Assembly: GCF_001447785.1 (NCBI RefSeq) | Contig: NW_015175988.1 | Coordinates: 657,286-721,285, forward strand | Direction: 5' to 3' | Length of the DNA: 64,000 nucleotides | From: Gekko japonicus | Lineage: Eukaryota | In this document: positions 1-64,000 of the stretch, piece by piece | How positions within the stretch are numbered: position 1 is the first letter of the stretch | How the letters are laid out: each line of letters starts with the position of its first letter | Translations under genes and position numbers: made by a program | The notes under the pieces: model-generated | Seen by the model: the letters and a program-made list of their open reading frames with translations, nothing else | Databases searched by the model: none | Told to the model about the DNA's origin: nothing

Positions 1-58
1 CAGTGAGCAGCTATGAATGCTGTATTGCTGTGCTTTCTCACAAAAGCGGTTTTGATCC
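1..58 (-). CDS. PAICS: PAICS coding exon 3 (partial, truncated by window edge)
   Basis: Acceptor tactttccag| then (G)GG ATC AAA ACC GCT TTT = GIKTAFVRKHSNTAFIAAH, continuing exon 2 in phase 1; matches the vertebrate PAICS SAICAR synthetase N-terminus. Confidence 0.93.
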
Positions 59-181
59 CTGGAAAGTAACATGATTTGTTATAATTCAGTTGCTTAAGTG
101 TGAACAAAAGATCACTTATACTTCCAATGTAGAAAAACAGTTTCAAAAGCCTGACACAGTTATTTGTACCAGCACAAACTG

Positions 182-450
182 AAATAGAATATAGAAGACG
201 CAGTCCAATACAATTCAAATGCTGTGATATTTAGAAAGTCATGTTGTACGTCCAAAAGACACTTATTTTAAGAAATCCAGGACCACGTCTAATCTCTTAC
301 CAACTCATACACCAGAACTCCAATAACAGAATGCAGTCTTCAGAATTTAAATGGTCCTGGATTTCTTAAAATAAGTGTCTTTTGGATATACGACTTTCAA
401 TCTCATCACAGCATTTGAATTGCATTGGACTGAGTCCTCTATATTATATT
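182..450. repeat. Long inverted repeat (foldback element)
   Basis: ~182-285 is the reverse complement of ~351-450 (e.g. tccaaaagacacttattttaagaaatccaggacca / tggtcctggatttcttaaaataagtgtcttttgga). Confidence 0.85.
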
Positions 451-1843
451 TTGATACGACTGTTTAGAATTTGTACTATTTTATGTTGAGCACAGTTTAT
501 TATTATTTTTAACATACTTCCTCTGTGCTGCTCTTTGGTTTTATTTGATGCACAAACTGAAAAGCAGCAGGGGTACAGAGATAAGAACCAGTGCGAGCGC
601 ATTAACTTTATATAATCTTTATGGTCACATCCCAAAGCAGACTCCAATCAACTATAAGAAGGAGTGGCCAATCTAGCCAATGTACCTGAGGGATGGGAGT
701 GCCACACTACAGCGATCTTGAAAGAGAACATCCACCGCGGGAAATGTCTACACACCAAAATATCCTTTCATCCCAGGGTTATAAATATTCACAAGACAAG
801 AGCAACACTGCACGGCAAGTGCAGAAACAACCAGATAAGGATTTGTAAACTAAGATTTGAGAACCTGACTTTCACATGAATAGAAAGGAAATGGAACTTA
901 TAAAAAGGGGGGGAAAAGAACAAGGGGAAAACCTCAAAACCCAGTCACTGGCCACAGTAGACTAGGATCAGGCTTGAGTCCCCACTCTGACACAGAAGCT
1001 CGCTGGGTGACTCTGGGCCAGTTACACTCCTTGCAGCCTAATCTGCCTCACAACAATCTTGTGGGGATAAAATGGAGCAAAGAAGAACGGTGTTCTGAGT
1101 GGCTTCTGGGCCCAAAGTGGGGCATAACTATCTAAATAAACATTTAGAGCTTCGTCTTTCTCTTCACTATGCAGCATTTTATCATTCACCACTTAGGCTC
1201 ACGACTAAGAGGACTTTAGCCTTCCATGCAAGTTGATACAAGTACTTGATGTCCACTAAACCTGTTCGGATCCAAATGTATTGATTCCAAGTTGAAGCCC
1301 CAGAGAACTGAAAAAATATTCAAATATCCCGTATCTCTGACAAGGAGCAGGCACCTTTTAGAACAAGGCTTCTGCACTCAGCAGCTTCTTTCCAAAGTTT
1401 GTCTTGGCATTCCCCAAAAATGTTCACCTTGGGGGCCTTACAGCACTAATATGAGAAATAATTATTTGACGCCCAGAACGGAGGTTTAATTATTCTTCAA
1501 TGAAGACTACCATTAAGATATCTAGAGGGTGACATACGCACCCTGCCTCCTTCATCCCTGGGTGACATATGAAGTTATTTAAACTCAAGTTTCATATAAG
1601 CCTAATTCTGTTTTTCCATTTCCCTTTCCTTCCCATATTTAATATTTCTACTTGCATTCTTTTGTTATTCAAGTTATTGCTGAACTTATGCTATTGTGAT
1701 TTTGAGGGGCACTTGTTACAACAGACGGATTTTTTAATAATTTACTTAAAAACCAGGCAAAACGAGAACATACACAAGGGGAATGGGATGAAAACTTTGG
1801 TGGATTTTTGCCATGGTGGAAAATGTTTCCCAGTAGTTAGAAC

Positions 1844-2049
1844 CAGTGTTCCCTCTGAGCTGAGTTAGTGTGAGCTAGCTCACAGTTTTTTAGCCTCCGG
1901 CTCACACATTTTTGTCTTTGCTCAGGAAGGATGGCTCCAGAGCAAACTAAGTTATTCAGTAGCCAATTCACCTGCTCACAACTTTAATGCCGGTAGCTCA
2001 CAAAGTAGAATTTTTGCTCACAGGACTCCACAGCTTAGAGGGAACATTG
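1844..2049 (+). mobile_element. hAT-type MITE family A, copy 1
   Basis: TIR CAGTGTTCCCTCT...AGAGGGAACATTG; perfect 8-bp TSD GTTAGAAC. Confidence 0.9.
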
Positions 2050-2897
2050 GTTAGAACTATGCATGGGACATATTTTAGGACAGGAGAAAAGGCTCCAAAA
2101 CATTAATTTTTAGCCACAGAGCATACTCAAAACCAAGATTTCTTCATGGGACACCAGTATGTAGCTGATTTTGATAAAATGAGGAAGTTTGGGCAACTGA
2201 TAAGAAAAAAAGACATGCCCTTCCCCACTGGTGGACCTCCTGATGGCACCTGGTATTTTTGGCCACTGTGTGACAATGTTGTACTGGATGGGCCATTAGC
2301 CTGATCCACTGGCGGTTAAGAGAAGTGATTTTCGAATATTCTGAACTCTATATGATTCTTAACATAAGATTTATTTTTTATTCATGTTATTTTATAAATA
2401 CTCAGTGCTCAACACTACTTCATCTTAGATTACAGGTTTCAGGGATAACACTCATGCTCATTGATCTTTAGTACCAAAAAAAGAGAGGGTTTTAAATTGC
2501 CAGGATCCAGAGTGATTCTGGTGTCAGTGCAGTTTTTTGGTATCGAGGGAAGCGGGAAAACAGACTGCACCTCATGTTTGAGATCTGACAACTCCTAAGA
2601 GGGAAAAGGATTACAGATCTGAAGTGATATATAGATAGAGGTGGGATATGAAAATAGGAGGGCAAGGGGAAGACCACACAAGCTACAACCAACATTTTAA
2701 ACATTCTTTGTAAGTCATTTGGCCAGAGGTGCGGACAGAGGAGTGGTACTAGAGACCATAATAACTACTAAAATATGATATGTTTTTGAGGAATCACCAT
2801 TTAAAAAAATATTACATCATCTTTCGGTCTTCTTTCTGAAACTGTAGTGATCTTGAGAATGCCCTTCAATGGTAAATAGAAAATTACTGATTATATC

Positions 2898-3172
2898 AGC
2901 CAGTTTGGTGTAGTGGTTAAGTGCGTGGACTCTAATCTGGGAGAATCGGGTTTGATTCCTCACTCCTCCACTTGCACCTGCTGATGTGACCTTGGGCAAG
3001 CCGTAGTCCTGACAAGAGCTGTCTTGAAAAAGAGCAGTTTCTGTTAGAGCTCTCTCAGCCCCACCCACCTCACAGGGTGTCTGTTGTGGGGAAGGGAAGG
3101 GAAAGGAGTTTGTAAGCCGCTCTGAGACTCCAAGTGAAGGGCGGGGTATAAATCCCATCTCTTCTTCTTCTT
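2898..3172 (+). mobile_element. tRNA-derived SINE (Squam3-like)
   Basis: A box tggtgtagtgg, B box ggtttgattcc, ccacctcacagggtgtctgttgtgggg body, (TTC)n tail; related copies at 10345-11165, 20217-20340 and 49970-50252 (-). Confidence 0.8.
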
Positions 3173-3375
3173 CTATGTCTGGTAATATGAAGTGCAGATG
3201 AGCAACGTTTCCAAAACTGAAGGATAAAATAACCTCTTGCTTCCTTTCCTATTGCCAACATGGTTTGCGTACATCTTCCCAGCTAGAAAATTCTAATTGT
3301 ATCTTTACAGCTGTAAATAGCTTTCCAACAAACAGTTATGCTTTCTAGTCCAACTCCACAGCTTTCACCACTTAC

Positions 3376-3573
3376 CAGATTCCTGAAGCAACTGAAACAC
3401 ACAGCTTGTTGTTGCATTCGAGATAGCAGCCTTCCCTTCCATGAGATCTTTTCTAGCTGCATTCCCGGCTGTGATTTGGTCTTTTGATTGCATCAGAACA
3501 CATCCTGGGAGACTTGGCAATTCATAAACCTCTTTCGTCTTGCCCTCATTTATTTTTTTGCCAAGTTTTAGCT
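3376..3573 (-). CDS. PAICS: PAICS coding exon 2 (198 nt)
   Basis: Translates to (E)[65 protein letters not shown](G); ttag| acceptor and |gtaag donor. Confidence 0.97.
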
Positions 3574-4309
3574 CTAAGGCAGAACAAAAGTTAGTTTAAG
3601 TTATTAAGCTCTGAAATCTGTTTTGAGATATCAGGAATGTTTAGGAGAATAAACACTGAGATAACCAGAATGAAGCATTAAAATGGGAGGGGGGTTGGGA
3701 AGCAATCTCTTCATTGTCTCCAAATACATTTTATTCCAAGATGTCAATGAGATATCACAGAGCCCAATTCCATTGGAAGCTACCAGTCCCAGACGTGGAA
3801 AACTCCCTCGCCCTGAAAGTGAGTTTGGTATTGTCCCTACAGGTCTTCCAGACGGAGTTAAAAACTTTTATTTTCAGAAAATAACTTTGATTTGTAGTGA
3901 TGAATGACAGCGCCTGTTAACTGACACCATTTATTTGTGGTATACTGTTTATTCCTCTGCTGGCTTTGCTGTTCTTAGATTTCTGGTGAATTGCACAGAA
4001 ATTGCTTTTGTTTGATCTACATTATACACCATTTTAAGCACACCTGGGGTAATGCTTAATAAATAACTTACATAATTAATGTGCACATTAACTGTAAGGA
4101 TAACTTGTGTCAGAATTTTTCATTACGGTAGCAATAAAAATGAGCAAATATTTGAAACTGTGTAGAGCTTCAGAACAACCTTTGCACAGGACCTTGCTCT
4201 GTATGTTGTAAGCAAGCCGCATCTCTCCCCCCCCCCCTTTGTGGCATTTGAAGGACTTTAGGTTCTTACCTCATGGAACTCTGGGGTTCATGAACTCTGC
4301 TAGGATTCC

Positions 4310-4650
4310 CACTGGCTTTACATGTTACAGAGCCTCCCTGACAAATGTTTCTCCAGTCGCCACTTAAAGACTGCCAGTGAGGGGGAGCTCACCAGCTCCC
4401 TAGGCAGCTGATTCCACTGTTGCACAACTCTTACTGTAAAAACGTTTTTCCTAAGATCCACCCGGTACCTTCCCGCCCTTAATATAAACCCATTATTGCG
4501 AGTCCTATCCTCTGCTGCCAACAGGAACAGCACCCTGACCCTCCTCCAAGTAACAGCCTTTCAGATACTTCAAGAGAGCAATCATGTCCCCCCTCAACCT
4601 CCTCTTTTCCAGACTAAACATCCCCAAGTCCTTCAGCCTTTCCTCATCCG
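4310..4650 (-). mobile_element. CR1 LINE 3' fragment
   Basis: RTRNNGFIL...FTVRVVQQWNQLPRELVSSPSLAVFKWRLEKHL is the typical CR1 ORF2 C-terminus. Confidence 0.88.
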
Positions 4651-5039
4651 CATAGGCTGTTTTCTTTACAGAAAGTTTTTACACAGAATTTCCAAACACC
4701 ATCATAATCACACTGAAATTGGCAGGGATGAAGATACGTTGCATTGTACTTGACACGCCTCTTGCATAGGATCACATGCCCCTTGTTACCAATGGAGCTC
4801 ACATTTAAAAAAATAGGAAAACTGAAATCTGACCAGAAATCATTGTAGGCAACGGGGAAAGCCTGCTTCCCAGAAAACTTCCCCTGTCTCCCATGAATGC
4901 CAGCGACACACCATGTAGTCAGAATGAAGTGGCACAGGCCTAAGGAATCAGGGTGCTCTTCAGGTCCAGTTCAAATAACATGCCAGCGAGGCAAAGATGC
5001 TACGTGACCTTGGAAGGCCTCAGCCATCTCAGTTAGGAC

Positions 5040-5246
5040 CAGTGTTCCCTCTAAGCTGAGTTAGTGTGAGCTAGCTCACAGTTTTTTAACCTCCGGCTCA
5101 CACATTTTTGCCTCTGCTCAGGAAGGAGGGCTCCAGAGCATACTAATTTTATGCAGCAGCCAAATCGCTCGCTCACAACTTTAACATCAGTCGCTCACAA
5201 AGGAGAATTTTTGCTCACAAGACTCCACGGCTTAGAGGGAACATTA
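5040..5246 (+). mobile_element. hAT-type MITE family A, copy 2
   Basis: Same TIR and body; TSD GTTAGGAC. Confidence 0.9.
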
Positions 5247-5885
5247 GTTAGGACCCCCTTTACCCATGCATGAGAATGAGGCAGCAGAATAGCCTGCCCT
5301 GCCTTAAAAGTGGAGCATTCCATTTTGGAAAGCTCCCACTTCTTGCAAGGAACCTCCCCCCCCTGCGGCCCACCTCAACCTTCTACCATCTCAATCCCCT
5401 GCCAGAGTAGAAACGAAGCCTGAGCAACCTGTGCAAAGTAGGGGGGGGGGGGGGGCCTTGGACGGCACAGCGGTATAATCTCCCCCCCCTACAATCTCTA
5501 GCACAAAAACTATGCACAGGGATTCTCTTTGAGCAGGCTGCCCGCAGCACAGTTTAAGCAAGTCTCAACTCATAAAAAAGCACACAGAGATTCCCTCTCT
5601 CTCTCCCCAATTTAAATCAGGCCTCGGAGCGCCCTGGGAAAAAGGGGATTATTTCCAAACACTTTTATAGGAGCATAAAAAGGGGGCATTAGACACAGGG
5701 CTTGGCTGGCCTTCTACCTGCTAGATCACTAAAGAGTGACTTTCCCGGGGCCTGTTTCCCCTCTCATTATTCAAGTCGTCTGGGACTCTCGCAGGACTCG
5801 ACCACATCGGCCTACCAGCCGTGCAGATCCTGCCTCGTCCCAGCCTCGGGGGCAGATGCGCCACCTCGGCTCCCGCCCCACTCAC

Positions 5886-5904
5886 CTGAAGGGATGGGCG
5901 GCAT
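5886..5904 (-). CDS. PAICS: PAICS coding exon 1 (MPPIPS-)
   Basis: gccgcgATG CCG CCC ATC CCT TCA G|gtgagt in the CpG island; phase 1 joins exon 2 in frame. Confidence 0.88.
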
Positions 5905-6780
5905 CGCGGCGGCGGCGGCGGGGAGAGCGACCCGAGGCACCTGGAAAGCACGAAGAGAAAAGTTAAGCACGAGGGCAGCAGCTGGCGGAGCACTGGCCGC
6001 GCAAGACTGGGAGGGAGGGAGGAGACGCGGGGCGCGCGCAACTGGTGCCCTCGAAGCCGCGACGGGGCTGCGTAAGAAGGGCGCGTGGCGGAAGGGGGCG
6101 GCGAGGGGAGGGTGGAGAGGCGCCGCCAGGCCGCCAATGGCGACGGCTCGCTCGAGGGTTGCGCCTCCTAAGCACTCCCTCCGCCGCCCCCCCACCCCGC
6201 AGATGTTTTCCCTCTTTGCTGTTTTTCTTCGGTGCGCGTGAAACAAATCCCATCTTTGCTCCAATCTGCGCTCGGCTTCCACCGACGCCCATTTTCACTC
6301 CCTCCCCACCCCGCCTTTGGAGCAATTGCAGCAGAACTTTGCTCGGCTGCCCTCCTTCCTACGAAAGTTTCCCTTCCTCGCTCCAGCTCCAGCCCCTTCT
6401 TCTCCTGGCACCCCAAACTCAGTTTCGGTCACACAAGGCTCCTTGCAAACGCTTCCCAGGCAACCTAACTTCCCCACCTATGGCTACTTGGGGCGGCTCT
6501 CTCGCCGCCCACCTCGCCTCCCTCTCGAACTCACTTAAGACGACCCAACTAGTCTGGGGAAAGTGGAACGTACCAAACATCGACCCGGGAGGCGGGGGAA
6601 AGAGAGGGAGACGAGTTGCCGCTGCAGAACTAACTTAGTGTCATTCGGCGCGGGATACAAAGTGTGCCCGCCAAAGGCAGCGCGAGTCTCCTCCCTCGCT
6701 CTTTCTCGCGCCCTGCACGGACCGCGCAGCAAGTTTGGCAAGTCGCTCCCCCCCTCCCACCCCGTGCATGTAAATGAGGC

Positions 6781-6829
6781 NNNNNNNNNNNNNNNNNNNN
6801 NNNNNNNNNNNNNNNNNNNNNNNNNNNNN
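6781..6829. other. Assembly gap (N)
   Basis: Run of N inside the CpG island. Confidence 1.
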
Positions 6830-6958
6830 GGGGGGAGAGTGGGCGTAGAGGAGCTCGCGCCGCTGCTGCTGCTGCTCCAGGCCTCCGCCTCCTTTCCTGC
6901 CCCGCAGACACACAGGCAGCGGCAACAGTAGCAACAACACGTGCTTCGCGCGGGCGGC

Positions 6959-7086
6959 ATGGAGCTGGAGGAGCTGGGCATCGGGGAGGAATGCGGCGTG
7001 TTCGGTTGCATCGCCGCCGGCGTGTGGCCCTCGGAGCTGGACGTGCCCCATGTCATCACGCTGGGACTGGTGGGCTTGCAGCACAG
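6959..7086 (+). CDS. PPAT: PPAT (amidophosphoribosyltransferase) exon 1
   Basis: [42 protein letters not shown](R): 11-aa propeptide then the Ntn catalytic Cys. The expected donor reads ggaagg (see findings). Confidence 0.95.
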
Positions 7087-8379
7087 GGAAGGCGGGGGTG
7101 GGGGGAGGGAGTGGAAACGGGCCCGAGGGCCTGATTCCCGGCAGTGGGGTGTTGCTGCGGACGGGAAGGCGCACCAAAGGTCCCAGCCTTGTACGCGCGG
7201 ACTTCGGAAGTCAGGTTCTTTGAATCGAGGGAGTGGGGTTTTGCTTCCGAGTAAATATGGACAGGATAGGTCTCTCTCTCTCTCTGCTGGGAGCTGCGGT
7301 AAAGAAAGGTCAAGACGGTCCCTGTGCATGGGAATAAAACTAAGTTAATTCTGCAGGGAACTTTTTTGCTAACAGGGCTGGAAACGGAGACCACTGCCGC
7401 TGGCCGTTTCCTCGTCCTCTTAAGAGATATTCGGTAGGTTGCAGGTTAAAGTGCAGCCCTGTACGGAAGTTTGTTCGCTTCATTCTGGACTTATCGGTGC
7501 GATTAATTAGTCTTCAAGTGGGGATGCCGGATACGACTGATCGGATACTTGGCTCAAATGTTTATAATGTTGACATCAGATCTCAGTGGTCTAGTCTTAT
7601 GACTGCCTTGTTCAGTGTTGCGTGATCTTATCCGCTGGCCACAAATCCTAGTGTTTAGTTACGCATCTGGAACTCTTTTATAGTTCACTGGAAAGCTAGC
7701 AGATACCTCTAGGGTAAAGTGGTGATGGGCTGTTTCACCTGTGGGGGGGAAACTATGGTACTTCTTGTGGATGAAGACAGTATACAGCCCACTGAGCCTC
7801 CTACATTTGTGAATTCCAGGTGGGTCTGTGGCATTTTGGAAAAGGATGACTTCTATTCCATTTTATGCTCTTGCAAAATTGGAGTTTGCTAGCTTCTGAT
7901 GAAATGAGTTCTTCTGACTTACAGAAGAGTGTGCTGGAATAAATTTTGCTAGTTTCTGAAGTGCCACAGGACTCTTGCTTTATGCTCCAGTGCCAAGAAA
8001 CATGTTCTAGTATAAGTTTTGGGGTATCAGAGCTCACTTCATCTAATATGTAACTTCTTGTTAGAGTGTACATTTATTGGATTTATGCTTTTATATTCAC
8101 AATGGTCTTAACAGGGAGCTGGGATTCCCCCCCGCCCCCGTTCTAGGTGCTATTGCCTTGCCTATCCTTCTGTAACTTCTTATTGTATCAGTTTATCTCG
8201 CACTACAAACAAACAACCTTTATTGGCATAACAACCGAATTATAACAGGGAGGAAACAGTCTGAACAGTCAAGGGCCTGTCTGCTGATACATTGCTTCGC
8301 TTCCTAGCTGCCTTATCTTGGACTAGATTCTCTGTTAATCCTACTTTGCCTATCTAAAAACTGCTGAGTTGCAACTGAT

Positions 8380-8680
8380 ATGCTCAAGACAATGCTTCCA
8401 CCTGCACTGAATGGAGACCTAGGTTTTCTGTCTCATTACCAATGCTGATTTCTCCACGCCTACTACCTCTCTGCATATCACCCCTAATCCAATCACACCT
8501 TCTATTGTCATTCACCTGCTAATGTCATTTGCCAACTGAAATCACTCCACTTTCCAATGTATAGGGCAGATGGACTGCATTCTAGAGGCATCTGAAGAAG
8601 TGAGCTGTGACTCATGAAACCTACCACAGATTTTGTTAGTCTTTAAAGAGCTACTGGACTCTTACTCTTTCCTACTATCT
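8380..8680 (+). mobile_element. Penelope-like retroelement 3' fragment
   Basis: ctgaagaagtgagctgtgactcatgaaa...ttttgttagtctttaaagagctactggactc motif typical of squamate Penelope-like elements. Confidence 0.55.
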
Positions 8681-9654
8681 AAAAACAGTTAAGGGCAACC
8701 CACTCTGAGCAAACCGATTTCTCTTAAGCCTGTCTCCCTCCTCCCTTCTATTTGAATATGAAAGCTCAGTTATAATGGGTATCTACTCCTTTGCATCTGA
8801 TCAAATTAACTGACTCAAAAAGTTTATCCTGGAATAAATTTTGTTAAGGTACAATCTGCTAAATCCCATTAAATTAAATGTGTCAATAGACTCCTATCTG
8901 CCCTATATTGGCTCTTTTTGTCACTCCAGTTTCCATGTTTTTTATATAGCTTTTCATCCTACAGTTCATTGCATACAAATGGGTTTGTGTTCTGAATCTG
9001 AGCAGTGATCATCTACAACCTCATTTGCTTGGAAGGTGATCCTCCCCCAGATCTTCGCTCACCTAAATAGAAGTACCGAGACTGGGAGAGAAAGCTGCTT
9101 GCATCCCAAAACAGCAACAATAAAACCCTGTGGCAAAAAAAAGTATTTCCTGTTGCCTGGCTTAAAAGCTGTAAGCATCTGAACACTCTACGTCTGTGCA
9201 TACATACTTGGGAGTAAACATTATTAATCTCATGGAGACTACTTTTGAATAAGGATGCAGAGATCCGTAGCACACATTTCGTTACTCCTCTAGCAAAAAC
9301 CATTCTAGACAATTTAAGACATTTGGGTTCTTGAGACAGAATGGCTCTTCACATTTTATTCATTTAGCAAAAAAGGAGACTTTCCTTCCCTTCCACCTGA
9401 AGCACCCTGTGCTTTAATGACAGGTTCACTCTAGTTTGCACCTACAACTGCCTAAGGCCTTCCTGCCCACCCCCATCCTCTTTACTCACATTAATCCTTA
9501 ACTTCTACCTTCACTCCTGGCATTGTCTCATTTAAGGCAGGTGATGTGTCAATTGTGCAGGTTCATCTAGATTATAATAGCCACACTGTTTGCATATCTT
9601 GAACACCCGAGATATCATGAACAGGCTAATCCTAATTGAATTTGCTGAGACATA

Positions 9655-9850
9655 AATGCCCAGGCTAACCCAGTCTTGTCTAAGCAGGGTCAGCCCTGTC
9701 TGGTATTTGGATGGGAGACCACCAAGGAATGCCAGGGTCATGATACGGAGGCTGGCAATGGCAAACCACCTCTGAACGTCTCTTGCCTTGACAGCCCCGT
9801 GAGGTTGCCGTAAGTCAGCTGTGGCTTGATGGCACTTCCCACCACCACTT
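9655..9850 (+). mobile_element. 5S rRNA-derived SINE (copies also ~21795-21940, 30690-30830 and 35090-35275 on -, 41290-41470 on +)
   Basis: Head ctaagcagggtcagccctg...ttggatgggagaccacc resembles the 5S rRNA 3' half; tail ggcaatggcaaaccacctctgaacgtctcttgccttga. Confidence 0.78.
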
Positions 9851-10074
9851 TAGAGGTAACATGATGAGGATCAGTCCAGTAGCACCTTAAAGACTGCTAC
9901 AGACAGACTAACACAGCTGCCCATCATGTTGGGGATCTGTCTGTCTAGTGTCTATTCTGGCTTTCTGTATCATTGCTTTCATCAAGGGAGCATTCTGTTA
10001 TTTACTTCATTTATACTCCGCCTTTCTCACCAGTGGGTCCCGAAGCAGCTTACATCATTCTCCTCCCCTCCTCC

Positions 10075-10800
10075 TCCCCTCCATTTTGCCCTCGCAACAA
10101 CCCTGTGAGGTAGGTTAACCTAACAGCATATGACTGGCCCAAAGTCACCCAATGAGCTTCCATGGCAGAGTGGGGATTTGACTCTGGATACCCTGGGTCC
10201 TAGTCTAACCACTCTGCCACACTGGCTTATTCTGTGGTCTCCAGCACTGCGCTCTTAGTGAAGCGAATTTGCTTTTTCTTATTCAGCATCACTTAACTCT
10301 TAATAAGGCCACAGTGGCCCACATGATTAGATACTGTCTTTAAGAGCCAGTTTGGTGTAGTGGTTAGGAGCGTGGACTCTGAGCTGGGAGAACCGGGTTT
10401 GATACCCAACTCCTCCACATGCAGCTGCTGCTGGTGTGACGTCCTCTCCTCCGTTGTGCCCTCGCAACAACCCTGTGAGGTAGGTTACGCTAACAGCATG
10501 TGACTGGCCCAAAGTCACCCAATGAGCTTCCATGGCAGAGTGGGGATCTGACTCTGGATACCCTGGGCCCTAGTCTTACCACTCTGCCACACTGGCTTAT
10601 TCTGTGGTCTCCAGCACTGCGCTCTTAGTGAAGCGAATTTGCTTTTTCTTATTCAGCATCACTTAACTCTTAATAAGGCCACAGTGGCCCACATGATTAG
10701 ATACACCAGTTTGGTGTAGTGGTTAGGAGCGGGGGACTCTGAGCTGGGAGAACCGGGTTTGATACCCAACTCCTCCACATGCAGCTGCTGCTGGTGTGAC
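10075..10800. repeat. ~360-bp tandem duplication
   Basis: 10075-10440 is repeated at ~10443-10800 with a few substitutions and a ~10-bp indel. Confidence 0.85.
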
Positions 10801-10817
10801 CTTGGGTCAGATACAAG

Positions 10818-11023
10818 CAGTGTTCTCTCTACGCTGAGTTAGTGTGAGCTAGCTCACAGTTTTTTAGCCTTTGGCTCACACATTTTTGTCTTCGCTCAGG
10901 AAGGAGGGCTCCAGAGCAATCTGATTTATGCAGTAGCCAAATTGCTCGCTCACAACTTTAAGGCCAGTAGCTCACAAAGCAGAATTTTTGCTCAAATGAC
11001 TCCACAGCTTAGAGGGAGCATTG
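10818..11023 (+). mobile_element. hAT-type MITE family A, copy 3 (inside a SINE)
   Basis: Same body; TSD GATACAAG/GTTACAAG. Confidence 0.88.
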
Positions 11024-12196
11024 GTTACAAGGTCTTTCAGAGCTGTTCTCTCACGACCTACCTCACAGGGTGTCTGTTGTGGGGAGGGGGAGGGGAAAGG
11101 AGATTGTAAGGCGCTCTGAGACTCCCGAGTGAATGGTAGGGTATAAATCCAATTTCTTCTTCTTGCCTCTTGTAAGGATGATGAAACAGTTTGCACATTG
11201 AATTTCATTGCAAGCGGGATAATTCTAGTGCACCTTTTCGCTATGAAGTTCATGTGTGAACTATGCAATTAGGATTAGGTTCTACGTTATATAGATCTAA
11301 GTTTTAAAAAGCTAATAGGCCAACCTTTTTCGTTGCTTGTAAGTGTGAGGCCATAAACAGCTTTAATACTAGATCGTTCATGTAGTTTAGATTCTTTCAT
11401 TAGGCCCTGGAGCAGTGGTACTCAATCCGCGACCGATGGAGAGCCACATTTGATATTACCAGTAAACAAAAGAGCCACATGATTTATGTATATGCCCTGT
11501 GCACCACCCCACCAAACACACACAAAACAATCTCAGATGCAGGTATTAATATGAAATATATAAATGTACCCTTTTTAAATTACCAGAAGACTTCAGAGCA
11601 CGTAGGATTTTCTTTTTCTTTTTAATAATAATAAATCCTACAAAACTACACACTAACTAAAATTACAGCTATACAACGACCATATATGATAATAATTATT
11701 ATCTTAAGTCAGAGCTTTTCTCTTATTCAGGTTAAGAATAAAAATTCTATTCTATTATTTCGATATGCAAAAGGATTTTCTTTAGTTGTCTCAGAGACAG
11801 AACAGAAGCAAGGTTTGATAAATCTCATACTAACTAATTTTATGATTGCGTTGTCTCTTATAACAATGGTCTGCCTCAGTGCTTGTCCAGTTTATGCATT
11901 GTACAGTGTATGGGGTATGAAGCGATGAGGCAAGGGAGCCAGCCAGCCAGCCAGCCAGTGTTAAGCTCTTAAATCCTGGTAGTGGATACAGATAGGGTCA
12001 GGACAGATCATAGTTATAAAAGGCAGAATAATAAGTAGCATATTTAAGCATTAAATCTGCCCACCGAGAAGTGCTTAACTGAGTTATACTGTAAGATCAC
12101 ATTAGGTAAGGTTTACATCGTTTCCTCTTGGTGCTATATAAACATTTCTATGTAAAGAACGACCTGTGAGATATCTACAGATGAGGCCTGGTGGGG

Positions 12197-12368
12197 CTCT
12201 ACTGGTAGCAGGAGCTCCTTTGCATATTAGGCCACACGCCCCTAGTGTAGCCAATCCTCCAAGAGCTTACAGTAGCCCCAGTAAGAAGAGCTCTGTAAGC
12301 TCTTGGAGGATTGGCTACACTAGGGGTGTGTCCCCTAATATGCAAAGGAGCTCCTGCTACCAGTAGAG
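12197..12368. mobile_element. Palindromic MITE
   Basis: ~75-bp near-perfect arms ctctactggtagcaggagctcctttgcatattag... / ...ctaatatgcaaaggagctcctgctaccagtagag. Confidence 0.85.
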
Positions 12369-13410
12369 GTGAGTGCCAATGTGGTGTAGTGGTTAAAAGT
12401 GTTGACCCAGGATGTGAAAAAACCCAGCTTTCCAATCCCCACTCTGTCATGGAAGCTTTGCTGGGTGACCTTGGGCCACTCACAGGTTCTCAACCTAACC
12501 TACCTCATAGGGTTATTGTGAGGATCAAATGGAGGAAAGGAGAAGAATACAAGCCGCTTTGAGTTCCCACTGGAGTGAAAAGCAGGATATCAATAATGTA
12601 AATCAGCCAAGCAATAAATAAGTTGTGCATTGCCTTGCCTTCAAAATCTTTTCTGAGTCCCACTGAAACAAATGGAGAACTTGCCTGCAGACTGCTTATG
12701 CAAGGTGTTCTCTTGTGCCTGGTTATAACTACTTTTATATATTATTTTCAATAGGTCTAGCAGCTTGCTGTTTACTCAGAAGCAAGTCCCATTAAGACTG
12801 ATGGGGCTTACTGCTGAGTAGCTGTGCATAAGATGGTAGCCTGATCCTGTCCATGCTTACATGGAAAGTACAATGAGTCCCACTGAGTTCAAAGGAAGTT
12901 ACTCTTGAGTCAGTAAGCACAGGATTGCAATCTTAGGCAGTACTTACTAGGAAGGAAGCCTGCTTATTATGCTTCAATCAGCCGGACTTGTTTCTTCAAA
13001 AGCATTTAGAATCTGATTACCAGTACTTTAATACTATTCTGCCTTGTTTTATTGACACATTCTTGGAGGAGAGGTCTACAAGTGGCTACTAGCCATGACT
13101 AAAGAGAACCTCCACATTCAGAGGTAGTAAACCTCTGAATACCAGTGTCAGGGGTAACATTGGGGGAAATGTTTGCCTCTGTGACCTGTTGTTGGCCCTC
13201 CAAAGTAACTGGCTGGCCACCGTGAGAGACTGGATGCTTCACTGGACGGTTTGATACAGCAGGGCTCTTACATTCCCATGTTCTTACTCTCTTATGGGCT
13301 TGAAGTTAGAAAACTATTAAGGACAAATTTCTTCCAATAGGATATTTTCAAATGTTAGGGCAATGACATTTTTTCCCTAGCATAGAATTTAATGTTTGTT
13401 TAGAATACAC

Positions 13411-13916
13411 ATTAGGGGTATGCAGTCAGAAATTGCCAACAAAATAAAATGTCCAGTATTTCAGATATCTGAACTGCAATATCTGATACTACTCCTGCCT
13501 CATCAACACAATTCCTGATTCAGATATTACCACTCCCAATGATATCAGGATAGTAGTCCTGGAGGCTGTTACCTTCCCACTGAAGTGGTACCTATTTATC
13601 TACTTGCAATTTCTTGCTTTTGAACTGTTAGGTTGGTAGGAGCTGGAACTAGAGACGGGAGGCTCACTCCGTCATGCGGCAACTCGGGTCTCGAACTGCT
13701 GAACTACTGACCTTCCACAGCCTGCAGTTCAGCGTCTTAACCACTTGAGCCACCGCAGCTCCCTACATGACTATAGCTCTAATTAAATATTGGCAGTATT
13801 GTTCTGATATTTCTGGAACAATAACAGTTCTCCTGATACTTAAATGATAATCATGCCCTTCCCAACTTCCCGATATGGAATTTAAAAAAATGATTTTTCA
13901 GTTGCATACCCCTAAT
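13411..13916. mobile_element. TIR element carrying an inserted Sauria SINE fragment
   Basis: Ends ATTAGGGGTATGCA / TGCATACCCCTAAT; internal 13560-13765 is a minus-strand Sauria SINE 5' part. Confidence 0.7.
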
Positions 13917-14089
13917 CCTCATTTTAGTTTTCGGTTTTTCAGAAAATTCTGCTTGTAAGCTGTCGGTGATCTTTAAATAGTAGAAATTGCTCATATTGGA
14001 AAGTACTTAATAACATCTTTCCAAACCATTGATGTGTAGTGGCAAGCAATATTCTGGATATGTTCACCTGATCAGAATTGGCAAGTAGC

Positions 14090-14395
14090 ATTTTAGATGT
14101 GGATTTTGCTGCCAGAGGATATAGTGATGGCCACAGGAATAAACAGCTTTAAAAGGAGATTAGATATATTCATGGAGGGTTAGTCTATCAATGGCTACTA
14201 GCCATAATGACTGAGGGGAACCTCCACATTCAGAGGCACTATTCCTCTTAATCCCTGAGCCAGGAGGCAACATCAGGGGAAGGCCTCAGGCTCTATGCCC
14301 TGTTGTTGGCCATCCAGAGGAACTGTTTGGCTACTGTGTGAGACAGGATGCTGGACTGGATGGACTATTGGTCTGATCCAGCAGGGCTCTTCTTA
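14090..14395 (+). mobile_element. CR1-type LINE 3' end (related: 13050-13285, 2215-2320, 21505-21745, 63320-63620)
   Basis: gaggatatagtgatggccac...ctttaaaaggagattagat...atcaatggctactagcca, the CR1 3' signature. Confidence 0.7.
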
Positions 14396-15213
14396 TATAT
14401 GTTAAGATTGTATTTTATCATAATCAAATGATGAGATGACTCTTTTATTTAGGATACTGCTGTCTTTACTAGTCAGGACTGGATGTATAGGTTTTAGGAA
14501 AATGGGGAATTTGGTATAAGTGCCACTCTGTTAGTATCCTGTAACCAGACAGTAAGATGTATTTTTTAGTATGCCCCATTCTAAAGAATGTTGCAAATTT
14601 CTATGTGGTCTGCTGTAGAAGTCCACTTTTTCCCCACTGTTGCTTAAAGTGTCTGGGAAACTGAATAAACATAGTATAATCATGAACACACCAGCTGTTG
14701 TGTACTTTAAACATCTTGATAATCTGAGACCCTGGAACAGTCTGAAAATATAGATAGCCACTGCAATAGGTGGACTGTATATGTATATAGGAAACCCAAG
14801 TTCCGCAGGGCCTGCAAGACAGAGCTCTTCCACCAGGCTTTTAGTTAGGGAGCCACCACTATTCTAGAGCCCTGGCTCTTGGTCCTTAACATCTTGGATC
14901 TTAACACCTAACCTGTGCCTCAGGGAGATCCAGAGCAGAACGACTTTCAGAGAGTACATCGAGTTAAGCCATCCTGAATAATCAATCCCAGCATTTTGTA
15001 GCAGTTGCAATTATGTAACAAATCAATTGCAATTATGTAACAGTAATAACAATGGAATTGTTTTTATATGATTTTATGTCGTTTTTAACTGTATTTATGT
15101 ATTACGTATTGATTGTGAGCCGCCCTAAGCCTGCATTGCAGGGAGGGCGGGGTACAAATTTGAATAATAAATAAATAAATAAATAAATAAAACAGCTTGT
15201 TGGCAATTAGGCT

Positions 15214-15619
15214 NNNNNNNNNNNNNNNNNNNNNNNNNNNNNNNNNNNNNNNNNNNNNNNNNNNNNNNNNNNNNNNNNNNNNNNNNNNNNNNNNNNNNNN
15301 NNNNNNNNNNNNNNNNNNNNNNNNNNNNNNNNNNNNNNNNNNNNNNNNNNNNNNNNNNNNNNNNNNNNNNNNNNNNNNNNNNNNNNNNNNNNNNNNNNNN
15401 NNNNNNNNNNNNNNNNNNNNNNNNNNNNNNNNNNNNNNNNNNNNNNNNNNNNNNNNNNNNNNNNNNNNNNNNNNNNNNNNNNNNNNNNNNNNNNNNNNNN
15501 NNNNNNNNNNNNNNNNNNNNNNNNNNNNNNNNNNNNNNNNNNNNNNNNNNNNNNNNNNNNNNNNNNNNNNNNNNNNNNNNNNNNNNNNNNNNNNNNNNNN
15601 NNNNNNNNNNNNNNNNNNN
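15214..15619. other. Assembly gap (N)
   Basis: Run of N. Confidence 1.
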
Positions 15620-17685
15620 GGGCTTTTTTCTAGCAGGAACTCCTTTGCATGTTAGGCCACACACCCCTAATGTAGTCAATCCCAATGAGTTTCTGCTGTT
15701 GGGTGTGGCCTATTATGCTAATGAGTTCCTGCTGGGTGTGGCCAACTTGGAAGCCAGCTGGAACTCCATTCCTGTGTGTTCCTGCCCAAAAATAGCCTTG
15801 AGGCACACCATTAAAACCTGTAGAAAATGACACACAAATGTTGCTTTACCTCAAAGCACCTCCCCCATTTCAATTTATCTTATAAGATTTATGGCTGAAT
15901 TATAGTTGAGTGTGGTACAGACACGACAGAGTCCTTCCCCAGATAAAGCACAGTTGGATATTTCACACACAAGGCTTTTGTTCAAGAAGAGCACCAAAAA
16001 TATTAGGGAGACTCTTTGCACTACTTAGTGGATAAGTTACACTAAAATTGTTTTGGATTTTATATGGTAGGATGTTTTTCTATGCAAAATGGCACTGATT
16101 TCAACTTTGTATATTATAATACAAACGCAACAGGTTTTCGGGGTGTTTTGTAGCCTTGAGGTATGTAAGCCCATATGTTTCAGTGGTTGGAAATACAGTC
16201 CTTATAAAGTCAGCAAAACCATCATGGAACCTTGCTCTGTGTACTGTGCTCAGCAGGATCTTGCAGTAGCTCCAGCACAGGAAATTTTCTGCTTAAAAAA
16301 GAGAAGCTTTTGAAATACTCAGGCTGGAGATTCTTGTATTAGAAGATTAAATTTAGAATGATCTGTCTTTTGGGTTTTTGTTTTTTTACTTTTTAAAAAT
16401 TCTTTAGGGATGTTAGCATGAAGACTGGATTTTAGTCTATAGTGCAGGAAGCAAACCTGAAAGAATGTGCTGGGGAATTACAAAACCACCCACAACACCA
16501 GGAGACCAGTCCTAAGCATGTTCAACTCAGAATCCTACTCACGTCTAGTCAGTAGGACTTACTCCCAGGAAAATGAAGAAAGAACAGAGACATACTAACA
16601 TCTTGCTACAGGCACTTGATGTACGTCAATCAGTAAAGAAAAAACGTCATGTGGATCCTTGACCTGAACAATTCTGTAACATTCGTTTTGGAACAAGCCT
16701 TATGCCTGTTAATATTTTTCCAAAAGGCACTCCTCTTTGGCAACAGTGTGATGTGCCCATGAGTTTTTGAACAAGCTGCTTTCTCCCAATCAGTAACTTT
16801 TGTCAGCTGTTCTGTATGATGAAAGTTCACTGGGATAGAAGTGAGACTTGCATAGGAAAGATGAGGAAATTGTTCCCTTACATTTTGCTCAAATAGAAGT
16901 TGCTATACACACACACATACACACACACAAGTGGGGTATCCACATTTCCCCTCCCCAACTTTTTCCTCATTCCCTTTCCTGAAAGCTCATTTAGCCTCTC
17001 CCCCTTTTTCCTGCTTCCTTATCTCCTACCTACCCATCTGCCAACCTACCTTTGTCTCCTTCCCCCAGCAGCCTGTACGTGGGAAACCTATGGGCCAGTT
17101 GCATAGTACAGAGCACCCAAAGGCTTTCAGGGGGTGCATAACTTCCCCTTGTATCTCCCTCTCCACACGATTCCCTCTTTCTGTCCTGGTGGCCTTTTTG
17201 TGCTTCCTTCTCTCTTTCCCACCCACCAACCAGCCAATCTTTTATCTCCCCCATTGCCAGCTATATTTATTATTTACTTAATTTATACCCTGCCTTTCTC
17301 CACAGTGGGAGGACCAAAAACAGCTTTCATCATTCTCCTCTCCTCTATTTTATCCTAAAACAACCCTGTAAAGTCACTTAGGCTAAGAATATGTAACTGG
17401 CCCAAGGTCACTCAGGAACTTCCACAACAGGGTTGTGATTCAAGAGAAGTGATCACTTTCTCTGCTAGCTGAATAACAGCGCGTGAAACCTGCCTGCCAT
17501 TTAAGTGGCACCCCTAGAAGTTGCATCTTTTGAGTGCAACATCATAATCCTCAACAGGATTTACAGTGGCACACTGCTGGGCAGTGATGTGTTTCTGCCA
17601 CATCTTAACTCAAGTTCTGGAAAGAAGTAGGAAGGGAACTCAGTGACACAACCAAAGCTGCCCACAATCCAAATCTACTGCTCTG

Positions 17686-17739
17686 TCATTTGCCCTCTTT
17701 GAGTAAACCAGCAATTTCCCCAAGCAAGAAGAGAATGAC
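17686..17739 (-). CDS. Trihelix gene putative last coding exon
   Basis: actccatag| [17 protein letters not shown]; phase 0; amphipathic helix-like end. Confidence 0.5.
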   Translation of the reverse strand, partial: VILFLLGEIAGLLKEGK

Positions 17740-20700
17740 CTATGGAGTTTTAAATTACTTTGGGACTGCTCAATAGCATTGATGCATGTTTCCTCAGGAC
17801 CATATTTATTTTGTGGAGGTGTGTGTATTTAAGTGGTATACATGAGGATGCTGTACATGGGGGCTGGTAGTATACTTTTGCTTACACTGTGGTCTGATGT
17901 GCAGTGTAATAAGAAAGAATATAAGAAAGATCCTGTAGTAGTGGCCACCTCTAAACTCTAGTTTCTAGTTGCAACTACAGAAAGCTCTTATAATGCAAGA
18001 ACAACTGCTTTTTCTTAAGCTGTTGGTAATATAGATAAAGCTAAACTATTGGAAATTATTTGCATGGAGTTTTTCTCAAAAGCCTTTGATACGGAGCTTC
18101 TTAAAGATAAGCTCAGTAAATAAATAGTCAAAGATTACAGGCCAAAGTTTTTCTGTCTGGTTAGATATTTAGACACATCTTTAAAATGGGACATGGGAAA
18201 CAGTTTAAGGATATGCCAGTCCAGAGATCTCAGAGGGGGAAAAATGTGATACAGTTCCCTGTGCTATAAAATCAGCAAGCAATTGTGATTTTAGTTTTAT
18301 TATAATTAAATTATTCACAGTCAAGCAAAATGTGTTCAAGAAACCCATGGAACTTAATTCCAAGTGAGTACATTTAGGACTGGAGTTGCAATCAGAGTCT
18401 TGCATTGGCTCCTTTAGATTGTAAGTTTTTCATGTTGTTTTGTTGTGTAAGTCTGACTAAGGGTGAAGCAACAGAACTGCAGAATTTTAAAGGCATGACG
18501 CAAAAGCATTGCTAAAATTATGCAGACTGGACCCCACTCAGACATGTTTCTGTGGGTCTTGTTCAGTAAATTTATGCCAGGACTAAGAGGATTAAACCCT
18601 TGAAATAATTTAAGGAAGAAAACAACATTTCTGCCCTTATGCATTGTGTCTACATTATATTTGTTAAACAATGAAGCAGTTTCCTGAGTTAACTGCTAGC
18701 ATTTGATTCCATAATATAATGAAAACAAGAAAGAAGTGTGGTGTGGGAATTCGGATAAATTATATTCTGCTAGTTTGGACCACTAGTTCCCATTTAGAAG
18801 TCCCTTCTGGAATCTGTTTATTTTGCACAACAGTCTTATAAGAAAGAACAAAAAAAATTAACTAACCTGTTGTACTCCAGGGAGAACACTATCTAGCTGT
18901 ATTGCATTGGAATCTTGTATTTCTTCCTGTTTGTAAAATCTCTCTAGCAGTGTCCTTTGGCTGTGGATGACAGAATGCATGCTCTCAGATATACTTTCTG
19001 TCTGAGTTGCTACATTATCAGAAGCACTCTTCTTGAACAGAACAGGTGAAGGCTCTGTAAGGAAAAGGTGCTTATTACTTCAGAGAAAACATGTATTTGT
19101 TGAGCCTATGATGAGCTAGGGTTGCCAGGTCTTACCTGGGTCTTGGTTGGGAGCTCCAGCCCGGCTTCTGGAGTCTTCTGGAAGTGATGTCATCGCACTG
19201 GGCACATCTTGCGGGGACACTGGCATTTGGGTAAAAAACTCTATGGTCACCATAGAGTTCTTACCCAACTGCTAGAGTGTCCCCCGCACAACATGCCCGG
19301 TGACATCTGGGTGACATCATCACACTGGGTGCAGCAGGTCTCTTTGGGGGCGGGGCTCCCCTGCTGACTGGCCAGCAGCAGATTGGGGGGCCAGAAAGTA
19401 GGGAAAACCCTGCCCCCATTGGGGGGGTTGCAACCTTATGTTGAGCACATTCTAACGTAGCAACCGATGGTTCACGTCTCAACAGCTAAGAGAAACAAGT
19501 ACTTGTGAGGTCATTCACTTTTTAAAAATCTGGCACAACTGCCAGAGCGATCCTAAGCAGGTCTGCTCAGAAGTAAGTCTCATTCAGTTGGATTTACTCC
19601 CAAGAAAGTGTTTTTAGGATTGTAAATTTAAGGGAACTCCAGACTCCTGCATTTAATCATCAGAACAACCTGGTGATGTTGACTAATTTGAGACACAGAG
19701 GCTAATATACTGAAACCTAAGAAGGCTCACCTAATTTAACTCATGTAATGTAAATGAACTCAGGCATTTTTTCCTGAAATGGGTAAGCTCTGTGAACATT
19801 ATCCAGCTGAAATTAAGCATGTAACCACTTTCCATTTCAATAGGACTTAAATTCATTTAATACTGGTAGAATGTACCCTGGGGGGGGGGGGGGTTTATCC
19901 TCCATGACTGTGCAATGACAAATTTTTCCCCATAGAATGCTGTGCCAAGACTGGGAGAACTGTAGTGCCTGACTCTTACTATCAGAATGCACAGTACAGA
20001 AAAATGAAAACTTTCTTATTCTTCTCTTAATTTTAACAAATACCAGGGGGGGTTTGCTTATGGAGATATTATTGTCCTCAGATCAAAATTATTCCTATTG
20101 CACAAGGTAGCAATTCTTCTTCGTTCTGAGGTTAGACTTGCCTGTTTTCCTTGGTCTGTCTGCTACATGTGGATGCCATCATGTCCCATCATTTTCTGAT
20201 ACAAATTTCTGTTATGGAGCCAGTTTGGTGTAGTGATTAAGTGAGGTGGACTCTAATCTGGAGAACTGGGTTTGATTCTCCACTCCCCCACTTGAAGCCA
20301 GCTGGGTGACCTTGGGTCAGTCACAGTTCTCTCAGCCCCTGAAATAAACCTAACTCACCACGAAAAGAGCTAGAGTTTCAGTCTGCCAGATAATCTTCGA
20401 ATCTCCTGGCCATACTGCACCCACTGTCATGTGATAATTAATTATCCAAGCGTATTTCTTTGGTCTGCATGGCAGACCTATGAAGTCAGCTCCCTGTCTG
20501 TAATCAGGGGCTCTGGAAAAGCTGCTTGTTCAGCTCTCAGGGCCCAGTGTAGGGATTAATTACCAACAGCATGATATTGGTATGGATCTCACTACTCCAC
20601 CAGGCTAAGTTTGGAGACTTCCTCTAATGGGTGCCACTTAGGCTTGCTACCGCCCCCGTTAGAGCGGGGGGTCCCCAGATTTGAGATCCCCCCACCCCCG

Positions 20701-23700
20701 CTTTTTGAGAATTGGCCGGCGGGGGGGGGCACGTCTGCCTTCAAAGAGTCTAGTCCGCTACTCGCCTCGCCTCCTTAGCGCCACCCACTCCCGGCATCCC
20801 TCCTTTGGCGGGCGATCTGCCTGTGTGCCGCCTGCATTCCTCCCAAGCCCTCAAGTGACATCACTTGACCTTTGACCTGGAAGTGGCATTTCTCCTGGCT
20901 CCACCCCCCATACTGCTCCACCGGGCTAAGTTTGGAGCCTTCCTCTAACGGGTGCCACTTAAGGTTGGATCTGTGCCATTGTGTGCAACTAGTAATAGTC
21001 TTAGCATATGAAGAAAAGCATTTGCATTGGAATGGACATACGATACAACTTTATCTGCATTGTGCATAAATGATAAGGGCTGTATTGACAGTATGTCATA
21101 TGACTAAAAACATATTCAATCGCATTAATATTTATTGGGTGATTCACCACATGAAGTGGCACCCACTGCAACTTATACATACCAAAGTCAGGTATGTGAG
21201 TCTGTCCTTGTATGCCATTCATGTGGTGGTCCTGTGAGCACAAGCCTCCTAAGATGGGGACAGAGCACTGATTTCATCTTTTATGGCCTGTTCCTGTCAA
21301 ACAGCGAATCCTCACAGTGGAATAACAACAAGAAATTCTTACCATCTTCAGATGCTTTTCTCTTGACATTCAAGGACCCGGCATCCATGATTGCTTCTGT
21401 AACTGTATCTTTTAAAAGACAATAATAAACATTGTGACAACATTGTGGTCCAAATGCATTGCTCAACTAGATAACACAAATACATTGTTAGTTTGAGGAA
21501 GATAAGAATGTAAGAGAAGCCAATGTTGGATCAGGCCAATGGCCCATCCAGTACAACACTCTGTCACACAGTGGCCAAAAATACCAGGTGCCATCAGGAG
21601 GTCCATCAGTGGGGCCAGGACACTAGAAGTCCTCCTACTATTTGCCCCCCCCCAAGCACCAAGAATACAGTGCATCACTTGCCCCAGACTGAGAGTTCTT
21701 GTCTATACCCTGTAGCTAATAGCCACTGATGGACCTCTGCTTCATATAATTTGAAGTCATAAGCAAGGGAAATTCTGGAACTGCTACATTCTCTTTTGGC
21801 AACCCTGTCAGGTTCCCAAGGCAAGACATTCAGAGGTGGTTTGCCATTGTCTGCCTCTGCGTAGCGATCCTGGACTTTCTTGGTGGTCTTCCATCCAAGT
21901 ACTAACTGGGGTCGACCCTGCTCAGTTTCCAAGATCTGACACAGGTCATGGCAGTGTTGCAGTAGACCTACTAATTAGAACTGGTAGGGGGAATTCACGC
22001 TCCAAAAGGGAAGGGATAGGAGGAAGATGGAGTGCATGATTGTGTGATATGTTAACCAACTCAAGAGATTTACACCAGCAGTAGTTATTAATGTTTTGAT
22101 CTGTTGGGATGTAAACTTGCTAGTATTGCATCCACAAGGTTTTAGAAGCATCTTTTTTCCTTTTCTCCCACAATATTGACTTCTGTAAAGCACCTGATAC
22201 TTTAAATTATTGTTCAATGTGGAGTCTGCAGTATTAGTTTCCCCGCCTGTGTGCATATACATACCTAAGGGCTGGCTTCTCAAAATGCAATTGATCTCAT
22301 CATAAAATCTCATCCTCCTTCTGGCACTTCCAAGCTGACTGTTGTCTTTTTGCAGTGCCCGGTATTCATATTTTAAGTTCTTGTATTTTGTCCGACACTG
22401 CTTCCAGTCTCTGTCTATTCCAACTTTCATTAACCTTCTGGCGATCTCCTCAAATATTTCCTTATTCCTTGTCGCTCCTTCAAGTGTTTGCTGGATTTCC
22501 TCATCCGACCATATATTTATCAAAGCTCTGACTTCATTATCACACCAGTGTTTTCCTACTCCTGCATCGTTAACTGTGATCACCCTAAAGTGGTTCTGTG
22601 CTTCATCCAAGGACATTTGATTTTCTGCAAGTAGATAATAAAGGAATTGGGGAAAAAAATAGATGAATATTCAGGAATTAAATACTTTGGCTCGTTTGCT
22701 GTAAAGCTGGTGGGAACTGAATACACTTCTGAGTTATAGTCACTGTGTATTTAATCAGGGAAGAGGGTCTGAACAGTATTTTTTGCATTGTCAGTGCAAA
22801 ATGGAACTGGGTACGGAAGGTCCTGCCTCACTGTTGTATATCATATATCCTCCTAACGTACTGCCCCTTAAAAGTATTTACTTCCTGGGCTGTTTTCTAA
22901 CAATGATGAAACATGTATGAGATTAGAAACAGAGACCATTAAATAATAAACCAGTGGTCCATCCTGTGGCAAAACCCGAGTCTCCAGAGTCTAAGATACA
23001 GTCTGGTCTCTAGGACTCACTTCCTATAGGAGGAGCTGAGGAGAAAAGTGGCACAGAGGATATACAGCTATTGCTGGAAATACCAGTTCTGCTTTCCTAT
23101 GGATGGATATATCTGGTCCGGGGAAGAAAAATTCCTAAATTATTAATGCTTGACTTATTAAACTCCTACTGAAACCTTGGCTGCTGGTGCAACGCAGACA
23201 GCGGCACAGCAAGTCAATATGCTCTTTGTGTAGAGAACAGAAATATACTCCCTCCCCCCACAAAAGGATCTGCAACTTCTCTGCATTCTGGATCAATAGT
23301 GCCCACACCCACCAATCACAGAGCAGCCTGCTGACAATACCGTCATGTCAGTCATACATTGAAGCAACAAAGTATGCAAATACTGGCACACTTTTTTGGT
23401 GTCATCCTGCCCTACGTACATGAAGTTCACAACGAAGGAAGGAACAAAAGAAACACGGTGCCCTCTGTTGTGGGGTGGACTGTGGCTTGCTCCATAGGAA
23501 CCCTATCACTATTACAGTCCTGGAAGCTCTGAAGGTGGGGGTTGAATCCCATTCCCCCAATAACAGACCCACAGGAAAGGAAGCATGGCTGCTCCATTCT
23601 TATTGCCCAGAAGCCCCCACAGAAAGGCCATGACCTCTACCATTCAAGAGTTCAGCACTGGGACTAGGACAAGAATGCCCTTAGGAGCAGCTTTTTGCAA

Positions 23701-26700
23701 AGCAGGTGGTGAGGGAGACACTCACTAAGTCAGAAGCAAGAGAACGCTCAACAACTGTTAAACAGTCCGAGCATTTATTGGACTTTATCTGAATCCCAGT
23801 CGGATGAACGAGGCTACCAGTCCTCTTGTTTCATCAAGATTCCCGTGCTTTTTAAAACGGCGTTGACTGATCACAGGATGGTAACCCTGTTCCTATCACT
23901 GAATGCTCATGTACAACTCTACTGGTCAAACAGTGGTGTGTTAAACAGTGGCAGGAACGTGGCTACAGCTAGAGAGCTGGCAATGGCACAGTAGAACAGC
24001 TAAATACACAGTCGCTGCATTTGCTGGACATGCTGTCGGCTCAGCAGATGGTTGTCGTTGCACTCTGAGCAGGGTCCATCCTGGCCTCTGCCCCTGTTTG
24101 AGGGCTGCCTGGAGGAAAAAAAACAACACAAGGAGAGTCCTGAGTAAGGTTCTGCAGTAGCAACCAACACAGCATGCATGGCCGAACACTCTGCACATTG
24201 AGTGAGGTATGTGTTTGAGAGAGTGGCCCCTCCTCCGTGCTCCTCCAGTTCATATGCCTCTCCTGTGGAGGTCCCCACATGACAGGATTCACCTGTTATG
24301 GGGGAGAATGGAGTCATTAGGCCAGTGGTGGCGAACCTACGGCACGGGTGCCAGAGGTGGCACTCAGAGCCCTCTCTGTGGGCACGCGTGCCATCGCCCC
24401 AGCCAGGCCCAGACCATCATTAAAGTGTCGAATTCTCTGCCAAATAATTTTAAGTAAATGAAAGCATTTGGGATTGCTTTCCTTACTTTGTTTGGATCAT
24501 CTTAAGTTAATGGATGGGTTGTTTTTTTCTAAAGTAAAACCTCAGTGTTCAGGTTAAATTGCCATGTTGGCACTTTGCGATCAATAAGTGGGTTTGGGGT
24601 CGCAGTTTGGGCACTCGGTCTCTAAAAGGTTCGCCATCACTGCGTTAGGCCAATACTCACCCGTCCTTTGTAGGCAGCTGCATTAGAATTCTTATCTGCA
24701 GTTTGGGTTGCTGTGTGCGGTTCTAATCCTGTAAGCAAAAGGGGCTGTTAGTGTTTGGTCAGCAGCAGCCATTATTGGCATGACTAGGAATCACCCAGAA
24801 ATGTGAGCGCGAGCCTTATTTTTACCCACATGCATGACACTGTGATGATATTTTTCCAGCATTATCTCCAAGGGGGGCTGTTTCTGTGCCTCCTACTAGC
24901 CCCTGTTGAAAGAGAATTGCAGAGTCAGTATACAATAGGTATGTTTATTTATATTGTGGGGGAAGGGGAAGATTTACAGCAACTGACATAGGGGTTTTCC
25001 TTATTTGCTTACCTGTGTATGGTGTACAGTCCTTGCATCTCTATTAGGAGGAACGGAGGATCCAGTTTAGTGGCTGCATCCTAAGGTGGATTACCTGTAA
25101 ATGTTCTGAGCACAGCAGCATTTGACAGTATGCTATAGCAGTTTTCCCCTCATTCTTGGCAAAGTTATTATTTATTTTAAAAAATTATTAGCCACCTTTC
25201 TGCCTCACGGCACTCAAGGCACCATACACTATTTTTTTAAAAAAAAGTTATAGAAAAGATGACAATTTAAAATCTAAGTTAGGACTGCCGATAAATAAAA
25301 ACCAAATTGGTGAAATGCAGTCCTAAATAAAATTGTCTTCAGCTTCCTCCTGAAGATGAAAAGTGAGGGGGTTGGGTGCAACTTCCTGGGGAGGTTTTCC
25401 ATAATTGTTGGGGCTGCCACCGAAAAGCCCTCTCTCATGCGCCCATCAGTTGAGCTTCTTTGATTGGTGGGACAGTCAGGAGGGACTTTCCGTGTGATCT
25501 TAACAGGTGGGAACATAGATAGTCCTCCAGATACCCTGGTTCCAAGCCATGTAAGGCTTTAAAAGACAAAACCAATGCCTTGAACTTAGGAGTGGATCGG
25601 TAGCCAGTGTTATTGCTGTAGTATTGGGGTCACACACTCCCGATAACTGGCCCTGACCAGCAGTCTAGCCACAACTTTCTGCAGTAGCTTCAGCTTCTGA
25701 TTCTGAACACTCTTCAGGGGTAGCCCCAAGTAGAGTGCATTGCATTAGTCCAGTCTAGATGTAACTAAGGCATGGATCACTGTGGCTTGCTCTGACTGAC
25801 CCAGGAATGGATGCAGCTGCACCAGGTGAAACTGGGCAAAAACACTCCAAGTCACTCAGGCACCTTTTCTAAGGTGACTGATGTGTCAAGCAGCAGTCCC
25901 AAGCTGCCAACCCATTCCAAGAGAGGAGGTATCTCAAGTCTGGTCGGCCTTTCTACTGATCCAGAGAACCTTTGTCTTGTCAGGATTAAGTTTCAGTTGG
26001 TTCACCCTCATACAGTCCATTACTGACTCCAACCACCAGTTCAGAACATCAATAACATCTGTAGAATTAGGTGGAAAAGAAAGGTAGAGCTGAGAATCAT
26101 CTGCATACTGGTGCCACCACAGCCTGTATCTCCTAATGACCTCTCCTAGTGGCTTCATATACATCATAAATAGCCCAGGGAATAAGATGGGAACCCTGTA
26201 GGACCTCACAGGTGACCAGTCATGAGGCAGAGCAGGAATCCCCCGACACTGTCTTCTGAGACTAACCTTCCAGAGAGGACTTGAAGCACCATAATACGGT
26301 GCTCTTTTGTCCCAGCACAGAGAGGCAGCTCAGTAGGTACCATGGTTAATTAGTATCAAAGGCCACTGAGAGATCCAGCAGAACTAGCAGGGTCACATTC
26401 CCCCTATCTAGTTATCAATAGAGATCATCAACCAAGGTCACCAAAGCAATCTCTGTTCCAAATCCCAGCCTGAAGCCAGATTGAAATGGGTCTCGGAAAT
26501 CAGTCTCTTCCAAGAACCCTTAAAACTGAGAAGAAACCATCTGCTGTAGCACCTTGCCCAAGAATCAAAGATTGGATACTAGCTGGAAATTCTCCATCAT
26601 AATAGGACTCAGGGAACTTTTTTGTGCAAAATGCTCATCTTTTAGCATTCCTGTCACATGCATGTTCTAAGTGCATACAACACCAAGACAGATGTTACCA

Positions 26701-29700
26701 CGTGCCCAATTATCTGAGATACGAGTGTCCTGAGTTGGGTTCATATAGACTGTAGAAGAGCTATGACTGGCGGCAGACTAAATCAGTATTATGAGTTGCT
26801 CTGGCTGTGTAGATATGGTTGGAGGCACATGAGAAAGGTTTGCTTTTGTACTCTCATTGAATTCAATAGGACGGTTTGTATTTATGCCAGTGTACACATT
26901 ACACCAGCTTCAAGACGTGGCCTGGCCGAGGTGGCTTAGAGGATACAGGCTAAGCTCTCCTCTGCTCTCCTGACACTGCATATTTCTGGCTTCTATGCCA
27001 GTGTAGTTTCACCATTGCTGAGTTCACACTAGTATAGCATCGGCCGGGTGCTGTGCCAGTGTTTCATCGATTTATGCAGAAGGCTTAGATGCTATCCTAA
27101 GCAGTTTACATGCTGGTTTTAGGTTTGCACCCTAAAAGTGCTAGAAATTTCATTCAGGTTGAACATAGAGCAGAGGTTACTGGGTGAGTGGGGTGGTAGT
27201 TGTGGATTTCTTGCACAGTGCAGGGGGTTGGACTAGATGACCCTTGAGGTACCTATCAGCTCTATATCTCTATATATAGACTACCAAACCAGAATGGAGT
27301 TTAATGAGTATCCTGTGATCATAGCTGAGTGTCTTTTAGGGCAATCATAACAGCGAGGGGTTCTGGAGTTATATACTAAAATTATAGATTCTACACTGGA
27401 AACATTATTCAAACCATATTCATGCTGTTATTACTTAAGTCTTTCACTGAATATTCACTGTAAGTTGTTCCTGTTGTTAACATCTTCCTGTTGTTAACAT
27501 CTATTTTGCCTTCTTCCCCCCTGTCCATGAAGTGGCCATCAGTGAGAGTTGGAATGGGGATCGGTTCTTTGCTATCTGATTGTCTTAATGTTGTACTAAT
27601 ATTTTATCTGATTTTATCTTGTTTGAGCTATGGCTGTACGTCGCCTAGAGCCCTGCAGTAGCAGGGGTGGGGTGATTCATAAATACAATAAATAATAATA
27701 ATTATTATTATATTTGGGTCAAAATGTCCATACTCCCCGACCTTCTCATGGCCTTCCTCTCTGTTTCTCCTTCCCTCCCCTCTGTGATTCCTCAGTTTCC
27801 CTTGTACCCATCTCCCCTCTTCTTTGCTTCCTAATGAAACAAGAGGGATATATCTATAAGCAAAACATGTAAGGAGACAGTTGACATCAGTAGGGAAAAG
27901 GTTATGAGTAGGAAATGAATTATAGAAAACATTTAAGAGTAAAGAACAAGAAGGGGAGAAAAGACAAGAAGAAAACAGCTATTAAGATCATGGTTGTGAT
28001 GGCCATGGTAGGGATTACTAGTCAACATAGGTTTCACGGGAACTACCCCAGATGTTTTGCAGTTCCTCTGTATTGTTTTATTCTTGGAATAGGCTGCAGG
28101 AATCAACAAGTTGACTCAGAGCTCAGTTTTGGAGGTGCTTTCCAGTGCTGCAGTATAACATATTTTGCTACTCTTAGGCACCAGGTAAGTTGATATCTCT
28201 GTAGGCTTCTATCCCGGAATAAGTTGCAGGATTGTAAAAGTAAAAGGACCATAATGATCACATCTACTGTGATGTGATGACATGGCAGTTGGCTAGTGGG
28301 GAGCTGCAGCTCCTGTAGCTGTCACCTGTGGCAATACGAAAAGGAAACTATCTGTGATCCATTAGATATTCCTGCTATAGTAAAATGGCAGCCGTGTATT
28401 CGGTGATCGCTTTTGGATATGCTTCTTTGTTGTCAGGCGTATGAAAATCAGCATTCAGTACTGGAGGGCTAGAAATGTATGGACCAGGATTTGTGAGGCA
28501 GAACATCCCTTCTTCCCTCCAGCTATCAGATGCAAAGAGTTAAATTACTTGCCTGCCTCTGTTATCTTTTTACATATTGAAAAACCAGAAGCATCCTCTG
28601 AGGCTGTGCTGATAGAATCCTCATCTGTAAAAGAAGAGAGAGATTTCCCCCCCTTTAAAATATTGCTCAGTGGGTTCTCCTAGTCAGTCCTAGTCCGTAG
28701 TTCCTTGGCAGCTATCTTTCCTCCTTTGTTCTCCTTCTTCTACTTGCAATTTTGTAAAATGCCCACAGTATTCATGACTAGCAAGGCTTTTGTTTCCTTA
28801 TAATGCAACCTGCTTTCATTTGTAGTTTTTGCTGTGCTAACTAGGTGCACCTTTGAAGATCAAAAAGTACCACTGTTGATAATCCCATCTGATGCTAACC
28901 TAAATTTGGAGCACATGTGATATGCAGCCTGATTCAGTACATGCTTACTTGAAAGTAAATTCCATTCAGATTAACGTTGCTAGGCAAGTCTAATATGCAG
29001 TTCTAGTATGCATAGAATTGTAGCCTTGTCCAGACTGAAAGCTATTTCAAATAGGCACTTACACTTCCTGCTCACATTTTGTGCCTGCCGTTGCTAAGAA
29101 TATCAAGATAACATTATTTTGGACTGATGCTCCATTTGTGTGAACTCCCTGAAGGAGAAAGCCAGCTGGTGGGAACCTGGATGAGAGCCGTCTTTATTAC
29201 ATATTACTCTCTGTAACACTATATTGGCTGGCCTCCATGCACAAGATAAAAGCAGCATAACTGGGCCACCCACATACAATGTAGCTGTCCATGCACTTGG
29301 AAGAGTCCCCAGGTACATTAACCAAAAGTGGGGGAAATCCTTTTAAAAACTGGCCCGATGAAAATGATTTAGAACAGATGGGCTTTTGTGGGCACCTGGT
29401 GGTCAATGAAAAAAACAAGCAGAGGGGGTAGAAATCGGCCTGCTTAAGCCCCTGAGAGTTCATAGAATCCTAGAAGGGGAGATAGTGAAGTGCTTGTTGG
29501 GATTTCCAAACTGTTTCTACCAGGGGTCATTTCATAGAAAAAGAGGAACAGGAGCTCATTAGCACAACTCATTAGCATAACTTATTTGCATATGCCACAC
29601 CCCCTGACATCACCAGAAGTGTGGCAGAAGGCAACACCCACCGCTCAGGCTCCACTGGACTGTTTTGGATTGCTAGCTATTGGGGGGGGGGGGAACGTGC

Positions 29701-32700
29701 AGATCTGTCCTCACAGAGGAGGGAGAGCTTGTACCTGAATAAAACTTGGTCTTAAAGGTGCCACTGGACTGTTTTGGACCAGGGGGCTGGGGGGGGGGAC
29801 TCTGCAACTTACCTGGCTGCTCCTTGCTCTGACTGAGGGCTGCTGGGAGCAGGGGGTGGAGCTTGTTGCATGTGCCCGCCCCCTGGGCTCTTTACTGCTG
29901 GAGCTCTGCTCCTGTGCGCTCCTGCAGGAAATGACCCCTGGTTTCTATGCTTACAAGTTCTCAGTACAGAATTCCAAAAGATTTTTCAGCCCAAGAAGCT
30001 TCCCTGCTTCCCCCTTTCTCTCCCTTTTTGCAAAAAAAGAAAAGAAAAAGCTGCAAACAGTTGCTTCTTAGGAATAAGAGCTACAGAATCTCTGAAATGG
30101 AGGAAGCAATAACATTATATCACAAGGCCAAGACACAGGCAGCATTTTGCTTGCCTTTATAGTTTCCACTTAAAGCAGGGGGTGTCAAAATGTGTCCTGC
30201 CAACCCCGGGAAGCTTCCCCCTGACAGTCCATAAGATCAGTAATGGCAGACAGGCTTTCCTGAAAGATGGCTTGCCTGTCAGTACCAGTCCTCCCAGGTT
30301 ATTCATGTGTAAAGTGCCTTGAAGTCACAGCCGATCTATGGCAACCCTAGCGAGGGGCATGGCCAACTTATCCAGGGGGCACAGTGCCTAGGGCCCACAA
30401 TACTTTTAGGGGCCTGCAAAAATATTTTAATTTCTTTTAAAATCAGCAAGGGGGGGGGAAATGAACTTTTAGGGTCGAAGAAAATTTTTTACTTTTTTTC
30501 TCACGTCAGAAAAAAAATGAAATGCCTAATTAGGGTCCACGGAAATCTATTAAATTTTGTCTAAAGCAGAAAAAGATATTGACATATTTAAAGATATCAA
30601 AAATAATTTTTAATATTGGTATTATTATGGTGCAAGGGGCCCACAAAGGTAAAAGTGCCTAGGGCCCACTAAAGTCATAATGTGGCCCTGGTGAGGGGCG
30701 TTCAAGGCAAGTGAAAAGCAGAGGTGGTTTGCCATTGCTTTCTTCTGCAGAGTCTTGCTTGGGGGTTTGCCTTCCAAGTACTGACCCTGCTTAGCTTCTG
30801 AGATTGGAAGAGCTTGGGCTATACCATGCTGCCTTCCTTCTCCCCATATATTAGGTGAATATGTATTTAGCATGTTCTGGAGTACACTTGTGTTCCAGAT
30901 GGGGGACTATGAGGCTCAACAGGTGTGACCCTATGAGAACTGAGTGTGCCCCTTAAAACATACACCTGCATCTTCTGCAGTATACAGTGGTCCCATGGGA
31001 GATTCTCAGAGGTATCTAGACAGACAAGTCAGCCTACAGAGGGAACAAGTGACTAGGGAACAAGTGACATGCACAGAATGGCAAACACACAGCTTTAAGC
31101 AGTGCCTAGGGTGCTTAACAGAACTGACTATAGCCAGTTGCATTGGCTGCTATTGTGGTTCCAGGCCCAATGCAAAGTACTGGGGTCAATATTTAAGGTC
31201 CTAAATGGGCTTGGATCCAAGGTATCTGTTGAACTGCTTCCACCTAATCCATACAAGCTTGCTATCTGTGAGGTCATCCACGGAAGCCTCGTTGTGTGAA
31301 CTCCCGGCTGGAGCAATCTGCTTGGTGAGAACCTGTGTCAAGAACTTTCTCTGCAGCCATTCCTATTTTTTGGAATCCACTGGACCTTCCAGACTGCAGT
31401 CAGTTCCTTCCCAAGAGTCCTTCCAGCACCAGCTGAAAACATCTTTAGTCCAGAAGGCCTTTTTATAAGTCGATTCTCTCCCCTGTGTTTGTACATTGTT
31501 AGTGGCTGCTATTTATTTAACTGTTTTGTGTGGATTATTTTGTTGTTGTTCAGTCGCACAGTTGAGTCTGACTCTTCGTGACCCCATGGACCATCTCCCG
31601 GTATTATATCATTATATAATGATTATATATATATATATATGATATACTGTTAACTCACATTAACCATATTATTATCAATCTGTTATTAAATAGTCAGTAT
31701 TGAGTAGTTTAAGTAGAAAGGTCGGATATAAGTTTTATCGATTTATTTATTTAGTACATTTTTACCCTGCCCTTCCTCCAAGGAGCATAGGGTAGCATAA
31801 TATCACCTCTTGCATTTTATCCCAGCAACCCTTTGAGGTACGTCTGAGAGTGACTGGTCTAAAGACACCCAGTGAGTTTCTTGGCAAGTAGGGGTTTGAT
31901 CTTGAGTCTCCCCAGGCCGTAGACCAACATTCCGACCACTAGGCCAGACCACCTGCCATAAAACACACATCTGGAAGGCAGTGAAAATTTTCTGATGCTA
32001 TATTTTTTTCCGTGGAAAAAATTCTGACCCACATATTAGCTATAGTTGTCAGGGCTGTTGTGCTGAAGAGGTAAATGTGGGATATGAAGTATGGACAAAC
32101 TGCAGTGTTTGCACATGGTCAATGTTTGTACATGGGGTATATGCCTTCTTTTGTTAACACTATTTAAATTTTTCTAAAATTAATATGGCTTTTGTAAATA
32201 TTTAAATTATTTATTTTCATTTGAACCGAAAATGTTCCGTTTCAAATTTCCCCTGGAAACCCACAGAGTGGAAGGATGCTGGGGGGTGGTGGTGCAGACT
32301 TGGGGGGGTACTGATGCGTGCAAAATTGCAGCCTCCTGAAGCTGTTTTTATTTTTAAATGGATGGGACTGTATTTGTATCTTGCATTTTATGGGAAGAAA
32401 TCTCTCTTTCAGCACTGAGTAACAAAGTATAGGATACAGTAGAATGCAGAGGACCGGCTAATCGTCTTGGTGTAAACTTTTCCTATTATTCAAATAGCCT
32501 CTGAATGATGCCTTGTCACCCTCTGTTTGAAGCTGCCATTGGTCAGACCAGCTGAAGAGAGAGAACTGCATTTTTTTTTGGGGGGGGGAATCACTTTTTA
32601 TTCTGCTCACATCCACCTTCACATTAATCACTCTGAATAGAAACATTTTATGTTTGTCTCAGTGCTGGCCTTTTTTGTACACGGGGGATAGGCTAGTAAA

Positions 32701-35700
32701 GTGTAGCATTTGGTAATACCTGAATGATCAACTCTTTAACTTTTTTGAGAGAAATGGTGGGAGTTTTCATTATCAAACTAAAGTTAAAATAAAACCCAAC
32801 AAATCAGTATTTTTAAATACAATGTGAACTGAAAGACATTGGCACAAATGCCAATATCCAGCAAAACTCTCACCCTGAGTCAGCCTTTGTTTTGAGAACC
32901 AAAGCGAAAAGTGTCTAGAAGACAAGCCTGAAAAAAGACATTTTTCTTTCGGTTTTAGAGGCAGTGTGTTGAAAAGTTTTGCCTGTTTGGGGTTGTTTGT
33001 TTGTTTCTTCCATTAGCATAAAATATGCCATTATGGTATAAATGAAGTTATAAAGGTGAATTATAAGTAAACTTGTATGTTCTGGGAGACTTGATCCAAC
33101 ATACCCCCAGTGTAAATAAATTCTACATAATGGAAAGCAAAGATCTGTGAATGCAAGCTCTTTCTGTGGCTGCTAGTGGAACAGCACTTCGCAGCTGGGT
33201 TAGCAGTCCATGCATTCAACTATTCCATGGGATACTGAAGCATTAATCCTAATACGTTTGGGCTTCTTTTCTTTAGACCCTTTCAGGCTTAAATAGTTGC
33301 AGATAAAAACTTGGAAACATGTGGGCAGCATCTAGACAGAGTTTAGAGATGTACTGTTCAAGGTCTGCGTGTGTGCGCTTTCTCCAGAGCCTACTATATC
33401 ATTTTCCTCTGCCTCTTGTTATTAATTGACAAGTCCTTTTCCCCTTTCTGCCATCCCAATCCTTGCCAGCCTTTCAAATGCTGCCAAATTGTAAATATTG
33501 CAGCTGGATTCAGATATGCAGATTGTGCAATTTTGGGCACAGGTGTGCACACCTTCAATTATACTGTTTCATAACTTTCAAAAGCTGAGATTTGTTGTAA
33601 AACATGATGCAGTCCTATGAGAAGGTATATAGAAATAGCTCTAATTCTTTTTCAGATTTTTTTTTAGAAGATAGAATAATGGGAAAATATGGGTCCCCCC
33701 CACATACAGTCTGGCTTGGTTCCATCTATTCTGTTATCTTGGGACTCCTCCCGCTTCCTTCCCATTTCACTGTGCTACAGATTTGTTTTCTTGTAAGGTG
33801 GTCTTGGGGTCCTTGTCTGTGGTAAAATTTTGGAGCTTCAGAAATTATACATCTAGCTACCAATGAAATATGCAAGTCCTACGTATGTGGTATGGTACAA
33901 GTTGTGCTTCTTTTCAACTTTCAAGTAACAAATTGAGTCAAACGAAACAAATAATACTATCAACAAATGTGTGGTCCCACCACCACACTTGCGAAGATAA
34001 TGGAAAACCTGTGTATGTGGGTACGGGGTGGGGAGGAGGGGTAGATTTGCACAGAAGGATCACCGAAGAGAGGGGGAAAGGTTCATCCTCTTTCTTTACT
34101 ACTTATGCTTTTTTGGCGGTGGGATTTGTAGGCTGCTGACTTAATGCAATTATGATCCTTAAATGGATTTTATGTGTAGGAACAGAGCAGTCATTTTGCA
34201 GTAAGGGAGCTGCATGATCTTTTCTCGCTCGCTGTCACTTACTGCCTCATTGCATTCATGTGATACGGGCTATGTCTTTGAACTTTCACAGAGGCTATAC
34301 TCCCATCAAGGGAGTCAAACCTCCACCGAATCCCGTGTTCCCTTCATAATTTTAATGCAGTTCTCCTTTTCATGGCATTTTACCATTTCTTGATGTGAAC
34401 TGCTTGCATCGATAGAGGGTCATCCTATTTTTTTTTTTTAAGGCAAGAGGGATGTGGGGTAGAATTATTTTTTGACAATGGCTGAGAAAAGGATGATAAC
34501 AAATTAAACTTGCAATTGTATTTGACGTCATGCTTTATGTAAAGTATTAATATGTTTGTTCTGGCTATTAATTATGTAGTTGGTTTATGGAACACTTTCA
34601 AAGTCCTTGTCTTCTCACAACAATCACAGGAGGCATGGTGCCTTTATTCCCACTTGGGAGATACAGGATGTGAGGTTGTGGGAATTGGGTCCTGGTTGTG
34701 ATTCTGACAGTCCGATCCTATGGAAAGATATTCCAGTCTGAGTCCACTTGGGCTTAGATTGGAGTAACGTTGCAGAGGGTAGCACTCAGTATCTTCCAGC
34801 TTCTCTGTCTTCTACAAAGCTGTCTGCTCATGGATCAAGAACCATGTAAATAGATCTGGACAAGCCCCCCTCTAAGATGTTCTCTCCCAGTGTCTTTCAC
34901 AGTGGCCTTCTAAGCAAGTGTCTTTCTTGAAATTGTGAAACTTGCAGCAAAGGAGTTGGGAAATAATAATGATAATTGAAAATAATAATGATTCGCAGGT
35001 GCATGACATGGGAAACAGATATTGGATCCAAGTCTAACACAATCAGTGTTTTAGAAGCTCGGGATGCCTGAGAATCTGTTGGTTTGTTTTTTGCCATCAA
35101 GTCACAACCGACTTATGGCAACCCTGTAAGGTTTTCAAGGCAAGAGATATTCAGAGGTGGTTTACCATTGCCTGCCTCTGCGTACTGACCCTGGTATTCT
35201 TTGGTGGTCTCCCATCCAAATACTAACCAGGGCCTACCCTGCTTAGCTTCCAAGATTTGACAAGATTGGGCTGTGATTTTTATCAAAGGGAGTGCAAAAA
35301 GAAAGTGTTCCTCCAAAGGATGAGAAAACAGCTTTACTTCCTTTCGCCACCTCATGCCATATTGGGATCGTCATCCCAGTATGCATCTAAGAAGTCATGC
35401 TCAGAGCCTCCCAGTCTAGTTTTCTCATGAAAAGAGATTTCGGGAGTTTCCTGTGTTTGGGAAATAAATTGCTGTATAGAGCTAGGAAATAGGTTTTATT
35501 TGTTAGCGTTTTTGTGTTCATCCCTTGTTTGTTCATCCTAGTTAATTACATTTATGATGGATCCCAACTGCACTGTAGTTTGGAAAGGAGCTGAACACAA
35601 AATCTGTTTATCGTCCATGAATGTGACCCATTAAGTTCCTATGCTTAATTTCACTGAAACTGTAGATATTTTTCTAGGGCTGCTTCTAATGTGACTTCTA

Positions 35701-38700
35701 AAACTGTAGATATTTTTTCTAGGGCTGCTTCAAATGTGACTTCTAAGGTTCTTTTTTCTTTTCTGGCAATTTTATCCTTGATTTTGTTGTTGTTGTCCAC
35801 AACAAGTTTATATGGTAATTTATATGAACCAAATACAAGGCACACTTTTTTCATACCTTTATAGCCCTAAAAGGCTTGGTGCCTGGGTACTTAAATGACC
35901 GTCTCCTCCCATTTTGTCCAGCCTGCCAGTTAAGAGCTACCTCACAAGGCCTGCTATCTGTACTCCCATTTCCAGAAGTGAGGTAGATGGTAACTGGAAA
36001 CTGAGATTTTTCAGCTGTGGCATCTCACCTGTGAAACACTCTTCTTCTAGAGGCTTGCCTAGTCTCTTTCAGACACCAGGCTAAAAAGTTTTTGTTTAAC
36101 CAGACTTTTAATTAAGGACGGGTTGATGTTCCACCACCATTTTAATAGTGTGTTTTGGTCCAGAAACTGGTATTCATTTTTCTTTTAAGCATTTTTAAGC
36201 TGCTTAATTATCTTAAGTTTTAATGTTCTAGGTGGCTATTTTATGTTGTGATATAATTAAGAATGTTTAATGCTTTTAAATCAGGGCTATTTTTGGGCAG
36301 GAACGCACAGGAACTGAGTTCCGGCTGGCTTCAGAGTTGGCCACGCCCACTACAGCCAAAACCTCTGCGTGCGTGGCTACAGAGGGAAGGCCAGGAGAGC
36401 GACACCCCCCCCAGCGACTCCGAGGTGGGTGGGCCGGGGGGGCGGCTGGAAGGATTGGGGAGGCATTTAAATGCCTCCCCGTGCTTTTCCCCGGTCTGTC
36501 CAAGGGCAGCTTGTCTGGGCTCCCTGCAGCCACGGGGCGCCTAAGCAAGCCAAGGGAAGGCAATTTAAACTGCCTTCCCTTCCCTTCAAGGAGGGGCTTG
36601 CCTGGGCTAGCCAAGGGAAGGCGTGGGGTGTGGCCTAATATGCTAATGGGTTTCTGCTGTTGGGTGTGGCCTATTATGTTAATGAGTTCCTGCTGGGCTT
36701 TTTCTACAAAAAAAAGCCCTGGCTTTTTATTATGTTTTATTTTGTAAGCAGTCTCAGGCAGGTCATTTGGAGAGGCAACAGAAACATTCTCTAAAACTTT
36801 TTTTGTAAGAAATGTAACCTTTATCAGAAACAATTGCATCTATTATCCAGGACTCATTGGAAGGATCCTGTGTAGTATTGGTTGACTAAAACTAAAAGAG
36901 AAGTCAATAATCAAAGGTAATTGTCTACCTTGTAAAAGTATAGTCTCTTTCAATGTTCCCTCTAAGCTGTGGAGTCTTGTGAGCAAACATTCTATTTTGT
37001 GAGCTACTGGCATTAAAGTTGTGAGCGAGCGGTTTGGCCACTGCATCAATTAGTTTGCTCTGGAGCCATCCTTCCTGAGCGAAGACAAAAATGCGTGAGC
37101 CGGAGGCTAAAAAACTGTGAGCTAGCTCACACTAACTCAGCTTAGAGGGAACACTGGTCTCTTTATACTGTATGCGGACAAGGCGGTTTCCAGAATCATT
37201 CCTCACCTATGTCAGTTGACTCTTTCTTTATATGTGTGAGCTCCGTGCCGGCTGCATTTCTGGAATCCTCTTCATCATCTGGGATTTCTGTGTAAATCAG
37301 AAAGCAGATATCAAAAGGTGATTAATTATACTGAATTAATTATACTGAAGATATAAACTTGACATAATGGGGCCCCAAGTTTATATCTTCAGTATAATGC
37401 ACTTATTTCAACAATTGCCAAAACAAGAAAACTCACTGAGTTGGAACTAGGATGCGAACATTCTCTAAGATTTTTATTCTTTTGCTTTTTAAAAAATGTT
37501 TAAAATGCTTAATACCCAGTCCTGGATTTGTCTCACCAGCAGATAAAGTGATACACATCGTCTTCTGCATCAGAGAATTCTGGCATTCTGTTGCGTGGAT
37601 TCAAATGAACAAAAGTGGTTAAGCCATCGTGGAGTGTTGTTTCTATTGATGAAATGACTGATACCAAGAATGCTGTGCCTAGACAAACCTGAATACAGCG
37701 CAATCCTAAACAGAGTTACACCATTTTAAGCCTATTGGTTTTGGTGGCTCAGGGGTGAAACTCTCTTTAAGATTTCACTATTAATGAGACTGCAAGTTGC
37801 TAGTTCTAGAAAGTCCTATGAAATGTGGATAGAACCAAAGGCTGGTGATTTGAGCTTTCCCCACTTGGCTGTGCTGAGGATGAGCTTTCAGAAAGCTGCT
37901 ACACACAGAATATGGTGCTATGGTGTTAGCTATGCTGCCATGATGTTTATGGGCGAGAGTACAACTGCTTGACCTGTGTACCAACTGATTTCAGTTTTCC
38001 GAAATGCTCTGCTGATGTTGCAGTCAGATACAGCTGCACAGATTTTCATAAAACAGAAGCATATAGGTGCACATTAATAAAAGTGCTAGCTAAGTCAGTA
38101 TACTGTTTCAGGTTGCAAGATTTCCAGGACAGATAGTTAATTATGAGTTTGTATTCTGGGCAAAATTGAACTATGATAGGATATGAGATCTTTAGGCATA
38201 TTCTGGGACACACTGGGCATGACTTCCCACAAGGACTAGCATGTGCACATGTCCCCATAGTACACCAAGTCAGTTGTTACCAGAAGCCAGAAACAATGCA
38301 CAACAAACAAGCCAACCATTTACTGAATTAATGCATCATACTGTGGTCATGATCCTTCCCCCACTTGTATCAGCAAAGTTATTGTAATTATTCAGAATGT
38401 TTGATTTTTTAAAAAATGTGGATTGCTATATTTTATCTCTGTAAAGAGGGTGGAATTCTGGCCTTCAGTTTAATTGGCTTCTGGCTGTTTGGTGATGCTA
38501 CCCCCTTTGGACAGAATGTGTACCTCCTATCCTCAATGACAGCTAGAGAGATTGACCCAACAAAAAGGTAAATGTCCAAGGTTGTGCAGAAGGGTCACTG
38601 ACTGCAGTTTCTAACTCTGAGTTATGTTCTCAGACTTTTAGGTAATGCTGTTGGCAAATATTGAGCAACAGAATCAGCAGCTGTAACACCTTATTAAAAA

Positions 38701-41700
38701 GTCACTCAGTGTCAGTGCTCACTTATTAAGATTTATCAGTTACTACTGAAGGTTTCAGCTGCTTAAAAGGCATTTATTTAACGTTTTTAAAATACATTTG
38801 CTGACAGTATGAATGTTTCTTTCAGTTTTCGAAATTGCAGTGCATTGTGCTGTAATCCGTTCAAACCCCTTTGCGCACAACAAACACTTAAACTCAGATC
38901 CAAGTTTATAGGCTTTTACATTTACTTTAATTAGTAGTTTGGCACCCTCTGCTGGATAAGTCTTTGGTACTGTTTTGAGAAATGCTTGTGGTTCCTCTTT
39001 CTTTTTTAGAGGTATATCCAGAATCAGGCTGCCTAAAGTAAAGTGTAGTCACCAGTTTGCAACAGTAATGAGGAATGTCTGATCCGGTGGGCTCTAATTT
39101 AAAGCTCAAGGGCCTTCCATGGTTTATACTAATATACACACTCTGGATAGTGTTCTGGCTCTTTCTCTGTGGCTGTTTTGGTATTTTGGTATCTTTATGG
39201 CAATTCTTTAGATAAGAAATTTTCTGGGAGAAACGCACGGTAAGTGCAAAAGGGAAAGTCATGGTGGATTGCGACTGACGGCGGATCTGTCCGTCTCGCA
39301 TCTCTCCCAGCTTTCCTCTACCGAGGTCAGAGAAACAAAGGTGCTACTCCCCTCCTCCATTTTATCCTTGTAACGATTTTGTGAGTTCTTTCACTCAGTA
39401 TCCAAGGCACAGTGCATTATGGGAAACTGTAGGGGGAGGGGGGGAGAATCTACATGTGCCTAGATATTTAAAGTTCCTGAAGTCATCAGGAAGTAAAAAA
39501 CAGGCTTTGCTTTGGGGGTTTTCAGCCCCTCTCCCCAGGGAAACCTTCCCGCTGATGTTTTTGGAAATATGGAATACATGCAATATATGTTTCCTTATCA
39601 GATCTAAACTTATTTTACCTAAAGTCTATTATATGTAACTTAAATGAATCAGGATGTTTCATATTTTAGTGAACCTGTTGAATAACAGTAAAAAAATGCA
39701 CCTTACTCACCTAAATCAGTAACTTCTTCTTTTATATCTTCCTTCATGCATACAATAACTGGCTGTTCCAAATGGCCATTTACATAGTTATCTTCATCTA
39801 ATGTCTCATGGAGTGCTAGAAGTGCAAAGAGAGATGCTTATGCTGATGTTTGTTATGCTGCTTGACTGACCAACTCATGAAAGAGAAATCTGTTTCCAGG
39901 GCCAGACCCAGCAGTATGGGGACTGTTCATCTATGGTGCACATCTATTACATATGCTTATACCTCCCACCAACAAGCTATAGATCCATATATGGCATCAA
40001 ACTAATAGGTCAGCCAAGCAGCACCCCAATTCCAAAAGTCTGTAAGTCATATATGAGTCCAGCTGCAGAGCAACCAGTGTCTTCATGGAGAGAAAAAATC
40101 CATGCAAAGTAGACAGTTCCAGAAAAAGAGCCACTCTCATTTATACACACAAGCACTAGGAATATAAAAGCATACATTCTGTTTCTCAGACACAAGTGGC
40201 GTGCTGCTTATTTGGGGGGGTCTGTTTTTACTTTAAATTACTCTTTATATATAAACTGGGTAGTTTCTGCTGCCACCAGGAATTCAAAATTCCAAAAATC
40301 TCTTTCCACTGCTGGTAATGTGACCTAGGGTCTGGGCATTTCAGAGTTTTTTGTGGCCCTGAGGACGGACTGAGCTGAATTCTGGGATATACTTAAACAA
40401 AATTTGATTTATTGATTAAAGAACAAAAATAAGTTGCTGGTTATCTTAAACTGTTTTTGGAATAAAGAACTTGTAACTATAACTGGGTAGGTATCACACA
40501 CAGTCCTCCTGACATTAAAATTCCACACTGACAGGAATCTCTGTTTCATATGGGCAGCCACACTGGCTAAGCTCTTTGTCTTATGGACTCTCTCAAAACT
40601 TTAGAGTCACATAGACTCTTCTCATAGCTCTTCCACACTTCACTTTCCAAGGACACATACATAGAACTCTTTAAGTTTCCACACAGAACTCGGTCATATC
40701 ACTCACTGAATTCCCTCAACACACACTGCAAAGATTCACTCAGAACAACTCCTCCCACACTCTCAGTCATCCACCAATCACAGCACACTTGTCTCCCTCT
40801 TTCACTCTCCTTCCAGCACTGTACTCAAACCAAACATTTAAAGACACACACTCACTAAAACCAAACATTTAAAGACACACACTCACTAAAACGAGGAATC
40901 ATTACACCATACTTATGCATCTTCTCTCCAATTTTGTTTCTCCTGATGAGGTTGCTGCAGATGGTGGTTGCCATACTGCCACCACCGCAAGTTAAAACAA
41001 CCTCATTGGCAGTCTGGTCCAACATGAAACTGGCAGTCCACCACCCAACCGCTGCCTCTTCAACCACCATCACCACTAGCATTGCTTCTTGCCTGTCTTT
41101 GACCTATTTCAGATTTTGCACCCATACTGTAGGAACTTAGAATGATGTTTCTAGGGACCTTCCTTCCTCATACTGTCCAGTACACTGGTATGTGCAGTGT
41201 ACATGTCCAGAGAACAAATAATACACATATATAAATTGCTGTGAAAACAGACAGGGGGAAAAGTCTTTCCCCTTCAGAATTCCCTCCTGCTGCCCTGACC
41301 CGGATAGCCCAGGCTAAGGAGGGCCGACTTCGGCAAGTACTTGGAAGGGCAACCTCCAAGGAATACCAGAGGCGGGATGCAGAGTCAGGCTAATCAAATC
41401 ACCTCTCTGAAAAATGTCCAAGCCCCTAGTAGGTGTTGCCAGAAGTCAACCATGACTTCTAGGCAAGCACACAAACACACACACACACACACACACACAA
41501 TTTTTTTAAAAAAATTCCCTCCTGCTGGCCCAAACTTCAAAAGTTGTCTAGGCCAGTTGACAGCCCTTATATATGTAGCAGAATTGACAGAATCTGTATT
41601 TTACTCAAGAAATTAATGCAGAATGACTCTGCGTTTACCTGTGTCTGCCACTTTCTGTGTGTCTGTGAGCCCCAGATCTCCTGACACACTGCTAACTGAA

Positions 41701-44700
41701 TCTTCCTCGCCAGCATCTCTGTGCATTTCTGGGTAAAATGTTAAAGGTTATGGCATTACTTTTTTTTTTAAAGTTACAACTGAGGACATTCTATTACAGT
41801 TCTTCTAAGAGCCTTTAAAATAAATCAAGCAAGAAATGTTTTAGCTGTTCCACTCTGAGTCCCAAGTAGTCAAAACTGAGTAGTTCTCATTGATAAAGCA
41901 CCATCACTAGGCAGTCAGAGAGGAGCCTCATCCAGTGAGGGATTTACAGCTTTAGTTTCAAGACACAACACAGAAAGAAAAGGTGAACGTGAAACCTATT
42001 ACTAAGCCCCAGCCAATCTGACTACGTAACACATATGTTTGTGTGTCCCTAGGCTATTCTCATCAAGTCTTATTTTACTTTAACTTACAAGCTCATGAGT
42101 AACATATTATATGAAAGGCATCAGTCATATATAAACTGTCTTCTAACTACTTAAAGTTATGACAGTTAATGCATTACCAGCTAACTGGAATTCTGCTTCC
42201 AGAAAGTGTTCACTAGACTACTGTGTTTCTATACTACTTGCTTTGAATATTTGGTTGTCATTGTTGAAAAATATTAATATGCTGTACCTTGCCTAGGAGG
42301 AAAAAAGCATCAGACTGATTTGGAACAGATTGTAAATGAACATCAGTACTGAGACTATCCAAGGAGACTATCACCTGGGTGCCTCAGTGTTACTACCCCT
42401 GTACATCTAATTCGGTTGAAAAACAGGAGTGGACAATCACATTCATGATATATCACACCCGGCTCTTTGGGTGTGCTAAAATCATTGTGCTAATAGTTTT
42501 CAGATCAGTGGTTTTGGGTTTTAAAAAAATTATTATCATTGTTATTATTTTATTAGATGTACTAATTGCCCTGTCCCAGCTTACACCGAGCTCTGGGCGA
42601 TGTACAAAAGGTAGCAATGCCATAAAATTTACAAAAACATTAAAATTCATTATACAACTTAATAAAAATTACAACACAGAGTAAAAGATCCAAGATGGCA
42701 TCCTATAATATTATTTATCCCAATTCTGGACTACCAGCCCTTTTCTGGGCAGTCACTGGGGGTGTGGAGGGGGAGGAATTTGTGAATTTCCTGCATTGGG
42801 CAGGGGGTTGGACTAGATGACCCTGGAAGGTCCTTCCAACTCTATGGTTCTGTGATTCTATTTTATTTCGGTTTCAATTGGAAGTGATTTTTAACTACTA
42901 TTGTAAGTCGCCTTGAACCATGAGAAAAGGCAGTGTATAAAAGTTTTAATAGACCAATCAATATTCAAGTGTGATGTAGTGTTCAGAGTGTTGGACTAGG
43001 ATCTTGGAGACCCACGTTCGAATTCTCACTCTGCCATGGAAGCTGTCTGGGTGACCTTGGGTCAGTCACATCCTCTCAGCCCAACCTACATCACAGGGTG
43101 GTTGTGAAGATAAAATGGAGGAGAGGAGAGGATGTAGATCGCCATTATAAATAAAGTAAATAAATAAAAATAATTTCTGCAGCTTTGAATTTGTTTGAAT
43201 ATAGCATTGAAATCACACTTTATTTTTCTCTAATTATATATTTGAGTTCAAGTATTTGTTGGTTTGGAGTCATAAAATTAACACTGGGTACTTTAAAAAT
43301 GTTATTCACTAAATATGTCAAAATAAGTATGTCAAATCAGATCATGCTCTATTTCAGGTACTGGAAAATTTTATGATTCATATTTTCCAAGAAAATCCAC
43401 ATCACTGGTCTCTGTTCAATTTTGTTATTTGTACTATAAATTTAAAAAGAAATACATGAAAGTTTACATTCTTGTGTGTTGGATGTTGTTGTTTTCATGC
43501 CTTTTAAATACATATAATTCTACTTTATAACTAAGAAACAAAATAAGTTTGGTAACTAAAATCCTTACCTCTGCAATTTCTTTCTATTTTAACTTCTGTC
43601 CGTTCTTCTGGCTTCTTGCTGTTGTTTTCTGATCTGCTTGTTTTATCTGCACTGCCGTGTCCCAGAATAGCATCCAGTTCTCTAAAAAACTTCATACTTT
43701 TGCTTGTGTTGCCTGAAAACTGAGCATTTTTTACACTCTTATATTCATGTTTTAGATTTTTATATTTTGTCCTGCACTGTTTCCAATCCCTATCAATTCC
43801 AAACTTTTGAAGTCTAGCAGCAACATGTTCAAATATTCTTTTGTTTCTCACTGTTCCTTCCAGTTGCTGCTGGATGCTTTTGTCTGACCACACGCGTATT
43901 AGAGCTCTCACTTCGTTGACAGTCCAATGTTTTCCTCCTTCATTTGCTACAGACGGAATAAAGGGTGGGTGTTTTGAAGTATCTAGTATTGCTGTTGGGT
44001 TACCTGCATCAGGTAGGATAGGAGAGAGACATAGATATGTATTACCTGCATTGGGTAGGGTGGGGTCAGGATCAGGTAGAGACAGTGAGAGAGAGAAGTT
44101 TTGTTAACTTTTTTCCCTTGCCAAGAATATTCAGGCAAACCTCAAAAAACAAACTCAAGATACAGGACAGATTTTTAATATACACGACTGATTTTAAAAT
44201 ATTTCACACTAGGTTAGTATTATAAGGATTATGAAAGTTAAAAAAAAAAAATCCCAAAGAGAAATGGAAGCTGACTGTTCTGTGATGGTCGTTGTCTCTG
44301 AATTCCATATGTACAATTAAGCCTACTATACAGGAATAACACTTTGAGTTAAGGGCAAATCAGCCACCCGTCTGTAACAGTTTTTTGAAGCAGTACATAC
44401 TCTTTCAGTACTGATTTTTGCATTTCACTGTTAAGTAGATTTGAGTTGTTCCATATATTAACTAGTTAATTATCTGAATACCGGAAATTATGTGGGATAA
44501 GTTGGTTATGTGGTCATATACACACATACTTAACAGTGCAATCCTAAGCAGAGCTACACCATTTTATATGTGTAAAAGTGAATGGGCTTAGAAGGGTATA
44601 ACTCTGTTTAGGATTGCACTGAACATTCTTGTTATTTCTGTGTTTCAGATTAATATATAGAAGATATCTGTTATACAACAGCTGGGATCCAGAGTACTCC

Positions 44701-47700
44701 ATGCGTGCATATAATTGTTTTTCAGCTTCCTTTTTCTGGTAGCAACACACTGAAAAGCCTTCCTAAAGTCAAAGTATTTTACTTTGACTTTGCCTTCCTG
44801 AACATCAGGGACCGTTTAGTACCACATGAGATGTGGAAGAGTACTGCTAGAAGACAATCCTACAAGCATGTGGATGAGCTCTATGCATAAGAGGAGCTGC
44901 CTGGATCCTGGACTGTGAAGGGAAAGGAGCTTGAGTATGTTTTGTGTATCCCCCCCCCAAACTAATCTCCCTCTGAATAGCATATGTGTCCCATTTGTTT
45001 ATCTTCATGCACTCCTATAAAAGCAAATAATTATGTCTTATAGTTTATTAAGAAACTACCACCAGTTTTGCACAAGTAGACAATGAGAAACCAACCTCAG
45101 ATCTTAGCTACACACTCTGTAGCAGTGGTCCACAATGTGGAGCCCATTATCCAAAGCAAAGAGCCAGTCCTGGTTTCCCTCCACCTCACTGGAGCATGAG
45201 ATATCTCAGAAGAGCCCAGGAAGCATGATTAACAACCGCCTTCATCATAGGAGGATGTTTATAATGCAGCTTCCTGATATTTTGAAAGCAGTCCCAACCC
45301 CCGGGCATCTATTTTTTGTGGTTGGTTGTACCCTCTGTGACAGCCATTTTGTGATAGCATCCCTTCATATTCTTAGAATTCCAAAAGTGCCCACAGGTTT
45401 GACAAGGTTGGGGACGCTTACTCTATAGTCTTCTGCAATTGTTTCTTCCATTGCTTACACAACACACAGAATCATCATGGTGTAATAGAGTGTCAGACTA
45501 GGTTCTTGGAAACTTCAGTTTGAATCCCCACTCTGCCATGGAAGCTTGCTGGGTGAGCTTGGGCCAGTCACTCGCTCTCAGTCTAACCTACCTCACAAGG
45601 ATAAAATAGAGGAGAATGATGTAAGCTACTTTAGGTCCCCGTTGGGGAGAAAGGCAGGATATAAATAAATTTAAAATAATTTAAAGAAATATAATTCCTG
45701 TGCTCTTGAAAAGACCTAGGATATTTCTTCTCACGCACACATCATCATTCATTACCTAGCTGGATGGGCCTGCAATGAGAAATAAAAAGTAATGGATTTG
45801 CAGAAGCGTCTTCCTCATCTTTAAGTAAGGCTTCACCTGGAAGGAAAAAAAGAAGAGATTTAGTATGTAGAAAAGTCAGAGAACATGTTGAAATATACTG
45901 TGAATGATGTACATGGTAGATTCTGGTAACGACCCACCATCACTGGATACTTCATTTACATCTTCTGGATAGGACTAGGGTTCATGACTACCTTAAACAT
46001 TTAATCTTAAATCATTTAAAAAATAGCTGAGACTGAGAATGGAACATGGACTAAAGAAGAGTCAGAAGTAAAGGACTCCTTGCAGTTCATTTCCAGAAAG
46101 GGAAATGTTTTCTACTTAGTGTATCATTATGTTGTCAGGCTGGATGTTACAGGGAGGTCATGTAACCCAGCAAAGGACTGTTCATCCTCTTACATTCCTT
46201 AGGAGCATCAATGAGAAGCTTCTGGTTCCCTTGAAACCACTATATACACATAAGGCGTGTTGCTTTCACTTGTCTCTCCTGATCAGTCTCAATATTATTA
46301 GCTACTTTAATGTATTATAGTGTATCGAGGGCATTGATGGAGATGTTTTCTGATACAACCAGTATGTTTGGCAAAACATATGCAAGCCAAGCAAGCTTTA
46401 ATCATAACAAATTCTGGGTAGTCAGTATATTGCCAAACAATGATGGGCTGTCCTTCCTCTATGAATCAGGAAAAAAACACAACAAAACAGCTGTTTGGTG
46501 CCTCTGCATAAAACATCCAGAAAATCTCACTGTTCTAACAAACTGACACTAAAAGCGGTTCAGGCAGTTTTCAATTTATGTTTTTGGAATCCGGATGCTT
46601 AGTTGAACTGAAATTAATAAGCTATGTAACTCCAAAACTGTCCAATTACAGTTGATGTGTTTTGTTCAGTCAGTTGAGTTAGGAACTCTGCCAAAAACAT
46701 ACAGGAATAAAACCTGCAGTGGTAAAATGTGGCCCACTCCAGGAAGAAATGAAAGTGTGTAGTTATTCACAAAAGTGGCTACAAGTGCCTTCTTCTTCTG
46801 CAATTCAGTCCCGTTCATACTGGCCTTTCTTCATGCAGTCAGGCATCCCTGTGCACAGGGGTGAGGAGGAATTTGACATCATGAAACAATCCACAGTTCA
46901 TAAAAGCCAAATCTGCTTGTTTCATTAAGATAGAATGATATTTCTGTAAGAACTTGACATGGATTAACAGTGCTATCCCTCAGCAGAGTTGCACATTTCT
47001 AATATGTTAATTCTGCTTATGATGGCACTGTAAACCTCCTTCAACCTTCTTCTAGGAGAAATCTCTGGAACATGAGTAGAGCAGGGCTTTTTCCTGGCAC
47101 GGGATCACAGCCCTAATAGCCAGTGTCTGTATTGGATGCTTCATTGCTGTATTCTCTTTGATGACAATACTACTTCATGAACATATGTGTGCAACACAGA
47201 GACTGAGCTCTTGCAGGAAATTTTAATGTACTAACTAGCCCTAAAATGTAACTGAATATCACTCTGTGGAAGAGTTAAAAGAATGCAGAAGGGGGAAAGG
47301 CACTTAATCCCCCCTCCCCAATAAACATCTGTGTGATCCATGGTAATGGTTCCTTTAAATTAGGGGTCTTTGTTTTTCATGTGAATGCTAGAAAATGAGG
47401 TGTGGTGGGCTTATATAGCTAAAAGGTTTTGAGAGAAGGATTGAAAATTGTGTTGCTGTAGTCCAAGCGACAGCCAAAAAATGTGAATTGTCTAAGCAAG
47501 ACCTCTAGACATTTTCAACTGTTTCTTTGGTAATTTCTCTCAAAGGGATGATGACTTCTTGGCAATTCTTTTGAAATGCAGCCCCCCCCTCCCCAACATG
47601 TAACCTTAATTAGTATTTGTTTTTGGAAGTCTATAGGTAATGACTTTGCATTTTTTATTTAACACACACACACACACAGCCAAGTGTGATGGGCATTTTT

Positions 47701-50700
47701 TGCCCTTATTGTTGAAAGTAGATATCTGACAGAGAATGCTTTAAAAAGACAAAACAGAACAGCAATTTAAAATATTCTCCCCAAATGTGATGCAAAAGTA
47801 AATCTCATATTAGAGAGAAATAGTACAGCAACTGCCTTCTTTTATTATTTTTGTGGGGGGGCTGTTTGTTATTTTTGGCCTTTCTAAATTTTATTTTCGG
47901 GTTTTTCTTTTTAAGGAACAAGCAAAAATAGATTTCATGGCATGCCATCTTGGAGGGCTGGGGGTAAAAGATGACAGCTGTCAGAGTACGAAGCTGCTTG
48001 GTGTGACATTTCAGTCCTTGACAATCAAATGACTTAAAAACCACATTGTACCTGTGTGTTTTTTTTTAATTTTTAGCCTGTTAGCAGTCATCCAGAGCTC
48101 ATGGGGGGGGGGGGGGGGATGAACTGCAAAAGGAACAACATTTCCTCCTCATTCCCAATGTGCGACTTTCAATCCTGGACCTTTTTATTTTCATTCCAGC
48201 TCTAGATAAATTTCTCATTTAGAGCAGCTGAAATCTTTGTACCGTACATTACTCATCCCACAATTATTTTTTCCCTTGCACTGGACAGCTGCAAAAAATG
48301 TGATATCAGCTGTAAAAGATAAATCACCAGTAAAAAAAAGCAATAGAACCGGAGGGAGGGCCCTGCTGGGTTTGCTCCCCCTTTACAGAAATAGTATCTC
48401 CTGAATCTGACTGTAGCAGCTAGTTTAACTTCATCAGGTTTATGTATTTATAGAAACGCTAGTGTGCATAGCCACCCCACCCTGCACGCACACAAACACA
48501 CGCCGACAAGGAGGGAGTGAATTAAGTCAGTTTGTTCTACCAACTGTGCCATCTGTGGTGTATTATGTGGCTTTGAATCATGGAAGCCTCTAGGTATTTT
48601 AGGTAAAAAAAATAAGAAGGAAAGAGAGCTTTTTTTTACCTTCATTGTTCTCTCTGGTGGCATTTATGATCTCATTTGCTGAGCACCTGCCGTTTTCTTC
48701 CTCTTTTAATTGTGTGACAGGTTCATGTTGCAATATGGCATCCAGTTCATGGAAAAACTTCATGGTCTTTGTAGCATCTCCTGAGTTGTGGGCATATTTA
48801 ACTGTCCTATATTCATATTTCAGGTTTTTATACTTTGCACGACATTGTTTCCAGTCTCTGCAGATCCCCAACTCCTGCAGCCTTTTAGCAATGTAAATAA
48901 ATATCCCTTTATTCCTCAGTGTTCCATGGAGTTGCTTTCTGATATTTTTTTCTGACCAGACGCTTAACAAGGCTTTAACCTCCTCTTCAGTCCAGTGCCT
49001 TCCTGCTCCACTCTCCATGTTGAAAGTGACCTGGAAATGATTCACTATTTCTAGCCAAGATTTTGTTTCCTAGGAAACCAGACGGCTGGTTGTCAGTAAG
49101 CTCTACAGAGATGAAAGGATCTAGTTTTACTGGCTCAAGCTGCCTGAGGGGAGTAACTTGAGAAACTGCCAAATAAGCAGGTTCTGCATTTGAGGCAGGG
49201 AAAATAAAGCAGCTCAGGCGCAAATGATTGCAAAGTACTTTAATAATCGGCATCTAGAATAAGCTGCCTTCTGTTAGATAGAATTCTGAGCATAACCAAG
49301 TTATTTAAAACCCCTTTGCAGTAGACACGCTCTGATAAAAAACCTGGATTTGTTCTACGGTGTATTTATCCTGAATCATGATAGATTTGCACCCTGTTTC
49401 TTTTAAGAATTGCTAGCAATCCAGTGCCTTTCATTTAAATAGAATTTTTATTCTATAGCCCTAGGAGCACTACCAAAGTCTGTGATTCATAGACCACACG
49501 TGGCACAATCCTGTGCATGTGTACTCAGAAATAAGTCCCACTATCTTCAATAGTGCTTACTCCCACGTAAGTGTACATAAGACTGTACCCTTAATTCTGC
49601 AAGTTTACATCTGTTCAAGGTTACTCTGTTGTAAAGACAAAGCTACCAGTTTAGGTAAATTATGGACACGCATTTAGACATTTCATGGTTCGTATCAACA
49701 GAAAAGCTATAATTTTGTATTTTGAGAATTTGTGTTAGTACTTTTCTCAGGTAAAGAGCATTTGATTCTAGCAATTATATACTATTTTACAAACAAGAGC
49801 TTTTCTGTAAATCTATTAAAAACTCAGCATATCAATTCTTGCTGAATCTGTATGCATGCTACTAAAAACATACTTTGTTATGTATGTTTGAGGGGCCATG
49901 GCTCAGTGGTAGAGCATCTGCTTGGCATGCAGAAGGCCCTAGATTCAGTCCCTAGCATCTTCGGTTAGAAAAAGAAGAGGATAGATTGGATTTATACCCT
50001 GCCCTTCACTACCCAAAGGAGTCTCAGAGCGGCTTACAAACTCCTTTCCCTCCCCCTCCCCACAACAGATACTCTGTGAGGTAGGTGGGGCTGAGAGAGC
50101 TCTGACAGAAATTGTTCTTTTTCAAGAACAGCTCTGACAGAACTATGGCTTGCCCAAGGTCATCCAGCCGCTGCAAGTGGAGGAGTGGGGAATCAAACCT
50201 GGTTCTCCCAGATCAGAGTCCGCGCACTTAACCACTACACCAAACTGGCTCTAAAAGGGTCAAGTAGTAGGTGATGGGAAAGATGTCTGCCTGAGACCCT
50301 CGAGAGCCACTTGCCAGTCAGAGTAGACGTTACTGACCTTGAGGGACCCAAGAGTCTAATTCATGTGTTCATATGTATAAGGCAAACTGCAAGTTCCCTT
50401 AAACAACCAGTATGCTACTTTACATGTATGAAAAGAGGGTACCTGAGATCTCTGAATGTTGAATAAGACTCTCCGTTTATCCAGTGTGCATAGAAGGAGT
50501 TACATATCAGCAAGTATCGTTTGTGCAGAAAGCACATGTCTCAGGGGTAGAGCATCTGTTTTTCAGGCAGAATATTCCAGATTCAACCCATGGCATCTCC
50601 AGTTAAAAAGATCAGGTAGGAGATAATGTGAAAGACCATTACCCAAGACCTTGGAGAGCCTTTGCCAGTCAGGGCAGAACGCACTTGTGAAGAACTGGGC

Positions 50701-53700
50701 TAGTGATTCTGAAGAAGAAGCAGAAGAAAAATTGATAAATTGCTTGGATGTAACTTGCATGTTTTTTTAATCCCAGGCCAGAGTTGGCTGTCAACACTGT
50801 AACCAAGTTTAGGCCCTGGCAGCTATATAAGTACTATTTTGTTCCTCTTTGGAGAATACAACCTCACTTGGGGAAGGGGGGTTTCCACAGCCATCCATAC
50901 AGATTTATTTCCTTGCTATTTGTCACACATTCAATTGGATATTTATTTAGATTACCTCAGTCAATGCTGAATTGCAGTTCTCTGTCTTTTCTGGAGGACT
51001 TTTAGATTAAAAGGCATGATTGGAAGATTGAGTGCAATGGCAGTTGATGTTGTTTGGGGAGAGAGGGGGGGGAGTTTCCTGGGGAATCTGGAGGGGGGGA
51101 AACCTTAATGATGCTTCTGTGTGAAACAGACTAGGAAATGTCTGAATAGCAATAAATTACAGTGTATACATTTAATAGCCTCAGGTTTGATATGAAAAGC
51201 AAATAAAGTTATTAAAGGTTAGGAGACTGTGAATGAAACCCCAACCAGTGTGACTACTTTTTAGGTCCACTGAAGTCAAATGAGTTTAGAATGGTATAAC
51301 TGTTTAGGATTATGCTGTGAGGGGTGTTTTTCAGAGGTCATTTGTTACACTGCTTAGTTGGTTTGTTGGGACTGAAATGCTCTAAACCTTCATAATTTTG
51401 TTCTGTTATTAATTACGATTTATATTGGATACACTTCTGTTACAGTCTAACCTTTTTTCTTTTTTTTTTAAGAAAACCCAATTCCTATGTCTGTAGTCTG
51501 TCCATTATTTCAGGTTTAGCTGGTTATAGTCTCTTGTAGACCAAAAATACGAGAATTGTAAAAATGTATATCCATTTTAACCTTGAAAAGGGTAAATTAG
51601 TGGACACAGAGTTGTGGATGCCCCATTCAAAACCCAAACTGCTGCTTAAACACAGAGTTTATTTAAAGGCAGGAAAAACAAGGGGGTTGGGGAGTTTAAA
51701 GTATATTAAGTGTCCTGAAGTCAGGACAAAGGGAAAAGTAAGCCTCTTTACTCTCTGAATTCATTAGCTCCGGGGAAGTCTGGATACTGTCTGTAGATTA
51801 GAGCCAGGGGTCATTTCGTAGAAAAAGAGCTAGGGGAACTCATTAGCATAACTCATTAGCATATGCCACACACCCTGACATCACCGGAAGTGTGTCATAA
51901 GGCCACACACCCCGCCCCCAATGGTCCCGGCCGCTGGCGCCGGCCTTGTAGCTCTACTGCCGAACCCCATGAGGGGCCCGGCGGTGGACCTGCAAGGCCG
52001 GCGGGAGTGCAAGGAAGCCCCGCGAAGGCCCTCCCTGGTCCCAGGCAGGCAGGGGTGGGGAGAGGCAGGGAGGAAGCAACTTACCCTCCCTCTTCTCCTG
52101 CCTCCTCCTGGCTGAATGAGGGCCTGAAGCGGGGCGGCCGGAAGCGGGGGGCGGGGCTTCATCATGTGCCCCGTCCCCCATACCTCACTCGGGGGAACTG
52201 CGATCCCCCGTGATTCCCCCCGAAATGACCTCTGATTAGAGCAAGCATAAAACATCCCTGTGGAGTTAGTGCTGAAGTGAAATATGTGGTGAGGTCTCCC
52301 TCCTTTATGGGTTCAAGGAAGCAGCCTTTCCTCACTGCAACAGCAGAAGTCCCATGAGCACTGTGGATCAAAGGCCCACACCCGAAGATGGCCACTCTTC
52401 TGCCAACTGCCCTTCGCACTGTTCCACAGGCTGTCTTCTCCAGAACCTCTTCTTCCATCGAAAAGCCCTCCCCTCCTCAAGGAAAAACCAACAACCCAGA
52501 CTTCTGCTCCTCTCACTCTCTCTCCCTTGGAGTTAACCCCTCTTCTCCCATCCTGTTGCCTGGCAACCCACTCACCCAGCCTATGTCATAATCACCTCCC
52601 TCTAGAGGGCAGTGTTTCCAGACCCACTTTGCAAGGAACAACAGGTTGCAAACATTTTGAATAACAAGCAAAACATTTTTAAAGGCTCACATACAGTGTT
52701 CCCTCTAAGCTGAGTTAGTGTGAGCTAGCTCACAGTTTTTTAGTCTCCAGCTCACACATTTTTGTCTTAGCTCAGGAAGGATGGCTTCAGAGCAAACTAA
52801 TGTATGCAATAGCCAAATCACTTGCTCACAACTTTAATGCCAGTCGCTCACAAAGTAGAATTTTTGCACACAAAACTCCACAACTTAGAGGGAACATTGC
52901 TTACATATATGGCACCTGACAATGATTTACCCTAGGGTTGCCAGCTCTGGGTTGGGGAATTCCTAGAGATTTTAGGGGGGGAGAGCCTGGAGAGAACAGC
53001 GGGGTATAATGCCGTAAAATCAACCTTCCCACGCAGCCATTTTTCCAGGGGAACTGGAGACCAGTTGTAATTGTGGGAGATCTCCAGTTACCAACTGGAC
53101 ACTGGCAACCCTAGTTTGCCCATGTGTGCTTGAAGAAATAGTGGGGAAATGGATTGCACAGTACTTCACATGGTAGCAGAGAGCTCTAAGACAGAAAATA
53201 TGCATGACCTTTGGAATATGTCTGAAATCTGCTGGACTTCTCCAGGCGCTGCTTATCCCATTCCTGAGTGTCCAGATCAGAAGACTGCATTCAGAAATGT
53301 ACTGAGCCTACAAGTTCAAACCAACAAGAGACAAGCATTGTCTTCTCAGGAAGATGTTTTAATGTGGGATCTCCTGGCTTTGATTCTTCACTTCTTTCCA
53401 TAGTGAGGGGAGTGGATGACAGGATTTGTGACTTCAGTCTCCTAGTCTGAGGGGGCAAATACTCAGTTGGATTCAGTCACTTTATTCACTTAATTTCACC
53501 CAATTCACCTCCTTACTACAACTCCCATTTTATGTTGCTTTTGTGCATTCAGGTGCCATAATCGCCAGCACAACCTTTTTGGTAGTCAAAGGGAACCCCC
53601 TCCTTCTAATTGTCTGAACAGACTCTAAATGGTCTGATCAAACTTAGTGAAATACTGATTTCGGAGACCCAAACGTTTGAACTACATGCTGGAGAGAGAT

Positions 53701-54829
53701 GATAATTTGGAGGCAATTTGGTGGTAAAATACATCTGTCCTACTTTCATCTTTGGTAAATGTATTTTCTGGGGATTTTTAGTATTGGTTCAAAACCCTGC
53801 TCGAATATAAGCATTACTAGGACTTACGACATTATGCGATTCATTAATTCATGTGCTTTAAGATTTTCTTCTGTTCCTGCAGAGGTCAAGAGAGTGCTGG
53901 GATTGTGACAAGTGATGGAGAATCAGCCCAATCCTTCAAAGTGCACAAGGTAAAATGGAAAGGTTGTTTATTATTTATGTTCTTAAAAGAAGTAGTAATA
54001 AAGAATCTGACCTCTTCTTACCATCTTAAAAAGATTATTCATAAAACTGAGGAGCATATACCACACATAAATGAGGGATATTTATTTATCTATTTATCGT
54101 ATGGCAAATGAGGGATAAACTTGATGGTGAGAACTTCTATTGTAAGCTTTAAGGAATTGTGTATAGAAGAATAAATAGGTGCAGGCAGTAGACAGAGAGA
54201 AACTGGAAGACAGGCATTAGCGCTTATATGGGCCCAAAATCTGAAGAAAGTTATTTTATAATCTGCTTTCTCTTTCTTAGTCATTTGTCTTTGATATGAG
54301 CATCCTCCTAACCAGTTATCCTACAATATATTTTAATGATGTATGTTTAGGAGGAGTGTTGATTTTAATAGTTTTATAATGTCATTATATGTTGTATGTT
54401 TTGAAGGGCAGAAAGACGGGGGTATAAACTCTGTAAATAAATGCATAAATATCTGTCCCGATGGCGGGACTGCACCCCCACCCCCACCGACTGCACCCCC
54501 AACCCCACCGAAACCAGCCACCCCGGCGCAACGCCGGGGAGAAGGAGCCCGCACCCACCGACGCTTACCGGGGCCGCCCATCGAGCGGGGAGGAGTGGGG
54601 ACGGCGGGGGTCGGTCCTCCGGCGGCCGAGAGAGGAGCGGGCGGGGCAGAGGCACGGCGGGGAGGGGAACCCGACACAGCAGGGGAAACGGGCGGCCGCG
54701 CTGGAAACGACAGCGGACGGCCTCGTACAGGCTCCGGGCTGGGAGACTCTGGAGCGGATGCCGCGGCAAGAGAGGCCGCGCCGGGCCAGAGGCCCGGCTC
54801 GAGGGCACGCCCACGCAGCCGGGCTCCAT
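17686..54829 (-). CDS. Antisense gene interleaved with PPAT: triple Myb/SANT-like (trihelix, MSANTD-type) DNA-binding protein, predicted 14 exons, ~788 aa
   Basis: Three domain exons plus short exons with good splice signals that join without stops: 54829-54569, 49069-48640, 45836-45756, 44003-43569, 41728-41639, 39815-39711, 37287-37207, 28624-28553, 24728-24661, 23096-23021, 22624-22265, 21408-21343, 19054-18867, 17739-17686 (2367 nt in total). Confidence 0.75.
18867..19054 (-). CDS. Trihelix gene penultimate exon (188 nt)
   Basis: ccttttccttacag| (E)[62 protein letters not shown] |gttagt; 62 codons open, phase 1-0. Confidence 0.68.
21343..21408 (-). CDS. Trihelix gene exon (66 nt)
   Basis: tgtcttttaaaag| (D)[21 protein letters not shown] |gtaaga; includes the basic patch KRK. 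Confidence 0.65.
22265..22624 (-). CDS. Trihelix gene exon with Myb/SANT-like domain 3
   Basis: tctacttgcag| [57 protein letters not shown]...[17 protein letters not shown]...[14 protein letters not shown] |gtatgt; 360 nt, phase 1-1. Confidence 0.9.
23021..23096 (-). CDS. Trihelix gene linker exon (76 nt)
   Basis: ccatccatag| [25 protein letters not shown] |gtgagt; phase 0-1 restores the frame into the domain-3 exon. Confidence 0.5.
24323..24642. mobile_element. hAT-type non-autonomous DNA transposon
   Basis: TIR CAGTGGTGGCGAACCT/AGGTTCGCCATCACTG; TSD CATTAGGC/CGTTAGGC. Confidence 0.85.
24661..24728 (-). CDS. Trihelix gene linker exon (68 nt)
   Basis: ttttgcttacag| (G)[22 protein letters not shown] |gtgagt; phase 1-0, paired with the next exon. 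Confidence 0.55.
25270..26610 (-). mobile_element. Decayed L2-type LINE reverse-transcriptase fragment
   Basis: PILF...[12 protein letters not shown]...[13 protein letters not shown]...[15 protein letters not shown] (RT YADD motif) and FSVAAPT...LP...[15 protein letters not shown]-terminus; frameshifted. Confidence 0.85.
28553..28624 (-). CDS. Trihelix gene linker exon (72 nt, GC donor)
   Basis: ctctctcttcttttacag| (D)[26 protein letters not shown]|gcaagt; phase 1-1. Confidence 0.65.
29521..29940. mobile_element. hAT-type non-autonomous element family B
   Basis: TIR CAGGGGTCATTTC/GAAATGACCCCTG; TSD GTTTCTAC/GTTTCTAT; ctcattagcat subterminal repeats. Confidence 0.85.
30358..30690. mobile_element. 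hAT-like element inserted in a 5S-derived SINE
   Basis: CATGGCC...GGCCCTG ends; TSD GCGAGGGG/GTGAGGGG; internal direct repeat agtgcctagggcccac. Confidence 0.7.
35860..36115 (+). mobile_element. L2-type LINE 3' fragment (similar remnant at ~31100-31470)
   Basis: cctgggtacttaaatgaccgtctc...ttttcagctgtggcatctcacctgtgaaac, resembling the L2 C-terminus. Confidence 0.6.
36282..36721. mobile_element. Non-autonomous DNA transposon (CAGGGC-TIR family related to B)
   Basis: CAGGGCTATTTT...AAAAAGCCCTG ends; shares gtggcctaatatgc/aatgagttcctg motifs with copies at 15620-15800 and 57177-57571. Confidence 0.75.
36951..37156 (-). mobile_element. hAT-type MITE family A, copy 4
   Basis: Reverse orientation; TSD GTCTCTTT. 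Confidence 0.9.
37207..37287 (-). CDS. Trihelix gene linker exon (81 nt)
   Basis: tttacacag| (E)[26 protein letters not shown] |gtgagg; phase 1-1. Confidence 0.7.
39711..39815 (-). CDS. Trihelix gene linker exon (105 nt)
   Basis: ctctttgcacttctag| (A)[34 protein letters not shown] |gtgagt; phase 1-1. Confidence 0.72.
40195..40906 (-). mobile_element. Solo LTR of a related subfamily
   Basis: Shares ctgctgccaccaggaatt..aaattccaaa, gtggccctgagga.ggactg and the aaacatttaaaga...atcattaca end with the 58734 LTR. Confidence 0.7.
41639..41728 (-). CDS. Trihelix gene linker exon (90 nt)
   Basis: ttttacccag| (E)[29 protein letters not shown] |gtaaac; phase 1-1. Confidence 0.7.
42968..43170 (+). mobile_element. 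Older tRNA-derived SINE (related copies ~955-1140, 9995-10227, 12375-12620, 17262-17440, 31735-31945, 45475-45670)
   Basis: gggtgaccttgggtcagtcac...cctacctcacaggg...gataaaatggagg core with an (AAAT)n tail. Confidence 0.75.
43569..44003 (-). CDS. Trihelix gene exon with Myb/SANT-like domain 2
   Basis: gatgcag| (G)[57 protein letters not shown]...[17 protein letters not shown]...FFRELDAIL...NCR |gtaagg; 435 nt, phase 1-1. Confidence 0.9.
44533..44621. repeat. Short hairpin element family (gcaatcct...aggattgc; many copies, e.g. 12760-12930, 19545-19625, 37695-37780, 49503-49590)
   Basis: cagtgcaatcctaagcagag...ctctgtttaggattgcactg, ~90-bp imperfect palindromes. Confidence 0.7.
45123..45420. 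mobile_element. hAT-like non-autonomous element (diverged)
   Basis: Starts CAGTGGTCC; TSD CTCTGTAG/CTCTATAG. Confidence 0.6.
45756..45836 (-). CDS. Trihelix gene linker exon (81 nt)
   Basis: ttttttccttccag| (G)[26 protein letters not shown] |gtaatg; phase 1-1. Confidence 0.7.
   Translation of the reverse strand: MKPYLKMRKTLLQIHYFLFLIAGPSS
48640..49069 (-). CDS. Trihelix gene exon with Myb/SANT-like domain 1
   Basis: Branch-point-like tactgac then tttcctag|GAA; ...[48 protein letters not shown]...[17 protein letters not shown]...FFHELDAIL...NNE G|gtaaaa. Confidence 0.9.
49970..50252 (-). mobile_element. tRNA-derived SINE (Squam3-like) inserted in a tRNA-Ala-derived SINE
   Basis: Reverse complement of the 2898 element; the host SINE head (49892-49965) and tail (50253-50385) flank it. 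Confidence 0.8.
51805..52234. mobile_element. hAT-type non-autonomous element family B (GC-rich core)
   Basis: TIR CAGGGGTCATTTCG/CGAAATGACCTCTG; perfect TSD ATTAGAGC. Confidence 0.88.
52694..52899 (+). mobile_element. hAT-type MITE family A, copy 5
   Basis: TSD CTCACATA/CTTACATA. Confidence 0.88.
52932..53113. mobile_element. TAGGGTTGCC-TIR MITE (related copies ~19117-19437 and ~56397-56642)
   Basis: TAGGGTTGCCAG...CTGGCAACCCTAG terminal inverted repeats. Confidence 0.75.
53883..53949 (+). CDS. PPAT: PPAT exon 2
   Basis: ttcctgcag|A GGT CAA GAG... = (R)[22 protein letters not shown]|gtaaaa. Confidence 0.96.
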
Positions 54830-55230
54830 GGACAGGAGCCCGGCGGGCCGGAAGGGAGGCCACACCCCGGGTAGGGCGTCCCAGGCTTTATGAGGGGGCG
54901 GAGCCAGAACGAGAGGGGAGGCAGGACAGGACTGATGCACACTGGGAGGAGGAAGGGGAAATAAAAAGGAGGGAACGGAGGAGGCCGGGGATGACTCCTG
55001 GATGTGAGAAAGCACAGAGAGAGACACGGGGAGAACATCCAGCAGGGAGTGGTAAAGGAAAGGTGACGTAACCGCCTTTACACTCCAGGTGTCTGAGGCC
55101 ATTACCCTCCGGGGGGGAGGAGCCAGGAGAAGGCGGGTGAAACAAAGTGGCTGAACCCGGGCCTTTGGGGAGCTCGAGCGAAGAGGAGAGTGACGGGTCC
55201 TCCTCGGGCTCCTGTGACAATATCATATCC
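54460..55230 (-). promoter_or_regulatory. Intronic CpG island, probable promoter of the antisense trihelix gene
   Basis: CpG-dense with no repeat I recognise; GC box 54895-54903, CATAAA on the minus strand at 54887-54892, ETS-like CCGGAAG ~54848, CRE-like TGACGTAA 55064-55071; followed by a minus-strand ATG and a strong donor. Confidence 0.65.
54569..54829 (-). CDS. Trihelix gene putative exon 1 (Pro/Arg-rich N-terminus)
   Basis: tccATGG start; 87 codons [11 protein letters not shown]...[25 protein letters not shown]...RWAAP ending at CCG|gtaagc in phase 0, matching the phase-0 acceptor at 49069; lies in a CpG island. Confidence 0.55.
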
Positions 55231-56150
55231 CACTTCTGCCTCTTATCCAAAACCATCCCCAAATTCCCTTGTTTTCTAATGCATTATTTGCAGTTCCTCA
55301 GGAGTTTTCGAATTGCAATAGTTTGAAAACAAATAATTTGAAAATAAAACAATATCCTTTTTCCTTCACTCACAAGAAAGGTGCAGTAATACCATGGTAA
55401 AAAGGAGCACTCAGAATCTATCATATTAAACAACAGGTCAACTATAGCTGACTTGTATCAGGAAGAGGTTAACAAGCTCCGGACTTAAAGTACTTAAATT
55501 GTGATTCATACATATTTTGACCCTGCATTTCACTAGTCCAGTCACCAATCTGCCTTTATTATCTAAGGAGAAGGCAGTGTGCTTTAGCCTTGCAATAACT
55601 ATGTGAGGTAACTTAGCTTAAGGGCCCAATGAGATATGATAGTTCCATATAACTATTCAATTCATGTACAAAGAAGGAGCATGCAAGTGAGAAGCATAGG
55701 AGCCCACTGCCATCACCCCCGTGTCCATATCATATACCCTGTTCAGTTCTCCTCAGCTGCACTTTAAAACGAGATGCACTTTTTCCTCACTGAGGGGAGG
55801 TGGGGTTTTAAACAGCTTTAGTGCTCCTTCCCCATACTCCCCTTTTTGCAGTTAAAGTTGGACCACCAAAGGCTGAAACAGCTCTGTGGTTCAAAACGTG
55901 GAACAACTATTGTCACATACAGTTTTGGCCCAAGGTTTGCCACAGAATATTGTTATTATTAAATCATAGACCAGAAAGCCCTTGGCCTGTTGAGGAAGAC
56001 ACGTTTTTTTAAAGATTGTAGGCTCACTTTACTGATCAGACAGAAAAAGCTGAAGTGACAGGAATTTTTGTGAGTGTGTTTGTCTTCATGTATATTGACA
56101 AGTTTTAGTTTGCCTGGGGTCGCCTACTCAATTCCCTTTCTGTTTTACAG

Positions 56151-56357
56151 GGAATGGGTCTGGTTAATCATGTGTTCAGTGAAGACAGTCTGAAAAAGTT
56201 GTATGTTTCAAATCTTGGAATTGGCCACACAAGATACTCCACCTCGGGTGTCTCTGTACTAGATAACTGCCAACCATTTGTTGTGGAAACACTGCACGGG
56301 AAGATTGCTGTGGCCCACAATGGAGAGTTGACAAATGCAGCACGACTGAGAAGAAAG
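56151..56357 (+). CDS. PPAT: PPAT exon 3
   Basis: GMGLVNHVF...[11 protein letters not shown]...NCQPF...[15 protein letters not shown]; canonical AG/GT. Confidence 0.97.
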
Positions 56358-57176
56358 GTAGGAATTAGCCTAGTATTTTTAAACTGTGCTTCCTCTTAGG
56401 GTTGCCAGGTCCCCCCTGGCCACTGGTGGGGATGGGGGGGTAGGATTGCCAACTCCAGGTTGGGAAAGGCCTTGAGATTTGGGGACTGAGTCCGCGGAGG
56501 ACAGGGACCTCAGTGGGGTACACTGCCATAGAGTCTACCCTCCAAAGCATCCATTTTCTCCAGGGGGACTGATCTCTGTAGTCTGGTGATGAGCTGTAAT
56601 TCCAGGGGATCCCCAGGTCCTACGTGGAGGCTGGCATCCCTCATGCTCAGAAAGTAACTACACATGGCCAGAACCATGTTTTGTTTGCGGTAAGAAAATG
56701 CATATTTGTTAGGAACCATTAATACTTCCAAGTTTCCCGACAATCTGTTACTTAACGTTGGGGGTGGGATTCAGCCCACTTGTCACACTGCGTTCTATTA
56801 CTGTTGGTGCTCTTTCTCCTGGGGGTTTTCTGTGCAAAATTTGGTACCTCCTAAAAGAGAGAGAAGCTTCTGTATTAAACACTATACATAAAAATAAACC
56901 AAACTTCTCTATTATCTTGCTGTCAGCCATGTTCCCTTCCATATCTAGTTCCAATGTTCTTTTCACTCTTCTCATAAGAATGGACTCGGACCTATTGCTT
57001 CGTAAAGTAGGGAGAAAGTCAAGAACTTTTACCTGCATTGGTCACATATGCATCGCTCTATGGTGGGAAGATTTATGAGTTCCCCATTTTTCTGAAACAT
57101 ACAGAAAATTACAAAGTTAGTAAGAAAACAGGCTTTTTTTGATACTTTGGAACATGAGAAAGTACCTTATGGCTTC

Positions 57177-57571
57177 CAGGGCTCTTTGTAGAAAAAGCCC
57201 AGCAGGAACTCATTACCATAATAGGTCACACCCAACAGCAGGAACTCATTAGCATATTGGGTCACACCCCTGACAGCACAGCTCATTAGCACATTAGGCC
57301 ACACCCCCATGTTACCAGAAGTGTGGTTATCCAGCCACACCCACCTTTTGCTTGTTATTCTGTTTACCTTGTTTGTTGTCAAAATCCAGGGCCTGTTTTT
57401 GTAGCAGGAACTCCTTTGCATGTTAGGCCACACGCCCCTAATGTAGCCAATCCTAATGAGTTACTGCTGTTGGGTGTGGCCTATTATGCTAATGAGTTCC
57501 TGCTGGGCGTGGCCAACTTGGGAGCCAGCCGGAACTCCGTTCCTGTGCGTTCCTGCTCAAAAATAGCCGTG
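57177..57571. mobile_element. Two adjacent copies or fragments of the CAGGGC-TIR family
   Basis: Same motifs as 36282-36721 and 15620-15800. Confidence 0.7.
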
Positions 57572-57779
57572 TATACCATAAACTTATATTGCTTTTATAC
57601 ACTAATTATTATGACTTTCCCCCAAAGAATCTTGGGGATTGCAGTTTGATAAGGGTGTTGAGAATTCTGTTTAAAATTCCTGTCTCCCCCTCCAGTCATT
57701 CTTTCCCCAGAACTACAATTTTCAGTATTTCCTAGGAAGAAGGAACGATGGCTAGCCATCTGAACTATTGATGTTCTTA

Positions 57780-58127
57780 GCTCCGGTGGCTCAAGTGGTT
57801 AAGACACTGAACTGCAGGCTGTGGAAGGTCAGTAGTTCAGCAGTTCGAGACCCGGGTGCCGCATGATGGAGTGAGCTCCCATCTCTAGTTCCAGCTCCTG
57901 CCAACCTAGCAGTTCGAAAGCAAGAAATTGCAAGTAGATAAATAGGGACCACTTTGGTGGGAAGGTAACAGCGTTCCGTGCGCCTCGGTGTTTAGTCATG
58001 CCGGCCACATGACCACGGAAACGTCTTCGGACAGCGCTGGCTCTTCGGCTTTGAAACGGAGATGAGCACCGCAACCCTAGAGTCGGATTCGACTGGCTTT
58101 CGAGCAAGGGAACCTTTACCTTTACCT
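57780..58127 (+). mobile_element. Sauria SINE (near full length)
   Basis: Diagnostic ctcctgccaacctagcagttcgaaagc...gcaagtagataaatagg...agtcatgccggccacatgacc core and (ACCTTT)n tail. Confidence 0.88.
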
Positions 58128-58263
58128 ATTCTTCAAATAGTTGACAGATGTATGCATCTAACTGCTTCATGCTCACTTTATCTTCAGGAAATTTAAGTCT
58201 GTTGAAACTGTGTTAAATAGTTGTATATATATGATGGTGGCTTTTTTGTCCTTTATTTAATAG

Positions 58264-58376
58264 CTAATGCGCCATGGAGTAGGATTATCCACCAGTTCTG
58301 ACAGTGAACTGATCACTCAGCTGCTGGCATTCACTCCCCCAATGGAGCATGACGATATCCCAGACTGGGTAGCAAG
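58264..58376 (+). CDS. PPAT: PPAT exon 4
   Basis: [37 protein letters not shown](R); tag| and |gtaa. Confidence 0.96.
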
Positions 58377-58506
58377 GTAAAGAATCCAGTTTGAAGAGAA
58401 AGAACGGGAACTGGCAACAGCTGTACGATTGCAAAAAACTGATAACAGTAGTCTGAATTCTTAGCATCAATAAAGACAATATGTTGAATTAATTCTCATG
58501 TTTCAG

Positions 58507-58652
58507 GATCAAAAACTTGATGAATGAAACACCTACTTCATATTCCCTTCTGGTGATGCATAAAGATATTATTTATGCAGTGCGAGATCCCTATGGGAAC
58601 CGTCCACTCTGCATTGGCCGCCTTGTTCCAGTAGGTGATATTAATGGAAAAG
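58507..58652 (+). CDS. PPAT: PPAT exon 5
   Basis: [48 protein letters not shown]; tttcag| and |gtgag. Confidence 0.96.
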
Positions 58653-58733
58653 GTGAGATTTACTTAGCCTATCAGTATGTTTATATTTGGACCATGCTTA
58701 AGCAGGCTGAATTTGTGTTCATTTAACTACCAC

Positions 58734-59767
58734 TGTGACATCCTCCTTAATGGGGAGACTATTTATCCTTTAAAACACACTCTGTTCACATAAACTTTTA
58801 GTAGATTACTGCTGCCACCAGGAATTAAAAATTCCAAATCATTCTATTATGGTAGAATGACCCTGTGTCTGGGCAGTTCAGAGGACTATGTGGCCCTGAG
58901 GAAGGACTGTTCTGACTGCTGGGATAAGTTTAAACAAATAATGTTTTATTTATAAAAGAACAAAATAGGTTTCTGGGTATTCTTGAACTGTTGCTGAAGA
59001 AAGGTAGTTATAAATATTACTGATAAAGCTTGACGTCGCACACTGTCTCTCAAAACACCAAAACTCAACTCTGACAGCCTTAGTCGCACAGGCTAAACTC
59101 TGCCTCTCTTAGGCTCTGGGGACCCGGGCCGGATATCACAGGGGGGAGGTGTGGCTAATTGCCCCAGCGCAGTTTGATTCACAATTACGCGATCAGACGT
59201 GCCGGCGGCACAGCACGGGTCCTTCCCTTGTCGCCAGCGGGTAAACGAGGGACTGGAGGGGAATGCCGTGCACTGGTGCAATCACACCATGGGCGTCTGG
59301 AGGCAGCCCATGGCAAACGTTTACTAGTACCTTGGAGGTACTAGTTTTTAAATGCGCATTGTCGGCGGTAAGCCACGGGTGCGTTCCAGTTCCCAGATAT
59401 TGGGGTGTGATCGCACCTGGATAATCCGCCCACCTTCCGTGCCTCTCCCGTGGCAACTTTGCCATGTGACCGGGGCCTTAGTCACACAAGCTAAACTGTC
59501 TGTCTTAGCCACACACGCTAAACAGTTTGTCTTAGCCACACAGGATAAACTGCTTCTTCTGCCTTACAGGCTAAAAACAACCACCCTCCACACTCGTCTC
59601 ACCCTCCCAAAAAAAACACACAATCACCTCAGAGACACCCCTCCTCCCATATGCTCAGTCATGAGCCAATGACATCACACTCATCTCCCTCCATCAGTCT
59701 CCTTACATTACTGCAGTCAAACTAAACATTTAAAGAAACACATACACCAAAACATGAAATCATTACA
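58734..59767 (-). mobile_element. Solo LTR (1034 bp)
   Basis: TG...CA termini with a perfect 5-bp TSD ACCAC; minus-strand AATAAA at ~58945; homologous to 40195-40906. Confidence 0.82.
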
Positions 59768-60559
59768 ACCACTTTTTTTTTTAAAAAAACACCTTGGTTA
59801 ATTTACAAAGTCAAATATTTCTGCATACTTGGAAATTAGAGTAAAAATGCTGCTTTTTGTGAATTGCTTGGTTTTGCTTCACTACTAGATACAGTAACAA
59901 TTTAAAAGTTATAAAAATGGGGGAAATACAAAGGATAATTAAGAGAACATCTCTTATACAGCTGGCCCATTTCTTCTGTGAAAGCAATGCATGCTAGGAC
60001 AATTTATTAAGACGGTCTTGAAATAATTTTTTATATGACAAGTAATAATTTTCAAGAATTTGCCCATATTATTTGGGATGTTAGAAGTGTTTTCTTAACA
60101 CAAGGAAACCCTGTAATGTGACAAGAATATGCATCCAGAGTATTTTCAGAAATATTTTAAATACTCTTAAACAGAGTAAACAGAGAAGGGTTGCTTGGGT
60201 AAAGGATATGATCCTGAGAATTTCATCCAGATGAAAACAAATAATCTACTGATAGAAATGTGTTTCTCCGTTTCATATTCACCTCAAAACATATGAAAGC
60301 AAAGGGTTTCTTTGTTACCTGTTTTCACTCATTTGTAAATGAATAAGTTTATTTAGTTTCAAGATAACATTGTAGGCTTATTTATACTCAGTGTTTTTAC
60401 AAGCTATGTAATTACCAGGGAGCTAAACCTCTCGGACTTTGTATTGAAAAATGATCAACTCTGTTATATAATTTGAAAAAGGTAATGGGCCTTTGCAACA
60501 AATTTTAATGATACAAGATTGTGAAAGCACTCTAACTACAGTTTTGCACTCTGTTACAG

Positions 60560-60632
60560 GGAAAAATATCTGTGAAACAGAAGGATGGGTAGTTTCCTCA
60601 GAATCCTGTAGCTTTTTATCTATTGGTGCAGA
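60560..60632 (+). CDS. PPAT: PPAT exon 6
   Basis: (G)[23 protein letters not shown](E); ttacag| and |gtaagt. Confidence 0.95.
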
Positions 60633-62376
60633 GTAAGTGTGTTTATTATAAGTTCTTTACACATAAACTGATATTCAATCACTGGGTAGTTTTTGCCATT
60701 TTGTAATACAGCAAGATAGCAATAGTTTGAAAATCTGAATCCTGTTAGTCACTAGCAAAACTTCCAGTGATGTTAAGGAAGCTAAATTGCATGACAAGTC
60801 TTTATTTAGAGGAGTAGACAGGTGATGGTTCATCTGTGAAAACCAACTACTTATTAACAGCACAGAGCCAACTAGGCTCCCTGGGTCTATCAGTGAGGTT
60901 TGGAAACAGCACATTCATTCCATTAACTAATTTGTGTCTATACAACTGTTGAGTCTGTCTCTTATTATATGCAGTGTTTTGAGAACAGAGACAGTGTAGC
61001 TGTATAGAATTGCACAGGAATACTCTGAAATAAGAATAAGGAATTCAGGAATAGGCACAATACTTTGTTAAGCTAAGAACTTCTGGAATAATTGACTTGA
61101 ATTCCACAATTTTATGAATAAGCAAATGGGAGAAATTGCTAAAGTTTTCATAGACATACTACACATTGTGGAGATGTGGAACTACCACAAACAATGTACC
61201 TCCTATATCAAGTTCTTCCTTAATCCACCATAAACTTATAATGTGACAAGACATCAACATAGTGTGTATTTTTGCCTCCAATAGTCAATAATATGGGGAG
61301 GGTGTGGTTAGGGGAAAAATGCATGATGTGATGACATCATATCACATAGTTTAGTGCCACCACACGTTACAGTGACTAGGAGAAAACATTACAACTGATT
61401 TAAAATTTAAGGAGCCTTTAGATACTTGGATTTTCACCATTAATAGAGCATCTGGTCATTATGGTATTAAATTGGAAGGTGGTAGACTAATGTAATGCCA
61501 GTACACAAGATGTGCCTAATAGCAACTGAATAACTAATAATGAGACACCGTCAGGTTTGACACAAGAATTTTGAGTGGCAGGTATTAGCAGATCCACTTA
61601 AATTAAAGCATAAATTTGAATTAATAACATGCTTCTATTTTTAAGGCATTTAAACATATGGTCTTGTAGTATGTATGTTTGTGCAGCTTACTGGCAGCTT
61701 GTCTGCACTTAGTTTTTAATATTTGCCTTCTGCTTGGGTAGCCATGAAACAAGCACTTAAACTCTAGCAATATTTCTGCTATGTCAGGTGAAGCATTAAT
61801 CTGACCTTCTGTGATATTTCAATATCTCTCCAAGTTACCATGGAAGCTAATTTTAACGGTGTGCAATGAAAGGGGGAGAAAAATTAAAATCCGGTGTCAG
61901 GAAAAGGCGAATTTGCTGCTCTGTGCCGGTTTTTCCAAAACTGATGGTTTTTGTGATTTCTTGCATTTTGCACTGTTTTATTATGGCTGTCACAAGGAGG
62001 CCAAGCTGCAGTGGGCATTAAAGTCCCGTTCCCAATCCCATTCCACCATTGCCCACATTTTCAAACATCTCTTCATAGCCATAAAAGCTTTAGAAATTTG
62101 CATTTAAAAGAGAGAGAAGGAGAGAGGAGCTGAGCTTTACTTTCTCTCCTGTATCATATTTTTAGCTTGCCATTCCTCTGATGAACTCAGGCCTGCATTC
62201 CTGGTTCTCCCCCCCCCCCTTCCTATTACCAGCAATGATAACACTGCAGGGGAATGTGGATCCTACTGCATATTTCCAGTCCAAAGGCTCAGCATTGTTT
62301 AATTAATTTTCAGATTGCAACATGTATAAAAATAGGGTTTATGGGGATTTCTAACACATGCAAACTTATTTTTAAG

Positions 62377-62528
62377 GTATTATCGTGAAGTCATGCCTGG
62401 AGAAATTGTGAAGATATCCAGACATGATGTCCAAACCTTGGATGTTGTACCAAGACCTGAAGGAGATGCATCAGCATTCTGTATTTTTGAATATGTATAT
62501 TTTGCGAGACCCGACAGCATCTTTGAAG
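62377..62528 (+). CDS. PPAT: PPAT exon 7 (GC donor)
   Basis: [50 protein letters not shown](G); donor AAG|gcaagt. Confidence 0.95.
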
Positions 62529-63923
62529 GCAAGTGACAAAATCTATTTTGTCAAGTTTAAATGGATTGACCTTGTACTAGGAAGATTTTTTGAAAAGTCT
62601 GTGGAAAGGCTGGGCATGTTTTTTTTGAGAATATGTCAGAAAGGTGTCACTAAAGGAATTTTATTCACATCTGACCTATTTCAGTGTTTCTAGAGGGTAT
62701 CATCAGTATATTGAGACTGAATTTGGCAGTCATGAGTGCCCGGTGTTGGTGTTGCCCCACCCTCTGTTGTCCTAGACTGCCTAATGAATGGGCCACCTCT
62801 ACAACAGAGTTATTGAGAGAGTTCTGGTTCTATGTAAAAAAAAAAATGAAAAATCCATGAACTTCTGTTGGTAACATCACAGTACTTCATGTATAGTCAA
62901 TTTGGGAAATCTGAGGCTTATATGCCCACTTGCTTGGATACATAGCAAGGAAATTATATTGGAAATCCAAAATACAATGCACATCCCTAATTTTTCTGAT
63001 TCTCTGGTCTTCCTGTTAAAATAAACAAAATAAAAAAATGTGCTCACAGCTTTTAATATTTTATACCATAAATGTGAACTCAAGGATACTTTTATTGTAA
63101 TTGCTAAAACCTGTACCTGCTTGACATAATAGTGCAATCCTAACTTCAATAGAGTGTAACTCTGCTGAGGCCTGCCCCATTAGAAAGTTTGTTACACCTG
63201 ATGTTTCATTTCCTCTGTCTGATCTGATCCATTCCATACAGCAAGTGCTTTGTCACACCTTGTCTCTGTCTGGGCATTCTAAGGAGTGTCTTGTACGGCT
63301 GTCTCTTGAGAGCACACAGATACCATGCTCAGTTAGACCATGGGTCCATCCAGTCCAGCATCCTGACCATCCACAATGCTCAACCTTATGTCTTCAGGAA
63401 CCTCATAAGCATGCCTGAAAACAGCAGCCTTTCATGTTACTGCCCCCCCTGCAACTGGTGTTCAGAGGTGTATTGCCTGTGAAAATGGACATTGTATCTA
63501 ACCATCATGGCTAATAGCTGCTGTGGATGCCTGTCCTCTAAGAACTTGTCTAGTCCTCTTTTAAAGCCATCTAAGCTTAAGGCTTTTTCTACTTCTCCTG
63601 GCAGTGAATTCCATAAATTAATTATACACTGTGTGCAGGCCAGATGAGAACGGGAATGGTGGCTTGGGCAAACAAGGCTGTCTCCAAGTAGTCCTTCCCT
63701 TTAGCTGGTGCTTGTTTGAGGGGGGATGTTCAAAAGGGCCATAGCGGCTTTGGGTTGCAACAGTTACTATGGTGGTCTTTGCCTACAGATTAAATTGCTG
63801 TACAGACTTGGTCTGGACTTCTATTCCTGTAGAAATACACCTTGAGATATGAAAGCCAACAGTGAAAAACAGACATCCACATCAATATGTATAGAAAAAC
63901 TCAGCTTTTCTCAATCTCCATAG

Positions 63924-64000
63924 GTCAGATGGTATATTCTGTAAGGAGGAGATGTGGCCAACAGCTAGCTATTGAAGCCCCGGTGGAAGCAGATTTGGTT
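63924..64000 (+). CDS. PPAT: PPAT exon 8 (partial, truncated by window edge)
   Basis: ctccatag|GT CAG ATG GTA... = (G)[25 protein letters not shown]. Confidence 0.95.

Follow-up and report, generated by a model that had tools for sequence, protein, structure and literature searches.

The first intron of PPAT in the gecko Gekko japonicus carries, on the opposite strand, three exons that read as Myb/SANT-like DNA-binding domains, which raises the question of whether they belong to one intact gene, to a neighbouring purine-synthesis gene or to the remains of transposons. The window analysed here is a 64-kb (64,000-nt) stretch of contig NW_015175988.1 (positions 657,286 to 721,285 of the forward strand), and all coordinates are counted from its first base. 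A preliminary description had placed three stop-free minus-strand exons at 48640-49069, 43569-44003 and 22265-22624, and a reading of the open frames bears this out: stop-free minus-strand stretches run over 48602-49069, 43534-44103 and 21978-22670, with a GT donor after 48640 and AG/GT borders at 44003-43569 and 22624-22265. The same description had assigned the encoded domains, here called D1, D2 and D3, to the GT-1 trihelix type, and this too holds on a check against the Pfam profile Myb_DNA-bind_4 (PF13837), which has a gathering cut-off of 27 bits. D1 scores 69.6 bits (E 3e-19, profile positions 2-89 of 89), D2 73.6 bits (E 2e-20, positions 2-89 of 89) and D3 67.4 bits (E 1.5e-18, positions 2-87 of 89), giving three full-profile matches out of three (E 1e-18 to 1e-20), all far above chance level.

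The structural comparisons point the same way. A phmmer search of the PDB with D2 returned GT-1 (E 3e-6). An AlphaFold2 model of D3 contains helices at residues 28-38, 41-49, 54-66 and 73-92 together with a later helix, its core having a pLDDT of 84-96, and displays the GT-1-like helical fold; its top Foldseek match in the PDB is GT-1 (2jmw), with a probability of 1.00, an rmsd of 2.0 A, a TM-score of 0.64 when normalised to target length and a weak E-value of 0.24.

The surroundings of these exons are defined by two genes of purine synthesis, of which the following parts were located:

6959..7097, plus strand: PPAT exon 1, with the start codon at 6959 and an uncertain 3' edge, identified by translation.
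53884..53949, plus strand: PPAT exon 2, identified by translation and AG/GT flanks.
56151..56357, plus strand: PPAT exon 3, matching NCBIfam purF (E 4e-20) and Pfam GATase_6.
3376..3573, minus strand: PAICS exon 2, encoding the SAICAR synthetase N-terminus (Pfam SAICAR_synt, E 1.6e-12; NCBIfam purC; 98.5-100% identical to gecko PAICS).

With the purC-type exon on the minus strand, the purF-type exons on the plus strand and the trihelix exons between them, the gene does lie antisense within PPAT, as had been proposed. It occupies the PAICS strand, upstream of PAICS, and is interleaved with PPAT. Its placement in other species is indirect, being read from PAICS-fusion models and from one gar model that runs antisense through PPAT exon 1.

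The extent of the coding sequence was established by aligning orthologues from geckos, lizards, snakes, turtles and birds to the window. Ten coding exons were found between 49018 and 18867, comprising the three domain exons and seven more that are supported by protein homology; exons were searched singly, not as a joined protein, and split codons and phases were checked by script. Eleven further exons and an ORF of about 788 aa across 17686-54829 had previously been claimed, of which the existence of further exons and of an intact joined frame stands, with seven in place of eleven and a length of about 621 codons. The model, all on the minus strand, reads as follows:

49019..49030: 5'UTR part of coding exon 1, following the acceptor TTTCCAG that borders GTCACTTTCAAC.
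48640..49018: e1, start codon (AAC ATG G context) and trihelix D1, ending in phase 1 at a GT donor; supported by Pfam and orthologues.
45756..45836: e2, 81-nt linker exon, phase 1/1, AG/GT borders; 79-85% identical to gecko orthologues (E 1e-9 to 4e-12).
43569..44003: e3, trihelix D2, phase 1/1; Pfam match, 89-93% identical to geckos and 65-69% to gar and marsupial D2.
41639..41728: e4, 90-nt acidic/Ser-rich linker exon, phase 1/1, with splice sites; 78-84% identical to geckos (E 1e-10 to 1e-12).
39711..39815: e5, 105-nt linker exon with an IKEE (psi-K-x-E) motif, phase 1/1, with splice sites; 77-94% identical to geckos (E 5e-8 to 6e-15).
37207..37287: e6, 81-nt acidic linker exon with an IKKE motif, phase 1/1, with splice sites; 70-77% identical to geckos.
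28553..28624: e7, 72-nt acidic/Ser-rich linker exon, phase 1/1, with a GC donor (CAG/GCAAGT), placed by sequence and phase; 88-92% identical to geckos.
22265..22624: e8, trihelix D3, phase 1/1; Pfam match, 90-93% identical to geckos and 65-72% to gar and marsupial D3.
21343..21408: e9, 66-nt exon with a basic KRK stretch (candidate NLS), phase 1/1; 86% identical to one gecko orthologue.
18867..19054: e10, last trihelix-specific exon, with the phase-0 donor CAG/GTTAGT; 83-90% identical to geckos (E 1e-25 to 1e-27).
18858..18866: two read-through codons (V, S), then a TAA stop at 18860-18858, for the stand-alone form.
18817..18822: AATAAA poly(A) signal, 36 nt past the stop.

All internal junctions are phase 1, and the frame comprises 619 codons up to the last donor, or 621 when the read-through to the stop is included. 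None of the seven short exons, nor the C-terminal exon, gave a significant match in Pfam. Exon e6 is skipped in some orthologue isoforms (for example isoform P0279), the e9 block 'KRKA..ED' also forms an exon end in marsupial, whale and snake proteins, and stand-alone orthologue models likewise continue past the e10 donor and end in short tails that are not conserved. In two Pogona models the protein is extended by 8 aa, the last four of which (VTFN) match the translation of the 12 nt at 49019..49030.

The start of the protein also differs between the original model and the orthologues. That model had an ATG at 54829 opening a 14-exon gene of about 788 aa that ends near 17686. This ATG lies in the following feature:

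54400..55200, no strand assigned: CpG island in PPAT intron 2, a candidate promoter and non-coding first exon, with GC of 0.56-0.72 and CpG o/e of 0.63-0.92, compared with 0.29 on average over the window.

No other CpG island is present in the window apart from that of the PPAT/PAICS promoter, and PPAT exon 2 falls between the intron-2 island and e1, within what would be the first intron of the minus-strand gene. The frame from 54829 stays open for some 150 codons and is served by possible donors at 54569 and 54559, and ahead of the exon-1 Met no stop interrupts the frame as far as 49069, all of which would suit the longer protein. Set against this, the extension consists of Pro/Leu/Arg/Gly-rich CpG-island sequence, 226 of the 229 orthologous proteins start at the Met at 49018 and none has such an N-terminus, and coding exons below 18858 receive no homology support from the orthologue mapping. 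The 788-aa, 14-exon protein is thus very improbable, and the ORF from 54829 is probably 5'UTR, since the orthologues begin downstream of it. The scan for further upstream elements, such as a strong donor or an exon of the 'MESK' type, covered 49.1-55.4 kb.

It had also been suggested that the gene might be restricted to one lineage, such as sauropsids. Its range is far wider: collinear orthologues, with the domains in the same order, are present in gar, sturgeon, teleosts, a frog, turtles, crocodile, birds, squamates, marsupials and placentals, the last including carnivores, ungulates, whales and primates. Domains of the same number are 65-77% identical between the window and gar, marsupial or whale (71-77% for D1), against 40-59% for domains of different number. 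In a domain tree from a quick search the D1 split has a support of 98, the D3 clade 91 and the D2 clade 80. Each of the three groups holds gar, teleosts and tetrapods, and the tree places the domain triplication before the split of the ray-finned and lobe-finned lineages. The nearest relatives of the window gene are those of other geckos; e1 is identical at 127 of 127 residues to that of Sphaerodactylus townsendi, from another gecko family, while for PAICS exon 2 the identity to that species is 85%. Constraint on the trihelix gene is argued here from such protein identities, and at the protein level it appears as a single-copy, syntenic and long-conserved host gene. The D1 of teleosts is highly diverged, and two-domain forms without D2 are seen in some mammals (whale, primates, bovids).

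This record bears directly on the idea that the exons are decaying relics of Harbinger-type transposons, a pseudogene or several separate genes. Myb_DNA-bind_4 domains are thought to come from Harbinger Myb-like genes (PMC9392472), and fish and reptile genomes hold many multi-copy relatives, both of which would favour this idea. Decay is nevertheless hard to reconcile with 1857 coding nucleotides free of stops and frameshifts and with intact splice sites, nor would it explain the one-to-one collinear orthology that the protein comparisons trace over roughly 430 My. The ten collinear exons, with consensus splice sites, and the more than 150 orthologue models that join all three domains in one protein, argue for a single intron-rich gene, as the preliminary description had it. 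Relics, a pseudogene or separate genes are therefore exceedingly improbable.

The locus is most likely, and we would say so with good confidence, an intact gecko orthologue of an ancient single-copy gene of vertebrates, which lacks a curated name, probably has its own promoter and is predicted to encode a 621-aa nuclear DNA-binding regulator with two encodable endings. Transcription would probably begin at the CpG island in PPAT intron 2, and the transcript would cross PPAT exon 2 and the 47-kb intron 1 of PPAT in antisense. The predicted protein, from ten coding exons joined internally in phase 1/1, would present three GT-1-type trihelix domains, separated by short acidic or Ser-rich exons with psi-K-x-E motifs and followed by the KRK basic patch. 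From its domain family it is expected to act as a nuclear, sequence-specific DNA-binding regulator, whose three trihelix modules may use their basic third helices (RDWKQCRxKYKNLK) to recognise a composite DNA site, and the SUMO-type acidic linkers may recruit partners. DNA binding, nuclear localisation and the SUMO-related linker role are all predictions from family membership and motifs. The first ending would be given by termination two codons past the e10 donor, with the poly(A) signal nearby. The second would arise if the e10 donor were spliced to an acceptor in the leader of PAICS exon 1, producing an in-frame trihelix-PAICS fusion of the kind annotated in many species.

The link to PAICS, which the first reading of the window overlooked, depends on one short segment:

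5886..5940, minus strand: 3' part of PAICS exon 1 used in the fusion, with an internal acceptor (first base 5940), 12 open leader codons, the PAICS ATG at 5904 and a donor after 5886.

Joined to this acceptor, the phase-0 donor of e10 continues in frame and open through the PAICS ATG, and gecko fusion models align at 5886..5940; PPAT exon 1 lies on the opposite strand within the last intron of this route. The same type of junction is found in birds, turtles, crocodile, marsupials and placentals, and more than 80 annotated fusion proteins match. Because the e10 donor is in frame with the PAICS leader and a stop follows directly after the donor, the window can encode the trihelix protein either by itself or fused to PAICS.

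It may be asked whether an independent gene exists at all, or whether these exons form the upstream half of a long PAICS unit, with a distal promoter in PPAT intron 2, a fusion as its main product and the stand-alone form as a by-product. About 85 of the best 120 sauropsid matches are annotated as fusions (Pfam PF13837+PF01259+PF00731), and fusion models are also numerous in mammals, gar, sturgeon, catfish and giant-genome tetrapods; the peptides at the junction, 6-14 codons long, keep the frame in every lineage seen, as does the junction in the window. Such counts are, however, biased, because protein models can include only in-frame fusions and those out of frame never appear among them. The PAICS leader is moreover a GCN/Ala-rich triplet repeat, whose length would shift in threes anyway, and same-strand neighbours are readily merged by gene predictors. 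The stop two codons past the e10 donor and the AATAAA beyond it would fit a dedicated terminal exon, and stand-alone models exist in many species too. We consider the absence of an independent gene rather unlikely. Still more tentative is the proposal that what has been conserved is partly or wholly a chimera of three trihelix domains and a complete PAICS, made by splicing over the bidirectional PPAT/PAICS promoter, its frame maintained from before the ray-finned and lobe-finned lineages diverged. If this were true, the fusion could bring PAICS to chromatin or link purine metabolism with transcription at the locus itself. A transcript of this unit would have to cross PPAT exons 1 and 2 in antisense, and in this way the unit could also regulate PPAT.

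Set beside known proteins, the stand-alone gene finds its closest counterpart in the vertebrate orthologue group itself, which shares the start (MESGAG...), the D1-D2-D3 order, per-domain orthology, the linker and C-terminal exons, the location upstream of PAICS and on the PAICS strand, as well as the fusion junction; the window holds another species' copy, with no essential difference. Arabidopsis GT-1 and other plant trihelix factors (2jmw, 2ebi) belong to the same domain family, with three helices around conserved Trp/Phe residues, and GT-1 and the window domains alike have a basic third helix followed by an amphipathic helix with an FFxxLxxIL-type motif. Identity to plant GT-1 is nonetheless only about 26% over 64 aligned positions, and plant trihelix proteins have one or two domains, other flanks and no relation to PAICS. 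The names 'GT-2/PTL' on animal proteins are automatic transfers and not statements of orthology.

ZSCAN20 and ZSCAN29 (SCAN, two Myb_DNA-bind_4 domains and C2H2 fingers), to which other automatic names point, are vertebrate nuclear proteins that share tandem Myb_DNA-bind_4 domains with the window gene, but the latter has three such domains and another locus. SCAN, KRAB and C2H2 domains are absent from all window exons (Pfam) and from the precomputed Pfam lists of the orthologues, which contain only PF13837, PF10545 and PF12776 besides PAICS domains; lacking SCAN and C2H2 fingers, the gene is not a member of the ZSCAN20/ZSCAN29/ZKSCAN2 group. ZSCAN20-type domains have themselves been flagged only as candidates for Harbinger descent (PMC9392472). 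The Harbinger-derived MSANTD1-4 and NAIF1 are likewise single-copy, conserved trihelix Myb-like genes dating from the base of jawed vertebrates (PMC9392472). These have one domain and few exons. The window gene, which is tied to the PPAT/PAICS locus, has three domains instead, and every one of them sits on a separate phase-1/1 exon. The name MSANTD5 was also considered; papers apply it to a placental-specific family expanded in mouse, and no orthologue found here is so named.

The gene is not hidden, as had been supposed, given that hundreds of RefSeq and Ensembl models exist. These carry automatic names only ('trihelix transcription factor GT-2/PTL', 'ZSCAN20/29-like', 'uncharacterized LOC...') or form the N-terminal part of PAICS isoforms ('PAICS isoform X1'). 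The further suggestion that it is functionally uncharacterised agrees with the literature search, in which PAICS/PPAT with SANT and the automatic names gave plant or unrelated papers only and no functional study of the gene was found. A 2022 survey of vertebrate Harbinger-derived Myb-like genes omits the trihelix gene of the PAICS locus (PMC9392472). The human LOC100506514 shares a 90% cluster with a baboon protein, and the human LOC was listed as a new MYB/SANT protein in a 2024 survey (PMC11377751). A copy in one more gecko is routine. It is the family as a whole that merits attention, being conserved for more than 400 million years and invariant in e1 between two gecko families, still without a curated symbol or a functional study that we could find, and interleaved with two purine-synthesis genes, with one of which it is repeatedly annotated as an in-frame fusion. 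For annotators, the labels 'trihelix GT-2', 'ZSCAN20-like' and 'PAICS isoform X1' refer to one unit.

The minus-strand trihelix gene that is interleaved with PPAT, upstream of PAICS, is to judge from its sequence real, intact and deeply conserved. The three exons on which the preliminary description was built are present, within stop-free minus-strand stretches at 48602-49069, 43534-44103 and 21978-22670, and the edges proposed for them lie at genuine AG and GT dinucleotides. Their Myb_DNA-bind_4 identity was borne out by an HMM check against the full 89-position profile of Pfam PF13837 (E 3e-19, 2e-20 and 1.5e-18), matches at a level that cannot be chance. With the third domain exon (e8) as query, HMMER returned multi-domain proteins from a set of 1.84 billion representatives, and later searches gave several hundred orthologues. 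When gecko, lizard, snake, turtle and bird orthologues were mapped onto the window, ten collinear coding exons (e1 to e10) were obtained, with the trihelix domains D1, D2 and D3 on e1, e3 and e8.

Coding exons of the trihelix gene (orthologue mapping) and downstream signal
49018-48640, minus strand, e1
45836-45756, minus strand, e2
44003-43569, minus strand, e3
41728-41639, minus strand, e4
39815-39711, minus strand, e5
37287-37207, minus strand, e6
28624-28553, minus strand, e7
22624-22265, minus strand, e8
21408-21343, minus strand, e9
19054-18867, minus strand, e10
18822-18817, minus strand, AATAAA downstream of the stand-alone stop

Phases and split codons were checked; all junctions from e1 to e10 are phase 1, and no stop occurs within exons or split codons. 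The introns are GT-AG in eight cases; the ninth, after e7, is GC-AG (donor at 28553, CAG/GCAAGT). The frame is open for 619 codons up to the e10 donor and, if this donor is not used, continues for two further codons to a TAA at 18860-18858 (minus strand). The stand-alone models of orthologues likewise pass the e10 donor into short tails without conservation.

The supported protein is thus about 621 residues long, rather than the approximately 788 first proposed for 17686-54829. The ATG at 54829 opens a Pro/Leu/Arg/Gly-rich frame within a CpG island, and this start is contradicted by the orthologous proteins that carry the N-terminal motif, 226 of 229 of which have precisely the e1 methionine as their first residue. 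In two Pogona models there are eight additional residues, the last four of which (VTFN) are a translation of the 12 nt that follow the acceptor at 49030. From these starts, the putative CpG-island exon is best read as 5'UTR. At the other end, mapping of the orthologues onto the window gave no homology-supported coding exon below 18858.

Neither lineage restriction nor a hidden gene is compatible with the distribution of orthologues, which are predicted in hundreds of genomes. They occur in ray-finned fishes (gar, sturgeon, catfish and many teleosts), amphibians (a frog and a giant-genome tetrapod), turtles, a crocodile, very many birds, squamates (geckos, lacertids, agamids, iguanians, a teiid and snakes) and mammals (marsupials, carnivores, bovids, rhinoceros, pangolin, whale, tree shrew, rodents and primates); ray matches of 41-49% could be either orthologous or paralogous. 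Each window domain is best matched by the domain of the same number in gar, marsupial, whale and the giant-genome tetrapod (65-77% identity, with 40-59% for cross-numbered pairs). In a maximum-likelihood tree of 68 domains, obtained by a quick search, D1 was separated (SH-aLRT 98) and D3 (91) and D2 (80) clades were recovered, with the second whale domain identified as D3. Since each group holds gar, teleost and tetrapod members, the domain triplication is, on this tree, older than the split between ray-finned and lobe-finned fishes. Nearest of all are the proteins of two geckos, Sphaerodactylus townsendi (XP_048364837) and one other, with identities by exon from 70% in linkers to 100% in e1 (127/127 residues); set against 85% for PAICS exon 2 in the Sphaerodactylus comparison, these values argue for strong purifying selection.

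The third domain of P0009, the giant-genome tetrapod protein, falls with D2 and not D3, which suggests that this model has a duplicated D2 and lacks a D3-type domain. Five to eight tandem Myb_DNA-bind_4 domains are found in other uncharacterised vertebrate proteins, namely P0002 (alligator, 2166 aa, eight domains), P0007, P0011 and P0020 (pike) and P0013 (whitefish, with C2H2), which the domain tree places in clades of their own, as further multi-trihelix families outside this orthologue group.

Both sequence and predicted fold resemble Arabidopsis GT-1. The D2 sequence matches the solved GT-1 trihelix domain (E 3e-6), and an AlphaFold2 model of D3 from a 42-row alignment is all-helical (mean pLDDT 78, core 84-96), with GT-1 (2jmw) as its best PDB fold match (prob 1.0, rmsd 2.0 Å over 64 columns, E 0.24). 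The positions that hardly vary among the 42 relatives fall in the third helix (RDWKQCRxKYKNLK), after which the sequence itself reads as an FFxxLxxIL-type helix that resembles helix 4 of plant GT factors. The linker exons, in which a Pfam search found no domain, code for acidic/Ser-rich runs and for I-K-K/E-E motifs in agreement with the SUMO consensus psi-K-x-E; a KRK patch is present in e9. The most likely role of the protein is that of a nuclear regulator with sequence-specific DNA binding, in which the three trihelix modules would read a composite DNA site and the linkers would bring in partners. As every internal exon is phase 1/1, skipping of exons yields in-frame isoforms, and the annotated orthologues include two-domain forms and forms without e2 or e6.

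Pfam detects no SCAN, KRAB or C2H2 domain in the window exons, unlike what is implied by the ZSCAN/ZKSCAN names given to some orthologues, which are on this domain content misleading. No curated gene symbol was present among the orthologue names returned; MSANTD5, described as a placental-specific family, was considered as a name and is not among them. No functional study was found, the sole trace of the gene in the literature being one line that counts human LOC100506514 among newly recognised MYB/SANT proteins (PMC11377751). The gene is absent from a 2022 survey of Harbinger-derived Myb-like genes in vertebrates, which mentions neither PAICS nor PPAT (PMC9392472). The gene is of moderate interest, on account of this lack of any functional study found and of its tie to PAICS.

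Host locus features
6959 (start), plus strand, PPAT exon 1 (sequence reading)
53884-53949, plus strand, PPAT exon 2 (sequence reading)
56151-56357, plus strand, PPAT exon 3 (best NCBIfam match purF, E 4e-20)
5886-5940, minus strand, PAICS exon 1 (sequence reading)
3376-3573, minus strand, PAICS exon 2 (Pfam SAICAR_synt, E 1.6e-12; NCBIfam purC match)
5.7-7.5 kb, CpG island, PPAT/PAICS bidirectional promoter
54.4-55.2 kb, CpG island in PPAT intron 2

The two CpG islands are the only ones in the window. From the exon positions, PPAT intron 1 spans about 47 kb and encloses nearly the entire minus-strand gene. Most sauropsid models of the gene are annotated as a long PAICS isoform (Myb_DNA-bind_4, SAICAR_synt and AIRC), as are many from mammals, gar, sturgeon, catfish and the giant-genome tetrapod. 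Such a fusion is encodable in the window, where the phase-0 e10 donor can be joined to an acceptor (CTTTCCAG, first exon base 5940) followed by 12 open PAICS leader codons, the PAICS ATG at 5904 and exon 2, and gecko fusion models match the window exactly at this junction. The junction peptide, of 6-14 codons, is in frame in every lineage compared, which fits selection on the frame; however, out-of-frame cases cannot surface as protein models, and the leader is a GCN/Ala-rich triplet repeat whose length would shift in threes regardless. Within the last intron of the fusion route (18866 to 5941) lie the bidirectional promoter and exon 1 of PPAT, and one gar model translates the antisense strand of that exon. 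That the fusion is a functional product seems rather unlikely.

PPAT exon 1 has no GT at its expected end after ...GLQHR (7087/7088, plus strand; window 7073-7099). The next, at 7098-7099 (plus strand), is in frame with the exon 2 acceptor and would add three residues (E-G-G). This edge could be explained by a short insertion specific to the lineage, by a non-canonical donor or by a misassembly beside the N gap at 6781-6829, which lies within the CpG-island promoter; a second N run occupies 15214-15619. The e7-e8 intron contains a stop-free LINE fragment (25937-26329, minus strand) with a reverse-transcriptase-like YADD motif. An interspersed repeat occurs at 12202-12489 (minus), 15630-15827 (plus), 36280-36744 (both strands) and 57170-57646 (both strands); its translated copies have common strings, such as 'GVWPNMQRSSCY' and 'VANL.AS.NS.PV.S', and the repeat probably represents a SINE-like element dispersed over the PPAT introns.

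Follow-up and report, generated by a model that had tools for sequence, protein, structure and literature searches.

Antisense trihelix exons in PPAT intron 1 of Gekko japonicus and their predicted in-frame splice to full-length PAICS

The PPAT/PAICS locus of Gekko japonicus carries ten minus-strand coding exons within PPAT intron 1. Sequence analysis predicts that these exons splice in frame onto full-length PAICS. The locus would probably yield, in addition to a trihelix protein that stands alone, a longer PAICS that enters the nucleus and binds DNA. A fused RNA is likely to exist in many vertebrates, and the chances that the fused protein has a selected function appear even. The CpG-rich block upstream of these exons, which the initial annotation had read as a CpG-island promoter, is the solo LTR of a retrotransposon. 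All positions refer to the window, the whole 64,000-nucleotide stretch analyzed here (contig NW_015175988.1, 657,286 to 721,285).

Trihelix exons and the predicted PAICS junction

The antisense gene has ten coding exons, from 49069 to 18867 on the minus strand, and faces the PAICS/PPAT promoter region at the left end of the window:

3376..3573, minus strand: next PAICS exon; the remaining PAICS exons lie left of the window (L011)
5886..5940, minus strand: PAICS start-codon exon, with acceptor 5940, 12 open codons and then the usual PAICS ATG at 5904
5700..7400, no strand: CpG island with the promoter shared by PPAT and PAICS, in the path of the predicted long transcript
6959..7086, plus strand: coding part of PPAT exon 1, enclosed by the 12.9-kb intron (18866-5941) predicted for the long PAICS form
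18817..18822, minus strand: AATAAA, candidate intronic polyadenylation signal of the stand-alone form, 44 nt past the last donor
18867..19054, minus strand: last trihelix-part exon, with a phase-0 end; predicted either to be joined to 5940 or to run on into the intron, where a stop follows after two codons
21343..21408, minus strand: coding exon; KRK, first basic cluster of a bipartite NLS-like motif
22265..22624, minus strand: coding exon, Myb/SANT-like repeat 3
28553..28624, minus strand: coding exon, linker, GC donor
37207..37287, minus strand: coding exon, linker
39711..39815, minus strand: coding exon, linker
41639..41728, minus strand: coding exon, acidic linker
43569..44045, minus strand: coding exon, Myb/SANT-like repeat 2, also in the bird-like contig L044
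45756..45836, minus strand: coding exon, 81 nt, phase 1-1
48640..49069, minus strand: first trihelix coding exon, with acceptor 49069 (alternative 49030), conserved ATG 49018 and Myb/SANT-like repeat 1
53883..53949, plus strand: PPAT exon 2
56151..56357, plus strand: PPAT exon 3

The three repeat-bearing exons each match the PF13837 profile at 67-74 bits, against a cut-off of 27, and the trihelix part matches the GT-1 structure (E 1.8e-4). AlphaFold models three confident helical domains (pLDDT about 70-89) separated by disordered linkers; the PAICS half is poorly modelled, with pLDDT mostly below 50, and a fold search returned PAICS and nothing further. The first 100 residues match those of lizards at 99-100%, owl at 94%, whale at 89% and gar at 74%. 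A bipartite NLS-like motif occurs in 250 of 255 proteins against 51 of 3500 shuffles, and is missing from the catfish and sturgeon fused models. In a tree built without Harbinger references, 37 repeats of the trihelix orthologues group apart from 16 other PF13837 repeats (support 82/92), with repeat 1 forming one clade from gar to whale (100/98). No transposase was found in 17 frames from seven related genomic loci. The sole metagenome locus, L044, covers six internal exons only.

The AG acceptor that the initial annotation placed at 49069 is present, in frame with the Myb/SANT exon, and it is supported by a gray-whale model, which has the same residue at 16 of the 17 codons that follow. At the other end, donor 18867 joins the PAICS exon at 5940 in frame, with canonical splice sites and no stops. 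Starting at ATG 49018, the joined frame runs for 903 aa with 0 stops across six PAICS exons (a later PAICS exon containing 11 N was left out), and 841 of 900 aligned residues are identical to those of the gecko fused model P0146. The predicted isoform would comprise ~1071 aa, with PPAT exon 1 and the shared promoter inside its intron. Between junction and PAICS methionine lie 7-12 codons, always in frame, in 31 distinct sequences from 136 sauropsid models; in Gekko japonicus the frame, checked independently of annotation, is likewise kept. PAICS is present in one copy in the genome: a match at 86-3, considered as a second copy, belongs to the PAICS exon that follows, and PAICS was matched once in a search of the genome.

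The antisense trihelix gene proposed in the initial annotation is real, and it overlaps PPAT for at least 42 kb (6959-49069). The three-gene unit drawn from it gives way to two overlapping genes as the more likely arrangement, since the trihelix exons share a strand with PAICS and their predicted splicing leads into it.

Fused and stand-alone homologues

Among the best 120 of 402 homologues, a trihelix-PAICS fusion (PF13837, PF01259 and PF00731) is annotated in 94, of which 93 were recognized by motif and one is P0052; these belong to amphibians, squamates and birds, and the other 26 are stand-alone. Several pipelines contribute fused models, which come from caecilians, frogs, a salamander-like model, lizards, snakes and birds, and further from catfish (KAF4070927.1), sturgeon (MGH0157828.1), the sperm-whale cluster (XP_023987761.2) and a partial Mus spicilegus model. 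Predicted long PAICS isoforms (for example XP_048364839.1, XP_053259081.1, XP_064917039.1, XP_030047277.1, XP_023987761.2) have an identical architecture and junction, with 2-4 PF13837 repeats followed by full PAICS; such RefSeq and Ensembl isoforms are automated models. Across all fetched proteins the join is clean in 170 of 178 fused models, and isoform sets with differing internal exons have a common junction. For pigeon, Pogona and sperm whale, newer fused models now exist alongside older stand-alone ones; among the members listed, several snakes and birds are represented by stand-alone models only. These fused-model counts carry an ascertainment, as only in-frame junctions become protein models. 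The literature searched yielded no description of a trihelix-PAICS fusion, and the term 'paics' is absent from PMC10571971.

The same comparison bears on a reading in which the functional product is a stand-alone trihelix transcription factor, antisense in PPAT intron 1, and the PAICS fusion arises from read-through splicing at a low level or from a predictor merge. The stand-alone form would have 635 aa and a stop two codons past the last donor, shortly ahead of the AATAAA. A 1304-nt, RNA-like Logan contig (P0263) has several joined exons and ends in a stand-alone tail, and the Micrurus UniRef protein P0204 has a different short tail at its end. In a search for short proteins covering the junction none of 13 matches spans it, and no fragment derived from RNA was found to do so. 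Long linkers occur in eight of the 178 fused models, six of them bridging via the antisense of PPAT exon 1, which indicates that predictors can merge the trihelix and PAICS neighbors artefactually. Nor is the existence of acceptor 5940 evidence for fusion, since it also serves ordinary short-PAICS 5' exons (P0125, P0150, P0297, P0298). Against this reading, stand-alone tails are short and differ among lineages, whereas the last donor and its phase are kept; 170 clean models share one junction across many lineages and pipelines, and the frame is maintained over every linker length. We consider this reading unlikely.

The CpG-rich block and the transcript start

The initial annotation placed the start of the antisense gene in a CpG island at 54460-55230; PPAT exons 2 and 3, at the coordinates listed above, locate this block in PPAT intron 2. 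The elements described there are all found in the sequence: minus-strand ATG 54829, an exon end at 54569 followed by GTAAGC (261 nt, phase 0), CATAAA at 54892, a GC box at 54895, ETS-like motifs at 54848/54853 and CRE half-sites at 55064/55069. CpG richness also stands (observed/expected 0.74, against a window mean of 0.29). The host promoter does not, as the block is a dispersed repeat:

54454..55219, plus strand: solo LTR of a Gypsy-type retrotransposon, 766 bp, in PPAT intron 2; TG...CA ends, ATATC duplication, dispersed copies
54569..54829, minus strand: candidate exon 1 of the initial annotation, contained entirely in the antisense strand of the LTR; donor 54569 is typical of the LTR family

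This assignment is practically certain. The block begins with TG, ends with CA and is flanked on either side by ATATC, a 5-bp target duplication; of the 11 other copies in which both ends can be read, 10 also have one. At least 43 further matches of 68-92% identity occur in the Gekko japonicus genome (40 scored of 211 candidates), and copies are paired ~4.8 kb apart on C1128 and C12845. A relative flanks a Gypsy-type gag-pol frame (L019) encoding SCAN (228-314), CCHC, integrase (648-998) and reverse transcriptase (1140-1251), with integrase preceding reverse transcriptase; internal frames of L020 gave zero Pfam matches. Integrase upstream of reverse transcriptase is a feature of Gmr1-like elements, and the LTR probably belongs to a Gmr1-like Gypsy. 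The LTR sense is the plus strand, with AATAAA near 54960.

The donor, the TATA-like motif and the CpG richness are traits of the LTR family. Of 22 other LTR stretches examined, 15 cover position 54569 and 14 of these keep the donor, while ATG 54829 is present in 7 of 21. CpG observed/expected in other copies ranges from 0.42 to 0.93, which includes the value here, and CpG decay is no different from that in the two closest copies (5 vs 5, 8 vs 8), both of which have ACG at the position of the ATG. A host CpG-island promoter would be unique sequence that keeps CpG above related neutral copies, and 54454-55219 is neither. TE derivation was one half of what the initial annotation had said would overturn its island, and the ends, target duplication and dispersed copies bear this half out. 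The block, being a young solo LTR, is not the ancestral promoter of the antisense gene. ATG 54829 is likewise not conserved: it has no homologue match among 376 candidates, and 258 of 261 models start at the equivalent of ATG 49018. The proposed interleaving with PPAT probably holds, through PPAT exon 1 at the 3' end of the gene, an exon absent from the initial annotation's account, but the start proposed there is a young solo LTR instead of a conserved CpG promoter.

LTR promoters are often co-opted by host genes, and the LTR antisense strand could have been recruited in the gecko lineage as promoter and first exon, with 54569 spliced to 49069 across PPAT exon 2. The TATA-like motif, GC box and donor stand in the expected order, the exon phase matches, and this donor is the sole minus-strand GTRAG donor from 55372 to 54300. 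A Pogona 5'-exon peptide also aligns weakly with unique DNA at 55277-55230, just outside the LTR, with a score reached by 7-22 of 1000 shuffles within PPAT intron 2; over wider ranges this match is not significant (36-90/1000 in 15 kb, 27/150 in 85 kb), and no donor follows it. All the motifs occur in ordinary copies, CpG decay is that of the ACG-bearing relatives, and the antisense gene predates the insertion, whose closest copy shows 3.8% non-CpG divergence, by hundreds of millions of years. ATG 54829 has a weak Kozak context (-3 T), and a second ATG at 54581 would open a 31-codon out-of-frame uORF overlapping ATG 49018. That the LTR is the start used here is doubtful; such co-option would be compatible with the fusion, as an extra, lineage-specific start.

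Other upstream candidates were set aside. GC-rich sequence at 51.8-52.2 kb and CpG-rich sequence at 59.1-59.5 kb are repeats, and a CpG island ~11 kb right of the window contains exon-1-like sequence of what is presumably CD9, duplicated on C4512, and is not the trihelix promoter as far as tested. Upstream peptides of whale P0454 and crane P0288 had no significant match in 85 kb (55/150 and 115/150 shuffles). RNA-run shares of 0.09-0.24 were rejected as expression evidence because the stretch includes the LTR and a high-copy repeat (51805-52235).

Proposed mechanism and relation to known systems

The minus-strand transcript would start upstream of 49069, with the LTR antisense strand as a possible lineage-specific, not ancestral, start, and run antisense through PPAT intron 1. 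At 18867 it may end at the nearby AATAAA, giving the stand-alone protein, or pass PPAT exon 1 and the shared promoter and splice to 5940, giving the long form. The long protein would most likely co-assemble with ordinary PAICS subunits into the octamer. Its NLS would then direct this complex to the nucleus and its trihelix repeats would anchor it on DNA, so that CAIR/SAICAR chemistry or sensing becomes linked to transcription.

The long transcript may alternatively act mainly through its transcription, silencing PPAT and short PAICS by crossing PPAT exon 1 and the shared promoter while being poorly translated itself. The predicted last intron holds both promoters, and in a transcript that begins with the LTR exon the uORF would overlap the main ATG; that uORF lies inside the LTR and is not kept in most copies. 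Conservation of repeat 1 from gecko to whale (89 of 100 residues) and of the NLS-like motif points to a protein function, which makes this alternative distinctly improbable. Returning to the fused long form, its boldest version is a one-chain purine sensor (trihelix-NLS-PAICS) more than 400 million years old in bony vertebrates, which would join the octamer, bind chromatin and convert local CAIR/SAICAR levels into control of transcription. Its target might be the very PPAT/PAICS promoter that its transcript crosses, and the protein would have been shortened in mammals (whale with two repeats, a mouse model with one) and disabled in humans. We regard this version as speculative, with little expectation that all of it holds.

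In humans the counterpart is entered as a pseudogene on the antisense strand of an intron of ENST00000264220, which we take to be PPAT. By eye, the peptides listed for it correspond to repeats 1 and 2; it is labeled 'unprocessed' although syntenic, and the catalogue files searched hold no PAICS link. Its gene id also appears on a mitochondrial pseudogene row. Equating a human 51-nt PhyloCSF region with the 17 codons upstream of the ATG was considered and dropped, as the listed peptide indicates that this region most likely begins at the ATG or directly behind it.

PAICS has a central role in purine synthesis and is a target in cancer. If true, a long isoform conserved with its DNA-binding domains and NLS would provide a direct enzyme-to-chromatin route; PAICS knockouts in chicken, Xenopus, fish and mouse would then delete two products, and humans would differ. 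The number of genes counted at a textbook bidirectional promoter would change as well. The LTR result illustrates how young LTRs of reptile genomes imitate CpG-island promoters, including a TATA-like motif and splice donor.

The LTR resembles Gmr1-like Gypsy elements with SCAN in Gag in the SCAN, CCHC and integrase-before-reverse-transcriptase order of L019, its TG...CA ends and its 5-bp duplication, although the window holds a solo LTR only. PPAT-PAICS (GPAT-AIRC) is a head-to-head pair with a bidirectional promoter, listed as divergent (PMC2871058); the same pair and shared CpG island occur here, with a second, far-upstream route into PAICS that crosses PPAT. The Harbinger-derived Myb-like genes MSANTD1-4/NAIF1 are likewise vertebrate trihelix-domain genes (PMC9392472, which does not mention PAICS or PPAT), whereas the gene described here has three repeats and a predicted in-frame enzyme fusion. 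The Myb/SANT-HSPA14 bicistronic locus (PMC6886504) provides a trihelix-domain gene sharing a transcript with a housekeeping gene. PAICS is reported to interact with HDAC1/2 (PMC7338359). The long PAICS form may find a functional parallel in yeast Bas1/Pho2, which are separate proteins, while enzyme and DNA-binding domains are predicted here in one chain; this is analogy, not homology. Bas1 is of the Myb type. Bas1/Pho2 respond to SZMP (SAICAR), the PAICS product, in regulating purine-gene transcription (PMC6356901).

A solo LTR in PPAT intron 2

The initial annotation had placed the start of a minus-strand gene at a CpG island in PPAT intron 2, splicing from 54569 to 49069 across PPAT exon 2. 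The sequence does contain the CpG-rich block with its promoter motifs, the ATG at 54829, the donor after 54569 and, in phase 0, the acceptor at 49069. However, the block does not hold up as a CpG-island promoter; it is a dispersed LTR repeat with CpG traits within its family's range, and the proposal is in part a transposon artefact. The features concerned are as follows.

54454-55219, solo LTR with TG start, CA end and ATATC on both flanks
5904, minus strand, PAICS ATG
6959-7086, plus strand, coding part of PPAT exon 1
53883-53949, plus strand, PPAT exon 2
56151-56357, plus strand, PPAT exon 3

With 54400-55400 as query, the genome yielded 44 matches, the query itself among them (40 of 211 candidates were scored), with 68-92% identity and limited to the CpG-rich block. 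Ten of eleven other copies with both ends readable carry their own 5-bp duplications, and copies occur in pairs about 4.8 kb apart on two contigs. At one locus (L019, G000:C1128:781600-788600) the internal frame runs SCAN, CCHC, integrase, then RT, an integrase-before-RT order that we take to mark Gmr1-like Gypsy elements; the internal frames of a second locus, L020, gave no Pfam matches. Because the LTR + end precedes the internal frame, the annotated promoter motifs belong to the LTR antisense strand.

In a comparison of 22 LTR stretches (20 fetched loci), 14 of the 15 that cover the donor site retain it, 10 of 21 have ATAAAG (the others carry variants) and 7 of 21 have the equivalent of ATG 54829, which is ACG in the two closest copies. 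CpG observed/expected is 0.74 in the window copy versus 0.42-0.93 in the others, CpG decay is symmetric between it and its two closest copies, and this copy shows no sign of being a protected promoter. The 87-codon frame from 54829 matched none of 376 candidates, all longer proteins. The dispersed copies, TG...CA ends, duplications and family-wide motifs identify the block as a young solo LTR. That its antisense strand was co-opted as the gene's start in the gecko lineage seems unlikely.

Across the family (L019, L020-L038), a TATA-like motif, a GC box and a strong splice donor are conserved, all on the antisense strand, which suggests an outward-facing promoter that could yield chimeric transcripts elsewhere in the genome. 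High-copy repeats also lie at 51805-52235, 57177-57571 and 59108-59485, each with many copies, at about 95%, 96% and 90% identity respectively; the first two contain short internal repeats.

The antisense trihelix gene and its 5′ end

Homologues map ten coding exons of the antisense gene from 49069 to 18867, three of which match PF13837 (trihelix). All acceptors are AG and all donors GT except one GC (28552-28551, minus); this GC-AG intron keeps frame only with the GC donor. The start is the ATG equivalent to 49018 in 258 of 261 models holding the start motif, the exceptions being two Pogona models, which use the 49030-equivalent acceptor, and one gray-whale model. The latter matches 16 of the 17 residues encoded after 49069, which supports that acceptor and implies a putative upstream exon predating the LTR.

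No such exon was found when the Pogona 5′-exon peptide was compared over intron 2, 15 kb and 85 kb. Its best alignment, a weak one, is at 55277-55230, in unique DNA adjoining the LTR; the counts against shuffles were 7-22 per 1000 in PPAT intron 2, 36-90 per 1000 over 15 kb and 27 of 150 over 85 kb. The 51 nt preceding the conserved ATG (49019-49069, minus) encode the same 16 of 17 residues as gray whale, yet appear in almost no models; this strongly constrained segment may encode an N-terminal extension hidden from the models or act as a regulatory element. The protein model P0366, a degenerate, frameshifted, mammal-like first-exon copy that includes the 17 upstream codons, is possibly a pseudogene.

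The predicted junction to PAICS

The last trihelix exon ends in phase 0. If read on past 18867, the frame closes two codons later for a product of 635 aa, and AATAAA lies 44 nt past the donor, while splicing 18867 to 5940 leads through 12 codons into the PAICS ATG. With six PAICS exons included and a later one, which holds 11 N, left out of the join, the joined frame is open over 903 aa and identical to the gecko fused model P0146 at 841 of 900 positions; the full product is predicted at about 1071 aa. In a PAICS coding exon some 3.9 kb to the left of the window (L011), a gap of 11 N with a short duplicated overlap is an assembly artefact.

PAICS is single copy in the 2.49-Gb assembly that holds the window (G000:C16278:657286-721285), whose proteins have gecko models as closest relatives. 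PPAT exons 1-3 form an open frame when joined. The exon 1 donor (7087-7088) reads GG in place of GT; as the joined frame is intact apart from this, the likely cause is misassembly of GC-rich sequence. Downstream of PPAT lies a CpG island at G000:C16278:732719-733458 (locus L018, about 1520-2260), 98% identical to G000:C4512:326943-327683; we presume it resembles CD9 exon 1 from a translated motif.

Of the best 120 of 402 homologues, 94 carry the fusion and the other 26 are stand-alone. The full set of fetched proteins contains 178 fused models, 170 with a clean join and eight with a long linker; isoforms of one species were counted separately, so these models are not independent. In six of the eight the linker comes from antisense sequence of PPAT exon 1, a bridging that is a predictor artefact. 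Fused models are named from caecilians, frogs, lizards, snakes, birds, catfish, sturgeon, a sperm-whale cluster and, partially, Mus spicilegus; stand-alone models come additionally from tortoise, gar, goby and Tasmanian devil. Repeats number four in amphibians and two in whale, and those of the trihelix-PAICS orthologues fall into a single group apart from 16 other PF13837 repeats (82/92 support, from few columns). A KRK-x8-13-basic motif follows the last repeat in 250 of 255 proteins, compared with 51 of 3500 shuffles; the fused models of catfish and sturgeon lack it. In the AlphaFold model, three helical domains are predicted with confidence, the linkers are disordered and the PAICS half is poorly modelled; sequence and fold searches match human PAICS, an octamer, and more weakly GT-1 of plants.

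Several points count against the fusion. Of 13 short matches, none is an RNA-derived protein that crosses the junction, a Logan contig of 1304 nt in which several exons are joined terminates in the stand-alone tail, and acceptor 5940 also serves short-PAICS 5′ exons. The series of 7-12 codons from junction to PAICS Met (136 models) is ascertained, because only in-frame junctions yield models; the Gekko japonicus genome adds a single in-frame case free of this bias. RefSeq models generally take their introns from RNA-seq.

Human counterpart and a possible mechanism

PMC6886504 (supplements 3, 8) lists four human PhyloCSF regions at chr4:56410528-56419951(+), antisense within an ENST00000264220 intron; their annotation is that of a transcribed unprocessed Myb/SANT-like pseudogene. 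Compared by eye, three of the peptides given there correspond to repeats 1 and 2, and one of the three has a residue replaced in the conserved core. The supplementary files searched do not mention PAICS, and PPAT is absent from the nine searched for it; the consulted part of PMC9392472 mentions neither. Full-text searches, with most matches judged from the listing and subscription papers and bioRxiv supplements outside their coverage, found no paper on a trihelix-PAICS fusion. Pursuit of a proposal that is in part an LTR artefact exposed an ancient trihelix module, already attached to PAICS in databases and seemingly unstudied.

The transcript would run antisense across at least 42 kb of PPAT, with a choice at 18867 between intronic polyadenylation and splicing out a 12.9-kb intron. 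This intron contains PPAT exon 1 and the shared promoter, and we infer that it is used. The long protein would be incorporated into PAICS octamers, move into the nucleus and attach to DNA. Transcriptional interference at the shared promoter may arise as a side effect. An analogy for such a long-PAICS mechanism is found in yeast, where SZMP promotes the Bas1-Pho2 interaction at purine genes (PMC6356901).
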